From positions 5,890,001 through 5,954,000 of the forward strand of contig JANJGN010000034.1 in assembly GCA_026770705.1 (NCBI GenBank): a stretch of DNA of 64,000 nucleotides. The letters are read 5' to 3'. Positions 1 to 64,000 of the stretch are shown here, piece by piece. The notes under the pieces were generated by a model that saw only the letters and a list, made by a program, of their open reading frames with translations, was not told the origin of the DNA and searched no databases. This stretch comes from Isurus oxyrinchus. Its lineage: Eukaryota. Position numbers and translations under genes: made by a program. How positions within the stretch are numbered: position 1 is the stretch's first letter; the number at the start of each line of letters is the position of its first letter.

Positions 1-94
1 AACGAACTACTCGCTAACACATTGAATTTAGAAATAAAACGTACGTGATGGTTAAGAATGATATGTTTGGTGATATAGTTTATGCAAGAGGTCT

Positions 95-400
95 TGTGAC
101 GACGTTGTGGTGTCACAACTTTAGACCAGAAGCTCTGGGTTCAAGTCTTACTTCAGGAATTGATGGCTGTTGAAGCTGCTTTTGTAAGGTGGCCGGCTGT
201 ATTGCTTAGGAACTTGTCAAACCTTCCAATGTGCCTGGCAGCAGGTGCTCAGTTCGGGGGAGATGCTGGACAGCCAGGTTTTAGAAAGCAACGTCAAATG
301 ACTGTCGTACTTTGACAAGCATAATCATGACCACATCCAGTGGAAACGCATGATCACAAACACCGTCTGAATACAAGCTAGCTGAAAACTAGGAATGAAA
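95..400 (+). mobile_element. Decayed tRNA-derived SINE-like element (also ~29675-29980 and ~56900-57210)
   Basis: B-box-like gggttcaagtc at ~137-147 after an A-box-like tgtggtgtca. No cloverleaf. Confidence 0.4.
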
Positions 401-1283
401 TAACATATGTGGTACGTTGTTCTGGTGGAGGATAGCCTTCGGCATGGGACACTTGATTGGACGGACAAATATTTTCCTCTTATTTATATTGGTCGGACCG
501 CCTTCTCAGTGTCGAATTCCATGGACTTTTTTTTTGGAAATGCAACTCACTCCAAATACGCAAGGTGAAAAGACAGAGGGCTCGCTATAGTTGATCGGTG
601 ACGTGCCTAAACAGGGAAAAGGACTGTGTATCTGCTTAAATAATGTAATTGAACAATCGTTGACAGGAAGAACTTGGCAAAGTCCCGCAGGAAAATTAAG
701 GCTGCAAAAGCATTTGTAGCACAGTTGTGCATGTTAATTTGCAAACACAAGCACGGTGCATGTGCAATGTCTTATATTTTAAAGCATGCACAATATGCAA
801 TATAATATCCTAAAGTATGCCATGCAACTATTGGATTACCGTCTTGCGGAGATTTAATGTGATGTCCCTGTATATTATTGCACAATCTGTACTCAAGTAA
901 GGTTAGCGATGCCAGCCTTGCCCTTAATGATACTGCAACGCCGACATTCTGCTCTTCCTTAAAATGCAGTACGAATTGGCAGCCCAATTTAGACCTCGTA
1001 TTTTTATGAATATGATAAAAGGATCAGCTGATGTAAATACTCTGCCGTTATTTATGTTGAGTTTAAGTAGGCGCTTCACGTGAAGCGAGCGGCAGTGCCT
1101 ATGGGTAATATGGAATGGGATATGTCGAAGTATGGAGTGCGTGGAAGGACATAATCCACTCTTTCGAATACATTGACCTGTACTATAAATTCTGCTTAAT
1201 AAGTCGGGAGGGCGGGTGGGAAGAAATGGGAAAACGTGCTGAAATTGAAATAATGGTGAAACTTTCACATCTCACCATTTTAG

Positions 1284-1319
1284 AGATTCTAACGTGTCAA
1301 GAGTCTTTAAAGGATTCAG
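1284..1319 (+). CDS. Micro-exon E1 copy 1, 36 nt, EILTCQESLKDS
   Basis: ctcaccattttag|agattct...ggattcag|gtggga. Same peptide in all 3 copies, only synonymous changes. Confidence 0.85.
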
Positions 1320-4300
1320 GTGGGAAACATATTTGGCATTTGTGTAAAATTGCCGCTGAACAAAATATTCCAGCATTTACTAGCCCACACATAGAATACC
1401 GTAATTTTAAATGTAAAGATGTAGATTTTGCCTGCATCATATAATTGTCTAGCAAAGAAAGAGGGCAATCCTCCACCGTGCCTGTAACTGCTATATGAAT
1501 GGGTTTTATCCCTCTCCATCTCTAACCCTCTCATTTTCTATCTCTCTGAATTTATCTGCGTTCCAGAAGTCTTTTTACACAACCTTGCAAATGCTTGTTC
1601 TGCACAATAAGGTGTTGCTCTCCGCCAACCCCTCAGCCCCTCCCTATGCTTTGTCTATAAATAACCTTAAATCGGTGTTTCCTTGTTGCTGGTCGCCTGG
1701 ACGTGGGAACCATTTAGTGTTATTTTATTTCTTAAGCATGATGGTCTGATCATATTGCACGCCATTATCATAGGGTCCATTAACCTTCTTGCCGTGATCA
1801 GAAAAAAATCAGCACCCTTCTGCCGTCCATATAACTTACGCCCCTGGTACTGTTGACTACATCTTCCCTGTGCTCCCAGCACGATTTTCGAATCATTGCA
1901 AAGCGTGGTGCTTCGAATTAGAATGTAATATGCTAAAGTGGTGCATATTAAGCAACAATTGTTGGGAAGCTGCACTGCGTGTCGACGTCTTGGTTAGATC
2001 AACATCTTCAAACGTGTTTTCTACATCAATTATTGATCCCGAATGATGTGTGGCTCTGTTAGCTGAGCTGATTGTCTGCCTGGGCGTGGAATGGACGGCC
2101 ATTGCGATTGGGTCAGTTTCAGGCTACAGTTCAGGATCATTATTTTCCTCAATATGCAGCAGCAGCTACATTATTGTGTTATTGCAGAGTTATGCACGCA
2201 GCAGCATGCTTGCTATAGCAACAGTTAAAAATTGCTATCCACCTGCAATCTACTGTCTTATCAAAAAAAAATGTCATCTGTTTCAATGATTCCACAATCT
2301 TTCTGTTATTGTCATGCCTTGACAGATGGAAAGCTGAAAGGCAAAGAAAAAGGTAGCCAGTTTAAGGATTCGCCGTTTTAAAAAGACAGATATTGACGTG
2401 TTAGGAACATATCTATGCGCCTTTTGTTGCATTGGTTAACTTCTCTCAAATAGCATTTAGCATTATTAATCAGAAGATCGGTTGAATTTGGTAATGGGCT
2501 ACATGTGGAGAAAATCTTTCAGTTTGATTTCACAGACAAAAGTGAGAGCCACTAAGACAGGAGTTTATCATTAATAGAAACTAACGCTCAGGAGGAAAGT
2601 ATTGATTCAGAAAACGGTTGGATTGTGGAATTCGCAGCTCCATGATCCATTCTTATACTGAATTTCTCAGAATGTTTTTTTTTAAGGCTGAGGATACTGA
2701 GATCCCACGAAATTCCTAACAACCTGATTTTCACAGAGTAAATTTCGTGTTGACCCTACGGAAATTTTCGTTCAGCATTCTCAACTCCGGATTAATGGAT
2801 CCTGTGCATTATTAAGCAATTTTACCTCGTGGTTGCAGTCTGGCTTAAAAACTATGACATCCAAAAATGACGATTCCTTCTCTTGAGGACACGTTCGGGT
2901 TTGGGGCCTGACTTCGGAAGGATACATGTTGCTCTCTAAATATCCAGACTGTGTTCCCTCATGTGGTTTGCAGTTGTTTCAGGGGCCATGTGCGATTGAA
3001 ATTGCTCGGCTCATTCTCTGTCATCCAATGAGCTGAATGACGTGAGAGTTTTAAGGAATGCCGTGTAGCAAACGCTGTACAGTTCCTGCACTAAATAACA
3101 AATCAAACTGATAATTCTTAGCAGAATATTAAAGCGGAGTCTCTCAAATCTGCATATACAAGCTATGTAAACAACATCCACACGCACAAAAAACATTTTG
3201 CCTAATTAAACAAAGGTGCTACAAATTACATCGAAACATTTCTAGGTTAACAGAGATTTTAACTTCTCCAACAAAGAAAATACAGGAATGAAACCATGCC
3301 AAACTCTCTTGTAAAACGCAGAAGTTCGTCACCAATAAAATGCAGTTAGTGGCGGAGAGTCAAATAATTGCAGCTGCATTCGTCTATTTAAGCTCAGTCT
3401 TCTACAGCAGTGTCGGTTCCAGACCTGATTGTAAAGAGGATTACTGGGCCAGTTTGATTGCTTTCGGTGAATATCGGGATACAATATGGAACTCTTCTGT
3501 AATCTGGACGGGGAAATATAACTGATAACCTTGACAATTCCATGATCCTTATAAACCAGTTGCTTTCTTTCTGTCTTAGAATTGAATGACATTCAGCAGA
3601 AGTGCAGTGAGTATTCCATGAGCCAGCAGCCCCCGAGGTGTGGATTTCCCGATTGATTAAAACCAGTTCTGCGGAAAGAACTTATCTGTGGACAGAACAT
3701 GTGCCTTGGGGGAGAAAATGTATTAGAGTGATGATATTAAAGCACATCCCCAAGGTATGAGGAGAAAATGTCGGAAAGGAAATTGTGGTTTTCCCTTCTT
3801 GCCTAAAGCTGCGCCGAATGATTTGCCCTCGCAGCTTCAAACTTTTTAGCTATGACTCAGTAGACAGAACTTCCAACTTGTGATCAGAAGGTTGCGAATT
3901 CAAGTCCAGAGTTAGAAGTTGAGCACAGGCACAGATGCTGACACATCGCCAGCAATGTATTGCAGGAAATGTAGCTGTTTAGTCCATAAAACGAGGTGAG
4001 GTTTGCCCTCGAAATTGGATGTAAATGACCCAATGCCACATCTGAAAAAAACAAAGGAAGTTTTCAACTGATATCATGGTGAATACTTACTATTTAATTA
4101 AACCTGTTTAATTAAGTGGTAAGTATTCACCAGGATTTGATGTTTCGCTGGTCTTGGGTTTCCTGGTGAGTCGAGCAGAACAAGTATCTGTGCTGAAACA
4201 GTTCAATCAGAGTGATCATTATATCATCTGCTTTAGGCTGGCAGATCGATCGGATGGACAATTAACATATGACGTCTAATGCAGAAAATCGCGATCACAT

Positions 4301-7300
4301 CATTTTGGTGGGAAGGACGAGCTGAGGCAATGCAAGAGAAAGTGGCAAAATGTAAATGGGTTGCAAGGTATTTACCCCGGATGTCAATGTGCACAAATTG
4401 CTCAGGGTGACAAGGTAGGTTGAATGGGCGTTAAAAAAGCATAACCAGTCCGTAAATTAAATAAAGACGGTCATATAGCACAAAGACATGTAGTTTACAA
4501 TAAATGTATAAAATATTGGGCGGGCCTCAACTAGAGAATTGTTTCCAATTCTGGACAACATTCTCCAGGAAAATGTATAGGCATTATAGAGCGTGCAAAA
4601 GTAAATTTTAAAATTACTTCCAGGGATTAAGAGCTGCCCTTAGGTGGGTAGTTTGGACAGGTGTTCTTCACTTTGGTGATCAGAATATTAAGGAACATTC
4701 TGATGGAGGTGAACATTATCATAAGGATCCAGGAGAGAGTAAACACAGGAGAGTTGCTCCGTTGGCAGGAACGGTCGAAAATCAGTAAAGACCCACTTAA
4801 GGTAATTGACATTATAAACTGTAATGCCATGAGGGAAACATTTTATTTTCCGTTGACTGCTTAGTATTTGGATTACACTGCTAACGGTGTCGAGGAGGCA
4901 TGTTCTATAGATGTTTTCAACAGAGTATTAAGTAAATATATCAGTACGAGAGTTACTTCAGAGGAGTGTTAATTGGAACAGCGGGAAAGTGGCATGAAAT
5001 AAAATTAAAATGATCCGGCACTGGCTCAACGTGTCTCTCTCTTTCTCTCTTTATCTGTCTGGCTCCTTCTCTCCCTCTCTTTCTCTCTCTCGCCCTCTCT
5101 GTATCTTCTACAGCTGATTAGAAAGAAAATAACACAGATATATAGATAGCTANNNNNNNNNNNNNNNNNNNNNNNNNNNNNNNNNNNNNNNNNNNNNNNN
5201 NNNNNNNNNNNNNNNNNNNNNNNNNNNNNNNNNNNNNNNNNNNNNNNNNNNNNNNNNNNNNNNNNNNNNNNNNNNNNNNNNNNNNNNNNNNNNNNNNNNN
5301 NNNNNNNNNNNNNNNNNNNNNNNNNNNNNNNNNNNNNNNNNNNNNNNNNNNNNNNNNNNNNNNNNNNNNNNNNNNNNNNNNNNNNNNNNNNNNNNNNNNN
5401 NNACAGTATTGGATAATTCTTTGACATTTCCGAATGACACAAGGCATGGAGGTGCGGCAAACAAACAGGTTGACAGCAAGCGACTGCAGCAAGAGATAAA
5501 TAATTGAGGAGCATAGGCATCAAGTGGCGGATCGAAAATAATGCACATAAATCTGAAGTGTTGCATTTTGGCATAACCGATAGAGGAGGCCAAATACCCT
5601 TAATGAAACGATTCTTTATTGTGCAACGGAATAGATAAGGAGGAGAGTATTTTTTAAGTTGTATTGAAATATTATAAGTGTAGCTAGCAATTTATTCGAA
5701 TTAATGGGCTTATTATGTGGAGGCATTCAGCACAAAAGTAGAAAATTGTGCATAACCTTTTCAAACGCTGGTTATGCCCCAGTTAACGTTGTGTAATCTG
5801 GCTATCAACACATATTCGGAAGGAGCGACTGATTATTAAGAGGTTGCTGAAGAGAATTGGCTGAATGGTTCCATGAATAATTGAATTTAATGACCAGGGA
5901 ACATTGTTGGACAAACGCGTGTTTTCCTTAGAACACAGAAGGCTGAGAGGAGATCTATAAGTTAATGTCAAGACTAGGTAAGGGAGAAATAGAGATCTCG
6001 TTCTGATACGCTTAAGGTACAGGGATGAGAAGGACTCAATTTTCCGCGCTGTGCACAGTCGATTATAGATTATCAGATCTGTTGGCTTTGCTAGAAAAAG
6101 TTACATGCCATTACGAATGCAACTATATATTTTAAAAAATGGAATGGAAATGGAGGACATTTGTTAATTAGAGCCTAGTTTGTGTAACTCACCATCTAGC
6201 AAGTTGGTGAAGCATTTCTCATTCAGTAATTTCACAATGAATTTAAATTAGCACATTGTCTGATTAAATTGACAGGCAGATGGTGATAGTGTGGGAAAAC
6301 CGGAATGACTGCTTGGATCTGGAGAATGCCGCATTGGTTCTGCCGGCCATAGGGCATCTGTCGCTCCGGGCCAAAGCCACCATGTGCCTCTCACTTGCCA
6401 ACCGAAATGGTCACAGAGCTGTATCAAAATCGCGACAGGAAAATTGGATAAGTGCCAAAACTGGAGAGACAAACCAGGATTGAACTATTCAACGGGTAAA
6501 ACAACGACAAATTCACCCTCTCCACCCTGCTGAAATAGCTTTACTAACAACTGGGAGCTGTTGCCAACAGTGGGAGAGATATCCCACAGGCCAGTCAAAC
6601 AACAGTCATATTTATAATCAAGGATTCAGTGTACCTGTCAAAAGCATGGCAGTCTCATCAAATGACAGACCCAGCCTAGATGACGGCGTTATAGATTCTG
6701 GATGGAAATGCAATGGGGAGCCTAAACACCGACTCCGGACCCCATGAAGTCACATGACTTCAAGCTGAACATGGGCAAGGAATCCTCCATCTGATTATCT
6801 CGTACCAAATTCCACAACCACCCTTGCATCTGATGAATCAGTAGTCTCCCATGTTAAACGTCACTTGGAGAAGCATTGAGGGCGGCAATGGTGGACAATT
6901 CACTTAAATCACCAACACCAAAAATGGCTGTGTAGCACCACTGTAGACTGAGCGAGACGAATGCAAAGAGACATAGTTGCTAGTCTGGGTCTGTGGCTGC
7001 TGGTGAGGGAGCAAACAAGAGGGGGAACCATACCTTTCCTCATCGTCAGGAACCTGCTTGGTGCTGGGGCAGGTGTCCATGAAAGTATCGGTAGGAGTGA
7101 CCACTGCACAGTCATTGTGGAGCAATTGCGGATACCATCCAACATGTGATGCCGCACCACTGAAGTGCCAAAGAGGATAAATTAGGAACAGATCAAGTAT
7201 GTCAATCTGTGGTAGTCACGAGTCTATGCGGTCCATCCACAGAAGCAGAACTATACTCAATCACAATGTTTAACCTCATGGACCGGCAAATCCAACACTC

Positions 7301-10300
7301 ATCCATTACCAGCCAGCTTGGTTATCCAGTCAGTTTCAATGAAGAGTGTAAGGGTACATTGCAGAAGCAGTACCATTCATGCCTAAAAACGAAGTGGCAA
7401 CCGGATGAAGCTACATAGCACATCTACTTGCGTTCCTGACAGCATAAGCAGCACGTGACAGACAGAGCTAAGTCATTGCAGAAACAACAGAGTAGATCTA
7501 AGCTCTGCAGCGCTGTCACGGCCAGTTTTAACTTGCAGTGGGCAATTATATAATTCACCAGAAAGAGATAATGAAATGACTCCATGCTTCTTGATGATAG
7601 AGTGCCAAGCATCGGGGAAAAATATAAGGCTCAAGTATTTACAATACGTGTCGAGTGGGTGACCCATGTCGGCCTCCTCCAGAGATACACGGCATTGCAG
7701 ATCCCAGACTTCAGCTAAGTCGATTCACCCCACGGGTTATCATGAAATGCCTGATGGAACTGGATGCTGCAAAGGCTAGGGGCACTGACAATATTCCGGC
7801 AATAGTATTGAGGATGTGCTCAAGATATTTTTTGTGCCCTTAGCCAGGTTCTTCAAGTAAGGCTACAACACAGGCATCCACCTGGCAATTTAGTCACTCA
7901 GCCAGGTATGTCTTGTGCACACAAAGCAGAGCAAATCCAAACCCACCAATTATCGTCCAATCAGTATACTACCAATCATCATTGAAGTGAGGAAAGGGTC
8001 AGGAACTGCTATTACGCAGCACTTGCTCAGCAATTACCTGCTCATTGCTCAGTTTGGGTTCGGCCAGTGTCCCTCAGTTCCTGACCTCATCACAGACTTG
8101 GTTTCAACATGCACAAAAAAGCTGAACTCCAGTGGTGAGGTGAGAGTGATTGTCCTTGAAATCAAGGCAGAATTTGGCCGATTCTTCCATCAAGGAACCA
8201 TAGCAAGACTGGAGTGTATGGGAATCAGGGGGAGAATTCTGCGTCTGTGGAATTCATTCTTAGAAGGAAGAAAGATTGTTTTCGTTGTTGGAGGTCAATG
8301 ACCAATAGTGAAAGTGCATCATTGCAGGAGTTCCTCAGGGTAGTGTTCTAGGCCCCATCATTCTCAGCTGCTTTTTCAAGGAATTCCTTCCATCATCTGT
8401 TCAGAAGTGGGGGTATTTGCTGATGACCGCACAAATTACAGCACAATTCACGACACCTTAAATAATGAAACAGCCAATTTCTAAATACAGCAACGACAAG
8501 GGCCAAGCAATGACCGCCTTCATCTAGACATTATAAAACCATCACCTTATGACAATCAATGGCAATGGCTACAAGAGCCGATTAGGGGCTGGGAACACTG
8601 CAAATTGCAACTCATCTCCTAAGGCACGAAAGCCTGTCAACAATCTACAAGGCACAGTTCATCTTTGTGATTGAATATTCCTCACTTTCCCGGCTGGGTG
8701 TAGCTCCAGCAACAATCAAGAAACTTGACAACACCCATGGCAAAACAGCCCACTTGATTGCGCCAACATCCACACATGTTCACGCCTTCCACCGGTGACG
8801 GATAGTGGCATCAGTGAATAATATCTGCAAAATGGTCTGCAGGAACTCAACAAGGCTCCTTTGGCAGCACCTTCCAAACCAGCGTTCGCTGCCGTCCGGA
8901 AGCACAAGGGCAGTAGGTCTCTGTGAACAACACGACTTTAAAGTTCCTCGACAAGTCGCTCATCATCCTGATGTGAAATATGTTGTGATTCCTTCACTGT
9001 CGTGGGATCAAAATGATGGAATCCCTCCATAACAGCACCGTGGAAGGAATACCTCAGATGGACTGTAGCACTTCAAGAAAGCAGTTCACCAGCTCATTCT
9101 CAAGGAACGTTAGAGATGGACAGCAAAAGATGTTCTCACCAGTGACCCCCAGGTCACATCAATCAATTAAAAGCGGACAAAATACAGGCTATCCGGTCAC
9201 TGTCAGGCTGATTTGCGAATGCTATAAGGAAATCAGATACTGTTTCTCATGCATAGCAAACATAACCTAAATTCTACATTGCCTGTCTCGTACTTTGGAA
9301 AATTCTGTGTTTGTAAAATGAGCAATATAGTTGCATTTCCTTCTTCCCTTCGTAAGGGGATCTGGATAGGTCATGTAATACTTTCAAGCCAATAGTGCTC
9401 TGAATACATTCTTCTGGAAATTTCCTTTTGTCAGGCTGCTTGGAGGTTCCATGTCTTTTATGAATTCCAAATAGAAAAAAACCCCTCAAGTTTTGCAGTT
9501 ACGTTTTGCAGTTAATATATCTCTGACAGAGTTTAGATGCAATGCGTGCAAAGTGCTACTATTCGTGCAATTTGCTTAAACCAAATATCGATTACATAAT
9601 TCGTTCTTCCCGTTGCTGACATATCGATGTTGCTTCGGTTTTGAACATAATGTGCACACAGAACAAAACAGGGGTCCCAGAGAAGACATGGAAACATGAT
9701 ATTAGAACCCAGCGATATACATTTTCTGAAAGATTGGCGCGGCTATCTACAAAACTGAAGTCTGAATGATGAGCTGACAGGAGTCTTAACAATTATGCAA
9801 GATTTTCTGTTGGAGCCCAGAACTTGGGACTCTAAATGAAATGAAGTCACTAGGCACCTTTGGGAAATTCGGAGTTATATCCACTCACAGGATATTTGTA
9901 ATGCGGTATCCGTACGGCAAGGTGCACTAATTTAATAGCCAACTTTCCTTGTAATGGCAAGTGTACGAGAGAGAAAGAAGTTGAATGACATTCTGATTGG
10001 GTTCGTTGAAGCCGGAGGGGCTTGTGTGTAACATAAGAACAGCTGCAGCGACTGGATGGGGTGAAGGCCTGATTGCATGCTATAGAATGGTTTTAAAGCT
10101 AAGAAACAATGAAGAGGAGATTTCAACAAAACGGGCCAACCATATATCATGAGGCATGACTTACTTGAAGATCCCCTATCAGAAAGACATTTGTCAACAT
10201 CCACTTTAGTAATGATTTAACCAAGTGTGCTAAAAGTCATAACCCTTACTTTGAATTTAATTGCTCAGTTTTAATCTAACAGGCCGTTTAAAATACGTAT

Positions 10301-13300
10301 TGCAATAATGGCTTAAATTGACAACACTTTTGATGGAACATTCCTCCACCCTACAAACTTGAGCAGAAAGTTTTGAACCGAGACCCCAAGCAGCGGCGTT
10401 GAGGATTGCAGTAGTGGAATTTAAGCATTTTGATGGAGACCTTTAGCTGAGTCACCGTCTGTCCAGTGAATTGGCGTTTATTTTATTTCCTTAATTTGAT
10501 CTTCTGATTCTGCTACTGGAGTAAGGGAAGCTATCGAAGTTGCCGTCTCCAAAATTTAATCCTGCATCAATGTCAAAAAAATGGTAAATCGGCTATATCT
10601 TAATAATGCCTGTGGGAACCTATGGTATGCGAAATAGTTGCAAATTGTTCTGCATTGCAGGAATACTTCAGAAGTATGACATTGGATGCAAAGCATTTCC
10701 GGACGCCTTAAATTCATGATAGGCGCTGTGAAAATGCAAATTTTGTTATTCTCTCTTGCAGAAGGAGATCTTTGGGACAAAGATTCAGGTAAACAACATA
10801 AATTATTCTGCACTGCCCTTGTCGTACAACTGTTGGCTCAGCCTGTGCCACTCTCAATATGAGCTTGGATCCCGTTGTTTCAAATGAAGCTCGAAATTCT
10901 GATCACTAAGACTTGGCTGACACTGTTGGCTGCCAGTAATATAAGATTGCCAACCTGCGGGGCATGTCATCTCTAAGGCGAGATGTTAAAGGAACACAAT
11001 AATTCCCCACACACCAAGGCATATTTCGATACATATTTAAGGTTTACCTTCAATGTATACGTATGATTGACAATCAATCAACAGTGATTTATACAGAAAT
11101 CATGTTTACTGTTCAATTTATATTTGTGGGAATTGCTGCTTCATTTCCAACATTAAAGCAACAACTACAATTCTGAAGAGTCCAATATGCGGGAAAAAAT
11201 TATTTGAGATTTTCTGAACTCATGGATGAAATGATATAAATCAAGGCCCTTCATTTTCATTTTCTGAATTTATGCTAATGAGTCTCTTTGAGCTGGATCT
11301 GTTCCGGCAGCACTGAATGATGTAATGACAGTTTTTTGGGTGAAAACCAAATGAAAGGGATTGATAAAATGTTACACTCCACATTTTCAGAAATAAATGA
11401 TCTCCAGACTAAACTTCAAAAATGCGGTGAGTAAATATTTAAATTTCAGAAAAGCAGTGACCTAAGAGGAAAATAATTGGATGTTTACGTGGAAATTATC
11501 GAATTGAACTCACAGCATTTCCGACTGCACGCCACCCTTAATTGGATGAAGTGGTTCTGCAAAACTGAGTGATTGAGTAAGCGCCGGCAGGATTTCAGCA
11601 TGCAGATCTTAAGCAGCTTCCTGAAATGGTAGTCACATTTCAACGATGATCATTCATTAGATAAGAGCTCGATCAGGGAGATTAGGAACATATAGGATTG
11701 CATATAGTTATTGTCGTGTGTTCTTATGGTCGGCCACAACAATTAAACGGTTGTGGAGAGTTCGGCTAGAGATACGTTTGGACTTTTCAGCTCTGTGCAC
11801 GTGTATCTACAGGTAAGGATCACTCTGGGTGAGACAAGCTATGGATAGGTGCTGTTCTTATTGAGGTAGGCTTGAGGAGGCTGACTATGGCTGAGTCAGT
11901 GGAGGGAGAAATCCGGTGTTTGTGTGGCCGTCTCTGGCTGAATTGGGAACTGGACATGTTTGGCTATGTTTGAGCCTGCTTCTAGGTGTGATCCACGAAG
12001 ATTCACATCTTGTATATATTTTGTAAATTATAGGTCCGGGCCTTTCTGCATAAAACCGGGTATGAGCGAGTTCCAAAGCAGTTGAGATTGAGGAAGCAGA
12101 ACATCGGCTTTACTCTATGGAATCTTCTCAGAGATCCAGTATGATCAGGCTGCATAGGCTTGCGTCAGCTATGTGCGTTTTCATGGATCTTTGAGGTGTA
12201 GTCATTAAGTGTGCAACAGCTGTTGGTGCAGAATGGCACATGAAACATAATTTTTGTGTGAGGCCTAATTTGAAAGAGGTCAAGCATATGCAATATGGAT
12301 AAGTATGAGCTGATTTGAATGAGATCAGATTGTGTTGAGTTAGAGAAGTGGCAAGTTACGCTATGGATAATGTAGGGTATGGATGCACTCGCACCAATGA
12401 GAATTAAGGTCATGTGGAATCAACATTTCCTGAGAGATGATGTCAGTAAATTTTGTAATGGTCGTGGTTTGGAACGGGTACATTTGAGTTCAGAGGGTAT
12501 CACTTTTCTTTCAGGATGGAGAAAAGGAATTGGGCATTGGTAATTTGTTGCATGTTTGAAGTCGGTAAAAGTCAGTTTTACAATGGTTACATCACATACG
12601 GGATTCAGATCAGGTAGCAGTTACATCCTGTTTGTTTGGTGATATGCACGAGTGTGAGACAGACTTTTTTGGGTATAATTGGACATGGGTGGGACCAGGC
12701 CAGGCAGATGCCGAAATAAAAGTAGAATCTACTGGAAATATTCAGAAGGTCGGGGAAATACTTCTGGAGAGAGGAACAAACGTTGAAGTTTCAGGTCAAG
12801 GAGCCTTTTCAGCTGGCAGGAAGGTTCACATGGCACAATAAAAATAAAACAAGAGTATCGTTGCCAATGTGCATTGTTATCCAACAAAATAAAAGCAGGT
12901 TATCTGGCCTTTGCAACATTGCTGTTTTGTGGGTGTTGGTAGGGGACTGTGGTTGGGTTGGCCGGTAGGGAGATGTGGTGGCTAATTGGCTGCTTCATCT
13001 CATACGTTACGATTATGGTTAGGATTAAGATGTTTGACATTGCGAGACGCTTGGGAATGGCTGTGATTGTGAAGTCAAAGAACAAGCACATTGCTCTTCT
13101 TAAGTTAATACTTGCACCCTATGATAATGATAATGACAACATGCTTGCAACATTGAAATTAAGGACGAGCTTAGCTACATCCAAGCTTCACTAAATGAAA
13201 ATTTCCAACGTGTGAGGGGCTTCAATTATCTCAGACTCAGTGATTTTACCTTTCACCCTTCAACAGACGAGAACCTAAAAGCGGTAGTAAAAGGTACTGA

Positions 13301-16300
13301 ACATAAGTACTTCTTGCAGTAAAGGGATGCCAATTATAGTGCTGTATGTGATAATTGATTATTTCAGCCGTTCTCCAAAGTGGCTTATTATAAATTGTTG
13401 CAAAAGCTATCAACTCAGCAATCCCGCATGAAGGGTTTTGGCAGAACATATGTGCAGAAGATAATTTGTGGGAGACACCAAACCGAGGGGATTCATTAAG
13501 AAAAACATATAACATAATATGGTATATATCAAATCTGAAATTCACGAACTTTATTTTTATACGGAAAATATCCAACCTCTAGCAGAAAAGCACAATGTAT
13601 GGAAGGGAAGTTAGATAAATGCACCTGAGAAAATGAAAGTGAAGATGATCTTAATGGAGTGAAATGAAGTGGGGTAGATGGAGTACCGTGCGAAGTATAA
13701 ATGCCAATGTGTGGAATGCCTGCATGATGGCCGCTTTGTTTCCTGAAAATGATTTATAATGTTTCCATTTTGTGTGGTTTAAAATGGTCATTACCAAATT
13801 TGCCGCTCAATAGGCGCTCGGCTTATTTATGCTTCCTCTGATTGTAACAGGGCGTTGCAAAGAGTATTGAGCAGGCAAAAGTATTGATCACCCATTTTAC
13901 GTTAGCTTCCAAAGTCCGACTTCCTCCTGCTTTTAGTTTTTTAGGAAGTTTATATATTTTTCTCAAAAGGGAAGAATACAAAATATCAACTTTCTAGAGA
14001 ATATTAGAGTACAAACTTTGAATCCAACCCTCATAATAAAAAGAACGGCAGAAACAACTTCCACATATATAGAATGGTTAACATTACAGAACGTTGCCAT
14101 GCGCATCAAACGGTCGTAGTAATGCAAAAATTGATGCAGCTCCACATAAGGCGACATTTGAAAGCTTGGAAAAAATTTGGTCAATGAGTTAGGCAATAAG
14201 AGGCAACTGAAAAGTGGAAAGACTTGTAGAGGGGCATCGATTCGAACGGGGTTACTGACTCCGTGATGGATCAGCTAAATTCTGTATTGCAATATTTTTG
14301 CAATTAAAATTGGGGTGCATCAAATGGCCAGAAGTACATTTTGGTGAGGTCAGGTGCAGAAAGAGTCAAGAGCGAAAAATGGTTGAGGCTATCGAGGAAT
14401 CTGGCACAAAAATAATCAATTAGCACTTTGAAAGCAAGGTATTTCTTTCCCTGTACGTCCTATACAGCTGTGGAGGTCACTTAAATGACCAAAAGTAAAT
14501 TCCTGTATGTATTCATTATATAGAATTGTATGAGGTTTACTGCACAGCAACAGGAAATTTCGCCCCGCAGGCCCCGTTTGACATGCATTCTCTGCTTGGG
14601 GAGCATCGTATCCGACGACGTTGGATAGCAAGTGGGTTAGAAGTTAGAAATGGTGGAATTGTTTTTAATTGTGCGAAGAAACTGATTCAAAACAGTACAG
14701 AGTTAAATTTCGATATCGAGAAAGAACATATGCACTACAGAAGCTGGAAAAACAAACAATGATTAAATGTGAATTTTGAGATCGTAAGCAATGGCAATGA
14801 ATGAGCAGACTCTATTTAATTTGTGCACAAAGCAGACGATGATGTGCTTGCCCTGATAGCTCATCGGACCGATGAAGTAGTTTTGTAATGTAAACATAAA
14901 GAGAATTATTCGACTTGCATGGGAAATGAGACAGCGTACTTCAAAGCAAAATATCCACTAATGCACCCCATCGTGGTTTTAGAGAACGGTTATTTGCAAA
15001 GTGAAAAATGACACAGTGGAATTCGTTAGATCAAGGACAGGTTGAAGCAATAGTGTGCAATTGTTTAAAATCACACATGAGAATGAAATCATTTTTGCAG
15101 AGAAAAGAGGGAAATTCAGCCTGTTCTATCAGCTGTCTGCCAGCACATCACTTGCCAGTCCGACTCTCCTTTCCTTGTTGTCATGTACATGCATCTCTTC
15201 GGCAGTTTAGCTAATTCCAGTTTGAAAGCGATTATTGAATATATCTCGACTAACTTCTCATTATTTGTATTGCAGATGTTAACCATTATTTTATTCCAAA
15301 TAAATGTACTTCCTGTAGCCGTTCTTTGCATCCTAATTTAACATTCGTTTGTTCTTTACTTTTTTACGAGCTGCAAAATTATTCATAGGAACGCACTAAC
15401 TAGGGGCAGGGTTAATTCAGTCGCCCCTTCAAGCTTGCTCCATCATTCAGTAAGACTACGGGTGATCGGATTGTAACCTCCTGCCTAAGCATTATAATCT
15501 TTCACCCCTTGTTATTCATGAATCTACCTATATCTGCCTTTAAAATAACCAAAGACCCTGCTTCCACTGCTGATTGAGGAAGACAGTTCCAAAGACTATC
15601 GGCATTCTGAGAGAAAAATATTCTCACCTCTGTGTATAATGAGCGAAGCCTTATTTTTAAATGGTAACCACTAGTTCTAGATTCTCCCACAAGAGGAAAC
15701 ATCCTCTCCACATCCATTCTGTCCATAGCCCTTGGGATCTTTTATATTTTGAAAAGATCACATCTTAACCTCCTAAACACTAGTAGATGCAAGTTTAACC
15801 TGTCCAACCTTTCAACATAAGACAATGCGACAATTCCTGGTAATGGCATAGTAATCACCTTCTCTTAACTGTTACTAATGCATTCACACATTTCCTGAAA
15901 TAAGCGTGCAATAATTACACGGCACTGCAGATGTGGGCTCACAAGTTCCCTATAGAAATGAAGGTTAACCTCCCTGCTTTTGAGTCAATTCCCGTCCCAA
16001 TGAACGATATAATTCTACAGCTTTCTTAATTAATTGCAGTTCCAGCGTACTAGCCTTTTGTGGTTCACGCACTACGAAACCCAATTTTTTCCAAATCTCA
16101 GAGTTCTGCAACCTTTCACCTTTTAGATAATATGCTTTTGTTTTTCATTAGCACTGCCAAAAAGGAAAATTTTGCCTTTTCCTACTTTATAATTTATTTG
16201 CCTGAACTTTGCACGGTCACATACCTATCAATATTGCTTTATAGTCTCCTTACGTACTCCCCATATCTCAGCTTCCTAACTATTTTTGTGTGGTCAGCAA

Positions 16301-19300
16301 ATTTAGCAACCACAACTGCTCTATCGACTCTCTTTCGAATCCTGATAGTTGTATCCCTCTAGGGAATCTCGTCTTAACCGTCTCTTCTTAAAGTAAAGTA
16401 CAAAATATACTGACATCTTTCTATTAAGTCCCTCATCCCTCATTCTTGTAAACGTTTTCCAAAAACCTCTTTGAAGAATTTGGACCATCCCAAATTATGG
16501 GCCATTGTCTTGAACATGCAGCTGGTGCAGCTGAGTCATTGAAAAACCCGAAAGGAAAACGTATAACAACTGTCATAACTGTCAGTGAGATGTTTAACAT
16601 GCAACTTTAAATTCAGGAAGAGAGCCCTTGTTCTCAAGAGGTGTTATATTCAGCTAAATTAAACCTCTTATTAATGTGCACAGGGCAAATATATGCACAT
16701 GGCTACAAATTAACTTTTAACAAATTCCCAAGCTAATACCCATTAAGGCAACATGAACTCAAAGAATTAGCCAGGCAAAATAGTTAACAAACGGAAACTG
16801 AGACTATTTTTGCGTTGGTTCCTGTGGAGATTTTTGGAGGCTTTCCGATGCTTTTTAATTCACATTGCCTCTGCTTCTACATACAAAATTGTTCACGTTA
16901 TTCTTAGTATCGTTAATTGCATGTAATGACTCATTGAATCACCAGCCTCTTTGAACTCCAAATTTTAACAATAAAGCACCTTTCATTGAATGAATGTTAT
17001 TAGTATTATTAGCATATTGCGAGGTGCCTGCTGGCTAGTTTCAATTCACTTCTTGACTGTACCATCAAAGAATGCAATTAAAGGCTATCTTACATATCAA
17101 AACCAGTACACATCAAAGCGCCAGAACTAGCTGGCTTTAATCCAATTAAGACATACCCACAAGCTAAACCTCTCTTTTAAAAGAAACATGTTTTCCAATA
17201 ATAATGTACATATTAATACCTTCATGGCAGTTACATTATTGGACACAATGCTCCAGTTGAGGCAGCACAAATGCTTTATAATTATTCAATGCAACATCCT
17301 TGATTTTGTTCTCAATACCGCTCTTCCTTACACTCAGGATCTCCCATATACGTTCTTTAAAATTTATTCAACATGTCTGGCCGTTTAAGCGATGTGTTCC
17401 CATATACACCTATATCACTACTTTGCTCTGACCTTTTGATTTGTTGCACTTTCGATTTTGTTACCTTCCATTGCTCTGCCGAACAAAATGTGTCAGCTCA
17501 TGCCTTTTCCTTCTGAAAGAAATTTCATCCGCAATGTGCCTCTACCTTCAACAAGTTGTCCTGTGGCGACCAAGTGGAGCTGCAGAACACAAAGCTAAAA
17601 AAAACATAGGATCAACATAACATGAACGGAAATCATGTCCAAAATGACTTTAAATGCATGCGCAGTAATGTGAAATAGTACACGGCAGCTTTAGGCCACC
17701 AATTGCAGAATCAGGCAGAGTCGGGAATACTGAGGAATGACTACAGGGCAAACTGAGCCAGGAGATTAACCCTGCCATATGTAGAAAGGAAGGAGAGGGG
17801 CGAAATGTTATCTGTATTAGCTGTACCTTTTCGAGATTACATTCTATGTTCTAAAAAAAGACACAGCTATCGATAGCAGACAATCTGAATAGTTGTACTT
17901 AGAAATAAAAGATAAGAATTGTTCAGTCAAACAACCATGTCCCATCTAAAAGCGTGGTGTGGATTTGGGGTGTCAAAAATGTTGGCAAAGAAGGCAACTG
18001 AGTTAAAGAAAATAAAATAATAACATGACGAAATTCAATTGCCCTGATAATAATTTAACAGAAGAGTCGCTAAAGGAAGAAGAATTTAGAATTACTACAA
18101 TGTGCTGGTGGCCCCTTTCTAGCCGAAAATCTCAAGGAAACAAGCGAGTAAGGATTTTGTATGGACCTTTTAATGAGGAATTGACCAGGATAAAGAAGGT
18201 CAGTAAAAAAAACCGAGAAACCAGCTCGGCATTAATTACCCTACTTATGTTTAAGATGATGACAGGGAAGGTCATATGTATATCAAAAGCGAGATTTAAA
18301 GAGTGGAGATCAGATGATTCTTAGGGGGTCGTTAGAACTTCTGAAAATGACATTGCAACAAATTGGTGAAAAGCAATGTGGAAGGACAATGGCAAAATTT
18401 AAACAAAAAGAAAATAGCAGAGGGCAGGAATTTATATTCAGCAAGAGGGAGAAAGGAAATCAAACATTTGCGATACATGAATGTTGCATAAAGACAAAAG
18501 AAAGGAACTATAAATTAGGATAGTGATATATGATCAGTAGAAAAAAGCATAAAAATGCATTCCAGAGAATACCAGGAAAATAGGAGGACGGTCGAAAAAC
18601 CAGTTAAGACATCAAAGAGAAGCTATACAATAATATCTATAACGAGCATAAAATCAACAAAATATTTTACACTCTCTTCAAAAAGAAAGGCTGTGTTGGG
18701 GTAGTGCGATTAAAAGATAGAAAGAAAAAAATCACAATTTACAAAAGAAATATGCTGTGTGAACATATGAGTTTGGAGCACGATTATGCCCTTCTATCCT
18801 GCTCCCGCTTTCATTAGGATGATGACAAATATGGCTGTATCCTCAAGTCCACATTCTCGCCTATCCATGAAATCCTTTCACTCGGTAACAGGTCAATGAT
18901 CTGTCTGCCTCTTTCTTGAAAACATAATAATCAACCGCCCTGCTTCCAGAATTCGCTGGGCGAGAGAGATCAAATACAAACAATGGTCCAAGATACAAGC
19001 ACAAAATCTTCCCAAGTTCGCCTCAAACTGGGGACACCTTATTCTTAAAATTGGTGTTAACACTGAATGGTGAGAGGGCAAATGGTATAGGTGCTTTTAA
19101 AATAAAAACAATTATTTCAATCGACCGAGCAAAAGAGCATATAGGCCTGCCACCGATACAGGGCGTCTACATACTCTAAAGATTATAAAAAAGATTTATA
19201 AGTGGAAATAGTACACTTATTTCATAGCTTGTAAGAGAAAGCTGTAACAACGGAATTCTGCTGGAAATTTGCTGTAATTTCCATATTCAAGTTAGGAGCA

Positions 19301-22300
19301 AAAACTCTTCTTGTAATTAAAGGCCAGTCTTCATAGAATCGGGACAGGAAAATAATGGAATAGCTTTACAATAAAGTTATAGAAGAACAACTATCATGAT
19401 TAATGTGATCACACACGCAGACACATACAGAAAAAACATAAAGCATCTTGATATATTATTGTGTACACATGGGTGTAAATAATGGTGATGCAGTGCCCAG
19501 TTTTTCAAATGGTCTTGAATAAGCTTTTCCAGTCTGCATAAGTGAATGGGGGGGGGGGGGGGGTGATAAAGTGTTGTCAGGTGACAAGTAACTCGATGGA
19601 ATGCTTAAATGCCCTCAAGACTTAAAACAGAGACTGAGAGTAAAGGTGGGTTATTTAGAGTGGCAGAATGTGAACGTAGTATTCCACAAGAATCTTTGCT
19701 GGCTCTACTGCTATTAAATATTCGTTTTAATGGCTTTGATTATGGAGTCAGAAACTCCATTTCTAAATTTGGGGCCTCCAGCAAAATGGGTAGAATGTCA
19801 AAACAGAGGTGCATTGCAACAAATTGCGTCAAGACGTTATTACACTTGGACAAAGGACAAGCAATTGAAAATGATCTCGAATACAGATTTGTGTAAGACA
19901 TTACGTTCTGTTAGGAAGCATACTTGTTTTGTTTTGTTTTTTTGAAACGTGAAAGTCTAGGTAGGATTAAGGAAAGTAGGGGTCCAGGTCTAAAAAAACA
20001 GCAATTGCTAAATGTTTCATCGCTGGTGAGGAAGTTCACAAAAACAAAACAATCACGAGACGTAGTTTCTGCAGGGATTTAATTTAACGTGCTAATGTTA
20101 TGTCAAGCCAAGAAATACATCGGGAATCCCGCAAAAAATAGTTTTTACGTAAGTGAATAGCATAGATCCATTCAAGAGGAAGCTGGATAAATATATCAGT
20201 AAGAAGACGACAGAGGCTTTCAATGATAAACTTAGATGAGGAATTATAGAAGGAATTTCAAGTGAAGCTTTGGCGCTTGATGGGCTGAAATATCTCTTTC
20301 TGTGATGCACATCCTAAGCAAAACTGCAATTAATGAAAGAACTTAGTTCATATTTTAACAAGGCAGAATAATCTACTACTGTTTCTATTTTTAATTTATA
20401 TAACTATGTAGAGTTTGGAAACTAAACCCATGACTGAAACAGCAGCCGTGTAAATAAAAAAAGTGTTCTCTGCAATAAGTTACAATGATTGGCAATTTGT
20501 TCCGTCATCTGAATACAACCAAATTAACTGATATAATCCCACTCATTCCAATGGGACTGGTGTGAGAATTGCAAAAGTCATCAAACATCTAAGGACTCAT
20601 TGCAGCGTTTTGTTATAGAACAATTCTGCACAAAGCCCGATGTAATAATTTCACTTTTATCCTGTTAAACATTGTGTTTCATTGGAAAAAAAATGTGCTC
20701 ATCATTTTCTTTTTCCTTAGAGCTCTCTGACCTACAGCAAAAGTGCAGTAAGTATTGGCTACTGCAGTGATTTATTATTTATTTCTTCCGAGATATTTCG
20801 ACTTCCTGAGCATGTATTTTTGTGCTGGCCTCCCGTTGTAATTCAGGGATCGTGGGCTCAAATTCCCCAAGAACCATCTCCGAAACAATGTACAAAGTTT
20901 CACATTCTGAAGTTCTTGCATTGAGTTCAATAAGTTACTCAGTTTGCAGTCCCACAGAGCTCAATACTTTGCCAAAAGTTGAAATCTTCTCCGTTCAAAT
21001 CCGTTGTTAATTCATCGAAACATCTTCTGCAATTGAAACATTTACTGTAGATCACCAAGAGATGTTCTGAGAGACGTTAAACATGTTGTGCAATTGACGC
21101 CCGTCTTCTTTTAAATTGGAATTCTGATGTACAGTAATTTTGCAGATACAGGGGTTGTGTGGCAAGATGCTGGATTCCTTTCCGGACTCCCACGATGCAT
21201 TCGGTCAATTTGCAGGTTATTTATACTCGACGTGATTGACCCTGCAGAGATTTTAGAACACTAAACTACCAACAAACGCGTCCAATTTAAATGGCCTTTA
21301 TGTGTTGGCCCTCGCTGGACAAGCACAGAAAGGGATCTGCAACTTGGCGGGGTAAATTTGGAGATGGGCAATTTACTTTTCCAGGCTTCCTGTTTGTTTC
21401 ATATATCCCACCTGACCATTTGTAAGGATCTCTTGAATGTATACTTTTGGTAACATAAATAGAGCAATAGAGGCATTGCAGAAAATTCAATAAGCATTAA
21501 AGATCCTATCAGAACTGAGATGGTTTTGCAGTTCTCAAGATTCAGCATAGGGAAAATTATTGCACTCATGTCAGCGAGTTGGAAGGGGGCGTAAACGGTC
21601 AATTAATACAATAGTCAGTAACAGATCAAATATGGGTTACAAAAAATACCCATTCACTTATTGAGTGGCTCGAACATGAAATTACTCACTGCAGGCAACA
21701 TTCGTGCCTGATAACATACAGACATGTAAAGGCAGGATGATGCACTGAGACATATAAACCGATTTATTCATAGGCTTCCATAGAGACTGGCAGAAGGAGG
21801 CTCATCTGATTCCTTAATACTGCTATCATGGATTTGAGTGACCGTCCTGCTTACTTTTTGCTACTTATTTTATGTAACTCTATAATGTTTATATTGCAGA
21901 AATGTTATCCCTTTTAGCAACCTTTTGCTACACTGATTCACTCCGACATCACCCCCCATCAGCCCGTCCCTTCTCACTCAACCCTAATATGGTCCTGGTC
22001 TCAAAACTCTTCCAGGCCGGACAGGGGAGTGCCAATTGATCCTTGATTGATGGTCCTGCCCAAAAAAATACGCATTGCATGGACTGTCGTAACTCGCCCT
22101 GCCCCAATGGAAATCACCTTCTACCAACGAAAATAACAACTCAGCCGCAGTATGCGCTCCAGTAAAGTCATGTGTCAATAACAGGCCGGCGGGTGAACGA
22201 TTCCTGTTACTCTTGCAGAAGCTGATCTCGACCAAAAAGATGAGGGTAAAGTACAACCTCAAACGTAGAGTATTTTGTTTTGGTTGCATTCACTACTGGC

Positions 22301-25300
22301 CGCATGTAAGAGAAACAGTTGAATTTAATGACAGTGGACATAGTGTCCAGAACACTCACTTGTTGCCTGGGAGGTTGTTGAAACATAGTTCTGGATCAGA
22401 GGCTTCAACATAAAACTTCAGCTAAGACTCTTATTGAACGTTTATTTGGCTATACTGCCCAGTGGTTGTTTGAAACTTTCAGCTGTAGTTTTAAACTGCA
22501 ATCGTTCAACTGTCCTCTGGCATTGCCATAAGCAGCGAACAGCCAACATATCCGGAAAACAAAATAACATGAAATGAATTGGCCCCGTCTTGTCTCAGCA
22601 CTGTATATCTCTTGAGCGTCATTACAAGGACATTATCGGTATGATATCGCTTTCAGGTTTCTCGGATCTCACACTGTGTAAAATAACTCATGCGTTTTTT
22701 GTATTATTAGCTTGAGTGCATTTCCAAATGTGGGCCAGTCGATGTCACATGTCCTGAGAATGTGACGGGCACCACGACATTTGTCACAAGCACCTGAAAT
22801 GAAACAAGAAGGGCTGAGGTGCCAGAATGCCAGCAGTAATGACAACGTAATTAAGGTGACGTCTGTTGGGAAATAGAGATATTTGATTGCTAACATGACA
22901 TTCTACTTGTTTATTTTACAAAAATGCAAGAAATCGGCAAGAAAATTGGAGAGTTAGGTGAGTAATGGAAAAAAAAATAGATTTGGAAACATTGCTCGTT
23001 AATGGGATTCATTCTTATATTTTGTTTGCTTTCCTCATGGCAAATGGGATGTTTAGAAAAAGGTTAATAGGAAATCTAGTCTAACATTAAGTACTTTCAT
23101 GTCACTATCAATGTCAGAGAAAGAGTCAGCGATGCCAACCATGGTGAAGTCCAGTAGAAGTTAGATTAACCCATTGTGAGAACAAATATTATAAACTCGT
23201 GTATGGTGAGAACAAGGATTAGTTCCACTCGGTTTGTGTGGGAGGTCGGTTTTGCGGATGTGTGGAGAGGGCGGTGTTGTTTATCGATAAGCTTAGTTGT
23301 GGTTGATGGCGGGTGCTAGTGATCTAAGTGAGAAATACAATAGATCTGGTGGGGATCGATCGTGCTTTGCTGAAATGAAATATGTGTTTCAACATGTGTG
23401 TGTGGTCAGCTCTTTCTGAGGTCAAGTCTTATTTTGCTGACTATCTCATGAGATGTGGGCGTGGCTAAAAAGGCCCTCCTTTGTTGCCTCTTCTAATTGC
23501 CTTTGAAATGGCCATCTTGCATTACATAACTATAGCCAGTTACAGGAGATGTGTTTCCCTGAACTGAAACGGCGGAATTGATTATTTGTCCTGTTACAGA
23601 GAGTAGTTTTCAATTCCAGATTGTTTAACTGAATTTAAAGTCCACAAACTATTAGGCTTGAACCCGTGTCTCAGCGGATTGCTTGAAGGATAATCAGAAG
23701 TTAGCAGACACAGTTTCAAAATAACACATCTTCCAATTAAGACAGAGGTTTGCCTTCACTGAGTCGTTAATACTGCAGGTCAATACTGCAGGGGACAGTG
23801 CAGGCTGTGGCATTGAGTATTTTATCACCGCATATTAACGTACGAGGTAATTAATTCTTATGGGGAAGGAAAAACAAAAAATAACTGTTGAGGTTGGGAA
23901 TCAGACATGAAACAGAAAATGCTGGCAAAACGTAACCGGTCTGGCAGCATCTGCGGAGATAGAAATGGGGGTTAAGTTTTTGAAATCATACGGCTCTTCT
24001 TCATGGCTGGTTATGAAGTTAATTCAGGCAAGTGGATTTAAGGCACTACCAGATTAGTTATATTCTTCTAGAATGCAGGGTAAGGTTAGAGGGGCCAAAT
24101 GGCCTAATTCTGCTATATTTTCTTATCATTTTACATTGTTAAGGGACGACACAACTATTTGTCCTTTGTCAAAAATGTACATAACCAAGGCCTCTACCAG
24201 CTCCATTTGATTGAGAATTTTGAATACCAAGTTGCACTCGCAAGAATCTCAGCGTTTTGCTCGCTTATCCAGACTGCTGAAAACAGTTATCTTTTGGGGA
24301 CCAAAGCACAGTAAATGAAGGTTGAATACCTTAAAGTTTACTTTTGTTAGGATCTAAATAACACGAACGACCAGTCAATGATCAAGAGTGAAAGGAAGAG
24401 AGAGTTCTAAACTTTTCAATGGGATGTCTGATACCGAATTGCAGATCACATTTATATGCTCAGTGACATTGCAGATCCTATAACTTTTCTATTGCTTATA
24501 TTTCCTTTACCGATTCACAGAAAATGTAAAGAAGGGTATGTATACATATGTTACGGAAACTCAACTTTAAAGCAAGATAAATAGGTTGCCCAAAAAGTTC
24601 ATCCCTGGTGGAATCAGCCCAATATCCCGTCGAGTATCTTGCCTGATATCGAATATAGCGTTATTTCGCTTTTTAACGTCCATCTGTGACATCACCCCTC
24701 CTCGATCTCTGTAACCATCCAAAGCTCCAAAAGCATTTTTAATTCACGTATTTTTCTTTCTTAATTACCAATTTAGTGCTTTCCCAGTCCCCACTTCTAA
24801 ACATTTAAGACATACCCTAAAAACTGTGCCTCAGAGTGGTCAGCATTGATACTTTCTCGCAACCTCTTTGTTATGGTTATGTTACTCTGTGTTCCATGCC
24901 GATGTATGTTTCTTCCTTCTATGTCTTTGTCTGTTTAGTAAAAGTATATTATCGTCTTCAGTCAAATCCGAGGAAGGCTGATATCACTTGAAGGTCTCGG
25001 GAGAGTGTAGAGTCGAGTGAACATGAGCCAGGATGTGACCTCTTCCAAAAGCGTAACTTTTTAAGAGCACCTGGAAGGCTGTTAAAACACACACCTGATG
25101 GATTTAAAGACTCATGCTGTTTCTCTCCGCCTTGCAGAGCTAAGTACCTGCCAAGATACTGTAAAAGATGTAGGTGAGTCAATCAGTTTTGATGCCTGCT
25201 GAATTTCCCGGCCGTTTGCTTTACTCTTACATCAAGCTAAGCTCCAAGTATTTCTAAGCACAACGGAGAAAGAATGATCCAGGAGCATTAATATGGTTTA

Positions 25301-28300
25301 TTTAAAGATGGTGAACTTTAAATCAATGACAGACTAGTTTTGTATGGAGAGCTGAACTGTCAATTAAAGTGTTTTCGTGCAAAGCTCGGTCAGACTTTTT
25401 GCAAGTGACTTTATGGATTGTTCATTGTTCGGAATGATTCACGTACATCATATCATGGATAAAATATGGCCTGCATTGTATCACTAGTTGCTGGCATTCA
25501 ATTCGCAGACTTATTTAGGGTCACGTGTGTATTCAGTTGCACAGAATACAATGGAATTAAATATTTGGGGTGGGTATATATTCTTCCCTCTCAACGAAAT
25601 CACACATTTTGCCTGGCTAACCAGAATTGAAATTCATCGTGTAGAGCTTGGTTAATGTGAATGTTTTACCCATATGATATGGAATCAGCACTCCCCGTCA
25701 CATTTCACCAATCTTAACAATTGTTGGCTTCAAGGTTAAAAAAAAAGACCTGGACCTTTTTCAGCGAAAGATCGATCAAAATAACGATTACATGACATTA
25801 GGAATGTGGCTTAATTTACGTTACCTCCTTGCTCCATGATGTGCAACTCCCTCCGATAGTGCCACTGCGAGGTAAAGAGGAAAACTTCACTATTCATTCT
25901 TGTTTGCACAATAAGATCGGTAGCAAGGTGTCAGCTAGCAGTGAATAAATGGCTGTTGTAAACTTTCTATGAGCTGTTCCACACAATTTTCACGGTGTTC
26001 CACGTGCTCAAAGAGAGTTATGTTTGCCCTGCACTGTCGGCCACATGCAGAATAGTTTGATTTTCTGTGATAACCTTTCCGCGGTAGGTCATGCATTCGT
26101 TCATTTTATTATTTATTCTTGATTTGTTTCACAGATCAATTAAAAAAAGGTAAGTGGAAATGTGCTCTCGCACCTCACAATCTAAACGGATGAAAAGAAA
26201 GATGAGGAAATATCGATTTGCAGTGATTACACATTCCAATTTAAAATAACATTTAAATTGCTATTATTATATCTAAATCCATCTGTGGCCTCGCCCGTCC
26301 ATATTGCCTTGAGAATCTTCTGGCTTTACAACTGGCTGCAATTTTGTGATCACACCACGCTGGCCTCTTACGGAGCACACTATTCCTTTACCTTACCAAT
26401 GGTGTTTTATGGCTTCTGTAATATATCCAAAGGCTCTAAAGCATGTTTACTAATCTTTGAACCTCAAACTATCCCTCCTCCTTTAACATACACATATTTC
26501 CTGGGCTGCTTCCAAGGTACACCCCTCGTCCTCACCCCGGAGTCTGGCCAATAATAATGTTTCACTCAAAGCATGTTGAAATGCACGGAGGCTCCTTATG
26601 CCCTGCGGCAATTTGGTTATCGAGAAGGCCTGCAAGGAACCTTAGAAACACTCAGCAGATGATGCGCTGGCTTACATGTCCTCAGGACAAAAAGGGGATT
26701 ACATGGCATCTTAAAAAACTCAATGGCTCTTCTGGCGAACGAAGGCTGCTGCAGGTCCAATCCTGAATCGTTTCATTTCACTGCCATTGGACCAAGGTGT
26801 ATTTCTCTAAAGCAGTCCTGGAAGATGGTGTACAACAGTTTCTCCATCCTAAAATTTTGCCCGCAAGGGCATTTTTCTTTTTGACAACATCTACCATGCC
26901 ATCCAGTATCCAGTGAATGGTGGAGGGAGCAGTGTTGTCTTGTATCAAAGCGGTCACTTGAACTATACTAGAACCGCATTTGGTCAATTGAGAAAGCGAG
27001 CATTCGAAGGTCGCAACATCAAAACTGACAGAAAGCACATTATCTTTTATTTTTGCTTGATTCCCACCTTACTCTAAGGGGCTCCAAGATGGACATCGTA
27101 AACGAGGAACCTCAAAGCCCTTGAGTCATACTGTTAAAGCTGACTGCGAATGAAATTGAATATTAGTGGGAGGGCAGACAGGTGGACACTGTGACCAGTC
27201 AGGTATCAGGCTCCCAAAGCAGATATTTTTTCCACGATTACCATAGACGGATGCACCAGAGAAAGGCAGAGGACGGTCCTAAGGGATGTGCTGAAAAGAA
27301 ACATGCAGAAAGTGAATTATTCATATCGACATCTCAGTGAACAACGTTTATAGATTAAGCCAAACGGCACCAAGGAATATAGGAAGGACACCAGCACTTT
27401 GAAAAAGAACAACAGTAAAATGATTCGGAAAAGCAGGGGGTGGAGTGAGACGTAGCTAGAAATGATATTATCTGCAAGCCAGTAATCACGTGTCCCAATG
27501 TGGCCTCATGTTGCATCACCTCCAGTTTTGTCAAGAACTGTTTGTGTGGAAACAATTTTAGTGTTTTCCTGCATTAAGTCACTACATACATGCTAATTGC
27601 CCTTTCCTGTCAACAGCCTACTTTCAATCTTTACCAGCAAAGTTTCTGTTGCAAAATCTAGGAAAATGTTGCTTGTAGGACGACTACTCAAGGGATCTTA
27701 TATTACAGTTATCCATGCGGGAGACAACCATATTCCTCGAAGAAAAACTAAACATTTCTAACATAATCAAAGAATACAGCTTGTCATAGATCGGTTACAG
27801 CAGAGAGAGAGGCCATCGGGCTCTTCACGTGTGAGGCGGATCTCTGGGTGATTATCTCAGCTGTTCCCATTCTCCTGACCTTCACCTGCAAGGCATGCAA
27901 CTTGCTTACTATTCAAAGAATTACTCAGCTCCCTATTAAAAGCCACGATTGCCCCTTCTCCGAGCTCATTCTGAGGCATTGCATTTAAGAACCTAATGAC
28001 GTGCTGCACATTTATTTTCCCCTTGTCCACTTTGGTTCTCTTTCAGCTGAATTTAAATCAATGTCTCCGCTTCTTGACCATTCCAGATGGGAAGAGTTTA
28101 GGCCTACATAATATGTCCAGGCCCAGTCGTGAATTTGAGAAGACCCAGCAAATCTCCTTTCCATCATATTGTATCAATGTACAACCGCTCTGAATTCCCT
28201 ATTCTTTAAACCTAGAAGAAACAACCATCTCTGGAAAAATTCACAAGAATACACTCTCTACCCTCTCAAACGTCTTCACTTCTCCCTGAACTATGACGTC

Positions 28301-31300
28301 CAAAATATGATACAATTCCCTAGTTGAAGTCAAACTAGCGATTAAAAAGGTTTGGCTTCTATTCATCTATTCATAAAGCCGAGGATTTCATCTGGCTAAG
28401 TGACAACTTTTTCAATCTGCCCTGCATGTTGCAACCATTTTTCCTCTTATACTCCCAAAGCCCCATTAGCAGCTTCAATACCCTTCGAAATGCTATCACA
28501 AGTTGTTCATTTCCTGCTCCTACCAAAATAAATTAAGTCATGCCTCTCACACTTTTTTCAGGAGCAATAGTTCCTCCAATTCCTGCAGTCCTTCTGCATC
28601 CATTTGACGTATTGCACAATCTTCCTTGCAATTCAGTGCCCTGTAAAATATGGAAAATTTGAAGTTTTGCATTGGACACTCATGTTTAGGTCTTTGATGC
28701 ATACTATGCAAATATATTGGAAGGGGGAAACTGCGTAGTTTTAATGACACTACAGTGTGGATCATCCATTTTTTTTTGAATTACAGAGCTAAGCAACTGT
28801 CAACAAGCTGGAAAAGACCTAGGTGAGTAAAACATTCCCGGTGTCGCTTTAGATTACAAGCCGTATCATTGTTAACTTTTAAGCAAATACATTAACATTC
28901 TTTAAAAAGTGAAGTCATCATTTCAGCCATCCGTTTTTTTTTTTGGTGATAGGCCCACATTCGCTTGTGTTGATTTGAATAAAAGAAAATACTGGGCACA
29001 AAGCAAAACAAGCCGGACATCTGATAGTGGACAGGATGAATTTCCGATGTTCCATGCCTCATGATGATTGGTGCTTTTTGTCACAACTTTTGCTCTATCC
29101 TTCACACTAACGGGATGATGAATATTTTTAACTTTATCGATTTGGAACACATTGGCAAAGTGTTTGAAGCAATAACAAAACTCATCCCACTGGTGTAAAA
29201 TGTTGTTTAATCTTAGAATTTTATCTCTGTTTATCACGTAATCCCAAACAGAAGAAAAACTCAACACAAAAGAGAAAGGTACCTGATCTGACATATTTTT
29301 TCTTCAAAAAGCCAGATATTGACAATGGCTGGTTGTTTCCTGACATGATTTTTTTTTCTGTTTTCCTATGAATGCTTTATTTTTTTTTTACTAAACAAAT
29401 TGCTAGAATGTACCCTCAGGGCTGTCAGCAGAAGAATCCTATAAAAGGGCTCTATAGTTTCGAGTTATGAGGGGACATTTTCAGATGTTGTGTCGCACAA
29501 ATTTGGAAGACAATAAATAACATATAAACTAAAGAACTGAACAAGGAATTCACTTTATTCTCCTTAAACAAGATAGTGGTGACAATTACGTACTCGCTAA
29601 CAGTCAATTTAGAAATAAATTATACGTGGTGGTTTAGAATGATAGGTTTGCTGATAGAGTTTATAAAGAAGTTCTTGTGAAGCCATTGCGGTGACACAAC
29701 TTTCTGCCAGAAGCTCCGTGTGAAAGTTTCACTTCAGGAATTGATGGCTGTTGAAGCTGCTTTCATAAGGTGGCTGGCTGTATTGGATACCAAATTGTAA
29801 AAAACTTGCAATGCGCCTGGCAGCAGGTGCTAAGATCGGGGGAGATGCTGGCCAGCCAGACTGCAGAAAACAATGTCAAATGACTGTCGGACATTGGCAA
29901 GTATAATCATGACCATTTTCAGTGGAAGCCCATGATCACCAATACCGTCTGAATGTGAGTTACCAGAAAACTAGGAAGGAAATAATGTATGTTGTAAGTT
30001 TTTTCTGGTGGTGGATAGGCTTATGCATGGGACACTTGATTGGATGGACAGATATTTTGCTCAAACTTATGTGGGTCGGACTGCCCTCGAGGTATCGAAT
30101 TCCATAGTCTTAAATATTTTGGGGGCATGCAAATTCACTCCAAATTCACAAGGAAGAAAGCCTATCAATGATGTTCCTTACCAGGGAGAAAGACTACTTA
30201 AATAAAGTAATTGAACAATCATTAACGGGAAGAACTTGGCAAAGTCCCGCAGGAAACGAAAATCTGCAAAGCATTTGATTCCACGATTGTGGAAGCTAAT
30301 TTGCAAACAGAAGAACGGTGTATATTCCTAATTTAGACTTATCGCGCCGTTTAAGATGGAATTATGTGATGTCTTATTTTTTAAGCATGTATTATGCAAG
30401 TAAAATATCATAAAACATGCCATGCAACTATTGGATGACCATCTCGGGGAGATTCAATGTGATGTCTCCTTATATTGTTGCACAATCTGTACTCAAGTAA
30501 GGTTGCCAATGTCAGCCTTGCCCCTATTGCTTCTGCAACGCTGGCACTCAGCTCTTCCTTAAAATGCAGTACAAATTGGCAGCCCAATTTAGATCTCATA
30601 TTTTTAAGAATATGATACAAGCATCAGCTGAGGTAAATATTCTGCCGCTATTTGTGAGGAGTTTAAGTAGGCCCTTCAGGTGGAAGCGAGCCGGACTGCA
30701 TATGGGTAATATGGGATGGAGTATGTCAACGTTTGGAGGGCGTGGAAGGACATAATCCACTTTGTCGAATACAATGAACTGTACCATAAATTCTGCAAAT
30801 TAAGTCGGGAGAGTGTGTGGGAGGGAAAGTGCTCAAATTGGAGTAATAATGAAACTCTCATGTCTCACCTTTTTAGAGATTCTAACGTGCCAAGAGTCTT
30901 TAAAGGATTCAGGTGGGAAGTATACTTAGTATTTGTGTAATATACCCGCTGAACAAAATATTCCTGCAATTCCTCGCCCATGCGTAGAATACAGTAATTT
31001 TACATGTACAGATGTGGATTTTGCCTGCATCATATAGTTGCCCAGCATAGACTGAGGGCAACCTTCCACATACCGGTAACTGCTTTTTGAATGAGTTTTA
31101 TCCCTCTCATCTCTCTCTCTCTCTCTCTCATTATCTGCATTCCAGAAATCCTTTCACACAACCTTTCAAACGCATGTTCAGCACAATAAGGTGTTGATTC
31201 CCGCCAACCCCCTCCGCTCCACCCTATGCTTTGTCAATAAATAACCTTATATCTGTGTTTCTTTGTTGCTAGTCGTCCTGGACTTGGGAACCATTAATTG

Positions 31301-34300
31301 TTATTTAATTTCTTAATAATGATAGTCGGATCATATTGGCCGTCATTATCAAACGGTCCATTAACTTTCTTGCTGTGCTCCGAAGAGTATCAGCTCCCCT
31401 CTGCTGTCTATATAGTTGACGCCTCTGGTACTGTCGATTAAATCTTCCCTGTGCTCCCGAAATGGTTTGCGAATCATTGGAAAGTGTGGTGCGTTGTATT
31501 TGAATACAATATCCTAAAGTGGCACATATTAAGCAACAATAGTTGAGAAGCTGCACTGAGTGTCGATCTGTTGATTAGATACATATGTATAGCAGTGAGT
31601 TCTCCGTCAATGATTGTTCCCGACTAATGCGTGGTTCTGTTACCTGAGCTGGATGTCTGCCTGGAGAGGACTGAATGGCCGTTGCGATAGGGTCAGTTTC
31701 ACGCTACAGTCCAGCATCATTATTTGCCTCAATATGTAGCACTACTTGCATTATTGTGTTATTGCAGAGTTATGCACGCAACAGTATGCCTCATATAGCA
31801 ACAGTTGAAAATTTCGATCAACCTGGAAACTACGGCCATATCATATAAAACGTCTACTGTTTCAATGATCAACAATTTTCCTGTTAATGTCATGCCTTGA
31901 CAGAAACAAAGCTGAAAGGCAAAGAAAAAGGTAGGCAGTTTAAGGATTCGTTGTTTTAAAAAGATACTAACGTGTTTGGAAATTATCTATGAGCCTTTTG
32001 TTTCATGCTTAACTTCTCTCAATTAACATTTAGCATTATTAATCAGAAGATCGGTTGAATTTGGTAATGGGCTATATGTGTAGAAAATCTTTCAGTTTGA
32101 TGTCGCAGCCAAAATTGAGAGACAGTAAGACAGGCGTGTAACATTAATAGAAACTAATGCTCATGAGGAAAGTATTGAACCAGAAAACGATTAGAATGTG
32201 GAATTCGCTGCTGCATGATCCTTTCTAATATGGAATTTCGCTGAATATTTTTTAAGGCCGAGGACACCGAGATCCCATGAAGGTTCAATCGACCTGACTC
32301 TGATGGAGGAATTGTCGTGTTGACCCAAAAAAAAATTAGTTCAGCATTCTCAACTCCAGATTAATGGCTCCTACGCATTGCTAAGCCTGTTTACCTCGCA
32401 CTTGCAGTCTTGCTTAAAGACTATTACTTCCAGAAAATGACGATGCCTTCCCTTGAGGATATGTTCTGTATCGTGTCCTGATTTCGGAAAGAAACATGTT
32501 GATCTTAAATATCCAGACTGTGTTCCCTCAGGTGGTTTGCAGTCGTTTAAGGGGCCACGTAGGATTGAAATTTCTGGGCGCGCATTCTCTGTCAGCCAAT
32601 GAGCTGAATCGTGCACCAGCTTCAATGAATGCCGTGTAGCAAACACTGTACAGTTACTGTACTAAATAACGGATCAAACCGATCTTCTTAGCAAAATATT
32701 AAAGCGGAAACTCTCAAATCAGCATATAGAAGCTATATAAACAACATCCACACGCAAAAAAATGATTTTGCCTAATTAAACAATGGCGCTATGAATTACA
32801 CCAAACCATTTCTAGATTAACACGGATTTTAAGTTCTCCAACAAAGAAAATTCAGGAATGAAACCATGCCAATGACTCTTGTAAAACGCAAAAGTTCCTC
32901 ACCAATAAAATGCAGTTAGTGAAGCAGAGTCAAATCATTCCAGCTGCATTTCCCTATTCAAGCTCAGTCGTTAACAGCACTGTAGTTTCCAGACATGGTT
33001 GTTAAAAGGATTACCCATCCAGTTTGATTGCTGTCGGGGAATATTTGGATCCAAAATGGATTTCTTCTGTAATCTGGAAGAGGAAATGTAACTGATAACT
33101 ATGAAAATGCCAGATCCTTCTAAACCAGTTACTTTATTTCTGTCTTAGAATTGAATGACATTCAGCAGAAGTGCAGTGAGTATTCTATGAGCCAGCGGCC
33201 AACCAAAATAGTGATTCCCGATTGATTATAAAGCCTGTAAATCAGAAATAATTTATCCGTGGACAAAATGTGTGCCTTGGGGGAACAATGTATTCGAGTG
33301 AGGGAATTAAAGCACATCTCCAATCTATGTGGTGAAAATGTCGGAAAGGAAATTGCGCTGTTCCCTTCTTCCCTAAAGCTGCGCCAAATGTTTTGTCCTC
33401 ACAGCTGCCAGTTTTTTAGCTGTGCTTCGGTAGACAGAACTTCTGAGTTGTGGTCAGAAGGTTGCGAATTCAGTCCAGAGTTAGAAGTTGAGCACAAGTG
33501 CAGATGCTGACACGCCAGCAGCAATTTATTGCACAAAGTCTAGCCGTTTAGTCCATAAAACGAGGCGAGGTCTGCCCTCGAACTTGGACGAGAATGACCC
33601 AGTGCAACATTTGAAAGAAACAAAGGAAGTTTTCAACCAATATCCTGGTGAATACTTACGGCTTAATTAAACCTCACATAATAAGGGTGTTTAAGTAGTC
33701 TTGGGTTCCCTGGTGAGTCGGGCGGCACAAATATCTGTGCCAAAACAGTTCAATCATATTGGGCATTTTATCACCAGCTTTAGGTTGGCTGATGGATCGG
33801 ACGGACAATTGACAGATGACGTCTTACGCACAAAATTGCTATCTCATCATTTTGGTGGGAAGGACGAGGTGAGGCAATGCAAGAGAAAGTGTCAAAATCT
33901 AAATGGGTTTCAGGGTATTTACAGGGTCATATAGCACAAAGACATGTAGTTTACAATAAATATATAAAATACTGGGCAGGCCTGAACTAGAGAGTTGTTT
34001 CCAATTCTGGACAACATTCTCCAGGAAAATGTGTAGGCATTATAGAGCATGCAAAAGTAATTTTTAAAATTAATTCCAGGAATGAAGAGGGCCTTTACGT
34101 GGGTAGCTTGGACAGGTGCTCTTCACCTTGGTGATCCGAATATTAACGAACTATCTGATAGAGGTGAACATAATCATTAGGATCGAGGAGAGAGTAAACA
34201 CGGGAGAGTTGCTCCGTTGGCAGGAACAGTCGAAAATTTGTAAAGATTGAGTTAAGGTAATTGACATCATAAGCATTGTTGCCATGAGGGAGAAATTTTC

Positions 34301-37300
34301 CTTTACAGCGAGTGTTTAACATTCGGAATACACTACTAACGGCGTCGAGGAGGCATATACTAGAGATGTTTTCAACAGAGTATTAAGTAATAATATGAAG
34401 AAGAGCGTTACTTCGGACGAGTGTTACTTGGAACAACGGGATAGTGGCATGAAATAAAATTAGTAGAGAGATCCAGCATGGCTCAACGTGTTGGATGGCC
34501 TCTCTCTCTCTATCTGCCTGGCTCCCTCTCTCACTCTCTTTCTCTCTCTCTCCCTCTCTATATCTTTAGCAGCTGATTATGTCGCAAATGAGACAGATAA
34601 ATAGANNNNNNNNNNNNNNNNNNNNNNNNNNNNNNNNNNNNNNNNNNNNNNNNNNNNNNNNNNNNNNNNNNNNNNNNNNNNNNNNNNNNNNNNNNNNNNN
34701 NNNNNNNNNNNNNNNNNNNNNNNNNNNNNNNNNNNNNNNNNNNNNNNNNNNNNNNNNNNNNNNNNNNNNNNNNNNNNNNNNNNNNNNNNNNNNNNNNNNN
34801 NNNNNNNNNATAGGACAATTCTTTGACATTTCGGAATGACGCAAGGCATGGAGGTGCAGCAAACAAACAAGTAGATAGCAAGCGACTGCAGCAAGACATA
34901 AATAGTCGGGCAGCATAGGCATCAAGTGGCGGATCGAAATTAATGCGCATAACTCTGAAGTGATGCAGTTTGGCTAAATTGATAGCGGAGGGCAAATACC
35001 CTTATTCAAATTATTTTTTAGTGTGCAACGGAATAGATAAGGAGCAGAATATTTTTAAAGTTTTCTTGAAATATTATAAATGTAGCTAGCAATTGATTCG
35101 AATTAATGGGCTTAATATGTGGAGGCATTCAGCACAACAGTAGAAAATTGTGCAATAACCTTTTCAAACGCTGGTTATGCCCCAGTTAAAAGAGCCCACT
35201 TGATTGGCATTTGATCCACACACATTCACTCCATCCACAGGCGACGGACAGTGGCATCAGTGAATAATATCTCTAAAATGTTCTGCAGGAACTCAACAAG
35301 GCTCCTTTGGCAGCACCTTCCAAACCAGCGTTTGCTGCCATCCAGAACCACAAGGGCTGCAGGTCTTCGGGAACAACAGCACTTTAAAGTTCCCCGACAA
35401 GCCACTGATCATCCTGACATGAAATACATTGCGATTGCTTCGATGTCGTAGGATTAAAATGATGGAAATCCCTCAATAACAGCACCGTGGAAGTACCTAC
35501 CTCATATGGACTGTAGCACTTCAAAGAAGCAGTTCACTACACCTTCTCAAAGAACATTAGAGATGGGCAGTAAATGTTGTTTTCACCAGCGACGCCCAGG
35601 TCACATGAATCAATTAAAAAAGGACAAAATACAGGCTATACGGTCACTGCAAGGCTGATTTGCGAATGCTATTAGGAAATCAAATGCTGTTTCTCATCCA
35701 TAGCAACAGTTACCAAACTTCTAAATTCTAAATTGCCTGTCTCGTACTTTGGAAATTTCCGTGTTTGTAAAATGAGCATTATATTTGTAGTTCCTTCTGC
35801 ACTTTGTAAGGGGTCCTGGATAGTCCATTTAATACTCTTAAGCCAATAGTGCTCTGACTGATTTCTTCTGGAAATTTTCTTTTGTCAGGCTGCATTTAAG
35901 TTCCATTCCCAGTTATAAATTCCAAGTAGAAAAAAAACCCCTCAAATTGTGCTGATAAGTTTTGCTGTCCATATATCTCTGAAAGCCTTAACGTGCAGTG
36001 CGTGCAGAGTGCTACTATTTGTGCAATTTGCTTAAACCAAATATCAATTGCGTAATTTGTTTCTCCCGTTGCTGATTTTGGATCGTACCTAGATATCGAT
36101 GTTGTTTCCGTTTTCAAGACTAAGCGCACACGTAACAAAACTGGGGTCCCAGAGAAGACATGGAAACATAATTTTAGAACCGAGCAATACACATTTTCTG
36201 AAATTGTGGCATGGCTATCTAGAAAACTGAAGTCTGAATGATGAGCTGACAGGACTCGTTTCAATTATGCAACGTTCTCTGAAGGAGTCCAGAACTTGGG
36301 CGTCTAAATGAAATGAAGTCACTAGGCATTATTGGGACATTCAGAGGATATATCCACTCACTGGATATTTATGATGCGGAATCGGTACTGAAAGCTGCAC
36401 GAAGGTAAAAGCCGCATTTGCATGTATTGGCAAGTGTACGAGAGAGAAAGATGTTGGACAACATTCCGATTGGGTTAGTTGAAGCTGGATGGGCTCGTGT
36501 GGAACATAAGAACAGCTGCAGCGACTGGATGGGATTAAGCCCTGATTCGGTGCTATAACATGGATTTAAAGCTAAGAAACATTAAATAGGAGAATTCAAC
36601 AAAACGGGGCCAAAAAAAAACCATGGAGCAGGAGTTACATGAAGGTCCCCTGTCAGAAAGACTTTTGTCAACATCCACCTCAACAATGATTTAACCAAGT
36701 GTTCTAAAAGTAATAACTCTTAATTTGAATTAAATTGCTAAGTTTTACTCTAACAACCCACCTGAAATCCGCATTGCAATAATCGCTTAAATTGACAATC
36801 TATCTAAGATCGAACATTCCTCCTCCCTACAAACTTGAGCAGAAAGATTTGGACTGAGATCCCAGTGCAGCGGCGGTAAAGGATTGCAGTAATGGAACTG
36901 AAGCATTTTGATGGCACCTTTAACTGAGTCACTGTCTGTTCTGTGAGTTGGCGTTTTTTTCTTTCCCTTAATTCGATTCTATGGTTCTGCTGGGGGAGTA
37001 AGGTAAGCTATCGAATGTGCCCTGTCCAAAGTTTAATCCTCCATCAATGTAAAAAAAATGGCGTTTCGGCTACAGCTTATTATTGCCATTGGGAGCCTAT
37101 GGTGTGCGAAATGGTTGATTTTTTTTTTCTGCATTGCTGCAATACTTCAGCAGAATGACATTGGCTGCAAAGCATTTTTGGATGCCTTGAAGTCATGAAA
37201 AGCGCTGACGAAAAGCATATTTTGTTTATCTCCCTTGCAGAAGGAGATCTTTGGGACAAAGATTCAGGTAAACAAAATAATTTATTCTGCACTGCCCTTG

Positions 37301-40300
37301 TCCTACCAGCTTGGATCTCGTGGTTTCAAATGTAGCTCGAAATCCTGATCACTAAGCCTTGGTTGATACTGTTGGCCCCCAGTAATATAAGACTGCTGTC
37401 CTGCCAGGCTTGTCATTTCTAAGGTGAGATGTTAAAGGAAGACAATATTTTCCCACACACCAAGGCACATTTCGATACACAGTTAAGGATTGCCTTCAAT
37501 GTATACGTATGATTGACACTCAATCCACAGTGATTTATACAGAAATCATGTTTAATGTTCAAATTATATTTGTGGGAATTGCTGCTTAATTTCCAACATT
37601 AAATCAACAACAACCATTCTCAAGAGTCTAATATGGGAGGAAACATTCTTTGAGATTTTCTGAATTCATGGATGAAATGAGATAAATCAAGGCCCTTCAT
37701 TGTTCATTTTCAGAATTTTATGCTAATGAGTCTCTTTGAGCTGGATCTCTTCTGGCAGCACTGAATGATGTAATGACCATTTTCTTGGAGATAATCAAAT
37801 GAAAGGGACTGATAAAATGTTACTGTCCACATTTTCAGAAATAAATGATCTCCAGACTAAACTTCAAAAATGCGGTGAGTAAACGTTTAAAGTTCAGAAA
37901 ACCGGTGACATAAGAGGAAAATTATTGGATTTTTCTGTTGAAATTATAAAATTAAACTCTCAGCAATTGACAGACTCCGACTCCTCGTGACCCTGAATTC
38001 GATGAATGGTTCTGATAAAGTGAGTGATTGAGTAAGCGCTGGCAGGATTTCAGCATGCAGATCTAAGCAGTTTCACGAAATGATGGTCACATTTTAATGA
38101 TGATCTTTCGTAAAAGAAGAGCTCGATCGGTGAGATTAGGATTATGTAAACTTTGGTAAAGATAATGTCGTGTGTTGTTGCGCACAGCCACAACAATTAA
38201 GCGATTGTGGAGAGTTCGGCTAGAGATACATTTGGATTTTTCAGCTCTGTACACTTGTATCTAGAGGTAATGAGCACTCTGGGTTTGACCAGCTATGAAT
38301 GGGGGCTGTTCTGAGTGAGGTAGGCTTGAGGAAGCTGACTATAGCTGAGTCGCTGGAGGGAGAAATCCGCTCTTTGCGTAGCTGGCTTTGGCTGAATTGG
38401 GAACTGGGCGAGTTTGGCTTTGTTTGAGCCTGCTTCTACATCTGATCCGCGATGATTCAAATCCTGTATTTATTTTCTAAATTATAGGTGCTGACATTTA
38501 TGTGTAAAACCAGGTATCAGCGAGTTCCAATGCAGTTGATCATGAGGATGCAGAACATTGCTCTTACTCTATGGAATCATTTTAGAATCCAATATGATCG
38601 GGCTGCATAAGCTTGAGTCAGCTAAGTGCGATTTCGTGTATCTTTGAGGTGTAGTCATTAAGTGAGCAGCATCTGTTAGTGCTGAATGTCATAGTAAGCA
38701 TAATCTTTGTGTGAGGCCTAATTAAAATGAGGTCAAGCATATGCAATATGGATAAGTATGAGCTGATTTGAATGAGATCAGACCTTGTTGAGTTGGAGAT
38801 GTGGCATTTTAAGCTCAAGATAAGGTAGGGCATGGATGCAATCGCACCAATAAGAATTACAATCATCTGGAATCAATTTTTGCCGAGAGATTTTGCAGTG
38901 AATTTAATAATAGTGGAGGTTCGGAATGAGTACGTTTGACTTCAGAGGGTATCCCGTTTGTTTCAGGATTGAGGAAAGGAATTGGGCATGGGTAATTTAT
39001 TGTATGTTTGAGGTCGGTAAAAGTCTTTAAAAGTTTTACAATGGTTACATTGCATATGGGAGTGAGATCAGGTAGGAGTTACATCCCTTTTGTTTGGTGT
39101 TAGGCACGACTGAGAAACATATTTTTGGGGGTATAATTGGACATGGGTGAGACCAGGCCGGGCAGATGTCGAAAATGAAATTGGAATCTCCTGGAAATAT
39201 TCAGCAGGTTGGGGAAATATTTCTTGAGAGAGGAACAAACGTTGAAGTTTCAGGTCAATGAACCTTTCCAGCAGCCAGAAAGGGTCACATGGCACATTTT
39301 TTTTTTAAAGCACAGGCGTATCCTGGCCAGTATGGATGCTTATCCAACAAAATAAAAGCAGGTTATCTGGCCTTTGCAACATTGTGTTTTTGTGGGTGGT
39401 GGTAGGGGACGCTGGGTGTGTTGGCTGCTTGGGGAGGTGATGGCAAACCGGCTGCTGGAAATCATACATTGTGATGGTGGTTAAGCTTAAAATGATTGTC
39501 ATTGCGAGACGCTTTGGAATGGCTGTGGTTATGAAGTCAATGATTTATTTAATACTTGCACCCTATGATAATGATAATGGCGTCATGCTTGCAACATTGA
39601 AATTAAGGACCAGCTTAGCTACATCCAATGTTCACTAAATAAAAATTTCCAGCATCTGAGAGGCTTCAATTATTTCAGAAGCAATGATTTTATCTTTCAC
39701 CCTTCAACAGAAGAGAACCTGAAAGCGGTAGTAAAAGGTACTGAACTTAAGTACTTCTCACATTAAAGAGCTGCCAATTATTTTTGTATGTGATAATTGA
39801 TTCCTTCAGCCGCTCTCCAAAGTAGCTTATTATAATTTAGTGCAAAAGCTATCAAATCAGCAATCCGGCATGAAGGGGTTTTGGCAGAATATATGTGCAG
39901 AAAATGATTTGTGGGAGACAACAAACCCATGGGATTCATAAAGAAAAACATATAACGTACTATGGTACCTATCCAATCTGAAATTCGTGAACTTTATCTT
40001 TATATGGAGAATGTCCAACCTCTAGCTGTATAACACAATCTATGGAAGGGAAACTAGATAAATGCACGTGAGAAAAAGAAAGAGAAGATGATGTTAATAG
40101 AGTGAAAAAAGTAGGGGAGATGGATTACCGTGTGAAATATAAAAGCCAATGGGTGGAATGCCTGCATAATGGCCGTTCTTTGCTCTGAAAATGTTGTATA
40201 AAGTTTCCATTATGTGTGGCTTAAAATGGTTATGACCAAAATTAGCCCTCAATAGGCACTCGGCTTCTTTATGCTTCCCTTGATTGTAACAGGGCATCGC

Positions 40301-43300
40301 ACAGAATATTGAATGGGCAGAAGTTGCTTATCACCCATTTAACATTGGCTTCCAAAGTTAGAGTCCCTCCTGCTTTTAATTTTTTAGGTAGCTCATATTT
40401 TTTTTTTCTCAAAATAGAAAAATAACAGATATCAAGTTTCTACAGAATATTGGAATATGAACTCTGAATCCAACCCTCTAACTTAGAAGAACGGCAAAAA
40501 CAAATTCCACATATCTAGCACGGTTAACATTACAGAACGTTGGCAAGTGCATCAAACTGTCATAGTAACGCAACAATTGATGCAGCTCTGCATAAGGCTA
40601 CATTTGAAAGTTCTGCGAAAAGTTGGATCAATGAGTTAGGCATTCAGAGGCATCTGAGAAGCGCAAAGATTTTTAGAGGGGCATCGATTCGGAGAGTTTT
40701 ACTGATTCCGCGATGTAGCAGCTGAATTCAGTGTTGCAATAAAGCCACAATTAAAACCGGGGTGCATCAAATAGCCAGAATTACATTTCGGTGAGTTCAG
40801 GTGCAGAAAGACCTTAAAGAGCTCACGGTAGCTGAGGCCATCAAGGGAGTTCGAACAAAAAGAATCAATTTGCACTTTACAACCAAGGCATCTCTTTCCC
40901 TGGACGTCCTATAGAGCTGTGGAGATTCCTTGAATGACAGAAAGTAATTTTCTGTATGTGTTCATTATATTGAATTGCATGGTGTTTGCTGCACAGCAAC
41001 AGGAAATTTCGGCCGGCAGGCCCCATTCGACATGCATTCTCTGTTCGGGGAGCATCGTATCTTACGACGTTGGATAGCAAGTGGGTTAGAATTTAGAAAT
41101 GGTGGAATTATTTTTAATTGTGCGAAGAAACATGTTTGAAAACATTACAGACTTGACAGTTCGATATCGAGGAAGAATATATGCACTACCGAAGCTGGAA
41201 AAAAAATACAATGATGAAATGGGAACTTTGAGTTCTTATCCAATGGCAACGAATGAGCAGACTCTGTTTCATTTGTGCACAAAGTAGACGATGATGTGCT
41301 TGTCCTGATAGCTCATCGGACTGATGAAGAAGTTTGGTACTGTAAACGTAAATAAAATTCTTCGACTTGCAAGGGAAGTGAGTCAACGTTCTTCAAAGCA
41401 AAATAACCACTAATGCACCCAAACATGCTTTTAGAGAACATTTCTTTTACACAAGTAAAAATGGCATCTTGGAATTCGTTACATCAAGGAGAGATTGAAG
41501 CAATAGTATACGATCGTTTAAAATGACGCATGAGAATGAAATCATTGTTGCAGAGAAAAAAGGAACATTCAGCCCGTTGTATTGGCTGTCTGCCAGCGCA
41601 CCTCCTGCTATCACGACTCTCCTTTCTTTGTTGCCCAGTGCTTGCATCTCTTCAGATGTTTAGCTAATTCCTGTTTGAAAGCCATTATTGAATCTACCTC
41701 GACTAAATTCTCAGGCATTGCGTTGCAGATCTTAACCATTATTTTATTCCAAATAAATGTACTTCCTGTCACCGTTCTATGCATCCTAATTTTACGATTG
41801 TTTCTTCTTGACTTTTCTACCAGCTGCAAAAAGTAAACATACGAACACAATATCTAGGGGAAGTGTAAATTCAGTCACCCCTTCAAGCTTACTCCGTCAT
41901 TCAGTAAGGCTATGGGTGATCGGATTGTTACCTCCTGCCTACACACGATAACCTTTCACTCCCTTGTTATTCATGAATCTACCTATTTCTGTCTTTAGAA
42001 TAACCAAAGACTCAGCTTCCACCGCCATTAGAGGAAGACTGTTCCAAAGACGCTCGGCCTTCTGAGAAAAAAATATAATTCTTCTCATCTCTGTTTAACA
42101 TGAGCGACACCTAATTTTTAAATGGTAACCCCTAGTTTTAGATTCTCCCACAAGAGAAAACATCCTCCCCACATCCATTCTGCCCATAACCCTCGGTATC
42201 TCTAATATTTTGATCAACTCAGCTCTTGCCCTCCTAAATACAAGTGGATACATGACTAACCTGTCCACCATTTCAACATAAGACAATCCGACAATTCCTG
42301 GTAATGGACTAGTAGACGTTCCCTTAACTGTTTCTAAAGCATTCAAGCATTTCCTGCAATAAGCATACCAATAATGTACACGCCCCTGAAGATTTGGGCT
42401 CACAAATGCCCTATAGAAATTAAGGATAACCTCCGTGCTTTTGAGTCAATTCCTGTCCCAATGAACGATACAATTCTACAGCTTTCTTAATTGATTGCTG
42501 TTCCTGAATACTAGCTTTTTGTGGTTCATGCACCAGGAAACCCAATTCCTTCCAAATCACAGAGTTCTGCAAACCCTTCCCTTTTAGATATTTTTTCTTC
42601 ATTATCCCTCCCAGAAATTTTGCCTTTTCCTACTTTGCGTTGTATTTGTCTGAATATTACACGGTCACTTACCTATCAATATTGCTTTATAGACTCCATA
42701 CCTACTCCCCATAACGTAACTTCCTAACTATTTGTGTGTGGTCAGCAAACTTAGCAACCACAACATCTCTATCTACTCTGTTTCGAATCCACATAGTTGT
42801 ATCCCTCTATGAAATATCATCTCAAACGTCTCTTCTTAAAGTAAAATACACCAGATATGAAATCTACCTATTTACAACCTCATCCCTCATTCTTGTAAAC
42901 GCTTTCTGAAATCTATTTGAAGACTTTGAACCATTCCAAATTATGGGTCGTTGTTTTGACCGTGCAGTTGGTGTAGCTGAGTTATTGAAAGACACCAGAG
43001 GAAAATTAATAACAACTGTCATAACTGTGTGATATGTTTAACATGCAAATTTAAGTTCAGGAAAGAGAGCCCTTGTTTTCGAGAGGTTTTATATTCAGCT
43101 AAATGAAATCGCTTTTCAATTTGCAAAAGTTAAGTATATGCACATGGCTACAAATTACTATGATCATATCTTTTAACAAATTGCCAAACTAATACCCGGT
43201 AAGGCAATATGAACTCAAAGAATTAGCCAGGCAAAAAGATTTACGAATTGAAAATGAGACTTTTTTCGCGTTGGGTTCTGTGGAGACAGTTGGAGGTTTT

Positions 43301-46300
43301 CGGCTCCTTTTGATCTCAAATTGCCTCTGCTCTCCACACACAAAACTGCTCAACTTATTCCTAGCATCGTTCATTGCATGTACTTTCTGATTGAATCATC
43401 AGCCTCTTTGAACTCCAAGTTTTAACAATAGAACACTTTTCATAGAATGAATTTTATCAGTAATATAAACATATTGCTAGGTGTCCGCTGGCTAGGTGGT
43501 AGTTTTCACCTCACTTCTTGATGCACCATCAAATAATGCAAATAAAGGCTTTTTGACTTACATATCAAAACCAGTAAACATCAAAGCGCCCAGACTAGCA
43601 CGCTTAAATCCAATTAAGACACACCCAAAAGCTAAACATCTATTTTAAATGAAAAATATTTTCCAAAACTAATGTAAAAAAAATAACTTCATGACAGTCA
43701 CATTATTGGACAAAATGCTCCAGTTGAGGCAGAACCAATGCTTTATAATTAATCATAACAACATCCTTGATTTTGCTCTCAACACCTATTTTCTTAAAAT
43801 CGGGATCCCATATACTTTCTTTAAAATTTCTTCAACATGTCTGGTTGTTCAAGCGACGTGTTCACATATATCCCTATATCGCTACTTTACTTTGGCCTTC
43901 TGATTTGTTACACTTTCGATTTTGTTACCTTCCATTCCTCTGCCGAACAAAATGTGTCAGCTCGTGCCTTTTTCTTCTGAAATAGACTTCATCTGCAAAG
44001 TGCCTTTCCGTTCCAATAGTTGTCCTATGGCAACCAAGTGGAGTTGAAGAACACAAATCTAAAAAAAAACATAAGATAAGCATAACATGAACGGAACTCA
44101 TATTAAAAATGCATTTAAATGCATGCCCAGTAATGTGAAATAGTACAAGGCAGCTTTAGGCCATCAATCGTGGGGCGGAATCAGGCAAAGTCAGGAATAC
44201 TGAGGCAAGCACAAAGGGCAACCTGGGCCAGGAAATTAACCCTGCCGTATGTTGAAAGGAAAGAGAGGTGCCAAATATTTTCTGTATTAGCTGTGTCTTG
44301 TCGAGATTACATTCTATTTTGTAAAAAAAGAAACTGCTATAGAAAGCAGATATTCTGAATGTTTGTACTTGGCAGTAAAAGATGTTCAGTTCCACATCCA
44401 CGACCCGTCAAAAATCCACTTTGTGCTCTGCATGTCGGGTGAGAAAAATGTTGACAAAGCAGGGAACTGAGTTAAAAAAAATAATATAACAATATGACGA
44501 ATATCAGTTGCCTTGATAATAATTTAACAGAAGAGTCGGTAAAGGAAGAACAATTTAGAATTACTACAACGCGCTGGTGGCCGTTTTCTCGCCGACCCTC
44601 TCAAAGAAACAAGCAAGTAAACATTTTGTATCGAACTTTTAATGAGGAATTGAACCAGGATAAAGAAGGTCGGAAAAAAAAAAACGACAGCTCCGCATTG
44701 ATGACCGTAATTATGTTTAAAATGATGACAGGGAAGGTCATAAGTATAAGAAAAGCGAGGTTTAAAGGGTGGAGGTCACGTGATTTTTAGGGGGTCGTTA
44801 GAACTTCAGAAAATGACATAAGCAAAAAATTGGTGAAGAGCAATGTGGAAGGACAATGGGAAAATTAAAAAAAACGAGCAGAGGGCAGGGATATATATTC
44901 AGCAAGAAGTAGAGAAGAAATCAGACATTTGTGGTACATGAATGTTGCATGAAGACAAAAGAATATAACTGTCAATAAGGAAGAGATATATGATAAGTAC
45001 ATTATGTGCATAAAAATACATAAGAGAGAATATCAAGAAACTAGGAGGAGGGTCGAAAAAGCAGGTAAGCCGTCAAAGAGAAGCTAAAAAATCATATTAA
45101 TAACGAGCATAAAACCAACAAAATATTTTAGACGCTCTTTAAAAAGAGAGGCTGTGTTAGGGGTAGTGCGATTAAAAGATAGAAAGCAAAATTTCATAAA
45201 TAACAAAATAAATATGCTTTGTGAACGTACGAGTTAGCAGCACGATTAGGCCCTTCGATCCTGCTCCTGCTTTCAATAGGATAATGATAAAATGGTTGTG
45301 TCCTAAAGTCCACATTCTCGCCTATGCATGAAATCCTTTCTCCCGGTTGCTCGTCAATGATCTGTCTGCCTCTCTCCTGATAACATAATAATCAACCGCC
45401 CTGCTTCCATCATTCGCTGGGGGAGAGATATCAAATGCAAACAATGCTCTAACATACAAGCAAAAATTCGTCCCTTGTTTGTCTCAAACTGGAGAGCATT
45501 TATTTTTAAAATTGGCGTTAAACTGAATGGTGAGAGGTGAAATGGAATAGGTGTGTTTAAAATAAAAAACAGTTATTTCAATCTACCGAACAAAAGAGCA
45601 TATACGCCCTGCCCCAGATCCGTGGCGTGTACATACTCTAAAAGATTCTGAAGAACATATTACGCATATTTCATAGCTTGTAAGGAAAAGCTGTAACACC
45701 GGAATTCTGGTGTAAATTTGCTTTAATTTCCATATTCAATTTTATGCCTGTCTTCTTAAAATCGGGACAGGAAAATAATGGAACACCTATTCAATAAAGT
45801 TATAGAAGAACAAACATCATGGTTAACATGCAGACACACACAGAAACGCATACCTCATGTGGATATATAAGTGTGTACACATGGGTGGAAATAATGGTGA
45901 TGCAGTGCCCAGTTTTTCAAATGGTCTTGAATAAGCTTTTCCAGTGTGCCTAAGTGAATGAGGTGTAATAACGTGGAGTCAGGTGACAAGTAACGTGATG
46001 GAATTTTTAAATGGCTTCAAGACATGTAACAGAGACTAAGAGTAAATGTGGGTTATTCATGTGGCAGCAAGTGAACGTTGTTTTCCACAAGGTTCTTTGC
46101 TGGCTCTACTGCTGTTTAATATTCTTTCTAACGACTTTGATTGTGGAGTCAGAAACTCCATTTCTAAATTTTTGCCGTTCAGCAATATGGGGAGAATTTG
46201 AAAATAGAGGTGCATTGCAACAAATTGCATGAAGACATTGTTAAATTGGAGAAAGGACAAGCAATTGAAAATGATCTCGAATAAAGATTTGTGTAAGGTA

Positions 46301-49300
46301 TTCCGTTCTGTTAGGAAGCATACATGCTCTGTGTTTTTTTTTTGAAATGTGAAAGTCTAGCTAGGATTAAGGAAAGTAGGGGTCCCGATCTACAAAAGCA
46401 CCAATCGCTAAAAGTTTAATCGCTGTTGAGGAAGTTCACAAAATCAAAACAATCACGAGACTTAGTTTCTGCAGGGATGTAATTTAACGTACTTATGTCA
46501 TGCTGAACCAAGAAATACATCGGGAATCCTGCAAAAAAACTTTGCCTAAATGAATAGCATAGATGCATTCAAGAGGAAGCTAGATTCATGTATCAGTGAG
46601 AAGATGATAGACGCTTTCAATGATAAATTTAGATGAGGTATTTTAGAAGGAATTTCAAGCGAAGCTTTGGCGTTTGATGGGCTGAAATATATCTTTCTGT
46701 GACATACATCCTAAGGAGTAAATTAAATAACCTAATTCATAATTAAACATGGCCGGATAATCTAATACTGTTTCTATTTTTAAGGTATATAACTGTGTAG
46801 TTAGGTACCTAAATTCATGACTCAAACAGCAGCCGTGTAAACAAAAAAAGTTATCTCTGCAATAAGTTAAAATGATTGGCAATTTGTTCCGTCATTTGAA
46901 TACAACCCAGTAAACTCACATAATTCAGCTCATTAGAATGGGACTGGTGTGAGAATTGTAAAATTCATCGCGCATCTAAAGTGTCATTGCGGAGTTAATT
47001 TATAGAACATTTCTGCACAAAGCCCGATGTAATAATTTCACCTTTATCCTGTTAAACATTGTGTTTCGTCGGAAAAATAATGCGTTTATGCTTTACTTTT
47101 CCTCAGAGCTCCACAACATACAAGAAAAGTGCAGTAAGTATTGCCTACTGCGGAGATTTATTATTTTTATCTGCTGAGTTATTTTGAATTCCTGAGCTTA
47201 CATTTTTGTGCTGGCTTCCCCTTGTAATTCAGGAATCTTTGCCTAAAAATACCCCAAGAAACATCTCCGGAACAATGGTATAAAGTTTGACATTCTGAAC
47301 TTCTTGCATTGAGTTCAATAAGTTATTCAGTTTGCAGTCAGACAAAGGTCATTGTTTAGCCAAAAGTTGAAATCATCTCCGTTCAAATCCACTGTTACTT
47401 CATCGAAACAGCTTCTGCAGTAGAAACATTTACAAGTGATGTGCTGACAGATGTGCAATTGACGACAGTCTTCTTTTAAATTGGAATGCTGAAGTACAGT
47501 TTTTTGCAGATACAGGGTTTGAGTGGCAATAGGCGGGATTACTCCCCTGCCTCCCACGATGCACTCCCTCAATTTGCACGTTATTTACACTCTACGTGAT
47601 TGACCCCACAGGGATTTTATAACACTTCCCTACCAACAAATGGCTTCTATGTGTTGGGCCTCGCTGGACAAGCACAGAGAGGGATCTGGAACTTGGCTGG
47701 GTAAATTTGGAGATGCATGATTTACTTTTACAGGCTTACATTTGCATGGCCATATAAGAAGGAAGGCAGATCGGAAAAAAAGTAAATTCGTGCTGCTTTC
47801 ATATATCCCACCTGACCTTATGCAAGAATGCCTTGAATGTACAGTTCTAGTAACATAAACAGAGTAACAGAGCCATTGGAGAAAATGCAATAAGCATTAA
47901 AATTCCTCCTAGAACTTAGACAGTTTTGAAGTTCTTAAGAGTAGGCACTGTGAATATAGTTGCACTAATAGCAGTGCGTACGAAGGGGGCATCAACGGTC
48001 AATTAATATGATACTCCTTAACAGATCAAATATGGTTTACAAAAAATGTGCATTCACTTATTGAGTGGCTAGAACATGCAGCCAAGAGTCGCGTCTGATC
48101 ACACACAGACATGTCAAGGGAGAATGACACACAAAAACTGTAAAACCGAATTATTCATAGGGTTAAATCGAGACTAGCATAAAGAGGCTCATCAGATTCC
48201 TTAACACTGCTGTCGTGGATTTGAGCTGATCATTCTGGTTATTTTTTGATCCTAATTCTAGGTAACTCTAGAACGCATATATTGCAGAAATGTTATCCAA
48301 TTTAGCAACTTTTTGCTACTCCCAATCACTCCGAAACTACCAACCCCCACCCACCACCACCCCCCCATCAGCCCACCACTCCTCCATGAACCCCAATATG
48401 GACCTAGACTCAAAACAATTCCAGGCCGGACAGGGGAGTGCCAATTGGTCCTTGCTTGATGGTACTGCCCCAAAAATACTAATAAATATAACAACTCAGC
48501 CACAGTATGCGCTCCAGTAGTTTCATGTGTCAATAACAGCCCGGAGGTTGAACTATTCTTGTAACTCTTGCAGAAAATGATCTCGACCAAAAAGATGAGG
48601 GTAAAGTACAACATCAAACGTGCAGTATTTCGTTTTGATTGCATTTACTACTGTCCGCATGTAAGAGAATTAGTTGAATTCCATGACAGCGGACACAGTG
48701 TCCAGAACACTGACTTCTTGCCTGGGAGGTTGTTGTAACCTCGTACTGGATCAGGGACCTCAGCATAAAAATTCAGCTACCACTCTGAGTGAGCATTTAC
48801 GTGGCTATACTGCCCAGTGGAAGGTTGAAACTTTCTGCTGCAGTATTAAACTGCAATCATTGAACTATCCTCTGGCATTTCCATAGGCAGCAGAGGGCCA
48901 AAATATCCGGCCCCGTATTGTCTCAGCACTGTATACCTCTGAAGAATCATTGCAAGGAGGTTATCGGTAAAATATCACTTTTAGGAATTTCGGAGCTCGT
49001 TCTGTGTAATATAACTCGTGCGTTTTCAGTATTATTAGCTTGAAAGCATTTCCAAATGTGGTCCAGGCGATGCCACATGTCCTGAGAATGTGACGGGCAC
49101 CACAACAATTGTCACACACACCTGAAATTAAATAAGAATGGTTGATGTGCCAGCATGCCAACAGTAATTACAACGTAATTGACGCGAAGTCTGAGGGGAA
49201 ATAGTGATATTTGACTGCTTAAATGACATTCCACATGCTTATTTTACAAAAATGCAAGAATTCGGCAAGAAAGTTGGAGAATTAGGTGAGTAAAGGAAAA

Positions 49301-52300
49301 AAAAATATTTGTGGAAACATTGCTCGTTAATGGGGCTTATTCTGAAATTTTGTTTGCTTTCCTCATGGCAAATGGGACGTTTAGACAAAGTTTAATGGGA
49401 AATCAAGTCAAACGTTAAGTACTTTCATGTCACTATCAATGTCAGAGAAAGGCCCAGCGGTGCCAATCAACGTGATGTCCAGTAGAAATCAAATTAACCC
49501 GCTGTGAGATCAGGAATTATCAACTCGTGTATGGTAAGAACAAGTATTAGCGCCAAAGACAGAGATAAAAAAAAAAAAAATCTGAGGTTGCTGGAAAGCC
49601 AAAAAAAAAACGGAATTAAATGGAAAAACTCAGCAGGTCTGGCAGCATCGGCGGAGAAGAAAAGAGTTGACGTCTCGAGTCCTTGTTGAGCGGTCATGAG
49701 GACTCGAAACGTCAACTCTTCTTTTCCGCCAATGCTGCCAGACCTGCTGAGTTTTTCCAGGTAATTCTGTTTTTGTTAAGTATTAGTGTCACTCGGTTTG
49801 TGTGGGAGGTCAGTTTTGAGGATCTATGGAGAGGGCAGTCTGTATATCGATAAGCTTAGATGTATTTGATGGCGGGTGCTACTGATCTAAGTCAGAAATA
49901 AATTATATCTGGTGAGGACGATCGGGCTTTGCTGAAATGAGATATAGGTTTCAACATATGTGTGTGGTCAGCTCTTTCTGGGGTCAAGTTTTATTTTGCT
50001 GACTTTCTTATGAGTTGTGGGCGTGGCTAAAAAGGCCCTCCTTTGTTGCGTATCCTAATTACCTTTGAAATGGCCGTCTTGCAATACATAACCATCGCCA
50101 ATTACAGAAGATATGCTTCCCTGAACTGAAATGGCAGAATTGATTATAAGTCCCATTACGGTGGGGAGCTTTCAATTCCAGATTATTTAACTGAATTTAA
50201 ATTCTACAAATTGCCATGCATGAACCCATGTCCCAGCGGATTGCTCGTAGGAGAATCAGAAATTAGCAGACGGAGTTTCAAAATAATGCATCTTCCAGTT
50301 AAGACTGAGTTTTTCCTTCACTGAGTCGTTAATACTGCAAGTCAATACCGCAGGGGACAGTGCAGGATGTGGCATTGAATATTTTACCACTGCATCTTAA
50401 CCTACTAGGCAAACAGTTCTTATGGGGATGTAAAACCAAAACGTAACTGCTGAGGCTGGGAATCAGATATCAAACAGAAAATGCTTCCAAAACGTAGCCG
50501 GTCTGGCAGCATTTGTGGAGAGAGAAAGGGGGGTTAAATTTTCGAGACCATACGGCTCCTGTTCACAGCTGGTTATGGAGCTAATTCAGGGAAGTGGATT
50601 TAAGGAACTATCAGTTTAGTTATATTCTTGTAGAATGGAGGGGAGGTTAGAGGGGCCAAATGGCCTAAATCTGCCAAATTTCCTCATGTTTTTAAGTTGT
50701 TAAGGGCCGACATCAATATTCGTCCTTTCTCAAAAATGGACATAGCCAAAGTCTGGTGCAGCTCCAATGGACCGAGAATTATGAATAAAAACAAAAAAAT
50801 TGTGGATGCTGGAAATCCTTAACAAAAACAGAATTACCTGGAAAAACTCAGCAGGTCCGGCAGCATCAGCAGAGGAGAAAAGAGTTGACGTTTCGAGTCC
50901 TCATTACCCTTCGACAGAACTTGAGTGAATCGAAGAAAGGGGTAAAATATAAGTTGGTTTAAGGTGTGTGTGTGGGGGGGGGGGGGGGTGCAGTTTGGGT
51001 GTGGGGAGAGAAGTGGAGGGGGTAGGTGTCGTTGTAGGTTGCTTGATTGTCCTACAACCACACCAACCCCCTCCACTTCTCACCCTCAAACCAACCCCCC
51101 CCCCCCCCACACACACACACACACACAAACACACCTTAAACCGCTTTATATTTCACCCCTTTCTTGGATTCACTCAAGTTCTGTCGAAGGGTCATGAGGA
51201 CTCGAAACTTCAACTCTTTTCTTCTCCGCCAATGCTGCCAAACCTGCTGAGTATTTCCAGGTTATTCTGTTTTTGTTTTGACAATTATGAATACCTAGTT
51301 GTAATGGCAAGAATCTCAGAGTTTTACGCGCTTATCCAGGCTGCTGAAAACAGAGTTTTCTTGACGGGAAAAAAGCACAGTAAATGAAGGGTAAAGACGT
51401 TAAAGTTTATTTTGTTAGGATATAAATAACAGGAACGACCAGTCAATGACAAACAGTAAAAGGAAAAGAGAGTGGTAAGCTTTGCTCTGGGATGCCTGTT
51501 ACCGAATTGCAGATCACTTTTTTATGCTCAGTGACATTGCACATCCTATAACTTTACTATTGCTTATATTTCCTTTACTGATTCACAGAAAATGTAAAGA
51601 AAGGTATGAATACGTACATTACAGAAATTCTACTCTAAAGGAAGATAAATATGTTGCCCAAAAAATTCATCCCTGGTGGAATCGGCCCAATCTCCCGTCG
51701 AGTATCTTGCCTAATGTCGAATATATACTTATTTCCCTTTTTCCACGACCCTCTACGACATTTTCGCTCCCCAGCTGTGTAACATGCCACAGCTCAAAAA
51801 TTAAATTTGATACAACTAATTTGCTTCCTTAATTTCGGATTTAGTGTTTTCCCAGTCCCGACCTCTAAACGTTTAACACATTCCCTAAAAACTGTGCCTC
51901 ATAGTGGTAAGCCTTGATACCTTTAATAATATCTCTCAACCTCTTCCTTGTGGTTATGCTACTATGTGTTCCATACTAATGTATGTTTCTGCGTTCTTCG
52001 TCGTTGTCTGTTTAGTAAAAGTATATTGTCCGCTTCAACCAAATCCGAGGAAGTCTCATATCACATGAAGGATCCCAGCAGACTGTGGAGTTGAGTGAAC
52101 ATGAGCCAGGATGTGACCTCTTCCAAAAGCGTAACTTTACAATAGAACCTTGAAGGATGATGAAACACACACCTAATAGACTCAAAGATGAATGTTTTTT
52201 CTCTCCGCCTTGCAGAGCTAAGCACCTGCCAAGATACCGTAAAAGATTTAGGTGAGCCAATCAGTTTTGATGCCTGCTGAATTTCCCGGCCGTTCTCTTT

Positions 52301-55300
52301 ACTCTTAAATCAAGCAAAGCTCCAAGTGTTTCTAAAGCACAACGGAGAAAAAAACGATTCTGGAGCATTAATGCCGTTTGTTTTAAAGATGTTGAACTTT
52401 AAAGGAATGACAGACTAGTTCCGCAGAGGGAGCTGAACTGTCAATCAAAGTGTTTTCGTGCAATGCTCGGTCAGAATTTTGCCAAGTGACTTTATGGATT
52501 CTTCACTGTTCAGAATGATTCACGTAGATTATATCATGAAACAAATATGCCCTGTGTTGTATCGCCAGTTGCTGGCATTCAACTGACAGACTTATGTGGG
52601 GTCATGTGTGTATTCAGTTGCACTGACTAGAATGCAATTAAATATTTGGGGTGGGTATATATTCTTCCCTCTTTATGAAATCGCACATTTTGCCTGGCTA
52701 TCCAAAATTGAAATTCATCGTGTAGAGCTTGATTAATGTGAATGGTTTTCCCATATGCTACCTAATCAGCACTCACCATCACATTTTGCCAATTTTAATT
52801 GCTGTTGACTTCAAGGTAAAAAAAAAAAGACCTGGACCTTTTGCAAGGAAAGGGCGATCAACATAACGATTACAAGACCTTAGGAAGTTGGCGTAATTTA
52901 TGTTATCTCCATGCTCCATGACGTGCATTTCCCCCCGATAGCGCCACTGCGAGTTAAAGAGGAAAACTTCACTATTCATTCTTGTTTGCACAATAGAAAA
53001 GGTAGCAAGTTGCGAGCTAGCAGTGGATAAATGGCTGTTGTAACCATCGCATGAGCTGTTCCAAACAATTTTCACGGTGTTCCACGTTCTCATGGAGAGT
53101 TATGTTTGCCCTGCACTGTCGGCGATATGCAGAAGAGCTTGACTTTCAGTGAATACTTCTCCGCAGTAGATCATGCATTCGTTCATTTTATTATTTATTT
53201 CTGATTTGTTTCACAGCTAAATTAAAAAAAGGTAAGTGGAAATATGTGCAAGCACCTGACAGTCTAAGAGGGTGAAAAGAAAAATGAGGAAAGCTGTGTT
53301 CGCAGTGATTATTGTTTGCAATTTAAAGTAACTTTTAAATTGTCATTACTATATCTAAATACCTCTGTTCCTTGCTCTTCCATATAGCCTTGAGAATCCT
53401 CTGGCCTTACAACTGGTTGCAAGTTTGGTGTTCCCACCACGCTGGCCCCTTTCTGATCGTGGTGTTCCATTACCTTACTAATGGCGTTTTATGACTTCTG
53501 CAATTTGTCCGAAGGCTCCAAAGCATGTTTGCTAAACCTTGCGCCTCAAACTGTCCTTCCTCTTTTAACATTCACATATTTCCTGGGCAGTTTCCGAAGT
53601 CCAACCCTCGTCATCACCCGGATTCTGGCCAATAATTAAAGTTTTGCTCAGAACGTGGTGAAATGCAGTGAGTTTCCTTACGCCCTGTGGCACTTCGGTT
53701 ATCGAGAAGGTCTGCTAGGAAACTTAGAAATACTGAGCAGACAATGTCCTAAATACATTTCCTCAGAACAAACAAGGGAATACGTGGCATCTTGAACAAC
53801 TTAATTTCTTTTCTGGCAAATGAAGGCTGCAACAGAAACAAAGCTCCAAACGTTTTAGTTTTCTGCCGCTGGACCGAGGTGTCGTTCTCTAAAGACAGGT
53901 GTGAAAGATGCTGTGCAATGGTTTGTCCATCCTAAAATTTTGCCCTCATGGGCATCTTTCTTTCCAAGCACATCTACAATGCGATCATGTTCTCATCGAA
54001 TGGAGTAGGGAACATTGTTGTGTTGTGTCAAAAGGATCAATTGAAATATGCTTGCAATGCATTTGGTCAATGGAAAAAGTGAGCATTCGAAAGGTTGCAA
54101 CAACAAAACTGACAGCAATTTCATGATCTGTTATTTTTGCCTGATTCCCCTCATACTCTAATGGGCTGCTAGATGGAAAACCTACAGGAGACACTTCTAG
54201 GCACTTGGGTCATACCGTGTAAATTGGCTGCAATAGAAATTGCATATTAGTGGGTTGGCAGACAGGCAGACACTGTCAGCTGTCAGGTATCAGACTCCCA
54301 ATGCAGGTATTGTTCTCCAAGATTAGAGGGGATAGACGCACCAGAGGAAGGCAGAGGACGCTCTTAAGGGGTGTGCTGAAAAGCAACATGGAGAAAGTGA
54401 ACTATTCTCATCGACATCTCGGTGAACACCATTTAGAACTTAAGCCAAATGACACCAGCCCCTATAGGAACCACAACAGCACTTTGAAAACGAACAACTA
54501 TAAAAATAGGAGGGACCAAAGGGAAACAGCAAGACTCTAATTAATGTTACATGACCTGACACCCAACAAGGCATTGGTGCATGAAGTCTGCTTGTCCCGC
54601 ATCTGCCTCATCAGCCATCTCAGGCTCATGGAAGACAATTGTGCTCGCTAGTGAGTCGTAGCCAGTAATAACATTATCTGCAAGCAATTAATCACGTGTC
54701 ACAATGTGGCCTCATGTTGCACCACCTCCAGGTTTGTCGAGAACTGTTTGTGTGGAAACAATTTTGGTGTTTTCCTGCATTAAGTCAACACATACATGCT
54801 AATTGCTCTTTCCTGACAACAGTCTACATTCAATGTCTACCAGCAAAGTTTCTGCCGACGAATCTGATGAACCAGTTGCTCGCAGGACGACAACTTGCCG
54901 ATTCTTACAGTACAGTTAAGCAGGTGGGAGTAAACCATGGTTCCCGAAGAGAAGTTAAACATTTTTAACATAATCAAAGAAAATAGATTGTTCTAGACCG
55001 GTTGCAACACAGAAAGAGGCCATTGGGATCTTCGCATTGGAGGCGGATCTCTTCGTTATTATCTAGGCTGTTACCATGATTCAGACCTTCAACTGCAACG
55101 CATGCAACTTCATTGCCAAATAATTGCCGAGCTCCCTATTAAAAGCCACGATTGTCCCTTTGCCGAGCTCATTCTTAGACACTGCATTTAAGAAACTAAT
55201 GATGCTCTGCACATTTAATTTTTCCCTATTTCCCCTTTGGTTCTCTTTCAGTTGACGTTACATCAACGTCTTCCAGGTTCTTGACCATTCCAGATGGGCA

Positions 55301-58300
55301 CAGTCTATGCGTGCCAAAAATGTCCAGGCCCCATCGTGAATTTCAGAAGCCCCATCAAATCACCTCTCAATCATTTTGTATTTTTGTACAATGGTTTAAA
55401 ATTGTCCAATCCTTCTTTCAAGAAGAAACAATCATCCCTGGAAACATTCCCATGAATACACTCTCTACGCCCTCTAATGTCTTCACTTCTCCCTTAACTA
55501 GGATGTCTAAAATATGATACAATTCCCTAGTTGAAGTCGAAATAATGGTAAAACAGGTTTACCATCACTTATTATTTTTTGGCTGCCTATTCCTCTATTT
55601 ATAAAGCCAAGGATTTCTTCTTGTTAAGTGGCAGCATTTTGAATCTGCCCTTCGTCTTGCAACCATTTGTCCTCTTATACTCCCAAAGCCCCATCAGCAG
55701 CTTCAATCCCCTTTGGAATGCTACCACACGTTGTTCATTACCTCCTCCTACAAAAACGAATTAATTCATGCCTCTCTCTATTAATTTCACCTCCAATAGT
55801 TCCTCCTATTCCACCCTTCGATCTGCGTTTGTTTGACGTTTTTCACCATTGTCCTTGCAATTCATAGTCCTGTGAAACCTGAAAAGTGAAAATCTTAAAG
55901 TGTTGCCCTGGACAGTCATATTTAGGTCCTTCATGCATACCATGTAGACAGATTGGAAGGGGGAAACAGCATAGTTTTTGTTGGCACTTCAGTGTGGATC
56001 ATCCATTTTATGAATTACAGAACTAAGCAACTGTCAACAAGCTGTAAAAGACCTAGGTGAGCAAAACATTCCCGGTGTTGCTTTCGACTACATGCCTTAT
56101 TATTTTGAACCATTAATCAAATACGTTTATTTCATTAAAAAAGTGGTTATCAATTCAGTCACCCGTTGTTTGGCGATAGGCCCACATTCATTTCTTTTGA
56201 TTTCAATAAAAGAAAATTCTGGGCAGAAAGCAAAACAGACTGACTATCCGATCGTGGGCAGGATGAATTTCCGAGGCTACGCGTGCGTGATTATTGTTGT
56301 ATTTTGTCTCAACTCTTGCTCAGTCCTGCACACTAATGGAATGCTGAATATTGTTAACTTTATCGATTTGTTACAACGTTTGAAAAGTATTCTAACCAAT
56401 AACAAAACTCCCCTACTCCTGAAAAATGTGTTTAATCTTAGATTTTTTGATTTGTTTATCATTTAATCCCTAACAGAAGAGAAACTCAACGCAAAAGATA
56501 AAGGTACCTGAACGGACATATTTTTCCTCAAAAAGCCAGAGATTGTCAATGGCTGATTGCTTCTTTACATGATTTGTTTTGTTTGCTTAGAGATGTTTTA
56601 TGTTTGTTTTCCTACTAATCAGATTGCTAGTATGTACCCTAACGGTTGGCAGCAGAAGAATCCTCTACAAGGGTTCCATAGTTTCGACTTATGAGAGCAC
56701 AATTTCAGATGCTGTGTCACACATAGTGGTAAGACAGTAAATAACGTGAACTAATTAACTGAAAAAGGAATTCACTTATGCTCCTTAAACAAGGTAGTGG
56801 TAACAACAAAGTGTTCACTAGCACAGTGAGTTTGGAATTAAAACGCATGTGGTGGTTAGGAATTACAGAATTGCTGATAAATTTTATGGAGGAGTTCTTG
56901 TGACGCCATTGTGGTGTCATAAATTACGCCCAGAAGATCCGCGTTCAAGTCTCACTTCAGGACTTCCTGGCTGTTGAAGCTGTTTTCGTAAGGTGGCCGG
57001 CTGTATTGCTTACCAACTTGTAAAACGTTCAAATGCGCCAGGCACCAGGTGCTAAGAATGGGACAGAATGCAGGAAGCCAGCCAGAATGCAGGAAGAAAT
57101 GTCAAATGGCAGTCGTATTTTGCCAAGCATAATCATGGCCATATCCAGTGGAAATCCATGTTCACCGACACCCCATGAATGCAAGGGGTGACTGAAAACT
57201 AGGAATGAAATAATGTATGTGGTAAGTTGTTCTGGTGGAGAATAGGCTTAAGCATGGGGCACTTGATTGGATGGACAGATATTTTCCTCTAATTTATATT
57301 GATTGGTCTACCCTCTCGCTATCGAAATCCATAGACTTTTTTTTTTCCGAAATGCATGACATTCCAAAATCGCATGGAAAAAAGACTGAGTGCCCTCTTT
57401 CTTTGATCGGCGATGTGCTAAACCAGGGTGAAGCACCGAGTGTCTAGTTAAATAATGTAATTGAACAATAGTTAAAGGGAAGAACTTGGCAAATTCCCGC
57501 AGAAAAACAAAATCTGCAAAAACATTTGATTCCACGCTTCTGCAAGTTAATTTGCAAACAGAAGCTCGGTGCATCTTACTAATAGAGACTTACCGCGCCG
57601 TTAAAGATGGAAGTATGCGATGTCTTATTTTTTAAGCATGTATAATATGCAAGTGAAATATCCTAAAACATGCCATGCAACTATTGGATGAACATCTCGG
57701 GGATATTGAATGTCACGTCTCTGTATGATATTGCACAATCTGTACTCAAGTAAGGTTACCAATGCCAGCCTTGCGCTTCCTGCTACTGCAACCCCGGCAT
57801 TCTGTTCTTCCTTAAAATGCATTAAGAAATGGTGGCACAAATTAGACCTCGTATTTTTTGAATATGACACAAGGATTAGCTGTGGGAAATATTCTGCCGT
57901 TATTTATGGTTAGGATAAGTAGGTGCCTCAGGAGGAAGCGAGCCCGAGTACATATGGGTGATATAATATGCAACATGTCGAAGTATGGAGCGGGTGGAAG
58001 GACATAATCCAGTTTTTCGAATACACTGACCTGTACTGAAATTCTGCAAAGTAAGTCGGGAAGGTTGGTCGGAGGGAGATGGGGAAACGTGCTGAAATTA
58101 AAGTAATGGTGAAACTCTCACATCTCACCAATTTAGAGATCCTAACGTGCCAAGAGTCTTTAAAGGATTCAGGTGGGAAATATATTTGCTTTTTTGTGTA
58201 AAATAGCCACTGCACAAAATATTCCAGCAATTCCTAATCCACACGTGGAATACAGAAATACCGATCAGTAATTTTAAATGTACAGATGTAGATTTTGCCT

Positions 58301-60433
58301 GCATCATATAATTGCCCAGCATAGCAAGAGGGCAATCCTCTACCTTGCCTATATCCCACTCCATATCTCTCTCCCTCTCTCATTAGCTGCGTTCTAGAAA
58401 ACTTTTCACACAACCTTCCAAATGCTTGTTCTGATCAATAACGTGTTGCTCCCCCTCAACCCCCTGCGCCCCACCCTAAGGTTTGTCTATGAATAACCTA
58501 AAATCTGTGTTTCTTTGTTGCTGGTCTTCCTGGACGCGGAAACCATTTATTGTTCTTTGATTTCTTAAGAATGATGGTCTCATCATATTGGGCGTAATTA
58601 TCATAGAGTCCATTAATCATCTTGCCCTGTTCAGAAAAATCTCACCTCCCTTCTGCTGTGTATATACCTTACGTCCAGGGTACTTTCGATTAAATCTTCC
58701 CTGTGCTCCCAACACGATTTGCGAAGCATTGCAAAGCGTGGTGCATCGCAATTAAATACAATATCCTAAAGTGGCGCATATTAAACAATAATGATTGAGA
58801 AGCTGCACTAAGTGTCGACGTGTTGGTTAGAAGCACATCTTCAGCAGTGAGTTCTCAACGAATTACTGATTCCGACAAATGCGTGGTTCTTTTACCTGAG
58901 CTTGTCCTCTGGCTGGGAGGGAATGGACGGCCATTGCGATAATTTCAGTTTCACGCTACTGTCCAGGATCATTATATGCCACAATATTTAGCATCATATA
59001 CATTAGTGTGTTGTGTGCAGAGTTATGCACGCAGCAGCATGCTTGATATAGCAACAGTTAAAATTCTCATCCACCTGCAAACGTGTGCCTTATCATATAA
59101 AACGTCAACTGTTTCAATGATTCCACAATCTTCTTGTTAACGTCATGCCTTGACAGAAACAAAGCTGAAAGGCAGAGAGAAAGGTAGACAGTTTAAGGAT
59201 TCGCTATTTTAAAAAGACAGATATTAACTTATTAGGGAAATAACTATGCACCTTTGTTTGCTGATTAACTTCTCTCAAATAGCATTTAGCTTTATTAATC
59301 GGAAGATTGGTTGAATTTGTTAACGGGCTTTTTGTGGAGAAAATCTTTCAGCTAGTGGTCGTGGCCATAATTGAGAGCCAGCAAGATAGGAGTTTAACAT
59401 TCATAAAAACTAACAGTCAGGAAAAAAAAACATTGCTCCAGAAAACTTTTAGAATGTGGAATTAGCTGCTACATGATCTTTTCGTATACGGAATTTCACT
59501 GCATTATTTAAAGCTGACAACACCGAGATTCCACGAATGTTCAATCGACCTGATGATCATGGAGTGTATATCGTGTTGTCCCCTCGAAAATTTTAGTTCA
59601 GCATGGTCAACTCCAGATAAATGGCTCCTGTGCATTGTTAAGCAAGTTTACGTCGTGCTTGCAGACTCGCTGAAAGACTAGTACTTCCAAACAATGGCGA
59701 TGCATTCCCTTGAGGATATGTTCGGGCTTTGGGTCCTTATTTCAGATGGATACATATTGATCTCTGAATATCCAGACTGTGTTCCCTCTGGTGCTTTGCA
59801 GTCATTAAAGAGGCCATGTGTGATGGAAATCGCTCGATGAATTCTCTGTCAGTCAACGAGCTGAAAGGCGTATGAGATTTAAGAAATGCTGCGTAGCAAA
59901 CGCTGTCCAGTCCATGCACGAAATAACAAATCAAACTGATCATTCTTCAAAGAATATTAAAGCGGAGTCTCACAAAGCTGCACATAGAAGCTATGTAAAC
60001 AACATCTACATGCACAAAAACATTATGCCTAATTTAACAGAGGCGCTACGAATTACATCGAAACATTTCTAGCTTAGCACGGATTTTAAGTTCTCCAGCA
60101 AAGAAAATTCACGAATGAAACCATGCCAATGTCTCTTGTAAAACGCAGAAGTTCGTCATGAATAAAATGCAGTTAGTGGAAGAGAGTGAAATAATTCCAG
60201 TTGCATTCCCCTATTCAATCTCAGTCTCTAACAGCAGTGTAGGTTACAGACACGATTGTTGACCGGATTGTTGGGCCAGTTTGATTGCTGTCTGGGAATG
60301 TAGGGATATAAAATGGAGCACTTCTGTAATCTGGACGAGGAAAGGTAACTGCTAACCTTGACAATGCCATGATCCTTATAAACCAGTTGTTTTCTTTCTG
60401 TCTTAGAATTGAATGACATTCAGCAGAAGTGCA
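1284..60433 (+). CDS. Internal part of a multi-micro-exon gene for a long Cys-containing coiled-coil protein (31 exons, 870 nt, ~290 aa in window; both ends outside)
   Basis: 31 AG..GT exons of 15/27/36 nt, all phase 1/1, join without stops into a sequence with 3-4 hydrophobic periodicity. Copy 1 vs copy 2 exons differ at 29/390 nt with no indels or stops, while introns carry many indels. Confidence 0.85.
2326..2352 (+). CDS. Micro-exon E2 copy 1, 27 nt, DGKLKGKEK
   Basis: gccttgacag|atggaaag...gaaaaag|gtagcc. Splice sites kept in 3 copies. Confidence 0.8.
3580..3606 (+). CDS. Micro-exon E3 copy 1, 27 nt, ELNDIQQKC
   Basis: ttctttctgtcttag|aattg...agtgca|gtgagt. 27/27 identical in all 3 copies. 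Confidence 0.9.
3848..4110 (+). mobile_element. Decayed tRNA-headed SINE with a Deu-domain-like body (also ~33418-33680 and ~60676-60950)
   Basis: A-box-like tgactcagtag and B-box-like gaattcaagtcc, then gttgagcac...gctgacac...taaaacgagg...tgccctc...gatgtaaatgaccc. Resembles DeuSINE cores as I remember them. Confidence 0.55.
4230..5035 (+). mobile_element. Decayed CR1-type LINE, RT C-terminal/3' fragment (also ~33780-34500 and ~61050-61860)
   Basis: Degenerate motifs: NAEK.....HFGGK at 4277-4315, RPQLENCFQFW at ~4520-4555, a CR1-like 3' end. Stops and frameshifts. Confidence 0.7.
5153..5402. other. N run (250 nt) beside a TC/GATA microsatellite; homologous N runs at 34606-34809 and 62012-62169
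   Basis: Directly visible; flanks read gatatatagatagcta and tagatagata. Confidence 0.95.
5405..6010 (+). mobile_element. Decayed CR1-type LINE RT fragment (also ~34810-35190 and ~62170-62760)
   Basis: cgactgcagcaagagata...aagtgg...aatgcacataaatctgaagtgttgcattttggc resembles LQ.DI...KW...NA.K.EVLHFG; ctgagaggagatcta reads LRGDL. Confidence 0.7.
6500..9172 (+). mobile_element. Decayed non-LTR retrotransposon (CR1/L2-group APE+RT ORF2 with 3' tail); only the 3' end remains in copy 2 (~35190-35620); 5' part in copy 3 (~63260-64000)
   Basis: ORF 7915-8301 has NYRPISIL, QFGF and VIVLEIKAEF. GVPQGSVLGP starts at 8327 and FADD is at 8416-8427. Many stops and frameshifts. Confidence 0.85.
10762..10788 (+). 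CDS. Micro-exon E4 copy 1, 27 nt, KGDLWDKDS
   Basis: attctctcttgcag|aaggag...gattcag|gtaaac. Identical in copy 2. Confidence 0.88.
11391..11426 (+). CDS. Micro-exon E5 copy 1, 36 nt, EINDLQTKLQKC
   Basis: cacattttcag|aaataa...aatgcg|gtgagt. 36/36 identical in copy 2. Confidence 0.9.
11580..12840 (-). mobile_element. Highly decayed L2-like LINE fragment (also ~38040-39290)
   Basis: Minus-strand H.LDL...R motif (ORFs 12165-12413 and 38618-38866), similar to the end of an APE endonuclease domain. Otherwise weak. Confidence 0.4.
13267..13293 (+). CDS. Micro-exon E6 copy 1, 27 nt, DENLKAVVK
   Basis: tttcacccttcaacag|acgag...gtaaaag|gtactg. Copy 2 differs by D>E plus one synonymous change. Confidence 0.8.
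15380..16320 (-). mobile_element. CR1-type LINE 3' fragment (also ~41850-42770)
   Basis: ORF 15502-15726, DRMDVERMFPLVGESRTSGYHLKIR...FFSQ...LWNCLPQSAVEAGSL, is a typical CR1 ORF2 C-terminus. Confidence 0.85.
17600..20310 (+). mobile_element. Long, highly decayed CR1-type LINE (also ~44060-46710)
   Basis: IPQESLLALLLLNIRFNGFDYGVRNSISKFGASSKMG (ORF 19609-19896) is a degenerate VPQGSVLGP..F...INDLD.G....ISKFADDTK.G. CR1-like 3' tail at ~20150-20310. Confidence 0.65.
20721..20747 (+). CDS. Micro-exon E7 copy 1, 27 nt, ELSDLQQKC
   Basis: ttttctttttccttag|agctc...agtgca|gtaagt. Paralogous to E3. Confidence 0.88.
22219..22245 (+). CDS. Micro-exon E8 copy 1, 27 nt, KADLDQKDE
   Basis: gttactcttgcag|aagctg...gatgagg|gtaaag. 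Paralogous to E4. Confidence 0.85.
22931..22957 (+). CDS. Micro-exon E9 copy 1, 27 nt, EIGKKIGEL (probably ancestrally 36 nt from 22922, EMQEIGKKIGEL)
   Basis: Strong donor ttag|gtgagt. The pyrimidine tract ends in tacaa rather than tacag; the next AG (gcaag) is 9 nt downstream and in frame. Confidence 0.65.
   Translation, partial: KSARKLES
23895..24005 (+). mobile_element. Old Penelope-like terminal-repeat fragment shared by the copies (also ~50452-50570)
   Basis: aaacagaaaatgctggcaaaac...ggtctggcagcatctgcggaga is similar to the younger inserts at 49556 and 50788. Confidence 0.55.
24521..24535 (+). CDS. Micro-exon E10 copy 1, 15 nt, ENVKK
   Basis: tttcctttaccgattcacag|aaaatgtaaagaagg|gtatgt. 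Copy 2 differs by one synonymous change. Confidence 0.78.
25138..25173 (+). CDS. Micro-exon E11 copy 1, 36 nt, ELSTCQDTVKDV
   Basis: tttctctccgccttgcag|agctaag...gatgtag|gtgagt. Copy 2 has 2 synonymous changes plus V>L. Confidence 0.9.
26135..26149 (+). CDS. Micro-exon E12 copy 1, 15 nt, DQLKK
   Basis: gatttgtttcacag|atcaattaaaaaaag|gtaagt (consensus donor). Confidence 0.82.
26600..27450 (+). mobile_element. Decayed RTE-clade LINE 3' fragment (also ~53700-54650, which keeps ~120 bp more, including an SRI.LISHLR Zn-knuckle-like end)
   Basis: GH......IRLP.Q.....G.R..G.QR.....VLK.NM.K (ORF 54250-54540) matches the RTE ORF C-terminal pattern. Confidence 0.65.
27780..28520 (-). mobile_element. 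Decayed CR1-type LINE 3' end (also ~54990-55770)
   Basis: Begins catagatcggttacagcagagagagaggccatcgggc, the reverse complement of a CR1-type tail, followed by antisense RT C-terminal-like sequence. Confidence 0.5.
28787..28822 (+). CDS. Micro-exon E13 copy 1, 36 nt, ELSNCQQAGKDL
   Basis: ttttgaattacag|agctaag...gacctag|gtgagt. Paralogous to E11 and E1. Confidence 0.88.
29252..29278 (+). CDS. Micro-exon E14 copy 1, 27 nt, EEKLNTKEK
   Basis: taatcccaaacag|aagaaa...gagaaag|gtacct. Paralogous to E2 and E6. Confidence 0.8.
30877..30912 (+). CDS. Micro-exon E1 copy 2, EILTCQESLKDS
   Basis: ctcacctttttag|agattc...ttcag|gtggga. One synonymous change vs copy 1. Confidence 0.85.
31904..31930 (+). 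CDS. Micro-exon E2 copy 2, ETKLKGKEK
   Basis: gccttgacag|aaacaaag...gaaaaag|gtaggc. Confidence 0.8.
33149..33175 (+). CDS. Micro-exon E3 copy 2, ELNDIQQKC
   Basis: tttctgtcttag|aattg...gtgca|gtgagt. Confidence 0.9.
37241..37267 (+). CDS. Micro-exon E4 copy 2, KGDLWDKDS
   Basis: atctcccttgcag|aaggag...gattcag|gtaaac. Confidence 0.88.
37839..37874 (+). CDS. Micro-exon E5 copy 2, EINDLQTKLQKC
   Basis: cacattttcag|aaataa...tgcg|gtgagt. Confidence 0.9.
39711..39737 (+). CDS. Micro-exon E6 copy 2, EENLKAVVK
   Basis: tttcacccttcaacag|aagag...gtaaaag|gtactg. Confidence 0.8.
47107..47133 (+). CDS. Micro-exon E7 copy 2, ELHNIQEKC
   Basis: tttacttttcctcag|agctcc...agtgca|gtaagt. Confidence 0.85.
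48574..48600 (+). CDS. Micro-exon E8 copy 2, KNDLDQKDE
   Basis: gtaactcttgcag|aaaatg...gatgagg|gtaaag. Confidence 0.85.
49259..49285 (+). CDS. Micro-exon E9 copy 2, EFGKKVGEL (36-nt form would start at 49250)
   Basis: ttattttacaaaaatgcaag|aattcgg...attag|gtgagt. Same tacaa as copy 1. Confidence 0.65.
   Translation, partial: NSARKLEN
49556..49777. mobile_element. Copy-2-specific Penelope-like inverted-repeat insertion with TSD
   Basis: Arms 49621-49682 and 49700-49759 are near-perfect reverse complements. Flanked by aagtattagcgcca (49542) and aagtattagtgtca (49778). Empty site at ~23215 in copy 1. Confidence 0.8.
50788..51279. mobile_element. Copy-2-specific Penelope-like inverted-repeat insertion (~490 bp) with TSD and hammerhead-like motifs
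   Basis: Arms ~50821-51040 and ~51050-51279. Flanked by gagaattatgaata (50774) and gacaattatgaata (51280). Empty site gagaattttgaata at ~24213 in copy 1. Confidence 0.85.
51589..51603 (+). CDS. Micro-exon E10 copy 2, ENVKK
   Basis: tttactgattcacag|aaaatgtaaagaaag|gtatga. Confidence 0.78.
52216..52251 (+). CDS. Micro-exon E11 copy 2, ELSTCQDTVKDL
   Basis: ctctccgccttgcag|agctaag...gatttag|gtgagc. Confidence 0.9.
53217..53231 (+). CDS. Micro-exon E12 copy 2, AKLKK
   Basis: gatttgtttcacag|ctaaattaaaaaaag|gtaagt. Confidence 0.82.
56021..56056 (+). CDS. Micro-exon E13 copy 2, ELSNCQQAVKDL
   Basis: tttatgaattacag|aactaag...gacctag|gtgagc. Confidence 0.88.
56477..56503 (+). CDS. Micro-exon E14 copy 2, EEKLNAKDK
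   Basis: taatccctaacag|aagaga...gataaag|gtacct. Confidence 0.8.
58137..58172 (+). CDS. Micro-exon E1 copy 3, EILTCQESLKDS
   Basis: ctcaccaatttag|agatcc...ttcag|gtggga. Two synonymous changes vs copy 1. Confidence 0.85.
59157..59183 (+). CDS. Micro-exon E2 copy 3, ETKLKGREK
   Basis: gccttgacag|aaacaaag...gagaaag|gtagac. Confidence 0.8.
60407..60433 (+). CDS. Micro-exon E3 copy 3, ELNDIQQKC
   Basis: ttctttctgtcttag|aattg...gtgca|gtgagt. Confidence 0.9.
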
Positions 60434-61888
60434 GTGAGTATTCCATGAGCCAGCAGCCACCAAGGTGTGGATTTCCCGATTGATTTCAAAGCCTGTGATG
60501 TTGAAAAAAACTTATCCGTGGACAAAACGTGTGCCTTGGGGACAAAATTTATTCGAGGGAGGATATTAAAGCACATCCCAAAGGCATGAGGAGAAAATGT
60601 CTGAAAGCGAACAGCGTTGTTAGCTTCTTCCCTAAAGCTGCGCCGATTGTTTTGTCCTCACAGATTCCAGCTATTTGGCTGTGACTCAGTTGACAGAACT
60701 TGCAACTTGTGGTCAGAAGATTGCAAATTCAGTCCAGAATTAGAAGTTGAGCGCATGCGCAGATACTGACACGTCAGTGCAGCCCTCAGGCAGCATGGAA
60801 TGCCGGAAGTTTAACCGTTTCATCCATAAAACGAGGCGATGTCTGCCGTCGAACTTGGAAGTAAATGACCCAATGCCACATTTGCCATCAACAAAGGGAA
60901 GATTTCAACCGATGTCCTGGTGAATACTTACCACTTAATTAAACCTCACATGACAAGATTTCTTTGGTGGTCTTGACGGCCCTGGTGAGTCGGCTGCAAC
61001 AAGTATCTGTGTCGAAGCAGTTCAATCAGAGTGGTCCTTGTATAGCCATCTTTATGTTGGCAGATGGATCAGACGGAGAATTGAAAGATGATGTCTAACG
61101 CAGAAAATTGCGATCAAACCACATTGGTGGGAAGGACAAGGTGAGGCAATGCAAGAGAAAGTGTCAAAATCTAAATGGGTTTTACGGTATTTACCCCCGG
61201 ATAGCAATGTGCACAAAATGCTCAGGGTGACAAGGCAGGTTGAATGGGCGGATAAAAAGCAAAACCGGTCCCTAAATTTATGAACGACAGTCATATAGCA
61301 CAAAGACATGTGGGTTACAATAAATTTATAAAATACAGGGCGGCACTCAACTAGAGAATTGTTGCCAATTCTGGACAACATTCTTCAGGAAAATATATGG
61401 GCATTATAGAGCGTGCAAAAGTATAATTTCAAATTAATTCCAGGGATGAGGAGCTGTACTTACATGTGCACAGATGTGCTTCACCTTGGTGATCAGAATA
61501 TTAACGAACTATCTGATAGAGGTGAACATAATCATTAGGATCCCGGAGAGAGTAAACACGGGAGAGTTGCTCCGTTGGCAGGAACGGTCGAAAATCTGTA
61601 GAGACCGAATTAGGGTAATTGACATAATAAACAGTGATGCCATGAGGGAGACATATACTTTTCCAGCGAGTGGTTAGTATTTGGATTATACTGGTAACGA
61701 TGTCGTGGAGGAATGTTCTATAGACGTTTTCAACAGAGTATTAAATAATTATATCAAGAAGGGAGTTACTTCGGAGGAGTGTTACTTGGAACAGCAGGAC
61801 AGTCGGATGAAATAAAATTAATAGAGAGATCCGGCACTGGCTCAAGATATCAGATGGTCTCTTTCTCTATCTGTCTGGCTCCCTCTCT

Positions 61889-61930
<42 letters not shown>

Positions 61931-64000
61931 TCCTCTCAATATGTTATATAGCCGATTAAATAGAAAACGAGACAAATATATAGATAGATAAGTCGATAGA
62001 TTGTTAGATATNNNNNNNNNNNNNNNNNNNNNNNNNNNNNNNNNNNNNNNNNNNNNNNNNNNNNNNNNNNNNNNNNNNNNNNNNNNNNNNNNNNNNNNNN
62101 NNNNNNNNNNNNNNNNNNNNNNNNNNNNNNNNNNNNNNNNNNNNNNNNNNNNNNNNNNNNNNNNNNNNNAGTATTTTGACAATTCTTTAACACATCCGAA
62201 TGACACAAGGCATGGAGGTGCAGCAAACAAACAGGTTGATATTAAGCGACTGCAGCAAGAAAAAAATAGTTGAGCAGCATAAGCATCAAGTGGCGGATCA
62301 AAAGTTATGCACATAAATATGAAGAGATGCTTTTTGGCAAAACCAATACAGGAAGGCAAATACCATTATTTCTGTGTGCAACTGAACAGATAAGGAGCAG
62401 AATATTTTTGAAGTTGTCGTGAAATATTATAAGTGTACCTATCAAGTTATTCGGATTATTGGGCTTAATATGTGGAGGCGTTCAGCACAAAAGTTGAAAA
62501 TTGTGCATAGCCTTTTGAAGCTCAAGTTATGCAGCAGTTAACGTTGTTGCATCAGGTTATCAACATATATTTGGAAGGAGCGACTGATCATAAAGAGGTT
62601 GGTGAGGAGAATTGGCAGAATGGTTCCATGTACAAGTGAATTTAACGACCAAGGAACATTGGTCACGAACGTTTGTTTTCCATAGTGAATGGAAGGCTGC
62701 GAGGTGATCCATAAGTTAATATCAAGGTTAGGGAAGGGAGAAAAAGAGATCCCGTTCCTGTATGCTTAAGGTACAGGGATGACGAGGACACAATTTTCCG
62801 TTTTGTGCACGGGTGATTATAATATGTTGAAGATGTTATCTTTGCAAGCAATACTTACATGCCATGGACGAATAGATAAAAATATTTTTAAAAATTAGAA
62901 TAGAGGGGGAGGACCTTTGTTAATTAACTCACCATCTAGTAAGTTGCTAAAATAATAGTCATTCAGTAATTTCAAAATGAAATCAGCATGGGCTGATTAA
63001 TTCGACAGGCAGACGGTTATAGTGTTGGAAAACAGGAATGACTGCTTGGCCCTAGAGAATGCCGTATGGGTTCCACCGGCCTTAGGGCATCTGATGCTCC
63101 GGACCTGTGGCCTCAAACCCTCCATATTTCTGTTACTTGCCATCAGAAATGCTCAATGAGTTGTATTAAAGGCTTCACAGAAAATTGGATAAGGGCCGAA
63201 ACTGGAGACACACATCAAGATCGAACTAGTCAAAGGCTTAAACAACGACAATTTCAGCCCTGTTGACCCTTCTAAGATAGCTTGACTAAAAACTGGGGGC
63301 TGGTGGCAAAGTGGGAGAGGTATCCAACAGTTCAGTCGAACAGCAGTCATATTTATAATCAGCGATTCACCGTTCCTGTCAAAGGCATGGCAGGGCCATC
63401 AGTCGACAGGCCCAGCCTAGATGGCAGTGCTATAGCGTATGGATGAAAGTGCAATAGGGACCCTTAATACCGTCACATGACATCAAACCAAACATTGCTG
63501 AGGAAACGTCCTGCTGTTTACCTCGTACTGCAGTCCACACCCACCCTTGCAGCTGAAGAATCAGTACTCTTCCATGTTAAACGCCACTTGGAGAAACATA
63601 GAGGGTGGCAATGGCGGACAATTCGCTTCCATCACCAACACGTAAAATGTCTTTGTAGCACCACCGTAGCGTGAGCGATACGAGTGCGAAAGGACATACA
63701 TGAGAGGCTGGATCTGTGGCTACTGGTCAAGGGAGTAAAGAAGAGAGGGAATGAACCACAGGAAACTGCCTGCTGCTGAGGTGTCTGTCCATGAAAAGAA
63801 TCGTTTGCAGTTACCACTGCACAGTCATTGTGGAGACATTGTGGATACCGACCAACTTGTGGCGCCGCATTACCACCGTGCCAAAGAGGATAATGTAGGA
63901 ACACATCAAGCAGGTAAAGCCGAGGTAGTCATGAGTCTATGTGGTCCATCAGCAGAAGCAGAACTGTACTCAATCAAAATGTTTAACCTCATGGCCGGGC

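Follow-up and report, generated by a model that had tools for sequence, protein, structure and literature searches.

Multi-exon blocks repeated head to tail within a single giant gene, which make a filamentous protein longer, are known from nebulin, whose triplicate region consists of 8 exons repeated three times, and from titin, where a segmental duplication in the PEVK region comprises 9 exons repeated three times; unequal recombination has been proposed to explain them (PMC7863720, PMC9142044, PMC9109913). Human titin is given 363 exons (PMC11931755). In chicken BG, a long coiled coil of variable tail length is encoded by many tiny exons with a split first codon; the tails have 27–37 exons of 21 nt, and BG lacks a B30.2 domain but carries IgV and a membrane segment (PMC5938342, PMC8813856). 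Butyrophilins (BTN3A1, BTN/BTNL) join a heptad region to a C-terminal B30.2 domain, and PMC12841164 deals with conventional members. TRIM proteins are built as RING-B-box-coiled coil. Enterophilins are cytosolic, with a leucine-zipper rod of about 30 heptads and a B30.2 domain, and without Ig or RING.

How does the locus described here compare with these systems? We analysed a window of 64,000 nt of the shark Isurus oxyrinchus (contig JANJGN010000034.1, hereafter C34, positions 5,890,001–5,954,000, + strand). Like the nebulin and titin blocks, its repeats lie head to tail in what appears to be one giant gene, flanked by more exons of the same predicted gene, with the frame kept over the junctions. 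Unlike these, the shark array has ten copies of 26–30 kb, exons of 15–36 nt and a predicted coiled-coil product with a B30.2 head; and whereas the nebulin and titin copies are described as highly similar and varying in number today, the shark units are 82–85% identical and frozen. With chicken BG the gene shares a predicted coiled coil made from many tiny split-codon exons, among them about 33 of 21 nt in one block, but it would have more than 400 exons, mostly of 27 and 36 nt, and a B30.2 domain, and Ig and membrane exons were not found. The order of heptads and B30.2 is that of the butyrophilins, from which the predicted gene departs by hundreds of heptads rather than a few and by IgV, IgC and membrane exons not being found. 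Unlike in TRIM proteins, an N-terminal RING and B-box were found neither upstream nor in the six relatives scanned. The rod plus B30.2 without Ig or RING recalls the enterophilins, a likeness by description only. While exon-block duplication is a known mechanism, we did not find this scale, host gene family or parallel expansion described in the literature searched, which consisted mostly of articles outside subscription journals, taken without supplements.

A ten-unit array of micro-exons

The array comprises ten head-to-tail units of 25.6–29.7 kb (C34:5,884,262–6,163,694), and the window samples three of them, taking in 8 exons from unit 1, the full 13 from unit 2 and 8 from unit 3. Compared with itself, the window yields copies offset by about 26.4–29.6 kb and by 56.8 kb, at 78–89% identity per aligned piece. 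The tandem copies of a preliminary description are real; it gave "at least three", and counting units and array ends, as it proposed, gives ten. An assembly artefact was rejected, since the copies differ by 15–18% and a relative has orthologous pieces of units 1 and 2. Unit junctions fall at window positions 23,682 and about 50,244. The features are as follows (window coordinates).

1–23682, +, unit 1, 3' part; unit start 5.7 kb left of the window
1284–1319, +, unit 1 exon 6, 36 nt, phase 1-1
2326–2352, +, unit 1 exon 7, 27 nt
3580–3606, +, unit 1 exon 8, 27 nt
10762–10788, +, unit 1 exon 9, 27 nt
11391–11426, +, unit 1 exon 10, 36 nt
13267–13293, +, unit 1 exon 11, 27 nt
19782–19808, +, doubtful 27-nt exon candidate; copy at 46183–46209
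20721–20747, +, unit 1 exon 12, 27 nt
22219–22245, +, unit 1 exon 13, 27 nt, last before the unit junction
23158–23205, +, doubtful 48-nt exon candidate
23683–50244, +, unit 2, whole, about 26.6 kb; right end uncertain by a few bases
24521–24535, +, unit 2 exon 1, 15 nt, first past the junction
25138–25173, +, unit 2 exon 2, 36 nt
26135–26149, +, unit 2 exon 3, 15 nt
28787–28822, +, unit 2 exon 4, 36 nt
29252–29278, +, unit 2 exon 5, 27 nt (E14 of the preliminary description)
30877–30912, +, unit 2 exon 6, 36 nt (E1 of the preliminary description)
31904–31930, +, unit 2 exon 7, 27 nt
33149–33175, +, unit 2 exon 8, 27 nt
37241–37267, +, unit 2 exon 9, 27 nt
37839–37874, +, unit 2 exon 10, 36 nt
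39711–39737, +, unit 2 exon 11, 27 nt
47107–47133, +, unit 2 exon 12, 27 nt
48574–48600, +, unit 2 exon 13, 27 nt
50245–64000, +, unit 3, 5' part
51589–51603, 52216–52251, 53217–53231, 56021–56056, +, unit 3 exons 1–4
56477–56503, 58137–58172, 59157–59183, 60407–60433, +, unit 3 exons 5–8

Each unit carries 13 micro-exons of 15–36 nt, all in phase 1-1 and of lengths divisible by three. The set is present in 10 of 10 units and amounts to 372 nt, or 124 aa, per unit; at 0.1485 nm per residue this corresponds to about 18.4 nm of predicted coiled coil. These values replace the 14 exons, about 130 aa and 19–20 nm per copy given earlier. Two candidates for a fourteenth exon fail: the 27-nt segment at 19782–19808 is deleted in unit 7 and has no AG in unit 8, and the 48-nt segment at 23158–23205 contains a stop in unit 8 and has neither splice site in unit 9. 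All 130 of the 130 exon copies keep AG/GT, full length and frame, bearing out the intact exons of the first reading of the window, and no exon joint across the ten units produces a stop. This includes the E14-E1 joint, once taken for the passage from one unit to the next; it spans an ordinary intron within unit 2 (29278 to 30877), and the junction intron between units 1 and 2 runs from 22245 to 24521. Two presumed-RNA read sets, uninformative on expression, cover mainly repeats between 14600 and 34500 (9 and 6 of 30 bins), with no exon-exon joint. The motif AATAAA is kept, perhaps by chance, at three intronic places in at least 9 of 10 units.

Constraint on the array exons

Under the intron substitution spectrum 20.6 stops and 43.4 lost splice sites are expected in the array exons, along with about 16 exon indels, and none of any kind is observed; all 12 large deletions avoid the 13 exons, with 5.0 hits expected (P = 6e-4), although there is some circularity in these zero counts and in the deletion test, because conserved AG/GT and occurrence across the copies guided the first choice of exons. 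The sister gene, whose exons were mapped by homology, is free of that circularity, and 125 of its 125 exon copies are intact. Divergence among units is 0.050 in exons versus 0.099 in introns. Purifying selection maintains each array exon spliceable and open. The pN/pS of 0.58 means that the residues are under weak constraint. Does the selection extend to rod length, as was first suggested from the intact exons? Exon integrity is indeed selected, but ordinary purifying selection suffices to account for it, because lost splice sites, stops or frameshifts could remove the B30.2 domain; selection on rod length itself is plausible.

Age and origin of the units

The copies had been called old and not homogenised, and all 45 pairs of units agree with this: identity is 82.1–84.8% and the longest identical run is 81 nt, while the relative's contigs are 93–96% like units 1 and 2. 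The unit tree is star-like (tips 0.08–0.10, inner branches at most 0.011), with units 1 and 2 and units 9 and 10 as sister pairs (support 100), and one breakpoint is common to all nine junctions.

The common breakpoint points to a single founding duplication, which broke within an intron and had one or two bases of microhomology at most. The ten copies may then have come from a brief phase of unequal crossing-over, as the star-like tree and the sister relationship of some neighbours suggest. Finally the array was frozen while divergence and deletions accumulated, as the longest identical run of 81 nt shows. The frame is safe at any intronic breakpoint because every exon is in phase 1-1 and a multiple of three in length. 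Pure rolling-circle amplification is disfavoured, since some neighbouring units are sisters; yet adjacent pairs are on average barely closer than others (83.0% versus 82.7%). Such intragenic segmental duplication matches the mechanism of the nebulin and titin exon-block repeats.

The probable host gene

The same exon type extends about 1 Mb upstream and about 230 kb downstream of the array. The run closes with one phase-1 B30.2/SPRY exon bearing the stop (PF00622, E = 2e-13) at C34:6,395,820–6,396,339, 232 kb past the array, and no unit contains a terminal exon of this kind. Both the earlier statement that no unit holds a termination exon and the intragenic reading, as opposed to a gene cluster, thus agree with the genomic evidence. 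Over 1.52 Mb there are 427 non-overlapping micro-exon candidates on the + strand versus 15 on the reverse strand, a control that understates false hits because the micro-exon model was trained on the + strand; at least one of the 427 is wrong, as one joint in the list yields a stop. Median spacing is near 1.9 kb, and the run has a gap of 51.7 kb without called exons (C34:5.108–5.160 Mb). The ten-copy array likely sits inside one 1.5-Mb cartilaginous-fish gene with more than 400 tiny exons. If spliced as predicted, it would be among the most exon-rich vertebrate genes, and the joining of several hundred micro-exons across 1.5 Mb poses a splicing puzzle. Because its exons are so short, annotation has likely missed or fragmented it.

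Blocks ending in B30.2 exons lie on the + strand at C34:4.82, 6.40 and 7.50 Mb. Scans for motifs, hydrophobicity and paralogue conservation gave no convincing first coding exon in C34:4.817–4.90 or 6.396–6.46 Mb, and the upstream scans identified no promoter, signal peptide or membrane segment; a 33-nt first-exon candidate at 4,865,441 was rejected as adjoining an interspersed repeat. The N-terminus of a skate relative had no match in the genome, and the 5' region of a minus-strand paralogue (3.37–3.48 Mb) has only repeat-like pieces in common. One skate model opens with a hydrophobic stretch, which may be read-through of an intron pyrimidine tract. The two paralogues share a 22-kb upstream block (76–79%) containing an exon-like segment of 81/82 nt whose two splice sites are preserved. 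No Ig domain was matched in 52 + strand frames of at least 82 aa in C34:4.816–4.88 Mb, a result that presupposes a gene start beyond 4.817 Mb, nor in the 146 frames scanned, out of 174, that precede the sister gene. The butyrophilin Ig-C domain (PF22705) has 37 matches in the genome, mainly on contig C21 and none within C34:2.7–7.5 Mb. The two frame scans found no RING or B-box upstream of either gene.

Predicted product and relatives

Taken as a whole, the evidence is best explained by a product that is quite probably a rod-shaped coiled coil at least 4,100 residues long, encoded by more than 400 phase-1 exons and tipped by a C-terminal B30.2 (PRY-SPRY) domain. The hydrophobic period of the inferred rod is 3.46–3.59, and the rod would gain 1,116 residues (about 166 nm) from the nine extra units, provided that all exons are spliced in. 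At about 4,300 residues in all, the predicted protein would measure some 0.6 micrometres, and cysteines in its core would make cross-linked oligomers an expected form. Such a protein would act as a very long tether or spacer with a ligand-binding B30.2 head, much as in butyrophilins and chicken BG proteins, whose inner part it would resemble, though minus the Ig and membrane parts. We favour a cytosolic location; secretion would be a minority expectation, and membrane anchoring a smaller one still.

The best solved matches of the terminal domain are BTN3A1 B30.2 (E = 7e-20). The closest proteins are chondrichthyan coiled-coil+SPRY models (XP_038671249.1, XP_055510696.1, XP_038672306.1, XP_069775384.1, XP_042191566.1), with B30.2 identity up to 55% and similar rod repeats. 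Their automatic labels, TRIM39/58/69-like or zinc-binding protein A33-like, imply a RING and B-box that the models lack: in six chondrichthyan relatives (among 34 proteins scanned) SPRY is the sole Pfam domain, without RING, B-box or Ig. Unlike the shark gene, these database relatives are only 230–945 aa long; the RefSeq entries start with their own Met. Catshark XP_038671249.1 (945 aa) scores 80.5 bits against the inferred rod at full length and 53.9 bits with residues 1–760 alone, where none of 20 shuffles exceeded 23.9. With the single B30.2 as query no homologue of greater length appeared at E 1e-20. A single-sequence fold of a skate relative had low confidence (pLDDT 45) and was not used. 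By sequence, the host gene belongs to a chondrichthyan micro-exon coiled-coil+B30.2 family that is known from database models only; we found no description of this family in the literature searched.

A parallel expansion in the sister gene

The neighbouring paralogue, some 1.06 Mb long and covered here over about 0.31 Mb, has enlarged the same segment with different units (+935 aa versus +1,116 aa). From the 3' part of the unit onwards into the right flank it is single-copy. The two expansions are independent and at the same spot. This parallel gain is the best hint of length selection, and two sister genes with datable frozen copies offer a natural test of it. Further internal duplications, of many ages, are present as well. 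A bolder reading joins all of this: one gene of more than 400 exons, above the 363 of human titin, makes a single B30.2-tipped coiled coil of about 0.6 micrometres, and both sisters gained some 1,000 residues at one shared spot, roughly simultaneously and from unrelated units, under selection for longer and perhaps length-matched partner rods. We hold this conjunction to be tentative and, taken jointly, rather unlikely.

Could length merely have been tolerated? A segment prone to crossing-over might have drifted to the same anatomy, with selection acting only against loss of the B30.2 domain, and we give this somewhat less than an even chance. The symmetric phase-1 exons leave any block duplication frame-safe, the pN/pS is relaxed, the same segment expanded in both paralogues as expected of a fragile site, duplications of many ages occur elsewhere, and the sister gene has lost 241 kb from its 5' part. 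Yet clean skipping of one exon would be frame-neutral, and not one splice site was lost in 130 + 125 copies; the large deletions spare the exons, and both genes halted near +1,000 aa and then froze. Another possibility, which we consider doubtful, is that the exons form a pool from which transcripts take subsets, the array widening the range of rod lengths with no product using them all. Optional exons should sometimes decay, yet all 13 have stayed intact in every unit.

It is improbable that the three B30.2-ending blocks on the + strand represent alternative 3' ends of a single transcription unit that begins further upstream, with a first exon perhaps carrying a signal, Ig or membrane segment. 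The 50–60 kb ahead of either gene's first micro-exons, devoid of a convincing first coding exon, would suit such an arrangement, but the upstream block with its conserved exon-like segment is common to both genes, the Ig-C matches avoid the region, and the RefSeq relatives begin at their own Met. That the units are ten paralogous genes, each starting and ending by itself, is very improbable: a unit of 26–30 kb is of gene-like size, has the conserved intronic AATAAA motifs and offers one phase-0 frame of at least 40 codons after a conserved AG, but no exons other than the 13 internal phase-1 ones hold up in every unit, the array is without a SPRY exon, the single-copy ancestor of the unit lies within a longer series of exons, and the flanking run contradicts separate genes.

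A head-to-tail array of ten units

Self-comparison of the window reveals colinear copies at offsets of 26.4–29.6 kb and 56.8 kb. Across the 4.98-Gb genome, a 601-base probe finds ten matches 25–30 kb apart and one further match about 1 Mb off. The preliminary description had claimed at least three head-to-tail copies and sought their array-wide number and the array ends; the repeat is borne out, but the count is ten (C34 denotes the contig that holds the window).

C34:5,884,262-6,163,694, + strand: ten-unit array, exactly ten units of 25.6–29.7 kb each

Units are 82.1–84.8% identical across all 45 pairs, and since no two of them share an identical run of more than 81 nt, there has been no recent homogenisation, as had been read from the window. 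Around the unit 2/3 junction (window 49568-51280) lie two insertions as well as short repeat pieces, both direct and inverted.

Exon content and integrity

Defined as AG...GT segments conserved across units, the exons number 13 per unit (15, 36, 15, 36, 27, 36, 27, 27, 27, 36, 27, 27 and 27 nt), with 29 copies inside the window. The array is frame-safe: all unit exons are phase 1-1, and they sum to 372 nt, or 124 residues, in place of the 14 exons and ~130 amino acids first claimed. The supposed unit-boundary joint proves to be an intron within unit 2. A splice-site model recovers the same 13 exons in 10/10 units and other distinct candidates in at most seven units each. Two candidate 14th exons were dropped, being broken or deleted in some units. 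An open frame at window 7894-8298, present in seven of ten units and deleted from the other three, resembles a LINE reverse-transcriptase remnant.

Are the exons under selection? Inspected in the genome sequence, 130/130 exon copies retain both AG and GT and none is shortened, confirming the earlier claim of intact exons. Simulation with the intron substitution spectrum predicts a stop in 20.6 exons and loss of a splice dinucleotide in 43.4, against none of either observed, and exon indels are likewise absent (~16 expected), although these integrity tests are partly circular because exons were chosen by conservation. As a non-circular check, 125/125 homology-mapped exon copies are intact in the sister gene, the neighbouring paralogue. 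Divergence from the consensus is 0.099 in introns and 0.050 in exons, where pN/pS is 0.58. All 12 large deletions in the array avoid exons (5.0 hits expected, P 6e-4), a test that is partly circular for the same reason. A non-exonic stretch ~70–130 nt upstream of exon 2 (window ~25,010-25,065; unit-1 positions 1045-1100) matches the exons in conservation, with divergence of 0.035 across the ten units, and is possibly a splicing element.

The host gene

The ten-copy array of intact micro-exon blocks is real and intragenic, as the preliminary description held: its exon type also occurs outside it, and B30.2 exons all lie elsewhere. An iterated exon model applied to C34:4.877-6.395 Mb yields 427 non-overlapping candidates on the + strand versus 15 on the reverse strand, a lenient control since the model was trained on the + strand. 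These comprise 215 candidates of 27 nt, 146 of 36, 33 of 21, 26 of 15 and 7 others, together 12,339 nt or ~4,113 residues; one joint in the list yields a stop. K, L, E and D abound in the predicted rod chain, which contains 153 cysteines but 12 prolines and shows a hydrophobic period of 3.46–3.59; in 36-nt exons, leucine and cysteine occupy the same position. The chain ends in a B30.2 exon.

C34:6,395,820-6,396,339, + strand: terminal exon, phase 1, with stop, encoding a B30.2/SPRY domain

The host is likely a megabase rod-B30.2 gene. A single transcript would run through all ten units, the predicted product would be a continuous coiled coil ~0.6 micrometres long, and the rod would act as a tether or spacer for the B30.2 head.

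Four related B30.2 exons occur on C34, at 2.71, 3.47, 4.82 and 7.50 Mb, all of them outside the array, and the micro-exon pattern is present in all five C34 B30.2 blocks. Five related micro-exon and B30.2 genes stand in a row over ~4.8 Mb (C34:2.71-7.50 Mb), three of them plus-strand and two minus-strand. The nearest named single-domain proteins are RefSeq models of skate, catshark, electric ray, chimaera and basking shark, which makes a cartilaginous fish the probable source of the genome; SPRY was the sole domain in 6/6 relatives scanned. On another contig, C21, two B30.2 exons at 89.7-91.3 Mb are nearer to this family than other C21 matches, and one micro-exon pattern match lies at 90.25 Mb, near a butyrophilin Ig-C cluster.

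An 81/82-nt exon-like segment (C34:4,834,522-4,834,602, or L123:4522-4602 in the genome piece examined, and C34:6,440,394-6,440,475) keeps both splice sites in the two paralogues, with lengths off by one base, and is a candidate 5' exon. A weak 7tm_1 match lies between the two genes (genome piece L074:2292-2582; E 8.5e-5, below cut-off).

History of the duplications

C34:6,433,690-7,496,959 (L075-L080, L140, L163-L189): sister gene; upstream block shared with this gene starts at 6.434 Mb, B30.2 at 7.497 Mb

The sister gene is 76–81% like this gene (91–92% identical in B30.2); relative to this gene, a deletion has removed 241 kb from its 5' exon run. There the 3' part of the unit is single-copy and continues into the right flank, which fixes the ancestral state. 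One breakpoint, with microhomology of at most a base or two, is common to 9/9 junctions and hence points to one founding duplication. The unit tree is star-like (tips 0.08–0.10, inner branches 0.001–0.011), with units 1 and 2 and units 9 and 10 as sisters, a shape that fits a brief episode of unequal crossing-over not long after the two genes arose by duplication. Contigs of a relative are 93–96% like unit 1 and unit 2 (e.g. 49 differences in 1,018 nt, 20 in 456 nt), whereas units match one another at 83%, a much lower level; units 1 and 2, at least, therefore predate the split. A second intragenic duplication of ~35–40 kb (C34:6,259,927-6,333,016; 81–83% identity) is apparently as old as the array, and older duplications (64–75%) lie at C34 5.11-5.17, 5.24-5.31 and 5.75-5.77 Mb.

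The same segment was amplified independently, and nested, in the sister gene at C34 7.00-7.17 Mb: a 4-exon, 42-residue block occurs 17–18 times and larger blocks 5–6 times, with copies ~79–92% alike. Over the homologous interval, the single-copy template has 302 residues and the sister gene 1,237, so that 935 were added there, compared with 9 x 124 = 1,116 in this gene. A coiled coil rises 0.1485 nm per residue, giving predicted length gains of ~139 nm and ~166 nm, respectively. Is this segment prone to unequal crossing-over in both genes, or were longer rods favoured in both? The data accommodate either explanation and cannot tell which applies.

Comparison with known systems

Our literature search found no paper on a micro-exon rod-B30.2 family. 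The duplication here works in the same way as the nebulin triplicate and titin segmental duplications (PMC7863720, PMC9142044), but the present array is larger and frozen; human titin has 363 exons (PMC11931755, PMC9142044). Upstream, we found no exon for an Ig or RING domain, a signal peptide or a membrane segment; by the Ig test the gene differs from butyrophilins and BG, and by the RING test from TRIMs. Its exons follow the design principle of the chicken BG tail, which has 27–37 exons of 21 nt (PMC5938342, PMC8813856). The closest likeness to such tails is at C34:5,084,784-5,302,910, where most exons in a block are 21 nt (one heptad), in a gene built elsewhere of 27- and 36-nt exons.

Follow-up and report, generated by a model that had tools for sequence, protein, structure and literature searches.

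The 64,000-nt window analysed here (the whole stretch of DNA presented, G000:C34:5,890,001–5,954,000, from a genome of 4.98 Gb) is filled by 2.2 copies of a unit of 27–29.6 kb, with approximately 80% identity between copies. Within window positions 1..64000 (+ strand), boundaries fall near 23,970 and 51,040. The copies belong to a tandem array of 10 units of 25.6–29.7 kb each (approximately 28 kb), which spans C34:5,884,262–6,163,694. Each unit carries 14 micro-exons that together make up 390 nt, and homology mapping placed 31 of these exons within the window. All 31 are in phase 1, have AG..GT ends and a length of 15, 27 or 36 nt, and lie exactly where an earlier note on this DNA had put them.

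As bounded in the genome, the duplicated unit begins with E10. In window coordinates, with successive copies in order and all on the + strand, the exons are E10 (15 nt; 24521..24535 and 51589..51603), E11 (36 nt; 25138..25173 and 52216..52251), E12 (15 nt; 26135..26149 and 53217..53231), E13 (36 nt; 28787..28822 and 56021..56056), E14 (27 nt; 29252..29278 and 56477..56503), E1 (36 nt, phase 1; 1284..1319 in unit 1, 30877..30912 and 58137..58172), E2 (27 nt; 2326..2352, 31904..31930 and 59157..59183), E3 (27 nt; 3580..3606, 33149..33175 and 60407..60433), E4 (27 nt; 10762..10788 and 37241..37267), E5 (36 nt; 11391..11426 and 37839..37874), E6 (27 nt; 13267..13293 and 39711..39737), E7 (27 nt; 20721..20747 and 47107..47133), E8 (27 nt; 22219..22245 and 48574..48600) and E9 (27 nt; 22931..22957 and 49259..49285).

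A simple splice-site scan of the window for candidates of 15, 27 or 36 nt with a score of at least 7 returned 18 (+) versus 1 (−), indicating that the exons are not a product of chance. Both splice dinucleotides, which the earlier note had found intact between its two copies, are kept in all 140 exon copies of the array (E9 taken as 27 nt). Its 14-exon, 130-aa unit without a stop likewise holds for 10 of 10 joined units. Approximately 3 kb of unit 1 (window 5787–8741) is absent from unit 2 and some other units, and none of the size indels among the ten units removes any of the 14 exons. An assembly artefact was ruled out as the cause of the array: the units are 15.5–17.6% divergent and each has its own indels.

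A 133-aa unit of exactly 19 heptads had also been proposed, by way of a 36-nt ‘long E9’ (22922–22957). That segment is preceded by CAA, not CAG, in all ten units, and this form therefore has no canonical acceptor. At 22920–22930 and 49248–49258 the pyrimidine tract ends in CAA (AA at 22920–22921 in unit 1, 9 nt upstream of E9, and likewise in copy 2); the next AG, a weak canonical one in unit 1, lies 9 nt on, as it does in every unit. The canonical unit is thus predicted to have 130 aa with one stutter. The extra letters of E9 are not conserved like coding sequence (pairwise identity 0.79 over 7 nt), the pyrimidine tract that precedes them has been kept (0.93), and E9 is the least conserved exon of the unit (identity 0.857). 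It is likely that an old AG was lost before the amplification and that the next AG, 9 nt on, came into use, which would have introduced one stutter per unit. The site is either such a shifted acceptor or a rare GT–AA intron; E9 may also be skipped.

The exons have evolved more slowly than their surroundings. Copies 1 and 2 in the window differ at 29 of 390 exon nucleotides, as the earlier note had counted, with 10 synonymous differences in place of its 9. Its impression that the flanks are roughly twice as diverged and rich in indels was accurate: the p-distance is 0.090 for exons and 0.170 for introns, and 126 of 126 exon comparisons are free of indels, compared with 78% for random windows. 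When the exons were set against random windows, as that note had suggested, exon identity over the 10 units was 0.911 versus 0.818 ± 0.017 (0 of 10,000 sets as high). Distinct changes comprise 46 synonymous on 70 sites and 113 non-synonymous on 317 sites (P = 6 × 10−4), and synonymous sites change at near the intron rate (0.65 versus 0.73). The dN/dS of the array exons is approximately 0.54, which indicates moderate constraint only. The ten units are almost equidistant (p 0.155–0.176 over 17,090 columns) and their tree is star-like; the homologous unit in the neighbouring paralog is equally distant (0.159–0.174 over 4,802 columns). From these distances we infer that the units arose in a single burst, roughly when the paralogs separated, and have been little homogenised since.

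Hydrophobic residues recur in the joined array with a period of 3.514 (130/37), and two heptad columns hold most of its Leu, Ile and Val. The hydrophobic positions listed in the earlier note were matched with an offset of one. Local heptad power was 8.0 for the native exon order; it fell to 2.9 ± 0.4 when exons were shuffled (none of 200 orders reached the native value) and to 1.5 when residues were shuffled. The native exon order keeps the heptad register. The 58 cysteines in the 1,299 aa of the array, counted on the 133-aa form, fall in three columns of 29, 20 and 9, which would correspond to heptad positions d, g and a, respectively. Cysteine accounts for 3.7% of the whole joined rod. N-glycosylation sequons (8 in 3,581 aa) show no enrichment, a point against the interpretation preferred below. 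Together, the kept register and dN/dS support the earlier interpretation of a selected, micro-exon-encoded, Cys-studded coiled coil, as predicted from sequence.

Similar exons continue to both sides of the array, which is the middle of a far larger micro-exon run, in what is likely a single gene that extends past both ends of the window. We scanned 1.457 Mb between C34 4,859,000 and 6,396,400, with 80 kb mid-rod, at 5,530,001–5,600,000 and 5,610,001–5,620,000, outside the scan. Candidate lengths peaked at 15, 21, 27 and 36 nt on the + strand only; at a score of at least 7, there were 113 (+) versus 4 (−) candidates of 27 nt and 106 (+) versus 4 (−) of 36 nt. Among 362 + strand candidates, a stop occurred in phase 1 in 14, compared with 229 in phase 0 and 178 in phase 2, and 52 − strand candidates had 14, 14 and 15 stops across the three phases. 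An exon classifier, trained on the + strand that it scored, such that borderline calls may be inflated, kept 353 exons, with 4 minus-strand false calls at score 8 and 1 at score 10. Combined with the homology-mapped array, this gave 371 phase-1 exons over C34 4.87–6.40 Mb (179 of 27 nt, 135 of 36 nt, 33 of 21 nt and 24 of 15 nt). The classifier recovered 122 of the 140 known array exons, and correction for this recovery and for the unscanned 80 kb brings the estimate to approximately 420. Joined, the 371 exons encode 3,581 aa without a stop, a real test for the array only, as the classifier drops stop-bearing candidates. Four presumed-RNA contig sets gave repeat matches only, with the SPRY exon described below uncovered and no junctions, and are neutral on expression.

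The run leads to an open exon of 173 codons that encodes a B30.2/SPRY domain (C34:6,395,818–6,396,336, + strand), 442 kb beyond the window. It is preceded by exons of 21 and 27 nt, and an AATAAA lies approximately 660 nt past the stop. A 92%-identical paralog of this exon matches Pfam SPRY (E = 3.5 × 10−12), and the best PDB matches of the terminal exon itself are BTN3A B30.2 domains (BTN3A1, E = 5 × 10−20). With SPRY as the terminal exon, we dropped tetherin/PLVAP, CD23, C-type-lectin necks and scavenger receptors as relatives. Between the window and the SPRY exon lie 176 classified exons, never more than 13,031 bp apart, in sequence that has no N outside the window; this continuity, together with a paralog that repeats the exon order, argues for one gene. 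In the 5′ half of the run, the scanned sequence contains gaps of 20–52 kb without a classified exon, and these, with the 80 kb unscanned, make an internal gene boundary possible. No second SPRY exon or other tested domain exon was found inside the 1.457 Mb. The window would account for approximately 4% of a locus of approximately 1.55 Mb that ends in the B30.2/SPRY exon.

Related SPRY exons occur on the same contig at 2,708,644 (−), 3,474,122 (−), 4,816,515 (+), 6,395,818 (+; that of the window’s gene) and 7,496,441 (+; the end of a paralog). This paralog (6.43–7.50 Mb) is an approximately 77–83% copy of the window’s gene with the exon order and the SPRY exon repeated, and 30 of the 31 sampled paralog exons with a match of at least 80% lie in the block that corresponds. 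The two genes have the 5′ region in common, and the paralog is without an internal 240 kb (C34:4,850,373–5,091,193 versus 6,455,835). The missing 240 kb includes a 111-nt exon and the first 27- and 36-nt exons, and the paralog goes straight into the 21-nt block. We dropped the idea that this paralog (gene 3) is 5′-truncated, as it shares the 5′ region of gene 2 and the missing part is internal. The probed part of the unit had one match in this paralog, most of which was covered only by sampling, and the tenfold array therefore appears to be specific to the window’s gene. Separately, part of the unit (E13/E1) is duplicated alone in the neighbouring paralog at C34:7,050,291–7,059,365, with a spacing of approximately 7 kb, an independent and smaller event. 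On another contig, C21, two SPRY exons (89,722,233 and 91,348,263; 35–38%, E = 1.5 × 10−34 and 2.5 × 10−31) are closer to this family than are approximately 140 other SPRY matches listed, most of which lie in a dense C21 cluster at 83–118 Mb.

At the 5′ end, secure homology begins with the 111-nt phase-1 exon at 4,859,457. It is conserved in the upstream paralog (4,005,537), and its first residues form a short hydrophobic run. Exons of 81 nt (4,834,522) and 30 nt (4,846,528) are conserved in genes 2 and 3 and not clearly in gene 1. A stretch upstream of the first rod exons is conserved in three paralogs (C34:4,846,250–4,846,680, 6,452,284–6,452,704 and approximately 3,997,300–3,997,700); it has no shared donor and is possibly a promoter or an untranslated exon. 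We identified no start or signal exon, and no ATG frame in the conserved 5′ stretches was convincing. Two signal-exon candidates were rejected: 4,865,441 lies at the margin of a high-copy repeat, and 4,840,063 belongs to the remains of a LINE, with neither its ATG nor its donor kept in the paralog.

The earlier note had advised inspecting the flanks for domain exons, Ig-V and B30.2 among them. A tblastn search with 163 proteins, 16 of them with an Ig-like motif by regex, found no Ig exon in 4.817–6.396 Mb (less the 80 kb mid-rod) or in the 5′ regions; as a control, it detected an IgV exon at 7,605,101. Neither a RING nor a B-box exon was matched in 4.817–6.396 Mb or the 5′ regions by 46 RING-motif queries (tblastn), nor was one found by motif in the open reading frames of 6.396–6.462 Mb. 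The B7/butyrophilin-like IgV exon at C34:7,605,035 (+; Pfam V-set E = 9 × 10−5, below the cut-off) lies approximately 108 kb past the last SPRY exon, and cannot be the first exon of the + strand genes because it is downstream of them. Nearby, at C34:7,600,084 (−), an exon with a weak Claudin_2 match (E = 8 × 10−4), which we take to resemble CLDND1, may serve as a synteny marker for the cluster.

A library-wide protein search for relatives gave 1,769 matches with E ≤ 0.001; among the 150 listed, identity to single-domain top matches was 36–55%. Ten clusters were looked up; those that are close and have a single SPRY domain hold models from chimaera, skate, ray and shark with automatic TRIM, A33 or butyrophilin names. 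In the 10 database matches scanned, SPRY/PRY was the sole Pfam family (a weak PRY in one). Six coiled-coil + SPRY models resemble the window’s gene in having a charged helical N-terminal part and a SPRY domain on the same branch: skate XP_055510696 (‘TRIM69-like’), catshark XP_038668997 and XP_038672308 (‘TRIM39-like’), chimaera XP_042191567 (‘TRIM58’), Narcine XP_069775385 (‘A33-like’) and Hemiscyllium XP_060706632 (‘BTN3A1-like’). They differ from it in being only 221–451 aa long, and the relatives as a whole are 129–460 aa versus the 3,600 aa or more predicted here. Searches for long relatives among proteins of 304–2000 and 518–2000 aa, which were word-limited and had a ceiling below the predicted length, found none; an additional word-limited ‘near’ protein search found one. 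Between RefSeq isoforms of the relatives, internal stretches of 6 or 9 aa are present or absent, and a further 7 aa are missing as a block from an older chimaera model; these differences between models would fit micro-exon skipping. A signal-like hydrophobic N terminus is present in two of nine relatives (skate XP_055510696 and Hemiscyllium XP_060706632) and absent from the other seven, some of which may be 5′-incomplete. A single-sequence AlphaFold prediction of the skate relative, with a helical N terminus and a beta C terminus, was poor (mean pLDDT 45.2, pTM 0.24) and is not evidence.

In a SPRY tree of 52 rows, 12 family rows, including three paralogs from this locus, lie on one side of a 100/100 branch, and 29 RING-motif and 11 Ig-motif rows lie on the other; the tree was midpoint-rooted and its bootstrap had not settled. 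Motif, length (<800 aa) and domain cover decided which rows entered, labels were assigned by regex, and family rows were chosen by score. Judged from these protein models, the family has members in chimaera, skate, ray and sharks and is chondrichthyan-wide, such that the rod protein is not lineage-specific in the narrow sense suggested earlier, and is so only at the level of cartilaginous fishes. These relatives also suggest that the window itself comes from a cartilaginous fish. Our searches of the open literature yielded no paper on a chondrichthyan coiled-coil + SPRY family.

We have little doubt that this is a real gene. The interpretation that we prefer, and consider probable, is that the window lies in a tenfold-duplicated block inside one gene of approximately 1.55 Mb, which would encode a Cys-studded coiled coil of 3,600–4,100 residues followed by an immune-type B30.2/SPRY domain, likely secreted or at the cell surface. 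Most exons are probably included in some message. Export of the product is favoured by a narrower measure; it is suggested by the cysteine density, the two signal-like relatives and the hydrophobic opening of the 111-nt exon. Each exon would add 5, 7, 9 or 12 residues with the frame unchanged, and a 12- and a 9-residue exon together would make three heptads. The rod would have been lengthened by duplication of a genomic block, the ten units contributing approximately 1,300 aa or 190 nm, and, to go by the isoform models of the relatives, would probably be shortened by exon skipping. The chains probably assemble in parallel into an oligomer with Leu at positions a and d, and the cysteines could cross-link them if the protein is extracellular. 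A coiled coil rises 0.1485 nm per residue, and 3,600–4,100 aa would therefore reach 530–610 nm, with approximately 190 nm from the array alone. The product would most likely be a secreted or surface-anchored tether of 0.5–0.6 µm with a B30.2 ligand-binding head that serves for recognition. We advance only tentatively the fullest version of this interpretation, in which one transcript of approximately 420 exons over 1.55 Mb encodes a secreted, disulfide-zipped rod of approximately 450 kDa and 0.6 µm with a B30.2 head, the prototype of an unrecognised chondrichthyan family of extracellular B30.2 tethers, their reach adjusted by the duplication of blocks and the skipping of micro-exons. The confidences that we attach to this and to the alternatives below overlap and do not sum to one.

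The locus could instead be a cassette library, from which subsets of exons per mRNA, or several starts, yield many shorter rod–B30.2 proteins and no full-length product. We regard this as possible, if doubtful. All exons are phase 1-1 and hence skippable, the relatives’ models are short with 6- and 9-aa cassette differences, and the 6.43–7.50 Mb paralog is without 240 kb of 5′ exons, yet has intact exons in the sampled parts. Against such a library, the register is far better in native than in random order, which speaks for exons being included in sequence, none of the 140 array copies is broken, and the 1.457 Mb yielded no second SPRY or other tested domain exon. Somewhat less probable is a cytoplasmic product of the same giant gene, that is, a butyrophilin/BG tail that lost its Ig and membrane part, comparable to chicken zipper protein or enterophilin, and that would act as a cytoskeletal or signalling scaffold. 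Heptads followed by B30.2 correspond to the cytoplasmic half of butyrophilins and, in passages of PMC4046983, the soluble zipper protein corresponds to the BG tail; the best solved-structure matches are BTN3A B30.2 domains (E = 5 × 10−20), seven of nine relatives have no signal-like start, and no signal exon was found in the 5′ regions. The cysteine density and heptad register speak against it, as do the signal-like starts of XP_055510696 and XP_060706632, the hydrophobic residues at the start of the 111-nt exon, and the occurrence of the PRY-SPRY protein ohanin in venom, a secretion (as described in part of PMC12730704). It is very unlikely that the array is a dead or dying duplication that still shows the exon signal of its ancestor. 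In its favour, dN/dS is only 0.54, and the change at the E9 acceptor seems to predate the amplification. Against it, approximately 9% divergence per lineage predicts a lost splice dinucleotide in about one-third of the copies (an estimated 0.91^4 = 0.69 intact) versus 0 of 140 observed, with 0 indels in 126 comparisons, 0 stops and an open SPRY exon.

If the preferred single gene is spliced as one unit, it would equal or exceed titin, and no vertebrate gene would have more exons; almost all of its exons are of 15–36 nt, and it would provide a natural test of the splicing of hundreds of micro-exons over 1.5 Mb. If this is true, the misnamed shark, ray and chimaera models would be explained as pieces, or as short representatives, of a separate B30.2 family, with a bearing on the origin of butyrophilin-type tails.

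Schistosome micro-exon genes encode short secreted proteins from symmetric micro-exons only; the likeness is in exon design alone, as the window’s gene ends in a long domain exon. In TRIM proteins, too, a coiled coil is followed by PRY-SPRY, and the 27-nt exon before the B30.2 exon may have its parallel in TRIM/BTN genes; unlike TRIM genes, this locus showed no RING or B-box exon in our searches, and its rod is far longer than the TRIM coiled coil. Enterophilin-1, a cytoplasmic mammalian protein, has an extended leucine zipper (approximately 30 heptads) and B30.2 and is not known to carry Ig or RING. On this architecture alone, its long zipper + B30.2 is similar to the product predicted here; an SNX1/EGFR role is described for it. 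Titin, an unrelated protein that shares only the hundreds of exons per gene, has 363 exons, described in passages as the largest number (PMC3575840; count also PMC11931755), compared with 371 found and approximately 420 estimated micro-exons here, if in one transcript. Ohanin/vespryn, described in part of PMC12730704 as a PRY-SPRY protein in venom, is short and has a signal peptide going by its literature description, and the product of the window’s gene is wholly different in length.

Further parallels are with butyrophilins and chicken BG. Butyrophilins combine IgV/IgC domains, a membrane span, few heptads and a B30.2 domain that is cytoplasmic (passages of PMC4046983 and PMC12841164). The window’s gene shares with them heptad micro-exons followed by a terminal B30.2 exon, with that of BTN3A1 as the best PDB match, and differs in that the Ig search found no exon here and that its SPRY domain lies on a separate branch in the sampled tree. 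Chicken BG genes, in passages of PMC4046983, encode an IgV domain, a membrane span and a tail of 13–36 exons of 21 or 24 nt; these passages describe no B30.2. As in BG and zipper protein, tiny heptad exons spell a long coiled coil, with a 21-nt block and a tandem cluster of changing exon numbers. The BG/butyrophilin parallel drawn in the earlier note was useful, and its contrast with the 21-nt exons of BG is weakened by the 33 exons of 21 nt in the run. Measured against the BG combination of IgV, membrane span and 21-nt tail exons, the locus has 21-nt exons as 33 of 371, no IgV exon found and a terminal SPRY exon; there are approximately ten times more exons here, mostly of 27 and 36 nt. The window’s gene is built like a butyrophilin/BG tail, with no Ig or RING exon found in the regions searched: the heptad-exon design of BG (13–36 exons), scaled tenfold and capped with B30.2, its register selected after a burst of ten 28-kb duplications. 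The feature is real and unusual, a novel form of a known design.
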